A stretch of DNA of 60,919 nucleotides, the filler included, from Sanchytrium tribonematis (lineage: Eukaryota): NCBI GenBank assembly GCA_018985235.1. It is 7 parts of 7 records of this genome, joined end to end, with 100 filler letters (N's around TTAATTAATTAA, not from the genome) between each part and the next. Parts side by side here need not be neighbours in the genome. Positions count along the whole stretch, not along the records: positions 1 to 8,682 come from JADGIG010000366.1; positions 8,783 to 17,450 come from JADGIG010000367.1; positions 17,551 to 26,202 come from JADGIG010000368.1; positions 26,303 to 34,894 come from JADGIG010000369.1; positions 34,995 to 43,573 come from JADGIG010000370.1; positions 43,674 to 52,249 come from JADGIG010000371.1; 1 more part is not named here. One strand, written 5' to 3'. Position 1 is the first letter of the stretch; each line of letters opens with the position of its first letter. The notes beneath the pieces are model-generated. The model was not told the origin of the DNA. It did not search any database and worked only from the letters and a program-made list of their open reading frames with translations. This document shows positions 1 to 60,919 of the stretch, in pieces. The translations under genes were made by a program, and so were the position numbers.

Positions 1-531
1 ATGAATGAAAAGAGATTAAAAGGATATCAAGTTGATGAATGAAACCTGGGAGATGCTCTTGAATTCGTCATTTTAAACGATCTGACATCTCGCCTGCTGG
101 TCGTGAGAGTCTTTTCATTATATACAAAATACTTCTGAGATTATGTTTGTGGCTTGACATCCAATCAAAATCATGTCACATGAAAAAGACGTCTTTCAAC
201 ATCAAGAGAAGAGCCATTTCAAAATTATCACCGCTCCAGACTAATTTCATGACACGGTTAGTTATTCCAATTCAATTGGATTATCAAGAGAAGAGCCATT
301 TCAAGGTCCACCTGAAGAATTGATTAATAAGAAGTATTTTCATAAAATCAGTAATGTCATGATAGAAAATTTATTTTGCTACTCGTTGATAGAGGCCAAA
401 TACTCTTGTTTCTTTTTGGATCTTTTATTGAAATCAGTATATTTTGTTTATTATAAAAGAGATTATCATTGATTTGGGTCTACTAGTTTGGTTATATGTT
501 GTTTTTAATTACACGTGTTACCCATTTTTGA

Positions 532-1257
532 ATGTACGCACTACTCTTCAGCTTTTTGTGCGCTATTTCCATAGATTGTCCCATGGTGATTCAACTAGCA
601 TTGGACATGGATATTAAGTACACCAATACAAATTACTTTGTCCAATATAAGCAAGATTGTTGTTTGGAAATGGAGTTATTTCTTCATTGGGGATTCACGT
701 ACAATTACAATAGCCAGTACTTCCAAGCACCCTCAAGGTACTTAAATTGAAGTACTGTCGACTGACAGGACCAATAACCAATTTACCACCTAATTTGGAA
801 GAATTACAAATTCAGGGGAATTTTCTAACAGGTCCATTGCCAGTCTTTCCTGCTTCACTCAAACTCGTCGTTCCGGGTGAAAATGTAAGATGTATTATTT
901 GAGCTATTTACCTTTAGAAATTATTTCTTCATCGAAAAAATCAAGTATTTCTTATTTATTTAGTTGTGACGCGTGTATTCTTTAAAACTACAGCATTGAC
1001 TACTAAATATACAATTTTTAATAGCACCTTAATGCTTTAAAGTGTTCAAATCACAGCAACACGCTCTATTACCAATCTTACTAAATTTGATGCTCATTTT
1101 GGTAGTATTCAATGGAATTGGCAAATGATTGTCAAATTGGGAATTGATTTGATACTTTTAATTAGTTTATTGATATCTAATTGGAGAATGGAGAAAATTA
1201 GAAAGAAACCACGGTCGATACTAAGTAAATTTATGATAAATTTAGACAGTTTGTGAG
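532..1257 (+). pseudogene. Internally deleted pseudogene copy of the adjacent LRR surface-protein gene
   Basis: Same start context (acccatttttg-aatgtacgc) and N-terminus (SIDCPxVIQLALDxDIKYTNT..QDCCL) as 1337. 761-880 matches 3061-3180, followed by remnants of the Ser/Thr stalk and TM segment. Most LRRs are missing and the frames are broken. Confidence 0.75.
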
Positions 1258-1336
1258 TCTTCACTAGCTTATGTACATTTTTAATGGAATTATTTGTTGG
1301 TAATCATAAAAATAAATCAAACTACCCATTTTTGGA

Positions 1337-3789
1337 ATGTACGCGCTTCTTCTGAGATTTTTGATTGCGGTATCGATAGACTGTCCAGTAGTCATTCAGC
1401 TAGCACTTGACTTGGATATCAAGTACACCAATACAGCTTATTACGCGCAGTATGAGCAAGATTGTTGTTTGGGATATGGAGTGATTTGTGAGAATGAGAG
1501 AGTGGTAGAACTCCGTTGGGGATTTACCAAGAAATACAATCAAGTGACATATCCAGTAATACAGTTACCGCCTCAATTACGCGTATTAGACTTGAGTTAT
1601 AGCACAAAATATAAAATTATAAGAAAATTACCAGACACTCTTAAAGTATTAATTTTGGATAATGTTAATGATATTAAACTAGAAATCAACGCATTTCCTA
1701 ATCTGACGTATTTTCAAATTACTTTTGCCCAGTTAAGTTTATTACCTCCGTTGCCAAATTCTTTAGAGGTTCTTGATATTTACAGTTGTTTTGATTTTGT
1801 ATTGCCTAAAAACACTGCAAATTTAAAGGAGTTTTACAATGCTTATGGTGATTTTGGATATCCTCGTCAATTTCCAAACTTGCCAGATACAATTGAAGCC
1901 CTGGATGTATCCAACAGCAATTTATTTGGTCCCATCTCCATTGATTTTAAAAGTATACGCTCCTTAACACTAAATAACAACCTATTGTCTGGCAACTTGA
2001 CAATAACCTCTCCCAATATTACTCAATTAGTAATTAATTCGAATAAATTTGACAGGATGCTTGTGACTCATTTTGACAAAATCAACTTTTGCGAAACTAC
2101 TGAAAATTATTTTGAGCCAGATAATCAAGTTTTATTAAGCAATTTGAAACCTTACGGCTGTGCTGTAAACATCAAGTCTATATCTTCACCAGATTGTCCT
2201 AATTTGTTGAAATTTCTCAAACAATTGAATTTAGACCTGGCAAATCCAAATTACTACAAGTTTATATCTGGTCTACAGAATTGCTGTGAGGATATTATTG
2301 GATATGTAATTTGTGTTGGGAATCGTGTTGACACTATAAAATTGACAAAAATTGGAAATTTGAATGGAACGGTAAATGGCACACTTTTACCGGATACGTT
2401 GACAGCCTTGTATTTGGATCAAAATGATTTACAAGGAATGTTTCCAAATCTATCAAGATTAAATATTTTACAAGCTTTACTTTTAAATGAAAACAATTTA
2501 ACGGGTCCAATTTATGGAAAATTACCAAATAGCTTGATAACTTTAGGGCTAGCCAGAAACAACTTAAATGGTACCATTCCAAATTTAAGCAACAAAAGAA
2601 TGGGAATCCTGCTGTACTGAATTCTTGCTCATATGCGGAAAATTTGTTTAAAAAATGGGGTTTGGATGGTGACGATGTAGATGAGAATTGCTGCATTGGC
2701 AGTCTCCAACATGGCAATATTGCATGTCTAGCTGAAAATGTGACTGATATTAGCGTGTCTGGCTTAGATACTCAACTTCTTTTAACAACAAATGGATTCG
2801 CATTTTCCGTCACAGATATCCCTCCTACTTTGCAAAGTATTTCCATCACAGCAACATACAACCAAACAGTCATGCTTCCAGATAGTATCCCATCTTACTT
2901 GAAATCAATCACGATTTACGGTTATGGTGCAAATAGCATGGGAAAGTTGCCAATATTCCCAGAGGGATTAGAAACACTTTACATCAATAACTATAATTTA
3001 AACCAACCGTGACCCATACTTCCAAGTACACTAAAGATATTAAGACTAACACGATGTAATTTAACAGGTCCCATTACCAATTTACCACCCAACTTGCAAG
3101 AATTGCGAATTCAAGGGAATTTTCTAACAGGTCCATTCCCTCTATTTCCTACTTCCCTCAAAACTATCGTGCTCGGTGATCTCACTAATGAAGGAAACTC
3201 ATTTAATGACATATTGAGGCTGCAGAAACCTGTATCTTTAACTTTAGGAAATTCAAATATTTTGGATGTCCAGATTAATTCTACGGCTTCCTTCACCACT
3301 TGTGACTTATCATTCAATCCACTATTAAATAGCACCAATATAGTCAATTATACCAAATGTAAAAAGTATTATTTGAGTCCTTTACCGATACTCCAGATTT
3401 CTGTTTCTATTACATTTTCAGAATCTATTGTAACAGATTCTATTCAGTCAAATGCTTATTCAGTCTCAAATCAAACGAATCAAATTCAAATCCAATCCAG
3501 TACTACTTCACCCGTCAACACACGCAACTTTTATAAAACGACTACTTATCAAACAACTGATCAATCAATATTCACGTCTTTTATGAATAATACACAAATT
3601 AGCACTCGATTTGTCGCTCAGACTTTTAAATTTGAGAAATCTCAAACTTCTTTTCAACTCACATGGAGTATTGTAATGCGCATCTTTTAAAACATTTTAA
3701 TTTTAAATAATGTGATACTTGGTTATTTTAGCAGAAGGAAAATGAAGCTTAAAACCAAGTTTGCTACTTTGGACAGTGAATTATCCTGA
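1337..3789 (+). pseudogene. Multi-module LRR receptor-like surface protein (signal peptide, Cys caps, LRRs, S/T stalk, TM), disrupted
   Basis: ORFs 1337-2620, 2644-3012 and 3094-3690 form one protein. There is a frameshift near 2595, an in-frame TGA at 3010-3012 (NQP*PILPSTL) and an in-frame TAA at 3688-3690 inside the TM segment; the frame ends at TGA 3787-3789. Repeated DCP..CC...VIC caps and LxxLxLxxNxLxG repeats. Confidence 0.75.
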
Positions 3790-3793
3790 TTTA

Positions 3794-4366
3794 TTAAATT
3801 TCAATCATTTCGTAGTACTTTTTTGGCAAATATTCTTTCAATTCATTCAAAATAATCTTTTCTTCTTCCACCATGAATTGTTTTTCTTCCAATACTTGCT
3901 TGTATAATTCAGTTTTGCTTAAATTGACATTATTTGCAAATTCTTTACGCTCTTTATTCGTTTCCATAAATAATTTCTGTCTATTATGTTCTATATCCTT
4001 GATAATACTGCATACATTCGATTGATCCACTGCCTCGAAATTGATTGGTGGTTTTGATATTTGATGTTTTAATTGTGATGGCACATTTTGACAATCAATT
4101 TCATGGATTCTATTCAACAATGCTTCCATTGGGTTTGATGATTTCATAGACAGACTCGGTTGTTGATATTGGATGATTTGTGGTTTATAGGGATGATTAG
4201 AGATGTTCATGGACTTGATCCATTTCATGAGTCGTAATAATTGTATTTTATGGATAATTGGGTATCTTTTAAGAACTTGTGGGTCATCATAATGTCGTTG
4301 TACCATTTCTACATCTTCCAATGTGATTAATTGATCAAATATGAGTTGCGTCAAAAGTGTCTGCAT
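3794..4366 (-). CDS. Hypothetical protein with C-terminal coiled coil
   Basis: Open frame with first ATG at 4366 (MQTLLTQ); E/K-rich helical tail; stop TAA followed by AATAAA. Confidence 0.6.
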   Translation of the reverse strand: MQTLLTQLIFDQLITLEDVEMVQRHYDDPQVLKRYPIIHKIQLLRLMKWIKSMNISNHPYKPQIIQYQQPSLSMKSSNPMEALLNRIHEIDCQNVPSQLKHQISKPPINFEAVDQSNVCSIIKDIEHNRQKLFMETNKERKEFANNVNLSKTELYKQVLEEKQFMVEEEKIILNELKEYLPKKYYEMIEI

Positions 4367-4521
4367 TTTCAAAATTTGTTTGAAAAATTCCAAAATATCT
4401 GTTTATTCAATTGAATACCATTTTGCACATGCAAGTGGATTGTATCATATATTTTTATGAATACAAACTCATTTGATTCGTTCTTATTATTTGCAAATGT
4501 CTGAGAATCATTTGATTTGCC

Positions 4522-4869
4522 ATGTTTTATAACTCGATATTACATGTACCATCCCATCTCTCATTCCCAAAAATGAATAGCGAGTCTATCCAAATTAAAG
4601 AAACCTCCAATATAATCAACAAAATAGTCGATTTAACCATGATCAAATCCAAACAATCCCCATCTCTGTTCCAACAAATTACTTATCAAAATACCATCAG
4701 ATTTATCCAATATCATTATCCCGTCTCTTATTTATTATCAATTGAATATTATCAAAATGAAGAAGATGTTATTTCTGATATTCATGATTTATTGCATCAC
4801 AATTTGACAAATATTGACAATGTGAGTGCAGAAATGGAATTATTAAAACAGAATAAATTTATTTGCTAG
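4522..4869 (+). CDS. Hypothetical protein
   Basis: 115-aa ORF filling the space between two genes; AATAAAT just before the stop; 3' end overlaps the convergent gene. Confidence 0.45.
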   Translation: MFYNSILHVPSHLSFPKMNSESIQIKETSNIINKIVDLTMIKSKQSPSLFQQITYQNTIRFIQYHYPVSYLLSIEYYQNEEDVISDIHDLLHHNLTNIDNVSAEMELLKQNKFIC

Positions 4870-5797
4870 TCAATCTTGGATTTCCATCATGATTGGAGAG
4901 AGTGTACAGATCAGAATCCATGTGTTGCATTAGATCGATCATATTATTACAAAATGCCTCAAATTCTAACTTTTGTTCCTGTGCGTATATTTTAAATTTT
5001 TGCATTTCAACTCCAAATTCTTTTGCTAATTCCCTATCTATCAGTAATTGAGCTAAATATTCAGCCCAACCATATCTGATAAAATCAGTAAATGGACTGG
5101 ATTCAAGTTTTTTAGTACCAATACTAGTCCACAGTTGTGATATTTGTACCATTTGCAATTCTCCCATTATATCAAATACTTGCGACAGAAACCCTAACCA
5201 ATCAGAATACGGTTCTTCTTCATATAGCTCTCTAAATTTCTGCCTCTGTCTCTTTAACAACTCGAGGAATTGAGAGATCACTTGTAAATTTAAATCCCTT
5301 GCGACTTGAAGTCTGACTTTTTGATCATCTGAGACTCTCATGGAAATTTCATTATAAATCGAATTGCAGTTTAATTGAAATTGTACAAAATCAAAACGTG
5401 GAACACCCAAATGGTCATGTGGTAAAGTCTCAATTAAAGCAGTTGCTTCAAGCATCACTGGGGAACTGGATCCAAACTCTTCATATGCTTCGATGTAATT
5501 AGAAATGATTTTAAGTATTCCCATATGAAATTGTCTACAATCACCCCTTGAATTTTGAAAATGGACCACTATTTTCTTCAACACTGCCAAACTAAAAGGA
5601 CGGAAGTTATAGTTTGGCTCCATTTGCTGATAAAATAAGTTTATCAAAGGATTCGATCTATCATCTAATATACATTTCTTGCTAACTTCAAGAGACTCTC
5701 CATTAATGAATTGCACAAACACAAGCTCACCACGATCATCACTCCTAATTTGTTCATCCCAATACCCACCAAATAATAGACAGATTAGAATCAACAT
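4859..5797 (-). CDS. Secreted helical protein, effector-like family member A
   Basis: ATG at 5797 gives the signal peptide MLILICLLFG; CATAAAG 28 nt upstream; alignable with the next gene (FH..I..II..YI.A, EA..L.E..P.D.L..FDF, FI.YG...YL). Confidence 0.75.
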   Translation of the reverse strand: MLILICLLFGGYWDEQIRSDDRGELVFVQFINGESLEVSKKCILDDRSNPLINLFYQQMEPNYNFRPFSLAVLKKIVVHFQNSRGDCRQFHMGILKIISNYIEAYEEFGSSSPVMLEATALIETLPHDHLGVPRFDFVQFQLNCNSIYNEISMRVSDDQKVRLQVARDLNLQVISQFLELLKRQRQKFRELYEEEPYSDWLGFLSQVFDIMGELQMVQISQLWTSIGTKKLESSPFTDFIRYGWAEYLAQLLIDRELAKEFGVEMQKFKIYAQEQKLEFEAFCNNMIDLMQHMDSDLYTLSNHDGNPRLTSK

Positions 5798-5969
5798 GTA
5801 ATGTAAGAGGGATGCGTGCTTTATGTAGGGGATCCTGTGTTTATTTGTACTCAAATATCTTCCAATCAAAATCAAAACTAAAGGAACGCACAATTTTGTG
5901 TTTATTTGTACTTGATTGTATTTCAATGTGCTATTTGTGATTGCACTTTGGATAATGAATAAAAAGCAA

Positions 5970-6863
5970 TCAATTTTTATTATTAGCTCCTAAAATGTTG
6001 TAAAGAGTTACGAGGATGTCGTTACATAATTGGACTATTTTTGGTTTAGAAGAATTTTCAGCAAGTTCTTTCAAATGAATCATCTCATTCTTGGCTTGCG
6101 TGTATAAATCCGAATTTGAATCAATATTTAAATAGTCTACACTCCCATACTTGATAAATTTGAGAATTGGTCCAATTTTTACTGACTCCAATTTACCAAT
6201 AGTCGCCAATAACTCAATCAATTGCCTTATATTTCTTAAATCAATGACCTTGCGTAATCTCAAATATATATTTCTCATGCCTGGACTTATATGAGATTTA
6301 GCTTGTAGATTTAAAGACTTTCTGTAAAATCGAATCACAAGTACATTTAAATCCAACAAATATTGAAGTTTAGGTGCTGTCCTTGATTCTTTATTCAATT
6401 GTTTAGCCATTTTCATAGTTTTCAACTCATATTTAGAAAAGTCAAATTGATGAAATAGGTAATCACTAGGAAATGCTTCAACCAGTTCGGATGCTTCTTT
6501 GATTAATCCCTTATTGAGTTCAACAGATGCATTAATGTACTTTTGGATGATTTCAAATAAAGGTGCATGAAATTCATTACTATTTTCTGAAAAGTAATTA
6601 GCCACGATTCTTAATTCTCTAATTTCCATTTTTTGATATAAATGATTAAATAGCAGTAAATTGTAAAACGATTTCACAGATTCATTTTTTAAATCCTTAA
6701 ATGCACATGTTCGGACAGTCTCAGATACTGGAAAAGATCTCTTGATACCTTTTAATTTCACTTCAATATATTTCAAATATATTTTCAACGATGGGGTCCT
6801 TTTAGCAATATTCAATTGATCCTCCCAATATGTAGCCAATAATAGACAGATTAGAATCAACAT
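5970..6863 (-). CDS. Secreted helical protein, effector-like family member B
   Basis: ATG at 6863 gives MLILICLLLA; TATAAAG 30 nt upstream; tandem paralog of 4859-5797. Confidence 0.75.
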   Translation of the reverse strand: MLILICLLLATYWEDQLNIAKRTPSLKIYLKYIEVKLKGIKRSFPVSETVRTCAFKDLKNESVKSFYNLLLFNHLYQKMEIRELRIVANYFSENSNEFHAPLFEIIQKYINASVELNKGLIKEASELVEAFPSDYLFHQFDFSKYELKTMKMAKQLNKESRTAPKLQYLLDLNVLVIRFYRKSLNLQAKSHISPGMRNIYLRLRKVIDLRNIRQLIELLATIGKLESVKIGPILKFIKYGSVDYLNIDSNSDLYTQAKNEMIHLKELAENSSKPKIVQLCNDILVTLYNILGANNKN

Positions 6864-6912
6864 GAGAGGGAATAGAGGGATGCGTGCTTTATATAGGAGA
6901 TATTTGTGACTA

Positions 6913-6990
6913 AATGTACCCGAATGTACCCGAATGTACTTATGTCCTCCCATGTTCGTTCCTACTCTATTCTACTCTATCCTACTCTAT
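6913..6990. repeat. Short tandem repeats (aatgtacccg x2.5; [c/t]ctactctat x3)
   Basis: Visible directly in the divergent promoter region. Confidence 0.7.
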
Positions 6991-7165
6991 CATGCACTTG
7001 TAAATGCACTAGTGAATACCCAATTTACTTTGGTTGATACGCTCTATTTGGTATTTCTCACATGATAAAAGACGTGCCCCGATGTATCATGACTTGCGAG
7101 TCATCTGTTGAAATCACATCCATGACGTATTTCATTATATAGCAAGCATTGCATTAGCAACCAAA

Positions 7166-8361
7166 ATGACTCATATTCTGCTTTTATTAATCCCTATATT
7201 CTCTACTCAATCGTATTGGAGTGATAATTTCCAATATCCCATTCGGACAGAATCCAATTCGAATAAAATCAATTTAGTGATGCTAGCAGATGATTTTTAT
7301 AAAGTACCTTGTGGTAGACGGACAGCTGGATGGATACGGGCATTATGGCATGATTTTGGGACATTTGATCAATCTGATAATTCTGGTGGATTAGATGGCT
7401 CTATTCTCTATGAATTGGATAGATTAGAGAATACGAGACTGGATACACCCACGTATTACATTGCAAACAAGGCAAATGACTATAATGTGCCATTAAGTGA
7501 TGCTATTTATTTAGCAGGGATTATAGCCATACGAAGATGTGGTGGTCCTAAAATCCCATTTTATTATGGTCGTGAGGATGCAAGTGAAGCCAATCCAAGT
7601 GGGAGAATGTTGTTTACAAATGCCACTTTTGCAGATATGAAACAATTCATGGTCGTCAAAAATGGCTTCTCATTTCCCCAATTTGTGGCTTCTATTGGTG
7701 TCGGACACACTGTTGGTAAATTAAACAAAGATTTTGGACCTATGAAAGCAGGTGGACTGGATACTACCATTGATTCTCCAAATGCGTTTGATAATTTATA
7801 TTTTCAAAATTTATTGATTAATAATACAGATATTACCACATTTGCAAGTGATTTACAGCTATTAACAGATCCATATTCATTGAGAATGGTCAGAAGATTG
7901 GGTAGAAATCAACCATATTTCTTTAAATTGGCTAGGAGTGTCATGACATGGATGGGGACTGCTGGATGGTATATTCTAATTGATTTAGGGATGATTTGTA
8001 TTATATGGATGTATGGAAGTGGTTAGAAGCACCTAAATGTGACACACCTCAATTTATGGCACCTACTCAAAATATTCCACTTAAAGTGGATTCGAGTGTC
8101 ACAGGCAGTGCGTCACTGGATGGCACAGTCATGACAGATTCAAATATTACAGTCAATGCACAAGTCATTGCGAGTGATCAATCTAAAGGAAATGAAACAG
8201 ATAATTCTGTCGTGGATCCTTCAAAACAAGTGAAACCTGATGATAAAGTGGTACAGGCTAGTTTGGTAGATACGATGAAGCAAGCATTTGTGCCAGTACA
8301 GAATGAAAATGCTGTCAATGCAAGTGATTTACCAGTACCATCCCCAGTTGAATTAAAATAA
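7166..8361 (+). CDS. Secreted heme peroxidase (peroxidase-catalase superfamily), join(7166..7968,7989..8361)
   Basis: Signal peptide; distal RALWHD; GGLDGSI..ELDRLEN; CGGPKIPFYYGREDA; proximal GHTVG; FDNLYF; SDLQLLTDP. Removing the 20-nt intron joins the two ORFs in frame (GTAGW-DDLYYMDVW). Confidence 0.88.
7969..7988 (+). other. 20-nt spliceosomal intron GTATATTCTAATTGATTTAG
   Basis: GT-AG ends; removal restores the frame; matches the shared intron consensus. Confidence 0.85.
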
Positions 8362-8682
8362 ATTGAATTTATTACTTTAATTTAATAAATAACCGACATA
8401 GATCTTGAATGAATTTTTATCACGGAAATGATTTTGAATATCTGACATTGTATTGTAGCAGCTGTACATTTCAATATTTAATTTCTTGCAAATATCTACA
8501 TAGTCTGCATTGATTTCATGTTTATTATTATAATACATGTAGACTGCTAATTGGAGATAAATTAATATCCATCTATCGTAATTGACATGAACGGAATTAG
8601 AACCTAATACATCAGCAGTCTGTTGTAAATACGGTAAAGACAAGGGTTCCAACAACACATTTTCATCGAAATTATAGTTTTC

Positions 8683-8782
8683 NNNNNNNNNNNNNNNNNN
8701 NNNNNNNNNNNNNNNNNNNNNNNNNNTTAATTAATTAANNNNNNNNNNNNNNNNNNNNNNNNNNNNNNNNNNNNNNNNNNNN
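8683..8782. other. Artificial contig linker (44N-TTAATTAATTAA-44N); also at 17451-17550, 26203-26302, 34895-34994, 43574-43673, 52250-52349
   Basis: Identical 100-nt spacer with stops in all six frames; flanking contigs decrease monotonically in length (8682, 8668, 8652, 8592, 8579, 8576, 8570). Confidence 0.97.
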
Positions 8783-9109
8783 AGAAAGTTTTTACAGCAA
8801 TCTCAACGTGAATTAAAATATTTACATTTTATAAGTAGCAAACAAGCTCATCGTCTTTACTTTTATCACTTTTACACATTCCAGCATTATGATGACAGTT
8901 GGGATGTTGTCAGAGATGCAATGAAAGTGAAATCACAAGATCGATTGAATGATAAAACGGCAAATTTTATCAAAGACAGAAATTTTGTGTGTCACAATAT
9001 CAGCGGAATATCTTTAAATGTCGCCAAATTGATAAATTACACTAATATTTACAAAGATTTAGTCGTTGCTACAAATCAATGGGTTAAAAATATTGATTTT
9101 ATTAAATAA
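8783..9109 (+). CDS. Hypothetical protein, 5'-truncated by the contig edge
   Basis: Frame is open from the first base of the contig (RKFLQQSQREL...) to TAA at 9109, which sits within AATAAAT. Confidence 0.6.
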   Translation, partial: RKFLQQSQRELKYLHFISSKQAHRLYFYHFYTFQHYDDSWDVVRDAMKVKSQDRLNDKTANFIKDRNFVCHNISGISLNVAKLINYTNIYKDLVVATNQWVKNIDFIK

Positions 9110-9110
9110 A

Positions 9111-9902
9111 TTAATTTAAACTATTTTGTGGCACTTGTAAATTTGAGTGAAATGAATTCAATCGACTCAAACTATGATCATTTAAAGTCTCTAATAATTC
9201 ATCATAAAATTTAATGATAAATAAGCCACGTATCAAGTACGTAGACCCTCTTAAATGTCTGCTCATTTGCGCATTTAAAATAATAGAAATAATTAGTAAA
9301 ATATCCATGGAAATCAAAATAACAAGTGATAATGTCAATTCATACACTAATTTGAATTTATATCGATCTCTATATTTTAATATATCCAGTATTTTATAAA
9401 GTAAAATAAAATAAATTAAAATTTCTAAAATTGTAATGCAACTACTAAAAATAATAGATATAATGTAATTTATGGGCTTTAAAAAGGGATAAAAATAGTT
9501 TAAAATGCTTAGTGTATTGATGGGGACCATGCAGAATACGAAATACCAGGGTATTTTGTTGATAAATGCATCATATTTGGAATAAGTGCCTAGTGATTGC
9601 ACACGGACAGCGTAGAGCCAATTAACACTCATAATCATAATGTACCAACATATATTGCCTAGAATCAAGTGGAAATAAATGGTATATTGGAATTGAGTGA
9701 CTAAGATTTGAATAATTTCAAATAAAATGGAACTAAATAGACTGATTTGTAGAACATAAAAGAATTTACGCCTTTTATGAGGGAATACGAGGTATGATTT
9801 GCCAATTGCTTGTATAAATACAAATAAATCTAGGCCAAAGAGTGCAAAAATCATGATTTTGTAGGGATCTAGAGGTTCATTTGGTTGGAATTGAGGATGC
9901 AT
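9111..9902 (-). CDS. Multi-pass (~7 TM) membrane protein, GPCR-like topology
   Basis: About seven hydrophobic segments in 263 aa. Confidence 0.75.
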   Translation of the reverse strand: MHPQFQPNEPLDPYKIMIFALFGLDLFVFIQAIGKSYLVFPHKRRKFFYVLQISLFSSILFEIIQILVTQFQYTIYFHLILGNICWYIMIMSVNWLYAVRVQSLGTYSKYDAFINKIPWYFVFCMVPINTLSILNYFYPFLKPINYIISIIFSSCITILEILIYFILLYKILDILKYRDRYKFKLVYELTLSLVILISMDILLIISIILNAQMSRHLRGSTYLIRGLFIIKFYDELLETLNDHSLSRLNSFHSNLQVPQNSLN

Positions 9903-9952
9903 TATTTTATTTTGAAGCAGATTAAAGCTATTTTAATGAACCGTCTTTCAAT

Positions 9953-10912
9953 TTAGATATTTAGTGAGCGAATCAATTTGCGAGAATGCACGTGATTTTT
10001 GCAAATGACTGCCAGGTTGCAGATGATCAATTTGACATGTTGAAGTTGCATTTGTCTCGATTTTATTGATAAAAATACTATATATTCATAATAATGTATG
10101 AAATGAATGAATATTTGAATACTGCCAGACCTGACTGTTGAATATTTTGAAATGAAATGAATTTGGTGAAATAAATGGGGGAATAGATTCAATTTGATGC
10201 TTTTGGATGGATGTCGGGAAGATTTATCATTTAAATAATGTGTATAGAATGCTAAATAGTTCATATGTTGAACAAATTTAACCAGTTTGTATCTCACGCG
10301 ATGTTGGCAAATTTGAATTTCTTTGCATTTCTCAATGATACTATGCTTAATTGATGAACGAATGACTACAGGGGACATATTTAGTATACTGACATTGTGA
10401 GAGACTCTTTTAATTCGTCTCATGTATCTTTTTTTGACGATTAGACCAATTTGAATATTTTGAAGAATTTTCATTCCTTGGAATAATATCTTTAAATACT
10501 TTATTGTGAAGTATGTTTCGATTCTATGTAATATGCATGTATATTTGAACATGGTAAAGTACTTGAGATATCTAAAATGAGCAGTTTTAAGTTGATTTAT
10601 CTGCATTTTAACTAAATATTGCACCAAGCTGGGCGTGAATTGTCTTTTTATTATTGAAGAATGACAATTTTGTATTTTGATGATGGTATAATACTTGGTT
10701 TTAATATGGAATTTGCTTTTTTGGTTCAATAAATCAATTTGAATATTTTGTAAATTTAAAAATACTTGCTTTTGACATTTAATAATTTTATAAACTTGAG
10801 ATAATTTGATTAAATGAAATGGGGTTATAGATTTCCATTTATAATAGAATTTTAAATATCTGATTTTTAGATAAACTCGAGAAATACATGGAAGAAATTT
10901 AACTTGTTTCAT
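9953..10912 (-). CDS. Basic helical hypothetical protein (weakly Sfi1-repeat-like)
   Basis: Long open frame rich in K/I/Y/F; start uncertain (10912 or 10954); the ORF-track extension to 11197 overlaps the zinc-finger gene. Confidence 0.5.
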   Translation of the reverse strand: MKQVKFLPCISRVYLKIRYLKFYYKWKSITPFHLIKLSQVYKIIKCQKQVFLNLQNIQIDLLNQKSKFHIKTKYYTIIKIQNCHSSIIKRQFTPSLVQYLVKMQINQLKTAHFRYLKYFTMFKYTCILHRIETYFTIKYLKILFQGMKILQNIQIGLIVKKRYMRRIKRVSHNVSILNMSPVVIRSSIKHSIIEKCKEIQICQHRVRYKLVKFVQHMNYLAFYTHYLNDKSSRHPSKSIKLNLFPHLFHQIHFISKYSTVRSGSIQIFIHFIHYYEYIVFLSIKSRQMQLQHVKLIICNLAVICKNHVHSRKLIRSLNI

Positions 10913-11033
10913 ATGAAAAAAGTGAAAAATCAATTTAAGTAATGTTAAACTCATATTTGAACACCAATTACAGGAAAATACTTTGCCCAGGGGGATCAGA
11001 AATGTGATTACCAAGTGATAATGGCCAATCAAA

Positions 11034-11441
11034 ATGGCAGAGGCTGTAAAAAGTGAAAAATCGCAAGGATCGGCAAAGGACCATAAATGCCATAAATACT
11101 TGCCAGAGTATTTCATTATGGATATCCAATTACTTCTTAATAACAAACAAAAAGGGCACTGCCCCAAATGCAAGAAAAGATTCTCAGATCCAAACACAGC
11201 TCTTCGTCATTTTAAACACGTTCATTGCGAAGCGTATGTTTGCCCACATTGTGAAAAGACATTAAAAGTATTTGGAAGACCGAAAGCATTAAAATCTCAC
11301 TATTTATCCTGCAAAATATTAAAATCCAAGCTGATGTTTGATGTAACTCAAATAGATCAAATTGCCGAAACAGACTATAATTTATTCAAAACCAATTTCG
11401 CTCACATCAAGAATACATTGGCGCAATTTGAACTCAAATAA
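11034..11441 (+). CDS. C2H2 zinc-finger protein
   Basis: CPKCKKRF...LRHFKHVH followed by CPHC...LKSHYLSC; the true start may be the downstream Met (MDIQ). Confidence 0.8.
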   Translation: MAEAVKSEKSQGSAKDHKCHKYLPEYFIMDIQLLLNNKQKGHCPKCKKRFSDPNTALRHFKHVHCEAYVCPHCEKTLKVFGRPKALKSHYLSCKILKSKLMFDVTQIDQIAETDYNLFKTNFAHIKNTLAQFELK

Positions 11442-11477
11442 AAAATGGCAAATTTCAACAATATTTTTTCAAACAAA

Positions 11478-12854
11478 ATGTCTGCCTCGCTTTATTTCTT
11501 CTTGTTGAATTATTGCCATCCCTCTTTCATATTCCATTCCAAATTAATTTATAATAATACTCAAGATTTATCAGAATTTTCCATCCAAATGACAAATCAT
11601 GCCGTCAACAATTACATCCAATATGCGCTTCCAAATGATTTTTTATTGCCATTAAATCAAACTGGAGCCAATATGTATGATCAAACCATGTATTTGTCCA
11701 TAATAGACGCATTAGACACCCTATATTTAATGAAATTACCACAATATTCACAATTCAAAGAAATCATCCAAAATGTAAATCTCATTCAAAATCAATCTAT
11801 TGGATTCTTTGAAATGAACATACGCATTGTTGGTGGATTATTAGGGATACATTCACTTACAAATGATGATGTATATCTCAATAAATGCATTGAATTTGTA
11901 GATGCCATTTTGAAATGTCATGAAAATCAAACAATCCCATTTACCTACATGAATTTAGTGAATCAAACAGGCCATTATGCAAATTGGACAGAATATCATG
12001 CTATTTTAAGTGAAATTGGCACATTCCAACTAGAATATTTCAAATTAAGTCAAATCACTCAAAATCCAAAATATGAAATATTCGCCAACCAGGTTTATGA
12101 AATCATATTTAACCAACCATTACAGTATATTGGCTTTTATCCCACCTTTATAAACCCAGAAACACTCAAATTTAAATTTTCACATTACTCCATTGGTGCT
12201 TACGGGGATTCATTTTACGAATATTTACTCAAATCTGCCATTCTCACTCAAAATAATACGTTATTAATTAAATTTGATGAATCTATGGACACCATTATTG
12301 AATATTACAAAGATACGAACAAATTACCAAATTGGCACATTAATGATGATTTTGACCATTTAACCTGTTTTGTGGGTGGTCTGTTGGCATTGAGAGCATC
12401 CTACAACTATTTCCAATCTAGTGACATGCTCAAACAAAGTAAAAATAATCAATATTTAAAATACGCAGAAATATTCACAAATTTGTGTTGGGATCAATAC
12501 GAGTTCCAACCCACTAAATTATCACCAGATACATCTCATAATATGATTGCAAATGACCCATACTATCAATTACGACCAGAATTAATCGAATCCATCTTTT
12601 ATTTATGGCGCATCACCAAAAATAAGAAATATTTATTAATGAATTTTAGGATAATGCAACGCATTCAATTGTATTGCTATACATCCAGTGGATATGCAGG
12701 CGTGCATGTAATTAGTGGGGAACATTTTAATTTGCAAGATTCGTGGTTTTTAGCCGAAACTTTAAAATATCTATTTTTGACATTTAATGATGACTTATTG
12801 GATTTAAATCAGTATGTTTTTAATACAGAAGCACATCCATTGAAAATAAATTGA
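11478..12854 (+). CDS. Class I alpha-1,2-mannosidase (GH47)
   Basis: IIDALDTLYLM, FEMNIRIVGGLL, GAYGDSFYEYLLK, DHLTCFVGG, LRPELIES, SWFLAETLKYLFL, FNTEAHP. Confidence 0.93.
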   Translation: MSASLYFFLLNYCHPSFIFHSKLIYNNTQDLSEFSIQMTNHAVNNYIQYALPNDFLLPLNQTGANMYDQTMYLSIIDALDTLYLMKLPQYSQFKEIIQNVNLIQNQSIGFFEMNIRIVGGLLGIHSLTNDDVYLNKCIEFVDAILKCHENQTIPFTYMNLVNQTGHYANWTEYHAILSEIGTFQLEYFKLSQITQNPKYEIFANQVYEIIFNQPLQYIGFYPTFINPETLKFKFSHYSIGAYGDSFYEYLLKSAILTQNNTLLIKFDESMDTIIEYYKDTNKLPNWHINDDFDHLTCFVGGLLALRASYNYFQSSDMLKQSKNNQYLKYAEIFTNLCWDQYEFQPTKLSPDTSHNMIANDPYYQLRPELIESIFYLWRITKNKKYLLMNFRIMQRIQLYCYTSSGYAGVHVISGEHFNLQDSWFLAETLKYLFLTFNDDLLDLNQYVFNTEAHPLKIN

Positions 12855-12855
12855 T

Positions 12856-14193
12856 TTATTCCATATTTAATAGATTTGCCATGTTTTTAACAATGTTTTT
12901 TGCCCCTTGTTCTGTTTGCATTGATTTGCTCATGGCTCTTGCATTCTCACTGTAAAAATCCAAATGATTCAATCCATCCATTAAACAAGTACTCAATTTC
13001 ATAGGATCTAATTCGCTAATTGGGAATCCTTTAGGGCCACAGCCACGTTTAAAAACAACATCCTGCCAAAATGGTTGATCACTAGTTGGGCCACAAGGTA
13101 GAATAATTGTGGGTTTACCAGCTAATAAACCAGTGTGTGTCGTACCCATTCCACCGTGATGAAGAATCATGGACATTTTGGGGAATAATTGAGAATGAGC
13201 CACGGGTTCATTTAAGATGAATAAATTGGGATTTTTAGTTTCTAATGGGGTCACAGATTGACTAGCCACAGTGTGTAAAACACAGGCGAGCTTATTACCA
13301 TTTTTAATGGTCAAAAAGACCCCATTTGCTAATTTATTTAAACACGCTTCTACTTCGTCTGGCTTAAATACGACACTCAACATACTACCTAATCCAATGT
13401 AAATAATCGGAATATTATTGTGTTGATTGATGAATTGTAATAAAGCATCTGGAAGTGGTTTGGGAGAGTCTGGTAATTCTAAATTTCCAACAACTTTGTG
13501 ATTTTGGGGCCAATCTGATGGTGTTGGCAACAATTTATTAGAGTAAATGTAGAATACATTAATATTTTGGCAATCTTGTTCAAATGTGGTTTGCTTTATT
13601 GGTAAATTCAGCATATTCATGGTTTTGTTGATGGGATCCTTGTAAGTTTTTTCTAAAATAATAGGCGTAATCCACCATAGTAATGCGTTGATCCATTTAA
13701 ATAGTGCTGATTCACCTAATCCAGCTGTGGGCGGTGCTATAAACTTGGTTTTATGGAAGGGAACCGTGTGAATTAATAAATATGGAATTTTCAATATTTC
13801 AGTGGCAATAAACTGCGCATTACTAAAGAATGCAAACGTGGGTATAATCATCAAGACTGGCTTATGTTTAAGTGCCATTTTATGAATATCAGTAAACCAT
13901 CCATAGACTTGTAAATACGTAAATTGCTTTAAAGCTGGAAATAATTTGAATGGGTTTTTGGAGGATGTCATGATCTTTCCTTGTGGCGTATTTCTTAATA
14001 ATTCGAGTACAGATGGAGAAATAGGCTCAAAAATGAATTTTGAATGACATGATTTGATAAATGGCTCATATTCTGCATGTGCTGCAATGACGACATCATA
14101 TTGAGGATATTGAGTAACAAACTCTAATGCAATAGCTACAAATGGTTGAACATCACCTCTAGTTCCTATGCAAGTTATTAAAATACTGGGCAT
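12856..14193 (-). CDS. UDP-glycosyltransferase, sterol 3-beta-glucosyltransferase-like (GT1, GT28_N domain)
   Basis: GTRGDVQPFVAIA, IYIGLGSM, HSQLFP..HHGGMGTT..GL.AGKPTII.P...DQPFW. Confidence 0.9.
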   Translation of the reverse strand: MPSILITCIGTRGDVQPFVAIALEFVTQYPQYDVVIAAHAEYEPFIKSCHSKFIFEPISPSVLELLRNTPQGKIMTSSKNPFKLFPALKQFTYLQVYGWFTDIHKMALKHKPVLMIIPTFAFFSNAQFIATEILKIPYLLIHTVPFHKTKFIAPPTAGLGESALFKWINALLWWITPIILEKTYKDPINKTMNMLNLPIKQTTFEQDCQNINVFYIYSNKLLPTPSDWPQNHKVVGNLELPDSPKPLPDALLQFINQHNNIPIIYIGLGSMLSVVFKPDEVEACLNKLANGVFLTIKNGNKLACVLHTVASQSVTPLETKNPNLFILNEPVAHSQLFPKMSMILHHGGMGTTHTGLLAGKPTIILPCGPTSDQPFWQDVVFKRGCGPKGFPISELDPMKLSTCLMDGLNHLDFYSENARAMSKSMQTEQGAKNIVKNMANLLNME

Positions 14194-14252
14194 TTTGAAA
14201 TAAAACTTGTGTTTCAAAGAATTTATTTATTTTCGCTCCCTAAAACATTTTC

Positions 14253-14708
14253 ATGGTTGCATTTCGTAAACTTGAAATCCACTCGCTATCCCTTCAAATA
14301 TTAGCCATGTTATCTGCACATTTTCTCATATTATCTGCATTTCTCATGTTTTCTCACTTATTTTATTCTGAATCTGTGAGTTTGTTGGCTATTTTATATC
14401 CTTTTCATTTTACATGGTATGCATTCATTATATCCTTATCCTATATACCAACTTGTTTATTAACATCCATTTTATACTCTAAATTGGTCACGAGATACAA
14501 ATTAGCATGGGATTTCGGATTGACGATTTCATTTATTCAATTAATAATGAGTATTTTATATAGCCAGTCCATGAGTTTCTGGTATTTGCTAGTATTAAGT
14601 GTATATGGCATGTTATTTACAGTCACTTCGCAGTACATTTGTCAACATTACGAAACAGAGCCAATTGCAATTGAAATGGATAATCAAAGTACTTTAAAGG
14701 AAAAATAA
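14253..14708 (+). CDS. SYS1: Golgi membrane protein Sys1
   Basis: Four-TM protein with R.KLAWDFGLTI.FI.L and C-terminal QYIC...E.EPI, typical of Sys1. Confidence 0.75.
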   Translation: MVAFRKLEIHSLSLQILAMLSAHFLILSAFLMFSHLFYSESVSLLAILYPFHFTWYAFIISLSYIPTCLLTSILYSKLVTRYKLAWDFGLTISFIQLIMSILYSQSMSFWYLLVLSVYGMLFTVTSQYICQHYETEPIAIEMDNQSTLKEK

Positions 14709-15234
14709 ATAGTATTTTACTAATAACAACACAAACAGGTATTCCACCAACTATTTGGGTACTGACTTGTTTGATAAACCATGGATTCAAAGGAATATCC
14801 TTCCCAAATATATTCATTTAACCAAAATGTGCAATCTCTCGAGCTTGCTGCAAATAACATAGAGACCAATAATATTTGCATTTTATGATGAAGACGGTTG
14901 AACTGTATTAATATTAATGAATTGGATGTTTACCAATTAGAAAAGCCTTTTTCTTTCTAGACCCAAGTTGTTTTTGTTTTGGACATCAAATAATGATTAC
15001 TATGAGTGTATATTTGATACTTCAATCGGGACAAGATCATCATTCAATTTAGAAACCCCAAGTTGTAATTTTGCTGAGGTAAATTCATTTTGCAGTTTCT
15101 CCAAATTCCAATTTTTATTTTCCAATCAAAGGAGATAAAATAATTTACAAATTAATTGCACAGAATTCATACACAAATCACAGAACATGCTTATATCCGT
15201 AAAGACTATTTAAAGCGATGTAGTCTTTTACTTT

Positions 15235-16869
15235 ATGGTTTTTGCAACAATCGCATTCGCTCAACAACTCACATTTGACACAAATCAAGTCACTTGTGAT
15301 GCATCAACAGAAGCAACAGCAACTTTATCGTGCAAAGATAATACTGATGATATTGCAGTGTTTTTCGAATCCAAATTAGCCGGATTGAACAAATGCAGAG
15401 TAGACATCCCAGCAAATAAAGATACGAGTGATGCAATCAAGCTAATTGGTTTATTAAGTGATAAATCAGATGGTTCATTACAAGATTCCTTAAAAACAAA
15501 GATATGTTCTCGTAAAAACGGAGAAATTAAATCTGAAATTGAATTGGAAATCACTACAAATTACAATAAGCCACAGCAATTGTGCATGTCTACTGGTGAT
15601 CCACATATTCACACGTGGGATAGCAAGGAATTTGATAACATGGCAGTAGGACCAACCTGGCTCGTTAAAAGTGATTTATTCTCCGTGCAAACCAAACAAG
15701 AGAAATGCTACGATACCAAGTCATGCAACACAGCAGTAGCTGTCAGATACGCTGATAATGTCTATGTAGCAGATTTAGCAAATCCAATCTTCAAATGTCA
15801 CTCTCAAAATGGCTGTAAAGAAGATTTGGCAAATATTCAATCTTCTGCGGATGGAGGTGCCATTTTAGACTTGCCTGGTAATATCCAAGTATCTACCAAC
15901 AATATGAATGGTGTGGGCATCAACGTGATTGTCAAAGCACCTGGTCAAACTGATTTTGCACCTTCAAATTGCAATCCAGAAACTGATTATTCTGGTCAAA
16001 CTTTAACAGATGCCATCTATCCTGTTAGTGACTCTGAGTCATATTTTGATAATCCCGTATTATTACCTCGATCCTCTGATTTTCCAGATGGCTATACTGA
16101 ATGTCGATTGCCTGTCAGCTGTAACACTGTTTTCCCCACTTCAACAGAGCCATTAAACGCACAACACACACAAGCAAATGATGCACCATTGCCAACCAAT
16201 GCATATGATGGTAAAAAAGTACCAACAGGTTATAAAAAACAGCCAATTGAAGCATATCAAAAACCTCCTCCAAATTTGCAATTAGTGCCAAAATACGCTC
16301 AAAATGCAACAAAGAAACCATCTGATGATGAAATCAAGTCAAAATGCACTGATGCGTGCCCAATTGATGCATTTAAAGCAGTGGGTAAGGAATCTGATGC
16401 AGATTATTACATCAAAGGATGTATCGATGATTATGTGGCATTAATGAGCAATGGATTCAGTTTGGCAGTAGAAAATACAAGAAAAGCATGTGCACAACAA
16501 GCTGCTTATAAATTACAGGATACGATGAAAACATGAAAAGATCAGCAGCAAGTCGATGAATGTTCGCAAATCAGCAAAAAATATTCATATGGAGATACAC
16601 CCTGTGATTGTGGGTCAAATGGATACTGCACATCTTATGGATGTACTTGTAAGCCGGGATATTCTGGAGAGAAATGTGAGACGCAATATTCTGTACCGAG
16701 TGCCGTAGAAGCAGCTGCTAAATATTTGCAATCTAAAGTGAATCCGAGTGATTATCAACAACCTGATAGTCAAGATGAGGCACCACCTGCTGCTTCCAAG
16801 CCACCTACTTATTCTGCAGCAGGAAAATTGGTGACATTCACAATTTTATGTTTTGTTGGATTGATTTGA
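15235..16869 (+). CDS. Secreted VWD-domain plus EGF-like protein with GPI/TM-like tail, interrupted by one in-frame TGA (16534-16536)
   Basis: CMSTGDPHIHTWD VWD motif. After the TGA the frame stays open for 110 codons (CDCGSNGYCTSYGCTCKPGYSGEKC EGF; hydrophobic tail KLVTFTILCFVGLI*) and ends at TGAATAAAT. Confidence 0.8.
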
Positions 16870-17550
16870 ATAAATCGGATTTTGATATTCACAATTAAAG
16901 ATGACTATCTTTTGGACCATCGAAGTGGCCTGTGGATGGCTAGACAGTGGCTGTAAATGGCTTAGAAAGTGGCTTTAAATTTTATTTGCGATTGGTTGAA
17001 AATTAGACTGTTCTTTGGAATTGGGGTATATAAGCAGATGAAGGATATCTATTTAAGAAAGCCAAATTTGTATTTGTTGGACATGAGCAACAAAAGTTGT
17101 ATGAAAACAATTGGAAGAGACTCGCCAGATCTGCTGAATAAAAATCAATAAATCAATTCAATGGAAATAAACAGAGCTTTTGTATTTTACTTTCGATGAT
17201 TTGATATATTCCGAATCGATTAAAATGATATCCAAATGGCCTGCCGCATGTTGGGGTGACTGAACGTTTCACCTGGAGATTTGAAATTTAGGCATTCTGT
17301 TCTCAAATACGTCCAAATTGACACCGTAGCTCGCTCATAACTATTAAATCTATATTTTATTAAACAACGGCATACTTCTGGCCTAAAAGATATTCTACTC
17401 CCATAAATATTAGCATAATTAGCGATGGATCTGTATTTGGCTCTATTTTGNNNNNNNNNNNNNNNNNNNNNNNNNNNNNNNNNNNNNNNNNNNNTTAATT
17501 AATTAANNNNNNNNNNNNNNNNNNNNNNNNNNNNNNNNNNNNNNNNNNNN

Positions 17551-17670
17551 TCTGTCCTCGACCAGTCCATCATTTAAATGTTCTGTGCAATGTTCATATA
17601 GTGCGCAAGGTTCAGAATGAGTGTAATCACACGTGTCCCAATGACAATTGAAGTCTCGATTCTTTTGCAT
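17551..17670 (-). CDS. PacC/GLI-type C2H2 zinc-finger transcription factor, N-terminal part (truncated by the contig edge)
   Basis: Manual translation: MQKNRDFNCHWDTCDYTHSEPCALYEHCTEHLNDGLVEDR (C-x-W-x2-C...LYEH...H finger); not in the ORF track. Confidence 0.65.
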
Positions 17671-18010
17671 GCAAGATTTATAATTTCAAATCTCCTTGCT
17701 ATCACAGAAGTGGAATTTTACGAAAGGAGAAACTGTCGTTATATTCCATTCCTCAAATAAAAGTCGGAAATTTATAATCAATGGTAAGCCACTTACCAAC
17801 AATTTGTGGTGACAAATCCACGGTGACGGTGGTGACGGTTTGATAATTAACTATCAAATGTGCCACTTTCGATTATAAATTTCGTAATGAAACACCAATT
17901 CATTGCGAAAACAGCCAATCCCGCCTTTTAAACTGATCAAAGAAATTGCAAAACAAAAATTGTATATAATAAAATATATAAGGAGCAAAACAAGGTTTTA
18001 AATCACTTTC

Positions 18011-21005
18011 ATGTCAAAAAAACATCAAGAGAATTTCAAAAATCATCCATCCCCTATCTTGGAAGTTCCTTCAACCCCAAAATCTACGGCTGTAGCGGGG
18101 TCCCTTTCTTCCCCTCACTTGAGAACCCCCGTTAGATCAGGAAATCCTGATAGGTCAAATGTTACATTTGCTGATGAAATGAGCAAAGAGCTCGATAAAA
18201 TTTCCTACGACTCAGACAGAAAATCTACAACTTCTTCAAGGCTTACATCAAGTTCTATCACCCTTAAAGATATCGATAAAGATGGCCTTAAAATTGCTAA
18301 TGAATTACAATTCGCATCCTACAAAGTACCGGAAATCAAGGCCAGATTAAGAGATCGTGAAGACATCGCGAGGAGGCAAAAGGATCAATTTAACGAGAAA
18401 CCATTATTACCGAATCAAACTAGCCAAAATACAATTTTTGTAAAATCCCCTCGAAGCCGTGCTTCATTAATTAGAAAAGACACAACATGGGACAAAGGGT
18501 TTTGGACTCATTTATGCAGGATTCTCACTTGCTGTATCCCAGGATATCTCCTAAAGAGAATAGGTGGTATGGATAAACCAGAAGTACAACAAGCTTGGAG
18601 GGAAAAGGTTGGATTGTGTATGCTTTTTCTCTGCTTGATGGGAATGTTGGCATTTATTACTTTCTTAATATCGTTTGCAATTTGCCCAGAGACTTATGGA
18701 GATCAGATAATATCTCCCGAAAAACCAAATTTTGTAATTGGTACAAACACATTTTTGGCCAAAGGTCAATTATATCAATATGACGCCAAAAGATACACAG
18801 GGTTAGGTCTTTCTAACATCGACACAAATCAAAAAGACATTAGTCCCAAAATCATTTCAGATACTGGCGCTTCATATTGCTCTGCCATTGGCATCAAAGA
18901 TATGAACGTACTTTGTAATTCCGTCAAATGTGTCAACCAAGCTGAATTGAAAACTACTTTACCAATTGTTAAAAAGTATACCTGGGAATTTTTAACAAAT
19001 TCTACGACATTGTTCGTATACAATGGTTATGTTGTAGATAAAAGTGCTGCTGGGCTCAATTTGGATAAATATTTTTCTGGTTTGAAATCGAAATTAGCAA
19101 AATCGCTAGGAAAAGATGTCACATATGCATTTCGGCAGAATGATGACTTGATTAATGCGATTAGATGCTTCAGCGAACAATATAGAGTTGGATATATCGA
19201 TACCTCCACCACAGGATGTTTTATTCGTGATATTATTAGTAATATTGCCATGGTTGCTATTTTGAGCTTGATTATAATTAGATTTTCATTAGCCATTGGC
19301 TTTAGTTGGTTTCTGTCTTGGAAACTGGGCAAATGGGAATTGACACGCAAAGAGTTATTTGATCAACACGGAAACAAAGTGGGCAGTCAATCCAGTATCG
19401 ACTCGATCAAAAAGAGTTTAGCTGAAGGTGCTGCAGTGGATGCCATTCAGATCCCACCGGATTTTAGATTAATCTACTCTATTTTAATGGTCACTTGCTA
19501 TTCAGAAGATGAGGCTGGATTAAAAACTACTTTAGATTCACTTTGCAACATTCAGTATCCAAATAGATATAAATTAATTATCGTGGTTTGTGATGGTATT
19601 GTTAAAGGAGCAGGGCAAGACAAATCAACACCTGAGATCGTCTGTGGATTAATCAAAGAAGATAAAAGTTTTGGTACTCCAGAACCTAAAAGTTATTTCA
19701 GTATAGCGGACGGTAAAAAGAGACATAATATGGCTCGTATTCATTGTGGTCAATATGTATCTGAATTGGGTAGAAAAACCAATATTATAGTTATTGTAAA
19801 ATGTGGTACTCCAGAAGAAGCTACAGCTGGAAAACCTGGAAATAGGGGAAAAAGAGATTCTCAAATCGTATTAATGGATTTCTATAGAGCAGTTATGTTT
19901 GATGCTCCAATGAGTCCATTCCAATATGAACTATTCAACAAAGTATATAAATTATGTAAAGTGACGGCTGATAAATTTGAAATTGTACTGATGGTAGATG
20001 CTGATACGAAAGTGATGCCAGATGCGCTGAGTCATATGGCTGCTGTGGTTGCTAAAGACCCCATGATTATGGGTCTTTGTGGTGAAACAAGGATTATGAA
20101 TAAAGGAGAATCCTGGGTGAGTGCTATACAAGTTTTTGAATATCACGTTGCACATCATTTGGCCAAGGCATTTGAAAGCTGCTTTGGCGGTGTTACATGC
20201 CTACCTGGTTGTTTTTGTATGTATAGGATTAAAGCACCAAGAAATGACGGAACTTGGGCTCCTATACTGGCAAGTCCAGAAATTGTGGCTCAATATTCTG
20301 AAAATGTTGTGAACACTCTGCACAAAAAGAACTTGCTGCTACTTGGTGAAGACAGATTTTTGAGTACATTAATGTTGAGAACATTTCCAAACAGAAAAAT
20401 GATGTTTGTTCCAAAGGCGGTTTGTAAAACATGCGTCCCAAATAGCTTTCAGGTGTTATTAAGTCAAAGAAGAAGGTGGATCAATTCTACGATCCACAAT
20501 TTGTTTGAATTGCTGCTAGTTCAAGAGTTGTGTGGTACTTTCTGTTTTAGCATGCAATTTGTTGTATTTTTAGAACTAATTGGTACTTTGACACTACCTG
20601 CTGCTATTGTATTTACGACGTATTTCTAATTAATTTAGTGTTGTTATTATTAAATCCATTATTGGGCCTGTTGCGACCCAGCCATTATTACTACTAGCTG
20701 CAATTTTAGGTTTGCCTGGTTTACTGATATTTTTTACAACACAGAGACTAATCTATCTCAAATATATGATAATATATCTGTTTGCTCTGCCGATATGGAA
20801 TTTTGTATTACCTTCTTATGCATATTGGCATTTTGATGATTTTTCATGGGGTCAGACAAGGGCAGTTGCTGGTGAAAAGAAGGGGGAAGACCATGGACAC
20901 AAAGACGGAGAATTTGATGATAATGCTATTCCTTTACTAACTTGGAATGAATGGTCGGAAGCAGCGAATGAATTATTGTTGTCTGAAAATATAGCCCCAA
21001 AATAA
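18011..21005 (+). CDS. Chitin synthase, division 2 (class IV-like), join(18011..20619,20639..21005)
   Basis: AWREK, TCYSE, NRGKRDSQ, MVDADT, VTCLPGCF, LGEDRFL, QRRRWINST, WHFDDFSWG. Intron removal gives ...IVFTT-VVIIKSIIGPVATQPLLLLAAILGLPG. Confidence 0.95.
20620..20638 (+). other. 19-nt spliceosomal intron GTATTTCTAATTAATTTAG
   Basis: Contains the in-frame TAA that ends ORF 18011; removal restores the conserved C-terminal TM region. Confidence 0.92.
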
Positions 21006-21031
21006 ATTTATTTATCAAGGCCTGTTTGCAA

Positions 21032-22613
21032 ATGGGTGAAAAAACAGAAATAAGCACAGATAATCAAGAGCATCAAAATTTAACAGATGCTGCTCAAATT
21101 AAAAGAAAGCTAAATATATTGGCTAAAGAACAGCAGCAAATTGAAAGACAAATGGTTGATTTTCAAGATACTTCAAAAAAAGTATTAAAGAACCTGGAAA
21201 ATGATTCTGCTTATTATATCTCACATTTGAAAGACATTGAGCATAGTGCCATTGCTATTGAAAAGGAATTGGTAGAGAAAAAAGAGAGTGGTAAAAATGC
21301 GGAAACATTACAAGCCAAATTAAGGGAATATAAAAATGCTTTTCAAAGTATTAAAACAGAACAGCAAAAATTAACGCAGGAGATTCTGTCTGTTGAAATT
21401 GAACCTGATAATACTGCAAATGAACTGAAAGCTGTTGAAATAAGTTTTGAAAAAAATTTGAACAAATTTAACACGATTCGCTCTTCGAATGCGACACTAA
21501 GAGAAAAAATCAGCGACTTGGTGAAAGAAAAGAAACTTTTTGAGGAACAAAACCACAAATTGCTGGCTGATTTAAAATCTTTGAAGCTGAAGATAGCGCA
21601 GTCTATTGACGGCTGTAATCAAAATTTTGAACTGCGCGAAGAGCTCAAAATGAAAGTCTCGGCTTTGATGGATAAAAACGACAAGGAAAAAGCCCTGTTT
21701 CAATCTGAATTATTAGAACTAGAGAGGCTAATCAAAGAGAAACAAGAGGAAAAAGAGTTCAAAGCAACTAAACAAGAGATTCGAGATTTTGTTAATATTC
21801 AGGTAAGAAGTAAAAATGACATTAAAAGAGAAAATGACATACAACTTCTTAAAGAACTCGATGATTTTATAACATACCTGGAAACTTTTAAGGATTACAA
21901 GTCAAATTTTGTAAATGAATATCGAAGCCAAGAATTAGAAATACAATCAATATTTAAATTTCTATGTTTTGAAGCTATTTCCGAAGTGGACTTTAGCCGA
22001 ACGCATGGCAAGGCAAAAGACTTATCCGGCGAGACCTCTCATTTATTTTCCCGTGCTGAGGATACAAATGAGGATACGCATAGGGCGAAAGAATTAGAGA
22101 TGCGAGGAGATGCGTGGAATTCTCTTGCATCAGTGTCAGAAGTTTTAAATTTAGGGCTTTCTCTTGACAACGAGAAGAATTTTGATTATTTTTTAGCCAA
22201 GAAAATTGACCCACTGGTCTATTTCGCTGAAATTGAGTATGCAATTGATAAATTAACACTCAATGCGGCTCTGAAGAAAGCCATTATTGAAACCAACGAA
22301 GAATCTATCGGTAGTATTCGACACAACTCAGCATCGACTCTTTCGAGTGAAAAACCAACAAATGCTAAAGAACGCTTGATCATTGTTAACAAAACTCTTT
22401 TAGAGCCACCGCACTTTTCTGTGAAGACGTTTGCATCTATAGAGTATTTTAAATTAATTAAGATCATTTTTGGACGATAAAGAAGTAACTTTTGCCAAAC
22501 CCGAAGACATTCGAAAACTATTTCAGACTACACCAATGTCATTGCTAATGAAAAAGAACGGAAGATTGAAGTCTAAAACTACCGGAGCCAGCAAAAGTCG
22601 AACACTGCAATAA
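21032..22613 (+). CDS. Outer dynein arm docking complex subunit (ODA-DC2/CCDC114/CCDC63-like), join(21032..22443,22463..22613)
   Basis: Coiled coil with the family-like segment EKNLNKFN....NATLREKI.DL..EK...REELKMK...L..K.DKE..F..EL.EL.R.I. The spliced tail (E-SFLDDKEV...RTLQ*) ends in AATAAA, 11 nt from the convergent DHR1 stop. Confidence 0.7.
22444..22462 (+). other. 19-nt spliceosomal intron GTATTTTAAATTAATTAAG
   Basis: Matches the intron consensus; removal opens a 50-codon terminal exon that fills the intergenic gap. Confidence 0.7.
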
Positions 22614-22624
22614 AAGTACTACAA

Positions 22625-25600
22625 TTAGCCTTTTATTTTGTTTAAAATATCTCTCTGTCTAGAAGTAATTTGGATTTTCCCATCAAATTGAAATGGGGGC
22701 CACAATGCTCGCAAATATTGATAACTAGATTCATGGTAAAAGGGCAATATTTCAGAAAGTAAAAACATTTTTTCCGTCTTCCATATCTCGCAAAGTTGTC
22801 GAATCTTGTATACATCTTTTTGTCTTAGCCTTGTAATTAACGCCACAGATTTAGATACATAAACTGAATTCTTTGAAATTATCGTATTGGGACTGGTTTT
22901 AAGATATTTTTTCAACGTTAAAAACGGTTCTTTGGCAATCTCACCATTAAGTAATAAATATAACAGATATTTTTGATAATTAATTTTTGATTCTTTGCAA
23001 GTTGCATAGTGGTTCAATAGATTAGCTTGAAATATAGGCGGTCTGTAAGTTGTGTTGTCATAAGAAATACTTACGTAGCCGGTCAATGAATCTGATTTTA
23101 CGTCGAATTTAGGTAAGGGTTCGCTGACAAGCTCGATAGATTTCGCTAGGTGCAGGGTAGTGGGGCCAAGCCAAGCCAGAGGTAAAATGGTAGCATCAGA
23201 AGCAGAAAAATGATTTCCATTATTAACAACTTCAGCATAGGTGCACAGTTCATTGATTTGAACCATACTTCGCAAATTATTCAACTTCAAGCCTTGTTTA
23301 TCGTAAATATTACTCAAATGCATATTATGTTTGTTTTCAAGCAGCTTTGAATTAACGCAAACTTGATCTACAAATCCCGATAAAATTGCTTTTTTTAAAA
23401 CTAAGAGGTCTTCTGAGCTAGGTGGTTTCATTTTTGTATCATATTCGAACCCATTGGATAAAATCTTATTAAGCATGATGGAAATCTGATTTCTAATTAG
23501 TCTTATTTCTTTAAGGGATTTCTGATTGACATCCAACTTCAAAGATTCGTCAAAATCCTTGGCACAAACTACAAACAATTTTCCAATAAGTTCAGACCTA
23601 TTCTTTTCCAACTGCATTATTTTTGAGTGAGAATTACAAAGTTGCTGGCTAGACAGGATGGAAACAATTGTGATAGCGTATCTTAATGAATGGTGATGAA
23701 GGCAACTAATTAAGATTCTAGCAAATCGTGCATTGACTGGAAATTTGGACATAATAAGCCCGTCTGAAGTAATTTGGTTTTTAGAATCCAGAGCATTTAA
23801 AGTTCTCAATAAATGAAGCCCTTTTGAAATGCTTGAATGTGATGGGATGGTAGGAAAGGGAAAGTTTTCTGCCTTATCAATACCAATAGCTTTCAGATGC
23901 AGTAAAACATTTTCAATGGGCATTTTTAAGATTTCTGGAATGGAATATTCCACAAATTGATGTTGAAATACAGTGGAACTAAAAATTCTAAAACAATGGC
24001 CGGGAGAAGTTCTACCACAGCGACCCAGCCTCTGATCGCAGGAAGCTTTAGAAGTCCAAGACACTTTGTATTGATATACATTGCTAGAATGATTGTATGA
24101 TTTCTCTTTCACTTTACCAGAATCTACCACGTATTTGATGTTGGGAATCGTAATTGAAGTTTCAGCTATGTTTGTTGCAACAACAATTAAGCGAGTATCT
24201 TGCGGCACCTTTTCGAATACAGCCGCCTGTGCTTCAGAAGAGAGCATACTATAAAGTGGTAAAATTTTGACTTTTCCACCATAATTTCCTCGTGCAAGTA
24301 ATTGCTTCTCAGTTTCAGTATCTAAACTTCCAACAATTTCAACAGGTTCTTCATCGTCGGTTATATCCTCATGGTCTTCTTCATATCCAAGAAAATCCAA
24401 GTCCTCAATATCGGCTAATTCATCATCTATTACTTTCGCATGTTCACGAATACATTCATCACTCAATTTTGCATTTAATCTATCAATCAGCAACTCGACT
24501 TCTTTTTGGCCGGTGACAAATAAAAGAATACCTCCAGGCGGATATTTTTCATGGATTTCGCATGTTTTAGTGAAAATAGCCGAAATGTAATCATTAGGGG
24601 TTATTCTATTATAATGTAAAATGACAGGATGAATTTTGGCAGGAACATCTACAACAGGAGGAGGTTTAGAAAAAAGTTTGGAATTTTCCGTAAAATCATT
24701 AACTCTCATTGTGGCACTCATTATTATTAATTTCAGCGGTTTCTCTTTCCCCTCTACGAAGGTTTCTCTTCTCAATTTGACGACTCTGCTTAAAAGTCCT
24801 ATTAGTATGTCGGTATTAATATTCCTTTCATGAGCCTCATCAATGCAAATTACACTATAGTTCGATAGAAGCAAATCGCTCATCATTTCCTTCAAAAGTA
24901 TACCATCTGTCATAAATACCATTTCGGTGCTAGGATCGACGTTGGACTCGTGTCTCACTTTAAATCCAACTTTGCAATTTTGTAATTCATCTTGAACTCT
25001 ATTAGCCACTGATATTGCTGCTACTTTACGCGGTTGAGTTATGCAAATACGCCCAAAATCTCCAAAACCATATTCCCAACAAAACTGACCAATTTGAGTT
25101 GTTTTTCCAGAGCCAGTAGCACCACAAACAACCACAACATCTTGTTCCATCAAATGTTCCATAATCTGATGCTCATATTCAATTATTGGAAGTTTGCTTC
25201 GTATTTCTTCTATATCTTCAGATCTTATTGGTACTTTGAAATTTCGTGTTGGCTTAAAGTTTAGATTGTTTGCTTGGCCTAATTGGCAGCTTGGGTCAGT
25301 TTCTCGTTTTGTTGAAGGCATTTCAAATTTTGATTTAGATCTAATCTCTTCTATCAACTGCATGTCATTTTTAAGAGGCCTATCAACGGTGATATTTTCA
25401 AAATCATCAATTGTTTCTTCCTTAATATCCACAATTTCAGATTTAACTTTTTTCACCTTATCGTGATAAAATGTTTTTTTGAATTCTGGATCTACAACAC
25501 TGGACTTTTCCAATTCCTGCAGCAATTCAGTCCGCCTCAGTTTCTTGTTTTTCTTTTCAATAAATTTTTCATATCTTTTTCGTTTTGATTTGCTCATTTT

Positions 25601-25792
25601 TTGAACATGGCCCTCAACAGCATCTTGCAATTCAGTGGGAGTCATTTTTGTCTGCAACTCAAAGTTATCATCTTTCTTACTCTTAACTTCTAAATTTCTG
25701 CCCTTTGCATTGTATCTCTGTTTCTGCATTTTCATGGGGTCAAACGATATCTCCTGCACAAAAATTGAGTCATCATTACCTTCATCTTGCAT
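22625..25792 (-). CDS. DHR1: DEAH-box RNA helicase DHR1/ECM16/DHX37 (SSU processome)
   Basis: GATGSGKTTQ, DEAHER, MSAT, QRLGRCGR, and the N-terminal KMSKSKRKR.EKFIEKK..K typical of DHX37. Confidence 0.9.
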   Translation of the reverse strand: MQDEGNDDSIFVQEISFDPMKMQKQRYNAKGRNLEVKSKKDDNFELQTKMTPTELQDAVEGHVQKMSKSKRKRYEKFIEKKNKKLRRTELLQELEKSSVVDPEFKKTFYHDKVKKVKSEIVDIKEETIDDFENITVDRPLKNDMQLIEEIRSKSKFEMPSTKRETDPSCQLGQANNLNFKPTRNFKVPIRSEDIEEIRSKLPIIEYEHQIMEHLMEQDVVVVCGATGSGKTTQIGQFCWEYGFGDFGRICITQPRKVAAISVANRVQDELQNCKVGFKVRHESNVDPSTEMVFMTDGILLKEMMSDLLLSNYSVICIDEAHERNINTDILIGLLSRVVKLRRETFVEGKEKPLKLIIMSATMRVNDFTENSKLFSKPPPVVDVPAKIHPVILHYNRITPNDYISAIFTKTCEIHEKYPPGGILLFVTGQKEVELLIDRLNAKLSDECIREHAKVIDDELADIEDLDFLGYEEDHEDITDDEEPVEIVGSLDTETEKQLLARGNYGGKVKILPLYSMLSSEAQAAVFEKVPQDTRLIVVATNIAETSITIPNIKYVVDSGKVKEKSYNHSSNVYQYKVSWTSKASCDQRLGRCGRTSPGHCFRIFSSTVFQHQFVEYSIPEILKMPIENVLLHLKAIGIDKAENFPFPTIPSHSSISKGLHLLRTLNALDSKNQITSDGLIMSKFPVNARFARILISCLHHHSLRYAITIVSILSSQQLCNSHSKIMQLEKNRSELIGKLFVVCAKDFDESLKLDVNQKSLKEIRLIRNQISIMLNKILSNGFEYDTKMKPPSSEDLLVLKKAILSGFVDQVCVNSKLLENKHNMHLSNIYDKQGLKLNNLRSMVQINELCTYAEVVNNGNHFSASDATILPLAWLGPTTLHLAKSIELVSEPLPKFDVKSDSLTGYVSISYDNTTYRPPIFQANLLNHYATCKESKINYQKYLLYLLLNGEIAKEPFLTLKKYLKTSPNTIISKNSVYVSKSVALITRLRQKDVYKIRQLCEIWKTEKMFLLSEILPFYHESSYQYLRALWPPFQFDGKIQITSRQRDILNKIKG

Positions 25793-25879
25793 TAAAATCT
25801 TTTCCAGATTGTGTGAATTGTTATGATACTTGAATTAGCAGTTTTAAATTAGAAATTTATTACTGGAGAATTCTAAAAC

Positions 25880-26116
25880 ATGGATTTAAAGGAAGTGGAA
25901 AATTCATTTGCACAATTGAAACCTACATTCATTAAAGCAGAGAAAGTCGATACATGTGCAGATAGCTACAAGATTACGATTGTGAGTCAAGATTTTGAGG
26001 GTAAAAAAACGTTACAAAGACATCGAATGGTAAATGGTATCATGAAGCCATTCATGCCGCAAATACACGCACTCCAAATAGTAACACACACACCTGAAGA
26101 ATTTAAATTAAAATGA
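25880..26116 (+). CDS. bolA: BolA-family protein
   Basis: C...YKITIVSQDFEGKKTLQRHRMVN......IHALQI..HTPEE. Confidence 0.9.
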   Translation: MDLKEVENSFAQLKPTFIKAEKVDTCADSYKITIVSQDFEGKKTLQRHRMVNGIMKPFMPQIHALQIVTHTPEEFKLK

Positions 26117-26576
26117 TTGCTGTTTATTCAAATACTTTTCTCTAGCCTCTCTTAACATCCAGATTTTTCGTTTTTCTAATTCAATTTGGCGTTGTGTAGG
26201 GTNNNNNNNNNNNNNNNNNNNNNNNNNNNNNNNNNNNNNNNNNNNNTTAATTAATTAANNNNNNNNNNNNNNNNNNNNNNNNNNNNNNNNNNNNNNNNNN
26301 NNTACGATTAGATCATTGAGATTATGGAATAATCAATTGACGGGAAGTATTCCAGATACGATTCCAAATCAAATGGTTGTATTTGCTGTTTCTAATAATC
26401 AATTGACGGGATTGCCGAGTGCATTCCCTAGTACTTTGAATTATTTGTATTTGAATGGGAACAAGTTTACTAAAATGCCTATATTGCCATCTTCACTCTT
26501 GGAAGTGTATTTTTACAATAATTTGATATCTGGACCATTACCCGCTACATTTCCACCGTCAATCAATATATTATAC

Positions 26577-26738
26577 TGTCTTGATGAGTTGATGGATGAA
26601 TCAATTCCATCAGAAGATGTGCAAAATGGTGTAACAGATGATCAGATGAGTGATCATCTGGATGTGAATGATGTGATTGAGTTACTTTATAAAGAAGAAT
26701 GACATTAATAAATACTTTGGATAACATGCCAGAAAATA
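26577..26738 (+). repeat. 5' LTR
   Basis: Begins TGTC; identical to 30485-30646; TATAAA at 26688, AATAAA at 26707. Confidence 0.93.
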
Positions 26739-29700
26739 CTATTTCGGAATCTAGTCAAAAATGCATTATTGACTATAAATTTAATGAAAATGAGGTTTCT
26801 TTTTCAACTTGGCACGAAGGTTTCTTGAGTCTTGCGCAGGCACTTGCTGTACCGCAAACAATGTACTTTAGAGAAATGATGAAGAATCTGAGCCAGCAGC
26901 ATGTGAGCTACGCTATGAGCGTACTCAAAGGTCACGCCAGTTATTCAGAATTTGTGAGAGTTCTGACATCTAGATATGTTCTTGATGTTAAACCTGTTGA
27001 TTTTTATCAAATGAAACAAGGTAGTAGCTCTGTGGAAGTCTATGCAGATAAATTGCAAAGATGCTCCACAATTGCTGGAATTAAAGAAGATGACTTGATT
27101 GATCATTTCAAGGCAAGTCTCCGTGATGAGATTTCAATTGTGTTGATTTCATCACAGTTTGGAAGCTGGGTGGCTGCCAGAAGAGCAGCTTTGGATATTG
27201 AAAAGAGATTAGGCAACAAGGAAAAAGAATCCATTGGTAATGGATATTGCTTCCATTGCAAGATCACTGGCCATTTTACTCGAAACTGTCCAGTCAAGAA
27301 CATGGTGTGCTCAAAATGCAAGGTTAAAGGACATATTGCCAAAGATTGTCCTCAAAGAGATCCTGATCAAGAAAGAGAGAGATCTAGAGATGTGACAGTG
27401 AACAACATTCAAAATGATACTGATACAGTAAATATCAGTTCCAATTATTTAGATGTTCATTTTGATCAAATTGCTTTTAAAACTTTACTTGACACTGGTG
27501 CTGATTGTTCCTGTGTAAATGAGTCTTTTGCAAAAGCAATGAAAAGACGAATAATACCTGCTGATGCTAATTTATTAGGTGGAGGTAATCCTATTCCAGT
27601 GATTGGCAAAATAAGATGCTCTATTAGAGTGGATGGTTTGAAGGCTATTCCCCATGAATTCTTTGTTTTAAGTGGTACGTATCCCGCTCAACCCATATTG
27701 GGAAAGGATTTCATCTTTGATAAGCTAAATGCCAGAGTGATATTGGGCAATCGAGACTTGGAAGTGAATCATATAACTAAAGAAGCACTTGAAAAGATGA
27801 AACACAAATTGGGTCATTTGGATCAATGTCATCAAGACATGCTGATGGATATCTTTGAGAAATATGAATTTGACATCATGAAACCCATTGATGTTCTCCC
27901 AGTTTCTATCAGACTCAAAAGGGATGCGAATTTGGATAGTTTGCGTCAAAAACCATATAATGAGCCATTTCCTGAAGAAAGGGATGCTATTATTGAGAAA
28001 TATAAGAGTAGAGGGTTTATATTTGAGCAATCTGGTCCATATTGCTCACCTGCCTTCATTATTAAACAAAATGGGAAATGCAGAATGGTAATAGATTACA
28101 GAAGAGTGAATCTCAACACAATTGCAGATGGATCACCCATTCCTAGAATAGATGAGTTGATTCAACGTGTATCTGGATATCTTTATTATACCGTATTTGA
28201 TTACGAAACTGGTTTTAATCAGATCCAAGTCACGCCAGAGACGTCAGTAATTACATCATTTGTCACTAGCAAGTCGCAGTATTACAGTGATCGGCTCGGC
28301 CAAGGATTGAAGCAATCCGGTGGTCTGTTTCAACACACGACATCCCAGTTGACATCTGAAATCGAGAATCTAGCTCAATATATTGATGATGTGATTATAT
28401 ATGGTAATGATCTACAGCAGCACTTGAAAGATGTCCAGAGATTTGTCGAGATTTGCTCAGATAAGAATATTATTTTAAAATTGGAGAAATCGCAGATTTG
28501 TCAGAAGCAGGTTGATTTTTGTGGATACTCTGTGAGTGGTGATGGATACAAGGCTAAGGAGTCATATCTTATCAAAATAGACTCAATTGGATCACCTACT
28601 AGCAAAAAGAAGGCACAAACTTTATTGGGGATGCTTGGATGGATTAGACACTTTATACCTATGTTTGAAGATGTGATAGCACCCATTAGACAGACAGTGA
28701 CTTCACTTGGTAGATTTCAATGGTCAGATGAAGCAGAATGTGCTCTGCGTACGAGTATCGAATTGGCTCAAAACCACACAATTTCAAATATTGAGGATGG
28801 CGTTCCTTGTGAACTCTTTGTAGATGCGTCAAAGCGCTCTGTTGGTGGGGCACTGTTCCAAGATGGCAGATTAGTTGGATTATTTAGTAGAAAACTCAAT
28901 TCAAGCATGATTGGCTGGGATGCATTTGAGTTAGAATTGTTTGCAATCAAGATTGGACTGGATAAATTTGGTAAATTTCTTGGCGGCAATGAAGTACTTA
29001 TCAAATCAGACAATGAAGCAGCCATTTATCTATTAAACGGCCAAGGAAGGAAAAAATCTCCGAAAATCTACAGATGGATTGAATCTATTCAGAAATATTC
29101 ATATTCCGCAGTCCACATCAGTGGCAAGTCAAACAGCATTGCGGACATACTCTCTAGATTAGATCACATGGAGAATGCTGCTGGAGTAGATGATTACCAG
29201 AATTTGGGCATTAACCAAGTGGAGACACGATCCAAAAAAAGAGCTAGAATGGAGGAGGAAAAGGATACTGACATTGTACCAGAACCAGCAGTAGCACCTG
29301 TAGTGGATCCTCTACGTGATTTAGCTAAATGCCATTGCAATTTGAATTTGAGTGACAAATTTGTCAAATGTATCAGATGTGGATTGGGTACTCATTTGAC
29401 ATGTATTGGATGGTTATATACGGTAGACGCATTTCAATGCAAGTCTTGCATGGATTTAATGATCAATCCAGGGGCAGTTGATTCAAAACAGGAGCAGCAG
29501 CAACTTTTAGAAAAAGCACATTTATCTCATCCAGGGATACACGGCATGAGAATCCTACTAAAGAACTATAAATGGCCAGGTAAGGACCAGAATATTATCA
29601 GCAAAGTGACTCAGTGTCGGCATTGTAAACAAAAGATGCCACCCAAAATGAGTGATTTGCAATTCAGATTGCCAAAATACGTTAATCACTACTGTGGGAT

Positions 29701-30610
29701 AGATTTAATGAGCATAAATGATGACCAAATAGATTATAGATACTTGGTATGTGTGAGAGAGTACGTGACAGGTGCCATCTCAATTTACCCAACAATGACA
29801 AAGGAGCCCAAAGACGTACTAGCGGGTTTATTAAAGTACGTAGCAGCGTATGGACCAATGGCAGTGTTGTGTGCTGATAATGGTAACGAATTTAAAGGGT
29901 TATTTGCAAGATATTGCAAACAAATGGGAATTGTGATGCAGACGACAACCAGCAAGATACACCATGAAAATGGGTATGCAGAATCAGCAGTAGCCTTGGC
30001 AAAGATGAATATAAGAATGGCAAGATTGGAATATCCAGATTTACCATTTGGAACAATTGTGGAATTAGCAAATTCTTGGGTGAATGCAAATCCAAAGAGT
30101 AGCACAGGTATTTCCCCAATTTCACTAATGACATTGACATCAGGCATGATTGAGAGTGGTCAAATTGGACAACCACTTGACCAATACGTCCGTGAGCAGA
30201 TTATAAAAAGAATTAATGAAAATAAGGTGAAATCCCAAATTAAATTAAATAGAGGGTATAGAAGTGTAGAGTTACAAGAAGGGGATATGGTGTGGTATTA
30301 TCCACCTGACCAGAAGTTGAAATTGAAGGAAATTGCCTTGTTGGCTAGAATTGAGTCAAAATTGAGAGACAAGCAGTATTCCATCGCTATTAAAGACCAG
30401 GAAGTGCTTAAAGTGGCACACAAAGACAGTTTAGTGTTGATTGACACACCTACTGACGAATTGATTCAGTCTTTTCATGGGGAATGTCTTGATGAGTTGA
30501 TGGATGAATCAATTCCATCAGAAGATGTGCAAAATGGTGTAACAGATGATCAGATGAGTGATCATCTGGATGTGAATGATGTGATTGAGTTACTTTATAA
30601 AGAAGAATGA
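26699..30610 (+). CDS. Gag-Pol polyprotein (capsid, 2 CCHC knuckles, protease, RT, RNase H, PHD finger, integrase)
   Basis: CFHCKITGHFTRNC, LLDTGADCS, YIDDVII, FVDASKRSVGG, SDNEAA, NSIADILSR, HLSH...CRHC, GIDLM / ADNGNEF / NGYAES. Order PR-RT-RH-IN. Alternative start at 26726. Confidence 0.95.
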   Translation: MTLINTLDNMPENTISESSQKCIIDYKFNENEVSFSTWHEGFLSLAQALAVPQTMYFREMMKNLSQQHVSYAMSVLKGHASYSEFVRVLTSRYVLDVKPVDFYQMKQGSSSVEVYADKLQRCSTIAGIKEDDLIDHFKASLRDEISIVLISSQFGSWVAARRAALDIEKRLGNKEKESIGNGYCFHCKITGHFTRNCPVKNMVCSKCKVKGHIAKDCPQRDPDQERERSRDVTVNNIQNDTDTVNISSNYLDVHFDQIAFKTLLDTGADCSCVNESFAKAMKRRIIPADANLLGGGNPIPVIGKIRCSIRVDGLKAIPHEFFVLSGTYPAQPILGKDFIFDKLNARVILGNRDLEVNHITKEALEKMKHKLGHLDQCHQDMLMDIFEKYEFDIMKPIDVLPVSIRLKRDANLDSLRQKPYNEPFPEERDAIIEKYKSRGFIFEQSGPYCSPAFIIKQNGKCRMVIDYRRVNLNTIADGSPIPRIDELIQRVSGYLYYTVFDYETGFNQIQVTPETSVITSFVTSKSQYYSDRLGQGLKQSGGLFQHTTSQLTSEIENLAQYIDDVIIYGNDLQQHLKDVQRFVEICSDKNIILKLEKSQICQKQVDFCGYSVSGDGYKAKESYLIKIDSIGSPTSKKKAQTLLGMLGWIRHFIPMFEDVIAPIRQTVTSLGRFQWSDEAECALRTSIELAQNHTISNIEDGVPCELFVDASKRSVGGALFQDGRLVGLFSRKLNSSMIGWDAFELELFAIKIGLDKFGKFLGGNEVLIKSDNEAAIYLLNGQGRKKSPKIYRWIESIQKYSYSAVHISGKSNSIADILSRLDHMENAAGVDDYQNLGINQVETRSKKRARMEEEKDTDIVPEPAVAPVVDPLRDLAKCHCNLNLSDKFVKCIRCGLGTHLTCIGWLYTVDAFQCKSCMDLMINPGAVDSKQEQQQLLEKAHLSHPGIHGMRILLKNYKWPGKDQNIISKVTQCRHCKQKMPPKMSDLQFRLPKYVNHYCGIDLMSINDDQIDYRYLVCVREYVTGAISIYPTMTKEPKDVLAGLLKYVAAYGPMAVLCADNGNEFKGLFARYCKQMGIVMQTTTSKIHHENGYAESAVALAKMNIRMARLEYPDLPFGTIVELANSWVNANPKSSTGISPISLMTLTSGMIESGQIGQPLDQYVREQIIKRINENKVKSQIKLNRGYRSVELQEGDMVWYYPPDQKLKLKEIALLARIESKLRDKQYSIAIKDQEVLKVAHKDSLVLIDTPTDELIQSFHGECLDELMDESIPSEDVQNGVTDDQMSDHLDVNDVIELLYKEE

Positions 30611-30646
30611 CATTAATAAATACTTTGGATAACATGCCAGAAAATA
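30485..30646 (+). repeat. 3' LTR
   Basis: Identical to the 5' LTR; encodes the last 41 aa and the stop codon of Pol. Confidence 0.93.
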
Positions 30647-32138
30647 TACGCATATAACAATCTGATTAATGGGACGATTCCTAGTGGGCTACCGAATTCA
30701 ATGGATCAATTGGATTTGTCAAATAATAAATTACAAGGGGCGATTCCGTATCCATTGCCATGGCAGTTGCTGGTGTTACAATTATCAGGAAATCAATTGA
30801 CTGGGTTGCCTACAGCATTTCCTAGTGTGAGTGGATTGTATTTAAAAGGTAATTTATTCACTAAAATGCCTGTTTTACCATCTTCTGCCATATACGTTGA
30901 TTTCTCTAATAATTTGATTAATGACAGATTACCTAATGTATTCCCAAGTAGCTTGACGGAATTTAGAGCATATAATAATCTGATTTATGGATTTATTACG
31001 AATTTACCATCTTCTTTGAAGCAATTGGATTTGAGTCATAACCAATTAGAAGGCAGTATTCCAATTTTACCAAATCTACTGAATTATTTGGTGTTGGATT
31101 ACAATTTATTAACGGGTAATATACCAAATACATGGCCAGCAGGGTTGACCAAATTCACAGCAAGTCATAATCAACTATCTGGTAGTATTTTGAGCATTGA
31201 TTCAACGACTAGTTTCTATATTTTGGATTTATCTTACAATTTATTCACTGGGAATCTACCCATCTTCAAATATCAAACTTATTTGATCTTATATTTAACA
31301 AATAATCAATTGAGTGGGGATATAAATGTGGGATATTCCACAGTGAATGATTTTAGATTGAGTTTCAATAAATTCACAAAATATCCAAAATCATTCCCAC
31401 AAGCCATTAAAATCGTATTTTTGGATAATAATCAAATGTCAGGTAATATTACAAGTGATTTCCCATCTACATTGAATTATATTGACATTTCAAAGAATAA
31501 TTTGACTGGTTACATTCCAAATTGGCAAAATCCAACTCAAAATTATTTTAATGCGTCTTATAATTTATTCACTGGTACGATCCCATCTTCACTTCAAAAT
31601 GTGAAAACAATGGATATCTCTCATAATTATTTGAGTGGATGCATCAATTTCCAATTCACTGGGGGTTCTTTTCAATTGAATGACAATTTGTTGAATGGAA
31701 ACATGTCATTTTTCAAGCCATATCTGTTGAATTTACAGAATAATAAGATTGTGGATGTATCCATCTCAGATACGTCTATATTGCAGAATTGTAATTTGAG
31801 TAGCAATCCATTGGCACCTGGAGTGTTTGGTAAAACATTTCAAAATTCGTGTATTTTGAATGGCATGTCTGTTGGGAATAGTACTTGTAGAATCATCTCA
31901 TTAGATGAAATATTTGCAACTAAGACTGATGCACCAAGTACAACTATAGCAACAACCACGATTTTGACATCTAGTTCTATTTCTACATCTAGTTTCAGTT
32001 CTACGCCAATCCAGACATTTCTACAAGATGTCACGCGTATTTCTAGCATTCTAGTCGATACCACAAGTGTGTCTGACTCTGTATCGACTAGCACTACGTC
32101 AGTAGACGAAATGACTTTTCAAGAATCTCAAATCACTC

Positions 32139-32157
32139 GTATTTCATATTTATATAG
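32139..32157 (+). other. 19-nt spliceosomal intron GTATTTCATATTTATATAG
   Basis: Removal joins the S/T stalk to the TM-encoding frame (ESQITR-PTRILPTKIDVTTSY). Confidence 0.85.
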
Positions 32158-32586
32158 GTCCCACTCGCATATTACCCACCAAAATAGATGTGACTACATC
32201 CTACATCACTCAAATCACATCCACAATCCCAAAAACCATGCTCACGACTACCATTTCACTCTCTTTCATCCAACCCACTCAATTTGCACAAATTGATTTA
32301 TCCTATATAAAAATGATTAGAGTCGTGATTTCTGCAATCGTATTTGGTGCTATTTCACAGCAATTAATATTAAATATACGACATTGGAGAAAACAGAAGC
32401 CAAAAGTGGGTCATCAAACTGGAATTTGAATAAATGAATCTTATTTGAGGAATTTAAACGAATAGCCAACAGTAACAAGTGGCGAGTGCTTGGTATGAAT
32501 TTATTTGTTTAATGAATGACAGGAGTGTTTTGGTGTGACCACATGCTTCCCCATTTGTCATAAAAGAGACAGACAGTACCTTCCCC

Positions 32587-34344
32587 ATGTTGTTTGCATT
32601 GTTGTGTGTATTTGGGGCATTATCTGAAAGAGAAAAACAGTTTCTAGCAATAGGCACCTATGGAATAGTGAAGCACAACAATATTGCACGTATGTACAAA
32701 TTAATATTTAATAATCCTGATTTCAAACCAAATACATTATTGTCTTCACAATTAGAGCCAACGTGGCCAGTGAATGTGTTATTTTATGCGGCAGAATGGA
32801 TTGAAGATAAAAATAGAACACCCAAAGATGTAAATCGTGTTTGTACAAACATTTTTGAGGCATTTAAACAAATGGGTCAGTATTTTACTCAAAATGGTGT
32901 TTATTATGACATAATGATCCAATTATATGAAAATGTCAAAACAGCATCAGTCGTTATTCCACAATTGTTGAGGGATTTCGCAGCAACATTCTTTGTCTAC
33001 AGAAATGCATTTAAAAAAGAACAAATACTTTCAATCAATCGGCTATTTAGTGACTATGGATTTGAAAATGAAGCCAGCCACTATACAAGTCAACTACAGC
33101 TAGTTAATCTAGGTGACGATTTCGCTGATCATTTTAAACAATCGTCCATCACCAGATGGTATCCAGAATATTTCAGTGCTGCTAGACTATGTGGAAGTAC
33201 AGATTATAGATTCGTCGATTATACCAAAAGTATGATTTACCTTCCAAAATTTTACAAAAATGTGTACGATTCTAATTATCACTATACGAAAGTGGTTCAT
33301 GCAGAACCTGCTTGGATGGTAAATGCACTGTATTATTTGGGGAAATATAATAATGAATTGGGAAATCAATATAAATATTCTGATCTGATTTTGCGCAAAT
33401 TGGCCAGTTATGATCGATCATTTACTCAAAATGGGGTATATACTGGAATTATGAGTGAAATGTTTGATAAATTAAGTGAGAAACGAGGCTGGTTTCAATT
33501 CAGAAAGCGACCTCTTATTCTCCAATTATTAATAGATTTTGCATTCACTTTCTTTGCATACAGACCAAATAGTTATGATAAACAAGTAGATGCAATTACA
33601 AGAATAACAGATAAATATGGAATGCAAGGGATTGCTGAGAAATGGATTGAATTATTGTCAACTAGTTTTTATGATCCATACATAAGTCGTTTTACAAGTG
33701 AATTTGTTAACTCATTCTATCCTAAGGAATTTAGAGGTGTGCAATTACTGAATGGTAATCCGCAAATGACTGCAAAGAGCTTATCAGTTTCCAAGATTGA
33801 TGTGGAAAAGAGGTACATTCGATTTTTGAGTGAAGCTAAAATTGAAACAGAAAACTTTATTACTTTAGAAGCACTCTCTCCAGCAAATTCATTAAGAGCG
33901 TGTGCTAAATATATTGCTTCAAAGGTGGAATTAAAGCAGAAAATCGAATCCTCTAATTTAGAACACGATGAAATTTACAATTTGGAACACGATATTGAAA
34001 AATGTAGCATTGTAATTGATTCATTTAAAGACTTGGATTACATGTTTACACAAAATGGGGTGTATTACAAAATTATGAGACTCATATTTGATAAAGTGAA
34101 ATAAGAATGTATGGAAAGTGGCAATTATGATAAATTATTGAATATATTGAATGAATTCTCAAATATGTTCTTTTTAAATAGACCGCAAAGTAAAGTTGAG
34201 CAAGGGGTTCTTTATTTGATATTGGAAAGATACGACTTAGATAATGTGGCACCCAAGTTAATCGCAGATTTACCAGACATATTCCATGATGTATATGCAC
34301 CCTATTTTAAAAATGCAGATAAAACTCATTTGATAGAAATTTGA
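32587..34344 (+). CDS. Secreted protein with three internal repeats (FTQNGVY..IM), one in-frame TAA at 34102-34104
   Basis: Signal MLFALLCVFG. The third repeat continues in frame past the TAA (LLNILNEFSNMFFLNRP vs LLIDFAFTFFAYRP). The final TGA sits in TGAATAAAT. Confidence 0.75.
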
Positions 34345-34413
34345 ATAAATCTAATTTGAATCTGTTTCACCAAAACCCCTCTTCATTTTAGATCACAATG
34401 ACACGGATCAAAC

Positions 34414-34797
34414 ATGGGATTTTTTGAAAATTCAATGGGCAATTTAAAAACAGGAAGAACAACAGGACTCGCTAAAACATGTGCATTAATTGGATTTGGA
34501 TTCGCATTGGCAGCCATCATTTTAGGATTCATATTTGGATCTATTGGCTATTCCATTGCGGGATTAATTGTATTAATCATTGGATTATTTATGGAATTTG
34601 GAATGAATCGAATTGAACAAACTGAGAAATATCGAGATATTATCAGATCTATTTGGTATTTGATTTCTGCGATTATTTATTTTAGTTTGCCTGCTGTTTG
34701 GAATGGATTGTATATTGTGGGTGGAATCTTTCATTTATTAACTTGTATCTTTTATATTGTGGGATGGAAATTTGGAGGAACTACGAGTAATGTTTAA
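34414..34797 (+). CDS. Small four-TM membrane protein
   Basis: Four hydrophobic helices in 127 aa; AATAAAT shortly after the stop. Confidence 0.75.
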   Translation: MGFFENSMGNLKTGRTTGLAKTCALIGFGFALAAIILGFIFGSIGYSIAGLIVLIIGLFMEFGMNRIEQTEKYRDIIRSIWYLISAIIYFSLPAVWNGLYIVGGIFHLLTCIFYIVGWKFGGTTSNV

Positions 34798-36244
34798 GAA
34801 TGAATAAATTTATTGAGTTTGAATTTTATCAGGATACCACGCAATGATATCTGGTCTATGGAAATAATCCAATCCATTTCTCAGCAATCCCTTGNNNNNN
34901 NNNNNNNNNNNNNNNNNNNNNNNNNNNNNNNNNNNNNNTTAATTAATTAANNNNNNNNNNNNNNNNNNNNNNNNNNNNNNNNNNNNNNNNNNNNTGACGC
35001 AGGGTGGCCTGCTGAAAGTGATTAATTTATTTATTCAATTCAACCAATGTGTGCAACCATATGGAATGCTTTTACTAGTATTTGAATGGCGTAACCCGGG
35101 GATTTATTACCGTTTGGTATTTTTCTCTCATGGATGATGCAAAATCCACTTAAATTTTGAACCACTTTAAAAAAAATTCCCAAAATTTAAATATTGTTTC
35201 AAATTAAGAATTGTGAATGTGCATTCCCAATGTGGGAATCGCGTCCGCACGAAACGTGTTTTGTACAAGGGGCTCCCAAAACACGTGAGTAACGGCTTTC
35301 CCGCAATAAGATAATTTGAGTACTACTTATTTTAAGATATTTTTTTAAGTTCAAATTCAGTTGAAGAAATGGTTTTTACATAGGTTGCCGGGTAGTTCAA
35401 CTTATCATATGTCAATCGAGGCTTGCTTGATAGGCCTATTGTGTGTTGTGATTGTGTGTTATTAAAATTTGATTGGATAGAGGTGTATATAAAGAGAAAA
35501 GAAGTTGATTTGCAAATAAATAAAACTGCGAACATTCATTTGTTAAATTCAGATTCTTGGTTGTAAACTCTTTGCTTGATAAATTTTCGATCGTTGCATA
35601 CTGAATTTTTCTTACAAATGACGTGTTAGTAAATTGCTAACAGATACATTGATGACGTTTCTCATACACTGACTACACGGAATTAATCGCCTACCCGTTA
35701 CCAAGTTGTAGCTGTAAGGGTTCTACTCCTACCAAACAATCGCGACTCTCGTAAAACGGTCCTTCAGCTTCTTCCGACCACCCTGAATCGATGCTAGATG
35801 TCTTATCAATAGTAATCATACTATTACATTTATCTAAGTCACCTAATTGAATTCTACCACTATCATCGTCTCCGATTGACTCAATGAAAAAGATCAGATT
35901 TGTGAAAACATATTTTTAAATAGCTAATTAAAGTTCCTACTATCTTCTAGTAACTTCCATCGATCTTCTGATTGGCTAAAATAAGTCTCTGTACCTGATT
36001 ACAAGGGTTACTGTATTATACAAAAGACAAATGTCCCCAATCAATGTCATGCATGTGACATGTTCAATCTGCTTCTGATGATTGGGAACATTACCGAAAT
36101 CAGGAGCAGATACTATAGAGATTAGTCTAGGACAGTCGTTCAGAAGTAGAATTTACCAGATATTGAGAAAATGCGACTTTATGCACGCGCGAAACACGTA
36201 AAGAGATTTCTACACATAGAAAAATCAATTCCAACGAACCGTCA

Positions 36245-36550
36245 AACTCAGATTGGAGAGCAGCAGTGGTGCTGATTCCAAAACCTGATGGTCAAGTGAG
36301 ATTTTGTGTCAACTACAAGCCACTTAATAAGCATACAAAATTTGATGCTTATCCACTTTCTAACTTACAAGCTTTATTGCACAGTTTACATAGCGCTAGA
36401 TACTTCATTGTACTAGATCTTAAATCAGGATATTGTTATGGTAAACATGTCACCATATTTACAGATTACGGAAATCTAAAATGGCCGAACAAGAACAAAC
36501 CGGTAGATTGACTAGATGGGTTTGAAAACTACAGCAATACTATCTAACAA
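36245..36550 (+). pseudogene. Gypsy RT/RNase H remnant
   Basis: VVLIPKPDGQVRFCVNYKPLN..TKFDAYPL...LDLKSGY fused to an RNase H tail (TIFTDY..LKW). Confidence 0.75.
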
Positions 36551-36671
36551 TATCCTACATGACACTGCTTAATGTAAACCAAGTCTCTGGTCAAACAAAT
36601 TAAACTAGGTAATCTTGTCCATTTGTGATTGGGTACAAACCAAAGTAACTCACCCTTTCGTTTCACATGAC

Positions 36672-36898
36672 TGATCTTTCTAAATCTCAAAAGCGTAACT
36701 TGAGAAAAATCTGCTCAAAATTGTACTCTGCGCATATCCGACGCATCATTGAACATTTAACCAACTTTGAGCGAGATTGCAATTGATCTTTTGTTGATAA
36801 AACAGAGGATGTGAAACGAATTGTTAAAAATGTTATTGAAGACAAAACTGCCGCGAAAAAGGAGATGGAACATGAATTTATTGTTTCCCGATGTGAGG
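36672..36898 (+). repeat. Dispersed degenerate repeat, homologous to the reverse complement of 54307-54527
   Basis: Shared blocks: gatctttct..aaaagcg.aacttgaga.aaatc.gctcaaaattg.actctgcgcatat; aaacagaggatgt; caaaactgccgc; tgaatttattgtttc.cgatgt.agga. Confidence 0.8.
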
Positions 36899-37699
36899 AA
36901 ATGGATTCGATGATCCGCATTTTAACAAACCAAGACCATTCTTTACATCATTTATTAACTACTTCTGAGTTTGATTAAAATAAATACAATTTAATGTTTC
37001 TTCCCCTTTCGGTTTTATGCAAGTTGGAGGGATGTCAACAACATGTTGATTCTTGATTGGTTCCTCCTTGCTTTAAAGTGGAAATATTATTAGGTTTCGG
37101 ATCCTTTGTAATGCTTGAGATTACATAGATAGAAGCAGATCCCCAGAAGAGAACGAAGACAGATTATGAATAAACATTTTATTAAATCTCCCTCAAACAC
37201 AATTAACTCAACCCCTCTGGGTGATGATGTGAACAATTTTTGTCCAGTTATTGTTGTATATTTCAATAAATGCAATATTCACATCCGCAGCAAAGGCCTC
37301 TTTATTTTTAAATTCTACCAATCCTAGACAAACCGGTTTGTTCTCCACTTACTTCAAAAAACAAGCGTAAATACTAAAGAAATGATTGTTTTGATTCACT
37401 ATTTCTTCTATTTTGGCTCAGGGGTAAAATATCGCTTTTTTAGAAACAATTGCCATTTGAAATTTATAAAGTAGTATTTGGAACATGTGAAGAACATGAA
37501 GTTGGGGAAGGTAAGGAAGGCCTCGGTATTTGTACATTGTTTATAACAGACCCTAAGCTGTAGCAGTGGATGTTCTAATCCGGTATATCATTTTAAAATA
37601 CACAAAAATTATCAAAAATTTTAGCTCTCTTCTTTTTAACGTTGGTATTATTCATAAATAATTAAATTTTGAGAAGGATAAAATTAGAGAAAGTGTCGT

Positions 37700-39920
37700 A
37701 GATGACATAGATAAAGGGATTGGAGACGCTGCTGATGGTGTAATTAAGAATGGATCCAATGGACAGCAGCGTCTCACAAAATCGTCTCAACTCGTCGCGC
37801 CGGCTTCAACATAAATAGCGGCAGCATCTTTAAAAAATACTTTAGAAATCATACCTCAAGTTGGACAAGTGGCGTTAAGTACACCACATAACTACATGCA
37901 AGCAGTACAATTAGCAAAAATTGCAGAAAATGCCTTTGGATATAATGGACAAGGGTTATAAGGCAGACAGCGTAGGCGAAATGTTAGAGATAAAAAAGTA
38001 CACAAACCCAAAGTGGACAAGGGTTATAAGGCAGACAGCGTAGGCGAATTTTTAGAGATGAAAAAGTACACAAACCCAAAGTACAGACTACAAATACTTC
38101 ATCACATCCAAAAGAAGGTGATCGCTAAATTGTTTGCACCAATTGTGCAAAAAAAGGGCATTTAACAGACAAATGCTATAAAATAATTGGATATCCCTCA
38201 TCGTGGAGAGATAAAAATACTAGAAATCAAACGCATGACCCTATGGATGTGGATGCAATTGTGAAAAACGATATTGCAGAAATTGCAAAAAATGTGAAAA
38301 TCATTCCAACTAAATCCACTTTTTCTGGGGTTAGTGGCTCCCCAATTGCAATCATTGGAAAAGTGAGTAATATTGATCGGACTCTCACCATCATTATCTA
38401 GGGATTTAGACCTATTTGTTGTGGAGAATTTAAAACATCGAATGTTAATTGGTGTCGATATTGTGATTCATTGTCAAATGCAACTTGAATTGACATCTAA
38501 TACCATTAGAAGAATGCATGGTTTTTCGTATTTCTATGACTCGTCTGAGGCCATTCCATATTTGGAAATGGATGACCCCAAAATGGATATTTTAGAGACC
38601 GATTTCAGTAATGAGGAAGTGTGTGAGTGATACTGAAAAAGTTATCAGTGCTGTAAAAGCTTCTTCTATGTCCCAAAAAGGAAAGAAAGAATTAATGAAT
38701 ATTTTGAAATTTTATTTTAAAAATCCATAAAATCAAAACCCAATTATATCAAGGGGTACTTCTTTAAAAACGATTTGATTAAGCCTGTCGTACCCAAAAT
38801 TGTTAAACCTTACCCCGGTGCCCTATAAACTACTCCAAAAAGCCCAGGACAAGATCGCAAAAATGGTAAAAGAGGGAATTTGACAAAAGTTTCAAGTGCA
38901 TCTTATACACACCCTGGTTTATTTGCAGTCAAATGGTGAATCACGGTTGCTTATATATGCAGTTTACCTCAACCAAATTTTGTCCCGAAGAGCAGTCTAC
39001 ATACCGAGAATTGATGAACTACTTTATAAGGTTTGCAGAAATATGTTTTTTACAGCATTGGATCAGACTGGTGCGTACAACCAGTTAAGGCTAGACCCTG
39101 TTTTGCGAAATATATATGTGTAGTATTCCCCTAGGGTACTTACAAATATAATCGCATGCCACAAGGACTTAAAACATCCGTTGAGGCGTTTCAGGGAGTT
39201 ATGATAGGCCTTTTCGGACATTTGTCTTTTGTATTAATATATCTGGATGATATTCTAATACTCAGCCGCACTGAAGAAGAACATATTCCCCAATTTTAAG
39301 AAGTTTTTACGATTTTAGAGGATAATTACATCCGAATTAATATAAAAAAATCAAAATTTGGGAAAATGGAGCTAAAATATCTTGGATTTATTTTAACTCA
39401 GTCAGGAATTAAGCCAAATCCCGCTAAAATCTGTAATATTTTAGCATTGCCACGGCTAGCCAATGTTTCCGATCTCCGTAGCCAATTAGGCATGTTAAAT
39501 TTCTTTCGTAGATTCATTCCACAGTGTGCTTCGTTACTTGCTCTCCTTTCACAATTGACTCGCAAAAGAAACGGTTTCAATTGGACAATTGAATTGCAGG
39601 ATCGACTCGATGAATGTAAAAAATTATTAGCAACAAGGACCCTTTTGGTCTATCCGGATTTCAACAAGGCTTTTCATTTGTATTGTGACGCTAGTGATTA
39701 CGGTTTAGGTGTTCGCGTCTTCCCATATGACGATGCAAACATCCCAAATCCAATTTATTTTTAAATTTAATCCCACTCAATTGCATAAAGAAGCACTGGC
39801 AGTTATTTCTATCCTTCAACCAAACCCTAAAGGTAAGCCCAAATCATGCGCCAGTAGGATTTTAGAGTCATCCAGCCATCATTACATCTATTTGATCGGC
39901 TTCAGTACTTGAAAGTACAG
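37700..39920 (+). mobile_element. Decayed Ty3/Gypsy element (gag knuckle, protease, RT, RNase H)
   Basis: CTNCAKKGHLTDKCY (~38133), IPRIDELL, LDQTGAYNQL, MPQGLK, YLDDILI (~39240), LKYLGF, LYCDASDYGLG; many stops and frameshifts. Confidence 0.85.
37946..38081 (+). repeat. Tandem duplication, 2 x 68 bp
   Basis: tggacaagggttataaggcagacagcgtaggcgaa...aaaaagtacacaaacccaaag occurs twice with few mismatches. Confidence 0.9.
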
Positions 39921-40039
39921 TTAAGCAAAGCAGTGGATTGACCAAGTCAACGAAGATGAACAATCTAATTTTTATGGGTTATTTGCCAACATTTTTTATT
40001 GGTTTCAGATGTTTGGGCTAATATTAAAACACAGCATCT

Positions 40040-40893
40040 TGTTACTTTCGTAGCTGTATTTCCCAAAAAAAAATTAAACCTGTTTTAATTAAAACAATAG
40101 ATACTACAGGTATATCACAAACCGCGGAACTGCAAAGGATATTGAAGATGTTTTATTAGAAATTGGGATTCGCAAAGTAGTGGGCGTTGTAACAGATAAC
40201 GCGGCCAATATGCAAGCAGCATGGCGTATCATTGAAAATAAATATATTGGCCTCATCTGTAATGGATGTGGTGCCCATTCTTTGAACTTGCTTGTCAAGA
40301 ATATTTGCAATATGGAACAATACAGTGGAACAATTGAACTAGCAAAGAGTATTACAAGATTTATAAATCGACTAGGATCAGTGAAGAAACGATTTCAAAT
40401 AATTCAGAAAAATATGTGACTTAGGTGAAAATAAAGTCAAAACAAGGAATACAATACATCGTTGAAACCCGTTGGTATTCACACTACGGCTGTATTGAAA
40501 TGGTTTTAAATAATAAGAAAGTGCTACAATAATTGAAGGACTCTGGTTTAGTTCTAGGAATGAGTGGAAAAAACAAAAACATAAATTAAAAACAATTGAA
40601 AACTATTTTAAAGCCTACATCTGTGCATATTGGTATCGCTAATTAATTTAGGAAAATTTGAATCCGAAATTTGTGATCTAGCAGATGTTTATGATTCTTT
40701 TCTAAATTTAAAAGATGCTTCGAAAAACCATGAAACATTAATCAAGTTGTTACATCAAAGATGGGCATTTTTACACACCGAATCCATGGGATTTGCTTAC
40801 TTTTTAAATCCAAAAACTGGTGCTGGTAATACCGTACAGTGTACGGTACACTTTCAAACCCTAGTGAGAACAGACTTGATAAAGTCTATCTAG
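40040..40893 (+). pseudogene. hAT-superfamily transposase remnant
   Basis: VVTDNAANMQAAW, CxxH motif (GCGAHSLNLLVK), ETRWYS, AYFLNP; broken frames. Confidence 0.8.
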
Positions 40894-41361
40894 ATCCATA
40901 TAAAATATTATAAGTTTTCCCAGATTCTAATATTTTACTGATACAAAGAAATGACATTAGCAAAAACAAATTCCAAACCAGCCTTGTTTAAGTCTTATAA
41001 ACAGAATAGCAGAGTATCATAAACTTCACAGAAATTACTCATTAACAGCTCAAGGATCTACTCAAATTGATCCCTCTTTAATAAAAAACATCTTTCTTTG
41101 AGACACCGGTCATATCAGTTGGTGAATTGGGTCACTTCTGCACTAGGTTGCTTTTTGACTGGTGCAGTTAAATAAGGTGCCGAAATTTGTGGATTCGCAC
41201 GTTTAGATTTAAACCAAAAAATGATCATTAAGAACAAAAACTATTAAATCAGCTCTTCAATATCTTCATATTTATCATACGAACCACAAATTTGTTAGGT
41301 AATGATTTTGAGGGAAAAAATCGCTTCCAATTTATTTTTCCATTAAATGCAAATCTGTGTC

Positions 41362-41922
41362 TATTGATGACGGTTTAGACTAAGTCAAGTCAAGTCAAGT
41401 CGGAAAATAAATAACTGCCTTAAGTCGAGTCTGACTTGACTTGACTTCAGTCGCTAACTGAGACATTTTTAAGTCGAATTTTTTGACGACTTTTATTGGT
41501 TAATATTGAGCTTTTATTAATTGTTTTTAGCTGTATCATCGTCAGAATGACCTAAACGCTATCTGTTTGTGAATAAGAGTGACAATAAAAAACTACTGTT
41601 TAAAATAATTTAAATAGATAAAATTCAAGACTTTTGAGCTTGTGAAAATTTTAAATCAGAATTAGGGTGTCTTTTAGCTTCAACTTATTAAAATTAAAAC
41701 CCTAATAAAATCAAATACATATACAACGAATAAGAATTAAAAATTTGGAATTTTTGGGAATTTTCAGTAAAATATGATCAATTTATAGGTCTATTTTAAA
41801 TTGACTCCAGCTAGCGACTAAGTCAAGTTAAGTCAAGTCGAAAATTTAAGAGTCTGCCTTAAGTCTAGACAGACTTGACTCGACTCGACTTTTGACATTT
41901 TTAGTCTAAACCGTCATGCTTA
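41362..41922. mobile_element. Non-autonomous hAT-type MITE
   Basis: 17-bp perfect inverted core ATGACGGTTTAGACTAA (41367-41383 / 41901-41917); both ends start TA; 8-bp TSD TCTGTGTC (41354-41361 / 41923-41930); subterminal AAGTC/GACTT arrays. Confidence 0.88.
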
Positions 41923-42050
41923 TCTGTGTCACCTGAAAAAAGCTTTGACAAATCTACTGGAACAATAATTTGTCTAAGATCTAGATGAATTTCTTGGGTA
42001 TACTCATGGAAAACCAAAGACTTACAATTTAAACAAAATTATCAATACAA

Positions 42051-42656
42051 TTATTCATTAATGAAAAGAAATTTATCTCGAATTCCGAAGAATTTGTTGT
42101 GTGCCATTTCAACTCCATTGAAATCAACTTCGAGTTTAAAAGAGTTTAGTTTCTCTTTCCAACCTTCGAAATTGATTCTCAATTCATAAATCCAAATATA
42201 GCAAGACCTCAAATAATCTGAAGAATTTTTGGCATAAACTGCCTCAAGTATTTCTGAATCACTGTGGCCATAGTTTCCATTAAAATTAATGTAAATTTCC
42301 CTATAAAAAAGTTTTGCCAGCAATTCTACTTGTCCATGCAATTGAATCTTATTGTTTTCCAAATCGATGACTTTTAAAGTTTGAAACTCATTTGCAATAA
42401 TTTGAATAAATGGTAGATCTTCTGCTAGCAAAGTACCATTAGGAAGGTTTAAATAAACAAGATTCACTAAGCCTGCTTGATATAAGCTTTTCGAAATCGT
42501 GTCCCTCAGCTCGTCACAATAAACATTTCGAGAATCCTTTAGTAATGGTATATTCAACTTTGATGAATGTACTTTACCATCTAGATCCACTACCAGACCC
42601 CCTTCAAGTATTTTTAGGACGGGGGAATCATCACTTGAATGCAATTGATTTACCAA
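42051..42656 (-). CDS. Hypothetical protein with short LRR-like segment; start unclear, possibly a pseudogene
   Basis: LVYLNLPNGTL...LKVIDLENNKI; no in-frame ATG start. Confidence 0.45.
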   Translation of the reverse strand: MVNQLHSSDDSPVLKILEGGLVVDLDGKVHSSKLNIPLLKDSRNVYCDELRDTISKSLYQAGLVNLVYLNLPNGTLLAEDLPFIQIIANEFQTLKVIDLENNKIQLHGQVELLAKLFYREIYINFNGNYGHSDSEILEAVYAKNSSDYLRSCYIWIYELRINFEGWKEKLNSFKLEVDFNGVEMAHNKFFGIRDKFLFINE

Positions 42657-43095
42657 TGCAATTATTTTAATTAAATGATTTTTTAAAGGTGAACTACGTT
42701 CAACTGCATCAATTCAGAGTATTGTTTAAATTTTAGTAAGGTCATGAACTTTCCGTAAGACATGTCTCACTTTTCCTCCCTTCAAATTAAATCACTGATA
42801 AATTAAACTTGCTCCGGCGATCAAAAAGTAAACTCTGGTATGCGGAAAAGAGATTTTGAATGGGTGCTCAATAAGTTGACTTTTGTATTGAGCAGTAAAA
42901 TTCAAAATCTGTATAAATTTAACAGCTATCAACAGAACATGCTATATTAAATAGGAATAAAATCAAATCAAAATTTTAACTGATGCTTAATTGCCTACTT
43001 TTTGTCCCTATCATTGGACATTGATCTAGCTTAATGTAACTTTTAAAAATCAGTAAATTTATTTTTACCATACTTAATTGTACGTAACACGTCTT

Positions 43096-43461
43096 TCAAG
43101 AGTTGGATGGAGAAATTGCAGCCCTTGTCTGTTGCTGCACCGAATTGGCTTGCTGTTGAAGTTTTCCAGATTGCTCGGAAGACACTGGCGGTATTTGTAA
43201 ATTTGGTAATTGATTGCGATCGGCACCATTTTGAGCAGTCGTGATATTTGGTAGCTCGGGTTTATGTTGTTTGTCTTTACCTAATAAATGCTGTATTCCA
43301 ACAGTAAGTAAAGGCGCTAGCACCAATAGTGAACTGGCTGAAATCACCCATCCCATTGCAGCATTAGCATGATTGGCTAAATCTGCGTTTCTCACTTTTG
43401 TCAACAATCCATTGGGGTGTGGAATTGGACTACAAATTACAACAAAGATATAAAACAACAT
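43096..43461 (-). CDS. Small secreted/membrane protein
   Basis: ATG at 43461 gives MLFYIFVVICSPIP; second hydrophobic segment; Q-rich tail. Confidence 0.6.
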   Translation of the reverse strand: MLFYIFVVICSPIPHPNGLLTKVRNADLANHANAAMGWVISASSLLVLAPLLTVGIQHLLGKDKQHKPELPNITTAQNGADRNQLPNLQIPPVSSEQSGKLQQQANSVQQQTRAAISPSNS

Positions 43462-43674
43462 TGTCACTACGGGGAAACATGGATTCAAAAATGTGTCTAA
43501 GTAACACAAGAAAATTTGTCCCTCTTGTGCTACGTTGCACTGCCAACATTTCAAGACTCAAAATTTATTACTTNNNNNNNNNNNNNNNNNNNNNNNNNNN
43601 NNNNNNNNNNNNNNNNNTTAATTAATTAANNNNNNNNNNNNNNNNNNNNNNNNNNNNNNNNNNNNNNNNNNNNA

Positions 43675-46600
43675 AATAAATTACCAGATGCCCATTTAAT
43701 ACGCATTGGAAGCAAGGGATATCTGGATAAGATTGAGAAATGTGTAAGTGAAGGGATTGTTTGCATTTTAGAGGATGTGAATGAGCAATTAGACCCAGTT
43801 TTAGATAATATTATTTGTAACAATAAAATCAAGAAAAATAGATATTACATTTTAGGAGATAAAGAAGTTGAAATACACCCACAATTTAAATTGATTTTAC
43901 AAACAAGACTGCCTAATCCACACTACACACCAGAGATACAGGCACAAACTTGTTTAATTAATTTTACAGTCACTTTGGAGGGATTAGAAGATCAATTGCT
44001 TGCTGATGTGGTGAATGTAGAGAGAAGTGAATTAGAACAAAGTAGAGCTGAATTAACAAAACAACAAAATGAATTTAGGATCAAATTATTGGAATTAGAA
44101 AATAATCTATTAAATAAATTAAGCAGTGCCCAAGGCAACTTTTTAGGTGATACGACATTGGTAGAGAATCTAGAGATCACTAAAAAGACTGCCATTGAAA
44201 TAGAACATAAAGTAAAAGAGGCTATAAAGACAGAAATACATATTAATGAAACGCGTGAAATTTATAGACCAGTGGCAAATCGAAGCAGTATGCTCTATTT
44301 TCTATTAAATAGCATGTGGATGATCCATCCCATGTATCAATATTCTTTAAAATCCTTTAAAAATGTGTTTTTTAGAGCCATTCAAAAATCTGAAATTGCA
44401 GAAGATGTAAAGGATCGTGTCAAGAATTTAATAGAAACCATCACATTTGAAGTATTTGTATATACTACTAGAGGGTTATTTGAGAGTGATAAATTAATAT
44501 TTACTTCTCAAATGGTGTTTAATATCATGTTGAAGGATCAAGAAATAGATTCAAATGATTTAGACTATTTATTAAGAAGTCCTAGAGAAATGGCCAATAG
44601 TCCAATAGATTGGCTATCTGATTCACAATGGCAATTATTAAAAGCACTTTCTAAAATTGAAGCATTAAAAGATTTAACAAATGATTTAGAGGGATCTAAT
44701 AAAAGATGGAAGAAATATGCAGAATTAGAAGCACCAGAGAATGAGAAACTACCATCTGATTGGAAATCTAAATCTGCTATTCAACAATTATGTATTTTAA
44801 GAGCATTGCGACCAGATCGTATTTTATATGCGTTACGTCAATTTATAAGCACTAAAATAGGAGATAAATTCGTAAATGGAAATAGATTGCCATTTGCACA
44901 AACTTATTTAGAATCTAGCCCTATCATTCCAATCTTTTTTATTTTATCACCCGGAGTTGACCCCGTGAAAGACGTTGAACAAGTTGGCAAATCTTTGCAA
45001 ATTGGTACAGAATTCAACAACTTTTACAATATCTCATTGGGTCAAGGACAAGAAATAGTAGCAGAGAAAGCACTGGATATGGCTGTTAAACAAGGTGGCT
45101 GGGTGATGCTTCAAAATATACATTTGGTAGCAAAATGGCTTCCTGTTTTAGAGAAGAAAATGGAGGAATTATTTCAATTAGAAGACATCCATCCCAATTT
45201 TAGACTATTTCTGAGTGCAGAACCAGCAGCAGATCCATTATATCACATTATTCCAACTAGTATTTTACAAATATCTATCAAAATTACAAATGAAGCACCT
45301 ACTGGCATGAAAGCCAATCTACACAAGGCATTAGACAATTTTAATCAAGATGCGTTAGAAAGATGCTCAAAAGAAAGTAGAATTTAAATCAGTCTTGTTT
45401 TCACTTTGTTATTTTCATGCTGTGGTCGTAGAAAGAAAGAAGTTCGGTGCAATTGGTTGGAATAGGAGTTACCCATTTAATAATGGTGATTTGGCCATAT
45501 CTGTGGATGTTTTATTCAATTATTTGGAAGGATTTGCAAAAATACCATGGGATGATATTCGATATATTTTTGGTGAAATTATGTATGGTGGACACATTTC
45601 TGATGATCTAGACCGTAGATTATGTGCGACTTACTTGCAGGTATATGTACGTGAGGAATTATTTGATACTTCTTTGCAATTTGCACCCAATTTTCATGCG
45701 CCACCCAGTTTGGATTATTTAGAATATCACAGATATATTGATGAGAATTTACCAGCAGAGAGTCCATTATTGTATGGCATGCATCCAAATGCAGAAATAA
45801 ATGTTCAAACTATTACAAGTGAGAAATTATTTACAACCATGTTGGAATTACAACCCAAAGAATCTCAAGCACAAGGGGGTCTTTCTAAAGAAGAGAAATT
45901 AAAAAACATGATTGAAGAAATGGTGCAACAAATTCCTGATCCATTTCGGGAAATTGGTGGTAAAATAGAAGAGAAAACACCATTTACCAGTGTTTGTTTG
46001 CAAGAATGTGATCGAATGTCTAAAATATTAATAGAAATGAAGAGATCTTTAAAAGAATTACTATTAGGACTCAAGGGAGATTTGAGCATTACTGATTTAA
46101 TGGAACAAATGATGCAATCTCTGTATTTTAATAAAGTGCCAGAAAATTGGATAAAATTGACTTGGCCATCTACATTTAGTTTAAATCAATGGTTTATTGA
46201 TTTATTAGCCAGATTTAAACAATTAGAAACTTGGAGTCAAGATTTTAATGTCCCACTGGTTGTTAATTTGTCATTTTTATTTAATCCTCAAGCATTTTTA
46301 ACTGCTGTGATGCAAACTACTGCACGTAAAAATGAATGGCCATTGGATAAAATGACATTAAATATAGATGTATTGAAGAAACAACGCGATGAAATCCAAC
46401 AGGGACCTCGAGATGGCATTTTTATGGATGGACTGGTGTTGGAAGGGGCAAGATACGAAGGCGGATTGGTGGATTCTAAAATGAAAGAATTGTATTTTAC
46501 AATGCCAGTGATCCATGTCAAAGCAGTTCCAATTGATAAAGCAGATTTAAATGGATATTCATGCCCTATTTACAAAACAAAACAACGTGGTCCAACTTAT

Positions 46601-46681
46601 ATTTGGTCATTAAATTTAAAATCAAAAGATCCAATTAATAAATGGGTGCTTGGTGGGGTGTCTATGCTGCTCATTAGTTAA
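43675..46681 (+). CDS. Axonemal outer-arm dynein heavy chain (beta-type), C-terminal part, 5'-truncated; one-base frameshift at ~45376
   Basis: LPNPHY.PE, INFTVT..GLEDQLL, FFILSPGVDP, SLGQGQ, WVMLQNIHL, CYFHAVV.ERKKFG..GWNRSYPFN.GDL, GEIMYGGHI.DD.DRR, CPIYKT..RGPTYIW, KWVLGGVSMLL. Confidence 0.93.
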
Positions 46682-46707
46682 TAAATTTGTTTATGTTGAG
46701 TCAAAAT

Positions 46708-47427
46708 TTATTCATTTAAATTCACTGTCAAATATTGATGGTCTTTATCCACAATTCCAAGTGATTTTAATGTATTACAACAGTCTTTTAATGCTTTATT
46801 GTCAAATATAGACATATCGGATGGATACTGAATCATTTTATACGATTCTTTATTTTTGTGTTTTAATAAATCCAAATGGTTCAATCTAGTCATTTCATTT
46901 AACATGACTAATAAATCATGCTTGTGCTGTACAATATCCGGATGACACGCAATATAAAATGAAGGCCATGGACTGTCAATGGTTCCCATGATTTCAGATT
47001 TATCAATTAATGGCAAAGTCGTGAAATATTCCCATAAAAATGCATCAATCTCACCTTTTCTTAAATGATCCAATAATCCATTGATATCTTGACATACCTT
47101 GAAGTTAAATTGGATTCCATCTCTATTTTTGAGTAAATGGCCCATTAATTCACTTCCACTGCCAACTCTGGATATTCCTAATGTTTTAATCTGTTTTGTG
47201 GATGGTTTATTGCCACAGATCATCCATGTAATGGGATTGATCATGTACTGGCCAATGATGGGATATTTGCCACTTTTAACAAATCCTTCTGTTAATCCAA
47301 TAGCCACATCAATCTCACGCTTATTGAGCAGATCTAACATTTGACCAGTGCCACCAGGACAAATAGTCGTCATATGTTGAATGGAAGCAAAGAATCTTTC
47401 AGGGACACAACCAATTCGAAATGACAT
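46708..47427 (-). CDS. Type 2 periplasmic-binding-fold protein (NMT1/THI5-like, fungal Ca3427-like)
   Basis: IGCVPE, PGGTGQM, IDVAIGLTEG, GISRVGSGS..M, DAFLWEYFTT, SPWPSF. Confidence 0.75.
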   Translation of the reverse strand: MSFRIGCVPERFFASIQHMTTICPGGTGQMLDLLNKREIDVAIGLTEGFVKSGKYPIIGQYMINPITWMICGNKPSTKQIKTLGISRVGSGSELMGHLLKNRDGIQFNFKVCQDINGLLDHLRKGEIDAFLWEYFTTLPLIDKSEIMGTIDSPWPSFYIACHPDIVQHKHDLLVMLNEMTRLNHLDLLKHKNKESYKMIQYPSDMSIFDNKALKDCCNTLKSLGIVDKDHQYLTVNLNE

Positions 47428-47450
47428 GGGGTAAATTTTGAAAATTATTT

Positions 47451-47999
47451 TTATTTTTCTTTGACTTTAAAAGTCACAAATTTCTTGGTTTTACCGCATT
47501 TGCTATTCCAGATCTTGCATGTAATAGACAGTTTTAATGTACAAGTACCCACCATATTGTGAGTCAGTTGCACATCGCGTTCAAAAGTGGCAGTACTCAC
47601 AAACATGTTCCAAAATGAGTATTCATATTTGAATAGCCGATGCAGCGTATCTTTGAATACGACGTGCTTCAACCCGCTACCACAGGTGACTGACAATTTG
47701 ACGTCGTACGTCGAGAAATAGTTGACTCGGTTGCTTGATAAAATAATTTTTAAATTTTCACCCACATTATATTTTTCTTGCGTTTTTGGGTTTGGAGACA
47801 CTATCTTGATTAATGGGTCATATTCCTCTCTTATCAAATGATCATTTGCACCTACACGTGGTCTGTTCGCTTCTTGCATAGTCCCTATAGCAAATTTGAA
47901 AACTACAGGCCAAACGGACTGTTGATAGCTTGGATCTCTACGTCCGTGATTATAACCTCGTCGATCTGGCAGTGCAAATAGAAGCAACAAATAAATCAT
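47451..47999 (-). CDS. Small secreted protein with a beta-sandwich-like domain
   Basis: ATG at 47999 gives MIYLLLLFA; IKIVSPN....YNVGENLKI; paired Cys residues. Confidence 0.65.
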   Translation of the reverse strand: MIYLLLLFALPDRRGYNHGRRDPSYQQSVWPVVFKFAIGTMQEANRPRVGANDHLIREEYDPLIKIVSPNPKTQEKYNVGENLKIILSSNRVNYFSTYDVKLSVTCGSGLKHVVFKDTLHRLFKYEYSFWNMFVSTATFERDVQLTHNMVGTCTLKLSITCKIWNSKCGKTKKFVTFKVKEK

Positions 48000-48247
48000 T
48001 TCAAGGAGCAGCTCGAGTTTTCTCCAACTTGAGAGGTGATTTGATGACAATCACGTTTTCTCCCAAATCATTAAAAATTAAAATGTGAGAAATCCGATGG
48101 GATTAATTGGATATTATTCCATGGTACCAATATTTTAATAAACGACGTCAATGGTCCATCACTATCTCATCCAATCAAATGCAATACGTCGCCATCACAT
48201 GCTGTTTCTATCCAAATGTCAAGGGGCAACATTCAAAACATCTTCAA

Positions 48248-50141
48248 ATGGACTCCCCTCAAGTAGATAACTCAAGATTAATGGACAAGAAATGGCAAGA
48301 TGTTCAAAAGAAAACATTCACCAAATGGGTCAACTCTAAATTGCAACTTCAAAAACTAAAAATCAGCGATTTAGTGACTGACATGACAGATGGTGTCAAA
48401 TTGATTGAATTATTAGAGATTATTGGTGATGAGAAACTCGGTAAGTTCAATAAGACCCCTAAAATGCGTATCCAAAAGGTAGAAAACTTGAATTTAGCTC
48501 TGGCATACATTAAATCCAGAAATGTCCCAATTACCAATATTGGTGCTGAAGATATTCTAGATGGAAATGAGAAACTGATTATGGGTTTGATCTGGACTAT
48601 TATTCTTAGATTCTCCATTGCAGATATCTCAGAAGAAGGATTAAGCGCAAAAGAAGGTTTATTGCTTTGGTGTCAGCGTAAAACTCAAGGTTATCAACCA
48701 GATGTGAATATTAAAGAATTTTCATTCAGTTGGCAAGATGGTTTGGCATTCTGTGCATTAATTCACCGTCACAGACCTGATTTATTAGATTTCAGCACTT
48801 TGAACAAAAAAGACCGTCATGGCAACATGGAAATGGCATTTAGCATTGCTGAGTTGAAATTAAACATCCCAAGATTATTAGATCCTGAGGATGTCATTGA
48901 TTTGGCTAAACCTGATGAAAAATCCATCATGACCTACGTGGCTCAATATTTCCACGCATTCAGTTCTATGGACAAGGTAGAAGTATCTGGTAGAAGAGTG
49001 GGTAAATTTAGTGATTTATTGATGACAGCGTGGAACATGCAGCATGATTATGAAGAAAGATGCGCCACATTGACAAAATCTATTGAATCTAAAATCCAAT
49101 TTTGGAACTCTGCTAAATTCACAAATACCTATGAAGATGCTAGAAATCATTCAGATCAATTCTTACAATTCAAATCTACTGAAAAAAGAAACTGGATTGC
49201 AGAAAAGAGAGAATTGGACACTTTATTGAGTAATATTCAAACTAAATTGCAGACTTATGAATTGCCTGCTTACCATCCACCTCAAGGATGCACTCCTGCT
49301 GATTTAGATCATATTTGGGCTGATTTAGTGGCTAAAGAAAAGATTAGAAAAGCCAATATTAATGGAAAATTAAAGGAAATTAAAGATGCTTTGCAACAAC
49401 AATTTGCAACAAATGCCAATCAATTGGTTAATGAAATCAACAAGATCAGTGCTGATATTGCTGGTGTAAGTGGAGAATTGGAGGAACAGCAACAAGTCGT
49501 CAAGAGATGTTGGACTGAATTAGAGAAATTACAAGACAAATTAGTAGTTTGTGATGCAAATGAGAGAGAGTGCTTGGCAGCTAATGTCACAGAGAATGAC
49601 TACACAGTTTACACCACAGATGATTTGCATTTTGATGTTTCATTATTGCAACAAGTGATTAAACGAAAAATGGCATTTATTGAAAACCAAATTGTGGCTA
49701 AAAAGAACATGTCTGGATTAACCCCACAACAATTGGAAGAAATTGACAAGACATTTAGACATTTTGATAAAGATTCTAGCAATTCATTGACATTGGCTGA
49801 ATTTAAAGGAGGTTTAACTGGTTTGGGTCAAGTATTAGCAGATCCTGAGAAATTATTCAAGGAATTGACACAGGGCAATGAAACTATGAATTTTCAACAA
49901 GTATTTTCAATTGACGTAGTTTAGTTTGTATATGAAGAGTATTTTGGAAGACAGAACCACTAAGCCACAAATTATGGCTGCATTTAGTGGTATTGCCAAT
50001 AACAAGTCATTTATCACGGATCAAGATTTATTGATGGCCAGATTGGAACCAGCTACTTTGAGTTATTTGAAATCAAAGATGCCTGCTGTAGATGGCGGAT
50101 ATGACTACAAGGCATTCTTGGATAGCATTTTCCATCAATAA
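48248..50141 (+). CDS. Alpha-actinin (2 CH domains, 2 spectrin repeats, EF hands), join(48248..49900,49920..50141)
   Basis: QKKTFTKWVN, GLIWTIILRF, LLLWCQRKT, PDEKSIMTYV, FRHFDKD, YDYKAF. Splicing gives MNFQQ-FSLYMKSILED. Confidence 0.95.
49901..49919 (+). other. 19-nt spliceosomal intron GTATTTTCAATTGACGTAG
   Basis: Phase 0; removal restores the conserved EF-hand helix F..F..YM. Confidence 0.92.
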
Positions 50142-50270
50142 ATTTATGGATTACTATTTCATGATTCTGGCTCTAAATAGTGACGTGCAACGTCATTGGT
50201 AGATGATTGGTACGCAGCACATGTGTGGCTTCAATTCTAGTTTATAAAAGTCGCTATCCGACATTTCTCC

Positions 50271-50777
50271 ATGTCACAACCTAGAATCTCACAAAATAAT
50301 GAATTATCATTCAACAATGCACGCAGGATAGCCAGACAAATATGTAAATCAGCCATACGCACCAAAACATCACCCATTGAAATTCTAAATACTAAAACAC
50401 TCGATGCGCCATTGCGTGCATGGGTGATAGATTGTATGGAAGCGAGATTGCTTAAGGATTATGAGAGAGAATTAGGGAAACATCAAGAATATCAAAGATT
50501 AAAAACCATGGAACGCCATTTTAATCAATCTGTAACCATGAGAAGCAACCGACTTGCTCGTGAAACAAATAGAATAGAGGCAGCTAATACGCCACCTCGT
50601 AGTAATACTAGTGCATTTACCACGCCACCTCGTAGATTTGGACGAACCATTACTCTACAAAGCCCGCCTTCTCCACCAGTATCTACGCCAACACCTGAAC
50701 CACGAGTCACACGATCAATGGCGAGATCAGTGGCCACAAATGACAGTCCCTTGATTACTCTAGTGGAAGACGATTAA
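50271..50777 (+). CDS. Hypothetical protein with basic, Pro/Thr-rich tail (TPPR repeats)
   Basis: TATAAAA 28 nt upstream of ATG; stop followed by AATAAAT. Confidence 0.7.
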   Translation: MSQPRISQNNELSFNNARRIARQICKSAIRTKTSPIEILNTKTLDAPLRAWVIDCMEARLLKDYERELGKHQEYQRLKTMERHFNQSVTMRSNRLARETNRIEAANTPPRSNTSAFTTPPRRFGRTITLQSPPSPPVSTPTPEPRVTRSMARSVATNDSPLITLVEDD

Positions 50778-50785
50778 ATAAATAT

Positions 50786-52012
50786 TTAATTGAGTTTATT
50801 AAAATGCTTTTGTTTCTTCAATTTTATCCATAAATGAATAATTACCAAAATAAGCATTAAATTCAAAGAATAATGCATGATACTCGGTATAAATGGCTGT
50901 ACATCGCATTGTTGTAAATTAAAATACTTGATTTCTCTATTTTCAGACTCACACGTCATCATTTCCATATCTAATAATTCTTCCATAAATACATCTGCTT
51001 CAAATAAAACATCGTCGTCAATGCCCCCACTTAAAGTAATCACATCTCCCTCATTTGCAATTAATTCTGACTTGCCACGTACATTTAATCCGCTGATAAA
51101 TTCAAATTTATTATAATCCAAGTCGATTTTAAGTGGATATTTGGAAATACGGGTTAAATGAAATGGTGCTTTATTTTGCATCATTGCAAAGTGTGTAATA
51201 TATCTAACAGTTTCATTTCTGATATTAAATACAAATAAATACTGTAATTCACCATGATAATTAATGGTAATCACATTAGATGAAAAATGAACTTCATCTT
51301 TAATATTTTTAAAACAGGAATATTGCCGTTTAAATTGAGTATTGTAGAGTGCGACTCTATCATTTTGTAGTGTTAAATCACCCATAATAAATGGATTCAA
51401 TGAATATAATGCCAATATATCAGATTCATTGCTAAATAACAACCAATTCTTTTCAATCTCAGTATTTCCCCCAAATAAATTCGTATGCTCATAAAAATGT
51501 GGTTGTAAGAATAATCCATCTGCAGCACCTTCTAAAGCATCTCTAAATTTCATGATTTCAATGCCACGTACTGGTAATTGTGCTTGTGGATTATTATTCG
51601 TGTAATATAAATATAATTCATTTTGGTGTTGAAATATTCGAGGATCCTCAGCACCTCGATATCGTTGCCAAAATGTACTACTATACCATTCATTAAATGC
51701 CTCGGTTTGTTGGACTTGAAGTGTTTTAATGGTTCCCAATGGCATTTCAATAATCTGATTTAAGCTATCTTTATTTTTAGGGACATCTGGTGGTAATAAT
51801 GGTAATCCGGGTTCAGATATTATGAATTTAATAGATGAATTCCCATTATATAAATCCATATTATAATGATGATCACATCTGAATAAAATCACATCTTGAT
51901 TCTCGAATTTACTAAATATAATGTTGTAAACTCTATAACAATCTGGCATTTGTGGTTTATATGGGTTTATATTGACTACTCTTCCTTTGATATGGAAATA
52001 GCTTTGAGACAT
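50786..52012 (-). CDS. Beta-propeller glycosyltransferase/phosphorylase-like protein (Bmt/GT91 or GH130-like) with C-terminal TM
   Basis: GAEDPRIF, EKNWLLF and YSLNPF motifs; C-terminal hydrophobic helix plus basic tail. Confidence 0.6.
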   Translation of the reverse strand: MSQSYFHIKGRVVNINPYKPQMPDCYRVYNIIFSKFENQDVILFRCDHHYNMDLYNGNSSIKFIISEPGLPLLPPDVPKNKDSLNQIIEMPLGTIKTLQVQQTEAFNEWYSSTFWQRYRGAEDPRIFQHQNELYLYYTNNNPQAQLPVRGIEIMKFRDALEGAADGLFLQPHFYEHTNLFGGNTEIEKNWLLFSNESDILALYSLNPFIMGDLTLQNDRVALYNTQFKRQYSCFKNIKDEVHFSSNVITINYHGELQYLFVFNIRNETVRYITHFAMMQNKAPFHLTRISKYPLKIDLDYNKFEFISGLNVRGKSELIANEGDVITLSGGIDDDVLFEADVFMEELLDMEMMTCESENREIKYFNLQQCDVQPFIPSIMHYSLNLMLILVIIHLWIKLKKQKHFNKLN

Positions 52013-52349
52013 TTGGCCTACTTGGAAATACTTTATTTTATGACTTGGGGTAGTTCTAGAGGCTATAAAAAGCGATGATTATTTAATCAATTTAATCAGA
52101 GAGTTCACTTATGCTTTGAAAAGCGTCTCAAAAGATTAAATTTGCTCCAATCAACGAGGTCAAAATGTTTCTAAAAGATATAAAAACGAGTTCTCCACCT
52201 AAAAGAAATGGTATCAATTAATGATGTAAACTCAGTTCCTCACTTTACGNNNNNNNNNNNNNNNNNNNNNNNNNNNNNNNNNNNNNNNNNNNNTTAATTA
52301 ATTAANNNNNNNNNNNNNNNNNNNNNNNNNNNNNNNNNNNNNNNNNNNN

Positions 52350-53900
52350 TGCAATGGTCTCACAAACATCATTGATAAATTTGTTAATATAACCAACACT
52401 ACATCCATAAAGTATTTGTAAATCATATTGTCTTGCATGTGTTGTAAGATAATGAACAAACACACAAACTGCCTTTTTAAATTGATCTTTGGATTTATAA
52501 TTCGAGTAAAAATACAAATCAAAAATCGAATTCTCAATGGTAGCACTCTTGATCCTATAAATCTTTTTAAATGCTCTTGGTTTCAATTTGGGATAGCAAC
52601 TTTCCCACCAATCTGTTTTTGGCACTTGTTCTCTTTCTTTAAGTGTAATTCGTGGTACTATATGGTGAAATGGGATGTCTTTTAATGTTATTGTATCAAT
52701 AAAATCATCTATTGTAGATATACTGTCGTCTGATGAGAAATCAATTAGCATGTCTAAAGGGGAAATTTTGGACAGACAATTTATTAAGATATTTAACAGA
52801 CATGTCCAAAAACACATCCATGATGATGTGATATTTTCACATGTGACCCTCTGAAACACTTGAATGTTGCCTTGTCCATTGTTTTGAATCAGGTCCCGGA
52901 TATCCTGTTAACATCATCAGGTTTTGGGGTTTGGGGTTTATCCAACATCTGTTTTGATATCTTCTGGGGATCTGCTTCTATTTGTACAATCTCAAATATT
53001 ACAAAGGAACTGAAACCCAATGATATTTCGACTTTAAAACAAGGGGGAACCAATCAAGAATCAACATCAACAATGGGTCAAAATCGCTTCACATATTGTT
53101 GTTGACATATCCAAGTATCTAATTGAAGTCCTTATGCTTTTATGTTTCTCAAAAAATTAGTAATAGAGTGTTTGCGATTGACATTTACAAATAAATTTTC
53201 AAATTGTTTCGAAATACCCCTTTGTATCTCCTTTAAATTTTTGGAAAAACACGTGAAAATATCCCCATTTTGAATATCCAATTTGCAAATTTTAAAATGA
53301 CCAAAACAGCTTCTGAAAACGATGAAAAATAAAACAATGATGACACAGCTTCAAAATCAAGTAGCGAAAAGCAGAAGAAGTCACAATTTCGTTGGAATTC
53401 GCAAAAGATTTGGCATTGGGAAAAGAAATCCTTGCAAAATTTCCTTATCATTTTCCAAGTAAAGTTACTGCCATATTCACAGATAACGGAATAAATATTG
53501 GAAAATCATTTAATAATGGAGAACCAGTAAATGGCGGAAGTTGTAAACGTCATTTTCAAGAAAATGTTGCAAATTGGAAAAAGAACGACATTAAAGACCG
53601 ATGGGTCGAATATGAAGAATACGACCAAATTTACCAAGAACTTGTGGATTTATATTCAGCGTATTTAACAGATCATAATGAAAACAAAGAATTAAAAGAA
53701 GAAGAGAAAAAGAAATTAGTAGAAGATGAAAAGCATGCATTGGAATTTAGAAAAAACGCTGCATTGAAATGGGGAGACAAAACAAATATGGAGGATCCAA
53801 AAAACGTAAAGAATAGGAAATGATCCGCTGCAAATAGTGATATTATTGATTTACAAAGCCTTGAAAATGTAGAAAGAGATAAATTGGATTTGGACACAGA
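52350..53900. mobile_element. PIF/Harbinger-like element: transposase N-terminus (minus, 52751 to contig edge) and divergent Myb/SANT-like ORF (53392-53823, plus)
   Basis: WW...Y......FKKIYRI...T, FVHYLTT..RQYDL..LYG.S..YI.KFI.DVCETI resembles the HARBI1-type N-terminus. The companion ORF has EYEEYDQIYQELVDL...EEKKK...ALEFRKNA. Confidence 0.6.
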
Positions 53901-54306
53901 TTCGAAAAGAACTCATGCAAGTATTAAACAATCGCATTTCATGGGTGTTGTTTGTTGTCACTATTTTTCAACACTAGCAAATATTTTGACGAAAGTAAAG
54001 AATAAAACTAGACCAAAAAACAAACATGTGGTAACAGCGTTTGGAGAAGATTATTGGAGGCCTTGGAAAAGCGTTGTTGAAAAATTGAAAAAAAACGTAT
54101 TTATTAATCAGATTGAATAGTAGTTGATAAACGATGTAATGAGTGTGTTTGTTAAAACGTAGATCATCAAATCGAGGAACCCAACAGTGTCGCAGATGTC
54201 AACTAGGGATTGCCAATCTTGCCAGTTTTCGTAGCCCTCATAACGAGTATCAACGTTCATCTGAAACGTGTAAATGCTTCCATTGCGAAAGCACGCAATA
54301 CGAATA

Positions 54307-54527
54307 TCCTTACATCGAGAAACAATAAATTCACGTTCTATCTTTTCTTTTTTGCGGCAGTTTTGCCTGCAATAACAACATCTTTTACAATTCGATTTAC
54401 ATCCTCTGTTTCATCCAAGGAAAATCGATTCCAATTACGCTCAGGTTGGTTAAATGCTCGAATATGCGCAGAGTTCAATTTTGAGCGGATTTGTCTCAAG
54501 TTTCGCTTTTAGGATTGAGAAAGATCT
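54307..54527 (-). repeat. Second copy of the dispersed repeat at 36672-36898
   Basis: Reverse-complement similarity as described for the first copy. Confidence 0.8.
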
Positions 54528-56129
54528 GTGTAATTCATTCATTGAGAGATTCCTAAATTTGAATGTAATTAAGCAATAATTCTGCCGGCGATATACCTGC
54601 TGATGAGTTTGTAGAATTACTTATCGACAAGACACTAGTGTAAAGCTTCTGTCCAATGTGCATTATGTGAATGCTTGTATGCTCTAGCTTTATTATTCAG
54701 TTCTCTGTGAAGTCTTTCTACTGGATTCTGAAAATGAGTATATGTGACACCCTATGTAATAACGAGAACAAGTCGTAATGTATCGAAAATATGAAAAACT
54801 ACTTTTCTGAATCTCTGAAAATCTTAGTTTCGGATCGGTACGACCAATGTGCATGGACATGGAGTTCCAAAAAAATAAATACCTTTATCAAATATAAAAC
54901 CGAGACTAAATAAAAGAGTATTTGGGATACGATCCTTGAAAACTAAACTAGGAGAAAAATGTTGATTCTGTAAATCCAATGTAAAATTTTTGACGAAACT
55001 ATGAAAACTATACTAGAATTGTTTTACAATATTTTATTCAATTGGTGCAAGTAATAGTTCACCCAAAATTCGCCATGACTTGAAAATTTCCCTACTTCTG
55101 TAGTATATTTTTCTTGCCCCTAAAAAGATGTCTAATAGAGAATTCTTCATAGTGTCTACGATCTCCAAGAAATGGCAACCTGCCCAAGTCTACAACTCCA
55201 CCAGTAAAGTTTCTAGCTAACCAAGCTCGATATTCGGTTTCTTGAGCTATAATGTCGTCACCTGTAGTTCTAACAAGACGTTGTCCATTTTCATTTCTTA
55301 TAGTCATAGCTAGTAGAGTGACCGTCAAAATTATCCACGGTTTCGAGATGTGGGAAATTTGACGGAGAAGAGGAGTGGAACAGAAGAAATTCCATTCAGG
55401 ATTAAATGACAATCAATATATAAGTAAACATAATTTCTAGACCCTTTAGTAACAATATGACCACCTTGTACATTGTGCAACTTCAAAATATGACCCGGAA
55501 TGCTTAAAATAGTATTTCTCACAATTTCAGTATTTACCTCTAAGAATTCTTTTCAATTGAAGTCAACGTCAAAGATCATTACTTTTAATTCATCCATTGT
55601 TGTTTCTCTACATGTTCTTCTGGCCACAACCTCTTTGACAATTAAATTTTCAACCAATTTCAAATCAAAAAGTAATCTTGAATTGGTAATGTATTGAGAT
55701 GTAATTTGGTGTCATTCTTTAAATAAATTGAATCTTGTTTGTATTCACAAGTCATTCAAATTGCTTTATTGGAATCAAATGTCACGTTGATTCCAATGTA
55801 TTGTTGCAAACTAATAACAATTCTCTTTTTAGTTATAAAAAGACCTCGAGATCTCTTTTTTTACATGTCTCAGATCCCATTACATTCACAAGATTTATTA
55901 TTTCGATTTAATGTAAACGGTGACTTGGTTGTCAATTACAGTCAAGAAACAGAGTCTCGCCAAGAATGTGATACCGTAAACCCCTTTGACTTGCAATCAT
56001 GGTTACAGAAATGTGCTAGTATTAGATGTTGCACTGCAAGATGTATAAATCATGCCCATCTTTTTATCGAATTATTTACCAATTATTCCGTAAAATGGTA
56101 AAATTTGGATTTGTGGGACAATTAGGACA

Positions 56130-56770
56130 CTCTCATCTAGTGGTAATTCCAAAGAACCCCATCTCTATTCGCCTCGAGACTGATTTTTGAGGTATCAGTT
56201 TACTTAATTCTATTCGTAAAATTGCTGAATCCCATACTTCAAGTTAATCCTATTATCTTTCCATCCAATCAATTTGCTTTCACCAAAAATACAAGCATTC
56301 ACGATGCGCTGGCGATCTTACATTGGAAGATTGGTCATTACAACGTGAAATATATTGCCTTGGTAGACGTCCAGAAGGCTTACGACCGTATAAATCGTCG
56401 TATCCTTGGCATTCTATTTATCAATTTCAACAGATAGATTAGGAGATGGATCTAGATGCTTTTTTATTTTCTACGCTGTTGATATTGCGACATTATCAAC
56501 TAATAAGCGTATTTTAAAATCAAATATTGAACATGTTATTTGAAAACTACAAGAAATTGGTATGGAATTAAATATCTCAAAAATTATTATAATAGTATCC
56601 TCTAGCAACCAGTTCTCAAGAATACAAGGAATATCTACTACTCACTTACCTGCTCGCTATCTTGGCTATTGGATTACCTTGAAGGGGGTGTGCAAAAAGA
56701 CAATGCTCCACATAAGGAGTTGGTTTGAGAGTGAAATTTCGCAAACTACGGAATTATGGTGTTTATAAGA
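56130..56770 (+). pseudogene. Non-LTR (LINE) reverse transcriptase remnant
   Basis: NQFAF, VDVQKAYDRINR, degenerate YAVD (YADD), ELNISK, RYLGYWI. Confidence 0.7.
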
Positions 56771-57064
56771 ATGGCCTGCCATTAAATGTAATTACTATTC
56801 TCACTAGTCACATTTTACCAATAGTGGATGAATTTTAACAAATCAAATTCCTGACTTAAGTAGGACAATTGCTCCTTTAAGTGACTGAATGGTAAAATCT
56901 CCTACTTTTTGAAGTAAATAATTTTATTTTGCACAAAATTCCCTTGAATTTCTTTGAAAATCGGGATTAGTTGGTATTATTTCCAAAAAGTAGGACACAA
57001 ATCCTACCATTCAAAATTCTCAAATAGTCGATAATATCATAAGATAAGTAGTACTATATATAAT

Positions 57065-57695
57065 TTATTCTGCTTCTGTTCGCAATGCAATTTGATTTGA
57101 TCTGCAAATACGACGCTTTGGAGTTGGTTTTTCAAATACTAGCTGATCACTCACACTATTATAAAGATCATTTAAAACTTGAACATCCAAATTATTAGAA
57201 ATATCCTCAATTTTCGCATTAATATATTTAATTAGCCCCCGTACTTTTCCTATTATTTTATATTCACTGTCAGGCGTATCCCTTGCTTCCAAATCTTAAA
57301 ATGGTGGCCATCCTTGTTTGGGGTCGCCCAAATACCAGTATTGAAAGAGAATTTGAGGGCCAACAGGCGGAAACTTGAAATCTTGAGGCACTCTGCGTAA
57401 ATGACCACCCCAATTATATATCTGGTTTTATGGACTCCTGTTCTATATTTTGTGGAGCGGGATGGGAAATATTGTCAATATTTTGTATAATTTGGAAAAC
57501 ACCATTTGATTGTAAAACTTCTGTCAATGATGCATTTATCATTTCGGACAGTCCATCACGTGTAACAGTACGTGTTTCAATGGCTCTAGACCCCAATTCG
57601 CCAATTACATTGTTTACAATATTGCTTGAAGCCTCATCAATTTTGGGAAGTATTTTATTGATTTCTTGGGCAAATGAGAATAATTTGGACCCCAA
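57065..57695 (-). pseudogene. Decayed transposon-related ORF (possibly Crypton/Gcr1-associated)
   Basis: In-frame pieces joined across stops: WGGHLRRVPQDFKFP....LFQYWYLGD....PPF*DLEARD. The family assignment is from memory only. Confidence 0.4.
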
Positions 57696-58029
57696 TCAAC
57701 CTGTTTCAGAGTGTTCTTTATGCCATTTCCCACACTCTCATTTATTAGCTAAATTGTCATGTTATCATTACAATAAGAATCTACTGAATAACTGCCCAGT
57801 TCAAAATAATTCTGCTGAAAATCATCGACACAGCTCGACACAACCTATACCCTGAATTCCTCATGAGCTGTCCATGGACACTTTTATTACTCAGATGTAG
57901 CTTCAAATCTACTCATTAATCATACTGGAATGGGAATTGTCCGATTGCGGCATTACTGTACAAAACAAATTAAATTGCAAAATGCAAATTTAGTATTTCC
58001 CTCCTGCTCAACTGAAATAGAAGTATTGG

Positions 58030-58432
58030 GTATTTGATTTATTTCGATGGATATCATTGCTGAGCCAATGAAAGTGCAGTCATCATGGCCACCAAACTAT
58101 TTCATGGAGCGGATCCATCTAAATTCCAATTTGGTAATCTTATTTCTAATCAAATTCACTTCTTAAAATCCAGAGGCGTTTCATTGACTTTTCAATGGAT
58201 TCGTGGCCATATTGGGCATGAATACAATGAGCTCTCGGACCAATTAGCTGCTGACAGCTCTTTTAATTCTGCTATTATTCATTTCTATTCAAAAACAAAA
58301 CAACAAAAGCCTACAATGACCCGATGGACATTAAATACAACTGACATTGATTTTCAAAATTTAGATCATCAATCCAAACTACAATCTATTTCCAATATTC
58401 GCAACTTTATACAGATCATGCATCTGCACTGA
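58030..58432 (+). pseudogene. RNase H remnant of a non-LTR retroelement
   Basis: FQWIRGHIGHEYNELSDQLA. Confidence 0.75.
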
Positions 58433-58581
58433 TAGTGTAGAAGCGGTATCATTATTTGGTGTTCCAATCTAATGATTTCGTCATCTCTCTTGAATCAAAA
58501 ATTACAAAATATTATCAACAGTATGGAATTGAAATGGACTAAACATTTGCAATCGAGAACGGCAAACCAAGAATTGGAAGA

Positions 58582-59713
58582 ATGTACACTGGGATGAATC
58601 ATACAAGACGAGTACGTGACATTAGTATCCTGTGGTTTTCAGCAGATTTTACCCACGGTATTTACATTCGTGACGCCAGTACATTAAATATAAATGGAGA
58701 AACATTTAGAAAATATTCCAAATTGTGTGGTAATAATAAAATCAAATCTTGCAAAACTGATGTCTGTGACACATGTACCGTCTTTCGAGAACAATTAAAT
58801 GTACAAGATTTATTTGAAAGTGCTACATTGGAATTGACAATAGAATTTCAATTACATCTAAGACGAGCTAAATTGGCAAGACTTGATTACAATAATGACC
58901 ACTCCAGACAAGGGTACACGCATATTTCATTTGATTTCAGTCAAAATTTAATTTTACCTCAATTACATGACCAACCAAGCGACATGTATTTCTTGTCACT
59001 ATTAAATAGCAATTTATTTGGAATTTATAATGAAACTCAGTGTCGTCAAATGAATAAATTTATAGAGAAGATCAAGGTAAAAAAGAAAGTAATAATGTAG
59101 CTACATTGTTAATCGATAACATTTACTGTTTACCAAAAGAACAACGAATGAATTTGATTTTACATGCCGACAATTGTGTTGGTCAAAACAAAAACAATAC
59201 CATTATCAAATTATTATCTTGGTTGTGTCTACTTGGAAAATGCTATACCATTGAATTTAAATTCATGATTAAAGGACATACAAAATTTAGTCCAGATAGT
59301 GGTTTTGGTCATATTAAAAAGAAATACATGCGAGAAAATGTATATCAAGTCAAGGACATTATTGAGACTTCTTCAGTTGCAAATGAGTGCAAGGTATTTC
59401 CTAGTCATCGATTCAAAGACTATCGATCTAAACTTAATTTGACATTTGAAAATATTTCAGGTATTGGTAAATATCATGTCTTTTTATTTAAAGCTGATTC
59501 ACCAGGTATTGTTTTTGCAAGAAATTAGTGAGTGATCCAGTGTTTGTGGAATTCAATACAATTATAGAAGACGATCTAAGTCAAAATGACTATTTATTTG
59601 TACCAGAATTTCTAACACCAACAACTCTTACAGATAGAAAGAAGAGTGACATCAGTCGCGCACTACGATACATTCCAGAGGAAAATCATGTATTTATGGT
59701 GGAGAATGAGTAA
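58582..59713 (+). pseudogene. Sola-like DDD transposase, frameshifted
   Basis: DVCDTC, SFDFSQNL.LP, YF.S.L....FGI, HADNCVGQNKNN, GHTKFSPDSGFG; frame breaks near 59065 and 59525. Confidence 0.7.
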
Positions 59714-60513
59714 TTCTTAGTTTTACTTTAATAACTTTAATAAATTAACTCAAAGAAATAAAATGTAAATTATTAATGGATGTTGATATGTATGGAGATA
59801 GTTTGGCATTCAATAAAACGATGGAAGAACAATTGATCACAATAGGAATACTTTATCGGAAATCGGATTTTCAAAGATCAAGTAGTAACAACCTACTATG
59901 AAAAGGAAATCAATAATTATTTTAATAGATTAAAACATGTTTATACAAAATCAAATAGTCAAAGAAATTCTATCTCGTTCAACACACAAAATAGATGATA
60001 TCATGAATATTGAAATAGGACTTCGAAAATTTAAGATAAGATTTTATTAAACAGGGTACATAATCCTTAAAATAGTTTGTAGGGTCGCAATGTCTGTATT
60101 AAAATCATCTGCTATTTGTTCTAATTTAATTCGATCATTATTTTCCTCAATTTGTGGATCAGATAATCTTCTCAATAATCAATCCGTCATTCTATTCCAA
60201 GCATCATGTATAGCCTTATAATATCCAAAACCTTTTCAATAGAAAAATTAGTTCTCTGAATTATATCATTCAAGGCTTCTTTGGAATTCCATATGAATTT
60301 AATAGTGATCTCCATGGTGAATTTCTCATTCAGATTGTTACAAAATCAAACGATTATTACAATCATGCTTGTGCTAATCTCAAATTTTGAATTAATTGGG
60401 ACCCCATATATTTTTTGAATGTCACGGAATCCATTTTATTCTCTGGGGTGCCACAACTAAGCAATTATCGAAGAATAGAGCCAGCTGTAAAGGGTAAATA
60501 TGTACTGCCAAGC

Positions 60514-60919
60514 ATGTCTGCACAACTGGGAGGAATAGATACTCTGTCATTCTCATCAAATCAACCACCACAACCACATGAAATTATGCAATGCAAGGGG
60601 CTGTTCATGCAACACAATGATTCAAAGATTGATTTTGACAAAATTGATGATTTATCCACAAGAGATGTGTTGAGGGACATGTTTAACCAAATTATGACAA
60701 CCATGGCAACCAAAGACGACATTAAAGACTTGAAGACCATTAAGGACGACATTAAAGACTTGAAGACCATTAAGGACGACATTAAAGACTTGAAGACCAT
60801 TAAGGACGACATTAAAGACTTGAAGACCATTAAGGACGACATTAAAGACTTGAAGGGCACAGTGAATGGGCATACTGAATTATTGAATGAAGTTGCAAGA
60901 AACGTCAAGGAAGTGAGAA
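60514..60919 (+). CDS. Coiled-coil protein with TIKDDIKDLK repeats, 3'-truncated
   Basis: Plus frame is open from 60391 to the window end (missed by the ORF track because it has no stop): MATKDDIKDLK(TIKDDIKDLK)x4. Confidence 0.6.
   Translation, partial: MSAQLGGIDTLSFSSNQPPQPHEIMQCKGLFMQHNDSKIDFDKIDDLSTRDVLRDMFNQIMTTMATKDDIKDLKTIKDDIKDLKTIKDDIKDLKTIKDDIKDLKTIKDDIKDLKGTVNGHTELLNEVARNVKEVR
60715..60855 (+). repeat. 30-bp minisatellite, ~4.5 perfect copies
   Basis: ATTAAAGACTTGAAGACCATTAAGGACGAC at 60721, 60751, 60781 and 60811, plus partial copies. Confidence 0.95.

Follow-up and report, generated by a model that had tools for sequence, protein, structure and literature searches.

Probable ultra-short introns of 19–20 nt with a fixed branch-site position in the fungus Sanchytrium tribonematis

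Five GT-AG segments of 19–20 nt that interrupt coding sequences of Sanchytrium tribonematis are predicted to be ultra-short introns removed by the U2-type (major) spliceosome, a reading to which a probability of roughly 0.9 is assigned. The window analysed here is a stretch of 60,919 nt in which seven contigs are joined by N-linker spacers; the segments are spread over four of the seven, and their coordinates, lengths (20, 19, 19, 19 and 19 nt), GT...AG boundaries (5/5) and last ten bases are all as originally predicted. Removal joins 285–872 open codons upstream to 50–124 downstream, versus 3–52 when the segment is left in place, and the stop codon then reached lies in or beside AATAAA in all five cases, versus none of the five unspliced stops (for comparison, 9 of 17 among the other ORF ends and 391 of 7,498 among background triplets), confirming both the frame repair or extension and the AATAAA-linked stops that had been claimed. 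Every insert carries a branch-site-like motif with an A at position −6, followed by the first AG; the motif and the AG are separated by two bases, and a pyrimidine tract is absent, in all five. The branch sites of the window read TTRAY or TTTAT, with YTRAY and A at −6 in four of the five (the segment at 32139 deviates). The lengths are indeed all non-multiples of three, but this is partly ascertainment, because stop-free introns of 3n length break no frame; no in-frame 3n intron was indicated in the alpha-actinin or peroxidase genes, and the chitin synthase N-terminus exhibits gaps of 6–10 residues against one of three relatives only. All five lie deep in the coding sequence, away from the start codon, with at most one seen per gene in the window and a density of ~0.16 per kb (five in 30.4 kb, 21 long-ORF units), which is a lower bound.

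A window-wide scan with the originally proposed pattern, which was derived from the five segments themselves, returned seven matches against 0.19 expected, a count reached in 0/100 shuffles; the two not listed before (945–963 and 40633–40651) are both in decayed genes. The textbook-branch pattern GTAT...YTRAY-NN-AG gave four matches at 19 nt (mean of 0.22 in shuffles, 0/100 reaching the count) and one at 20 nt (27/100 shuffles), with an excess at no other length from 13 to 40 nt. A scan that ignored the motif and sought frame-repairing GT..AG segments of 12–80 nt yielded 75 candidates, including all five segments, and none of the longer candidates had independent support, in keeping with the original statement that no longer intron was seen in the window. 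The donor lacks a G at +5 in all seven pattern matches. The first additional match (945–963, plus strand, 19 nt, phase 1) is a possible intron of a decayed LRR-stalk-transmembrane gene; like the 32139 site it departs from YTRAY, and a hydrophobic helix lies downstream at a distance similar to that at 32139, while comparison with a paralogue in the window scores removed lengths of 16, 13 and 19 nt alike. The second (40633–40651, plus strand, 19 nt), also a possible intron, is in a decayed transposase-like region with a DUF659 match nearby; its removal lengthens a frame of 4 codons to 80, with only 14 open codons upstream. A frame break at 5970–5989 on the minus strand was rejected by eye as an intron, as it parts two tandem paralogues and not exons.

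Homologues spanning the junctions allow the removed length to be estimated. In 12 junction-homologue tests, the predicted length was the clear best in eight, that length minus one codon in two, and two were uninformative; an indel of 1–2 nt was the best fit in none. GT..AG was among the top-scoring placements in six of the eight clear tests. Exact removal restores the homologous frame in three of the five segments (peroxidase, 20 nt; chitin synthase, 19 nt; alpha-actinin, 19 nt), and the segments are thus very likely spliceosomal introns.

The peroxidase segment (7969–7988, plus strand, 20 nt, phase 2) lies in a gene with a Pfam heme peroxidase domain at about 7112–8361. The best removed length is 20 nt against P0249 and P0250 and 17 nt, one codon less, against P0251. 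All three relatives read through this site without an intron there and appear to carry another intron that is missing from the window genome, and the 7969–7988 intron is a candidate recent gain. The chitin synthase segment (20620–20638, plus strand, 19 nt, phase 2) lies in a gene at about 18002–21005, where it splits the Pfam profile between positions 418 and 419; after removal, 54 of 55 residues are the same as in P0124. A break at the same codon and in phase 2 was found in four of five clade relatives and in four of 114 other homologues (17 could not be anchored), with the chytrid Rhizophlyctis rosea also sharing it; the position of this intron is likely ancestral. The alpha-actinin segment (49901–49919, plus strand, 19 nt, phase 0) lies in a gene at about 48107–50141; the best removed length is 19 nt, with GT..AG among the tied placements, against both P0121 (38 of 55 residues identical) and P0004. 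The alpha-actinins of Amoeboradix and P0003 break at the same codon, and P0121, which comes from a 1,890-nt contig and clusters with P0003 at 90%, runs uninterrupted across the junction. P0121 and P0124 may derive from transcripts, from alleles that lack the intron or from gene calls that took introns into account.

The two remaining segments have no homologue across the junction and are termed probable introns. The first (22444–22462, plus strand, 19 nt, phase 2) is a motif match in an ODAD1-like coiled-coil gene (about 20987–22613), close to its 3' end, and with the segment removed a frame of 12 codons grows to 50 and closes at an AATAAA stop; a homologue search gave 59 distant matches, and the best stretches listed stop by query residue 368, before the junction. 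The second (32139–32157, plus strand, 19 nt, phase 1), with the deviant branch site TTTAT, lies in an LRR gene at about 30620–32429. Its removal leads into a Ser/Thr-rich stalk, a hydrophobic helix, a basic tail and an AATAAA stop, and the helix has a mean hydropathy of 1.93 in the spliced frame versus −0.56 unspliced. This LRR gene is seemingly interrupted upstream by a retrotransposon.

The window species and Amoeboradix gromovi form a long-branch clade that adjoins Blastocladiomycota, with 100/100 support in a chitin synthase tree and an SH-aLRT of 100 in a quick alpha-actinin tree. Because these trees unite the window species with A. gromovi, the source organism is placed as a sanchytrid (Sanchytriomycota), an alga-parasitising fungus. 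Protein identity is 80–81%. A metagenome scan with alpha-actinin as query returned one unrelated locus only, at 30% identity.

The relatives appear to carry introns of the same kind, as deduced from protein tails and not from DNA. Frame-shifted matches to the next exon extend over 11, 14–15 and 6–8 residues in the tails of P0003, P0247 and the Amoeboradix protein P0245, and arose in 0–1 of 2,000 shuffles in all six comparisons. The implied inserts measure 22, 19 and 19 nt; each starts with GT, runs to the first possible AG and has an A forced at −6, a constraint imposed by 14 of the 61 codons. The predicted length of 19–20 nt holds within the window, but the implied lengths in relatives go up to 22 nt. 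Likewise, the A at −6 is common to the relatives but the "invariant ATT" described with it is not: their implied branch sites read ACNAAY and GCNCAY, leaving the A at −6 as the only common branch feature, and ACTAAC is compatible only with the implied Amoeboradix intron. The ATT motif is an AT-rich variant of the usual fungal branch site, whose consensus is of the WCTRAY type (PMC2483917). Taken together, the homologue lengths, common breaks and tails of the relatives make it very likely, as originally proposed, that these are spliceosomal introns of a fungus with an A fixed at −6.

In the proposed mechanism, U2 snRNA would pair with the AT-rich branch site (intron bases 9–15), and the A at −6, assigned from its position in the sequence alone, would attack a weak GT donor only 13–14 bases upstream to form a lariat loop of 14–15 bases. 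The 3' cut would be set by the fixed distance from the branch site and not by a pyrimidine tract, and intron length itself would provide much of the specificity of splicing. At least one of the introns is likely an old fungal intron shrunk in place, in a genome that is intron-poor and compact.

Elements of this arrangement are reported elsewhere. Introns of the heterotrich ciliate Stentor coeruleus are described as 15–16 nt long with their branch A at −6 (PMC9505925); from that description, the two systems share GT-AG ends, the A at −6 (here by sequence position), AT-richness, narrow lengths and an apparently fairly complete spliceosome, whereas the sanchytrid introns are longer (19–22 nt), with a predicted loop of 14–15 versus 10 nt and a recognisable YTRAY-type site, in an unrelated fungal lineage. 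In Yarrowia lipolytica, the branch site is reported to lie two bases before the AG without a pyrimidine tract, and branch sites anchored to the 3' end are reported for Yarrowia, Trichomonas and Giardia (PMC2483917); the sanchytrids share the spacing, the missing tract and an intron-poor genome, but the Yarrowia introns described are rather long, have a GTGAGT donor and keep to a strict ACTAAC, and those of sanchytrids are tiny with a degenerate branch site and a weak donor. Chlorarachniophyte nucleomorph introns are nearly identical in length range (18–21 nt) and likewise GT-AG and AT-rich, but are described as having no discernible branch A and a density of 3.1 per gene (PMC6009652), unlike the clear A at −6 and the lower-bound density of ~0.16 per kb found here. 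The rhizarian Mikrocytos mackini is also a parasite with narrow, tiny intron lengths and conserved intron sequence, although its reported introns are shorter (16–17 nt; PMC10245619). Microsporidia (short introns of about 25 nt; PMC6349667) and myxobolids (median 22 nt, with a myxozoan donor reduced to GTa; PMC13644364) are, from these accounts, likewise parasitic opisthokonts whose genomes are reduced and whose introns stay below 30 nt; the sanchytrid introns are shorter, and lie deep in coding sequence, unlike those of E. cuniculi, which are reported to adjoin the start codon. The sanchytrids group with Blastocladiomycota and not with microsporidia. A further independent origin of ultra-short introns is likely, since Sanchytriomycota, where the organism is placed, are only distantly related to ciliates, Rhizaria and myxozoans, and the original prediction is upheld on this point.

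It had also been predicted that such introns imply a modified or reduced spliceosome. That the introns are real but are spliced by a strongly reduced or U1-less machinery, as in microsporidia or Mikrocytos, is considered unlikely. The weak donor without G at +5 and the very tight geometry would fit such a machinery, as would the precedent of M. mackini, whose spliceosome is reported to comprise 17–19 proteins (PMC10245619). The automatic annotation published for A. gromovi, however, lists U1-70K, Luc7, a Prp40-like protein, both U2AF subunits, SF3B1, Prp8, Brr2, Prp5, Prp22, Isy1, Cwc25, Snu40 and cactin, of which Snu40 and Cwc25 are among the factors frequently lost elsewhere (PMC10158995), and leaves the prediction unsupported. 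This list is a spot check of automatic annotation in another species, with weak matches for U1-70K and SF1. Going by label, the A. gromovi table contains SF3B1, U2AF and several Prp proteins, but Prp28, Yju2 and U1C were not found there, which would also fit a reduced machinery, although such an absence is weak if the gene calls ignore introns; there were no Rfam snRNA matches within the window. A fairly complete spliceosome is likely, as in Stentor and unlike the stripped microsporidian ones.

That the inserts instead inactivate pseudogenes, or are mostly retained as the short introns of microsporidia are, is improbable. Short E. cuniculi introns are reported to be spliced at <20% (PMC6349667), two of the motif matches are in decayed genes, and the apparent interruption of the LRR gene would suit a pseudogene. 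Against this, the downstream exons are conserved across species and gather synonymous changes: in run X1, which may be the window's own sample and for which 40 of 49 differences are listed, the three changes listed for chitin synthase exon 2 are all synonymous in the spliced frame, and in the insert at 20620 intron bases 6 and 7 are substituted, which leaves its motifs intact. Partial retention of the inserts is possible.

A very small probability is given to assembly error, in which the frame breaks would be indels of 1–2 nt or chance GT-AG segments near such errors. The window does contain at least one true 1-nt frame break and many decayed genes, and the 75 segments of the motif-blind scan repair a frame without any motif. 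The true break, near 45376 in a dynein gene, served as a control: no residue is missing relative to DNAH9, where the match ends at 4044 and resumes at 4045, indicating a 1-nt insertion, and intron-type and indel-type breaks thus form separable classes. A 16-nt GT..AG segment at 45377 would also repair this frame but would delete conserved residues, and was rejected as an intron. For the five segments, no homologue test favoured an indel, the same breaks recur in other species, and the 20620 insert is present ungapped in run X1. This alternative is largely refuted for the three segments whose homologue lengths exclude indels of 1–2 nt. Equally remote is non-spliceosomal removal or programmed ribosomal bypass, as Ire1/HAC1- or tRNA-type endonuclease introns, although similar in length range (19–26 nt), are structured, with stem-loops at both cut sites, whereas folds at all five junctions are no better than shuffles (z of 0.04 to 1.24) and the segments have GT-AG ends, a branch-like motif and a position common to an ordinary chytrid gene break.

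No published description of such introns in sanchytrids was found in the literature, and the 19–20-nt segments, very likely introns, are shorter than any fungal introns found described. The fuller reading, held tentatively at somewhat less than even odds, is that sanchytrids as a clade possess the shortest introns of fungi and animals, clamped at ~19–22 nt; that these are ancestral introns shrunk in place yet still precisely gained and lost; and that a largely complete, U1-containing spliceosome recognises them by the distance from a fixed branch site, U1/U6 or branching factors having changed to compensate. How short a spliceosomal intron can be is an open question, and the cases known below 22 nt come from ciliates, Rhizaria and nucleomorphs. 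With a spliceosome near the yeast models, a fungal example would offer a direct test of which changes allow a 14-base lariat, and orthologous longer introns are likely present in chytrids for comparison. TransDecoder was applied to genomic contigs to predict the published sanchytrid proteomes (PMC8371127). The Amoeboradix entries for alpha-actinin, chitin synthase and peroxidase all stop at the intron breaks, and truncated or missing proteins may therefore affect claims of gene loss for the phylum.

The five predicted segments, at 7969–7988 (peroxidase), 20620–20638 (chitin synthase), 22444–22462 (ODAD1-like), 32139–32157 (LRR) and 49901–49919 (alpha-actinin), proved correct in position, length and ends, and are spread over four of the seven ~8.7 kb contigs of the window (GC 33.6%, N-linker spacers between contigs). 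Removal of a segment joins 285–872 open codons upstream to 50–124 downstream, versus 3–52 when it is retained, and in all five genes the resulting stop codon lies in or beside an AATAAA; the same holds for 0/5 unspliced stops, 391 of 7,498 background triplets and 9 of 17 other ORF ends. At those nine ends the AATAAA overlaps or abuts the stop codon, and intergenic spacers are very short. We consider the five segments to be real ultra-short introns, with splicing predicted from the DNA, at a probability of about nine in ten. The pattern of the original prediction, itself derived from the five, matched seven times across the window versus 0.19 expected, and a textbook branch-site pattern scanned at lengths of 13–40 nt was in excess at 19 nt only (4 vs 0.22; 0/100 shuffles). 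The two additional matches are 19-nt segments on the plus strand that fit the motif perfectly, at 945–963 in a decayed LRR-transmembrane gene and at 40633–40651 in a decayed transposase-like region; the latter, if an intron, would be a tiny intron within a mobile element. No RNA structure stands out at the segments. Intron density is low, at least 5 per 30.4 kb of long ORFs; a value of 1.30 introns per kb, obtained by a different method, is given for Allomyces (PMC8476143).

A rival reading, improbable on the tests below, takes the frame breaks for assembly indels of 1–2 nt. The window holds one frame break of that size: the dynein break near 45376 is a 1-nt insertion, because no residue is missing against DNAH9, and it serves as an internal control. 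For three of the intron-bearing genes, 0–45 nt were deleted at each nearby position and the translation scored gap-free against homologues. An indel of 1–2 nt never won in these 12 tests; the predicted length (peroxidase 20 nt, chitin synthase 19 nt, alpha-actinin 19 nt) was clearly best in eight, that length minus one codon in two, and two were uninformative. After removal, 54 of 55 residues at the chitin synthase junction match a relative (P0124). The Pfam match of this gene is broken in two at profile positions 418/419. A contig from a sequencing run (X1), possibly of the same sample, spans 20620–20638 gap-free; its insert carries changes at the sixth and seventh intron bases, with motifs intact, and the three exon 2 changes among the 40 of 49 differences listed are synonymous in the spliced frame. 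The homologue search found no protein spanning the ODAD1-like junction; removal of the LRR segment adds a stalk, hydrophobic helix and basic tail. Both segments are probable introns. The LRR segment lies in a region (26259–32429, plus strand) where a Ty3/gypsy-like retrotransposon ORF (26693–30610), each end of which carries a copy of a repeat (near 26700 and 30600), separates two LRR-coding pieces, as though inserted into the gene. Elsewhere, two paralogues lie in tandem at 4859–5989 and 5970–6971 (minus strand); neither matches a Pfam family, and both have a hydrophobic segment at the N-terminus.

A gene call that runs into an intron records that intron's first bases, and homologous proteins were read on this principle. 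Chitin synthase stops at the same codon in four of five clade relatives, Amoeboradix included; the fifth reads through. Of 114 other homologues (17 not anchorable), four stop there too, Rhizophlyctis rosea among them. The comparison suggests that the intron position is an old one in fungi, at which donors elsewhere would read GTAA, GTAG or GTGA, judging from the stop codon. The alpha-actinins of Amoeboradix and P0003 break at the window's codon, and P0121, from a 1890-nt contig and in P0003's 90% cluster, reads through. Three read-through tails had the length needed for a test, and all agree with the following exon once its frame is shifted (11, 14–15 and 6–8 residues; 0–1 of 2000 shuffles in 6/6 comparisons). 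They imply inserts of 22 nt (P0003), 19 nt (peroxidase P0247) and 19 nt (Amoeboradix peroxidase P0245), each starting with GT, ending at the first possible AG and having an A forced at −6. The two peroxidase inserts constitute an out-of-sample test, because the window is intronless at that site. The predicted A at −6 is shared, but the invariant ATT does not extend across the clade, since the implied branch regions read ATHTAY, ACNAAY and GCNCAY. At the window's own peroxidase site (7969), 3/3 relatives read through, and on these alignments the gene shows precise gain or loss of putative introns at two sites. Another peroxidase relative, P0248, breaks at a third site and, if its stop is TAG, would fit an intron of 26 nt that also has A at −6. 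For the last four residues of Amoeboradix alpha-actinin (P0002), a TAG stop would give a 15-nt intron with A at −6, and TAA or TGA a stop within the branch site of an intron of about 20 nt.

Identity to Amoeboradix gromovi proteins is 80% for alpha-actinin and 81% for chitin synthase. In a quick alpha-actinin tree (SH-aLRT 100) and a chitin synthase tree (support 100/100), the window, A. gromovi and environmental relatives together make up a long-branch clade, adjoining Blastocladiomycota in both; by sequence, the organism is a sanchytrid distinct from A. gromovi. Sanchytrid genomes are put at 10.5–11.2 Mb with about 35% GC (PMC8371127). At least four environmental relatives (proteins P0123, P0124, P0126, P0127, P0003, P0121) lie inside the clade, so sanchytrids are wider than the two described species. 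An outer-arm axonemal dynein heavy chain, represented by its C-terminal part (43675–46681, plus strand; best matches DNAH9/DNAH17), shares a contig with the sanchytrid alpha-actinin. Axonemal dyneins are reported absent from sanchytrids in the parts consulted of PMC8371127, and the fragment could be a gene that was overlooked, a pseudogene of recent date or an artefact of assembly. The ODAD1-like outer dynein arm docking-complex gene (20987–22613, plus strand; Pfam ODAD1_CC), directly behind chitin synthase, is likewise unexpected given the non-motile flagellum.

Twelve KEGG numbers, which we take to denote spliceosomal proteins, were queried in the annotation sheet of A. gromovi, another species than the window's, and 10 had rows; those of Prp28 and U1C had none among the rows listed, where the Prp16 number appears only in rows labelled PRP22. 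Six name queries found CWC25 and LUC7, with no match for PRP28, DDX23, YJU2 and one phrase among the rows listed. Among the rows listed from this 3,755-row sheet (supplementary file 4 of PMC8371127) are Prp8, Brr2, SF3B1, both U2AF subunits, Luc7, a Prp40-like protein, Prp5, Prp22, Isy1, Cwc25, Snu40, Snu13 and cactin, with weak entries for U1-70K and an SF1-like KH protein. The spot check argues against a spliceosome reduced on a microsporidian scale; local changes are possible. Lengths, ends, frame repair, shared positions and the A at −6 were observed. The major spliceosome would remove the 19–20 nt segments, with U2 pairing to an AT-rich WCTRAY-type site at intron bases 9–15, branching at the A at −6 to give a 14–15 nt loop, and the 3′ site presumably fixed by distance. 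None of the seven segments has a G at donor position +5, so specificity is likely carried by length and the anchored branch site.

Sanchytrid proteins were predicted with TransDecoder (PMC8371127); in the main text of that genome paper "splic" is absent and "intron" occurs once, in a reference title. No report of sanchytrid introns appeared in the titles and abstract openings searched in the openly accessible literature, and the parts consulted of PMC10459994 are silent on them. Comparably small introns are described, in the portions of the sources consulted, from Stentor (15–16 nt, with the branch A six bases before the 3′ end; PMC9505925), Mikrocytos (16–17 nt; PMC10245619), nucleomorphs (18–21 nt; PMC6009652), myxobolids (median 22 nt; PMC13644364) and E. 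cuniculi (about 25 nt, spliced poorly; PMC6349667, PMC3629993), and in Yarrowia the branch site lies two bases ahead of the AG (PMC2483917). Every ingredient is already known; we did not find the 19–20 nt combination in a fungus in the literature searched, in which these would be the shortest introns found for a fungus. Their origin is likely independent of those cases and would add one more to a known kind of ultra-short intron.
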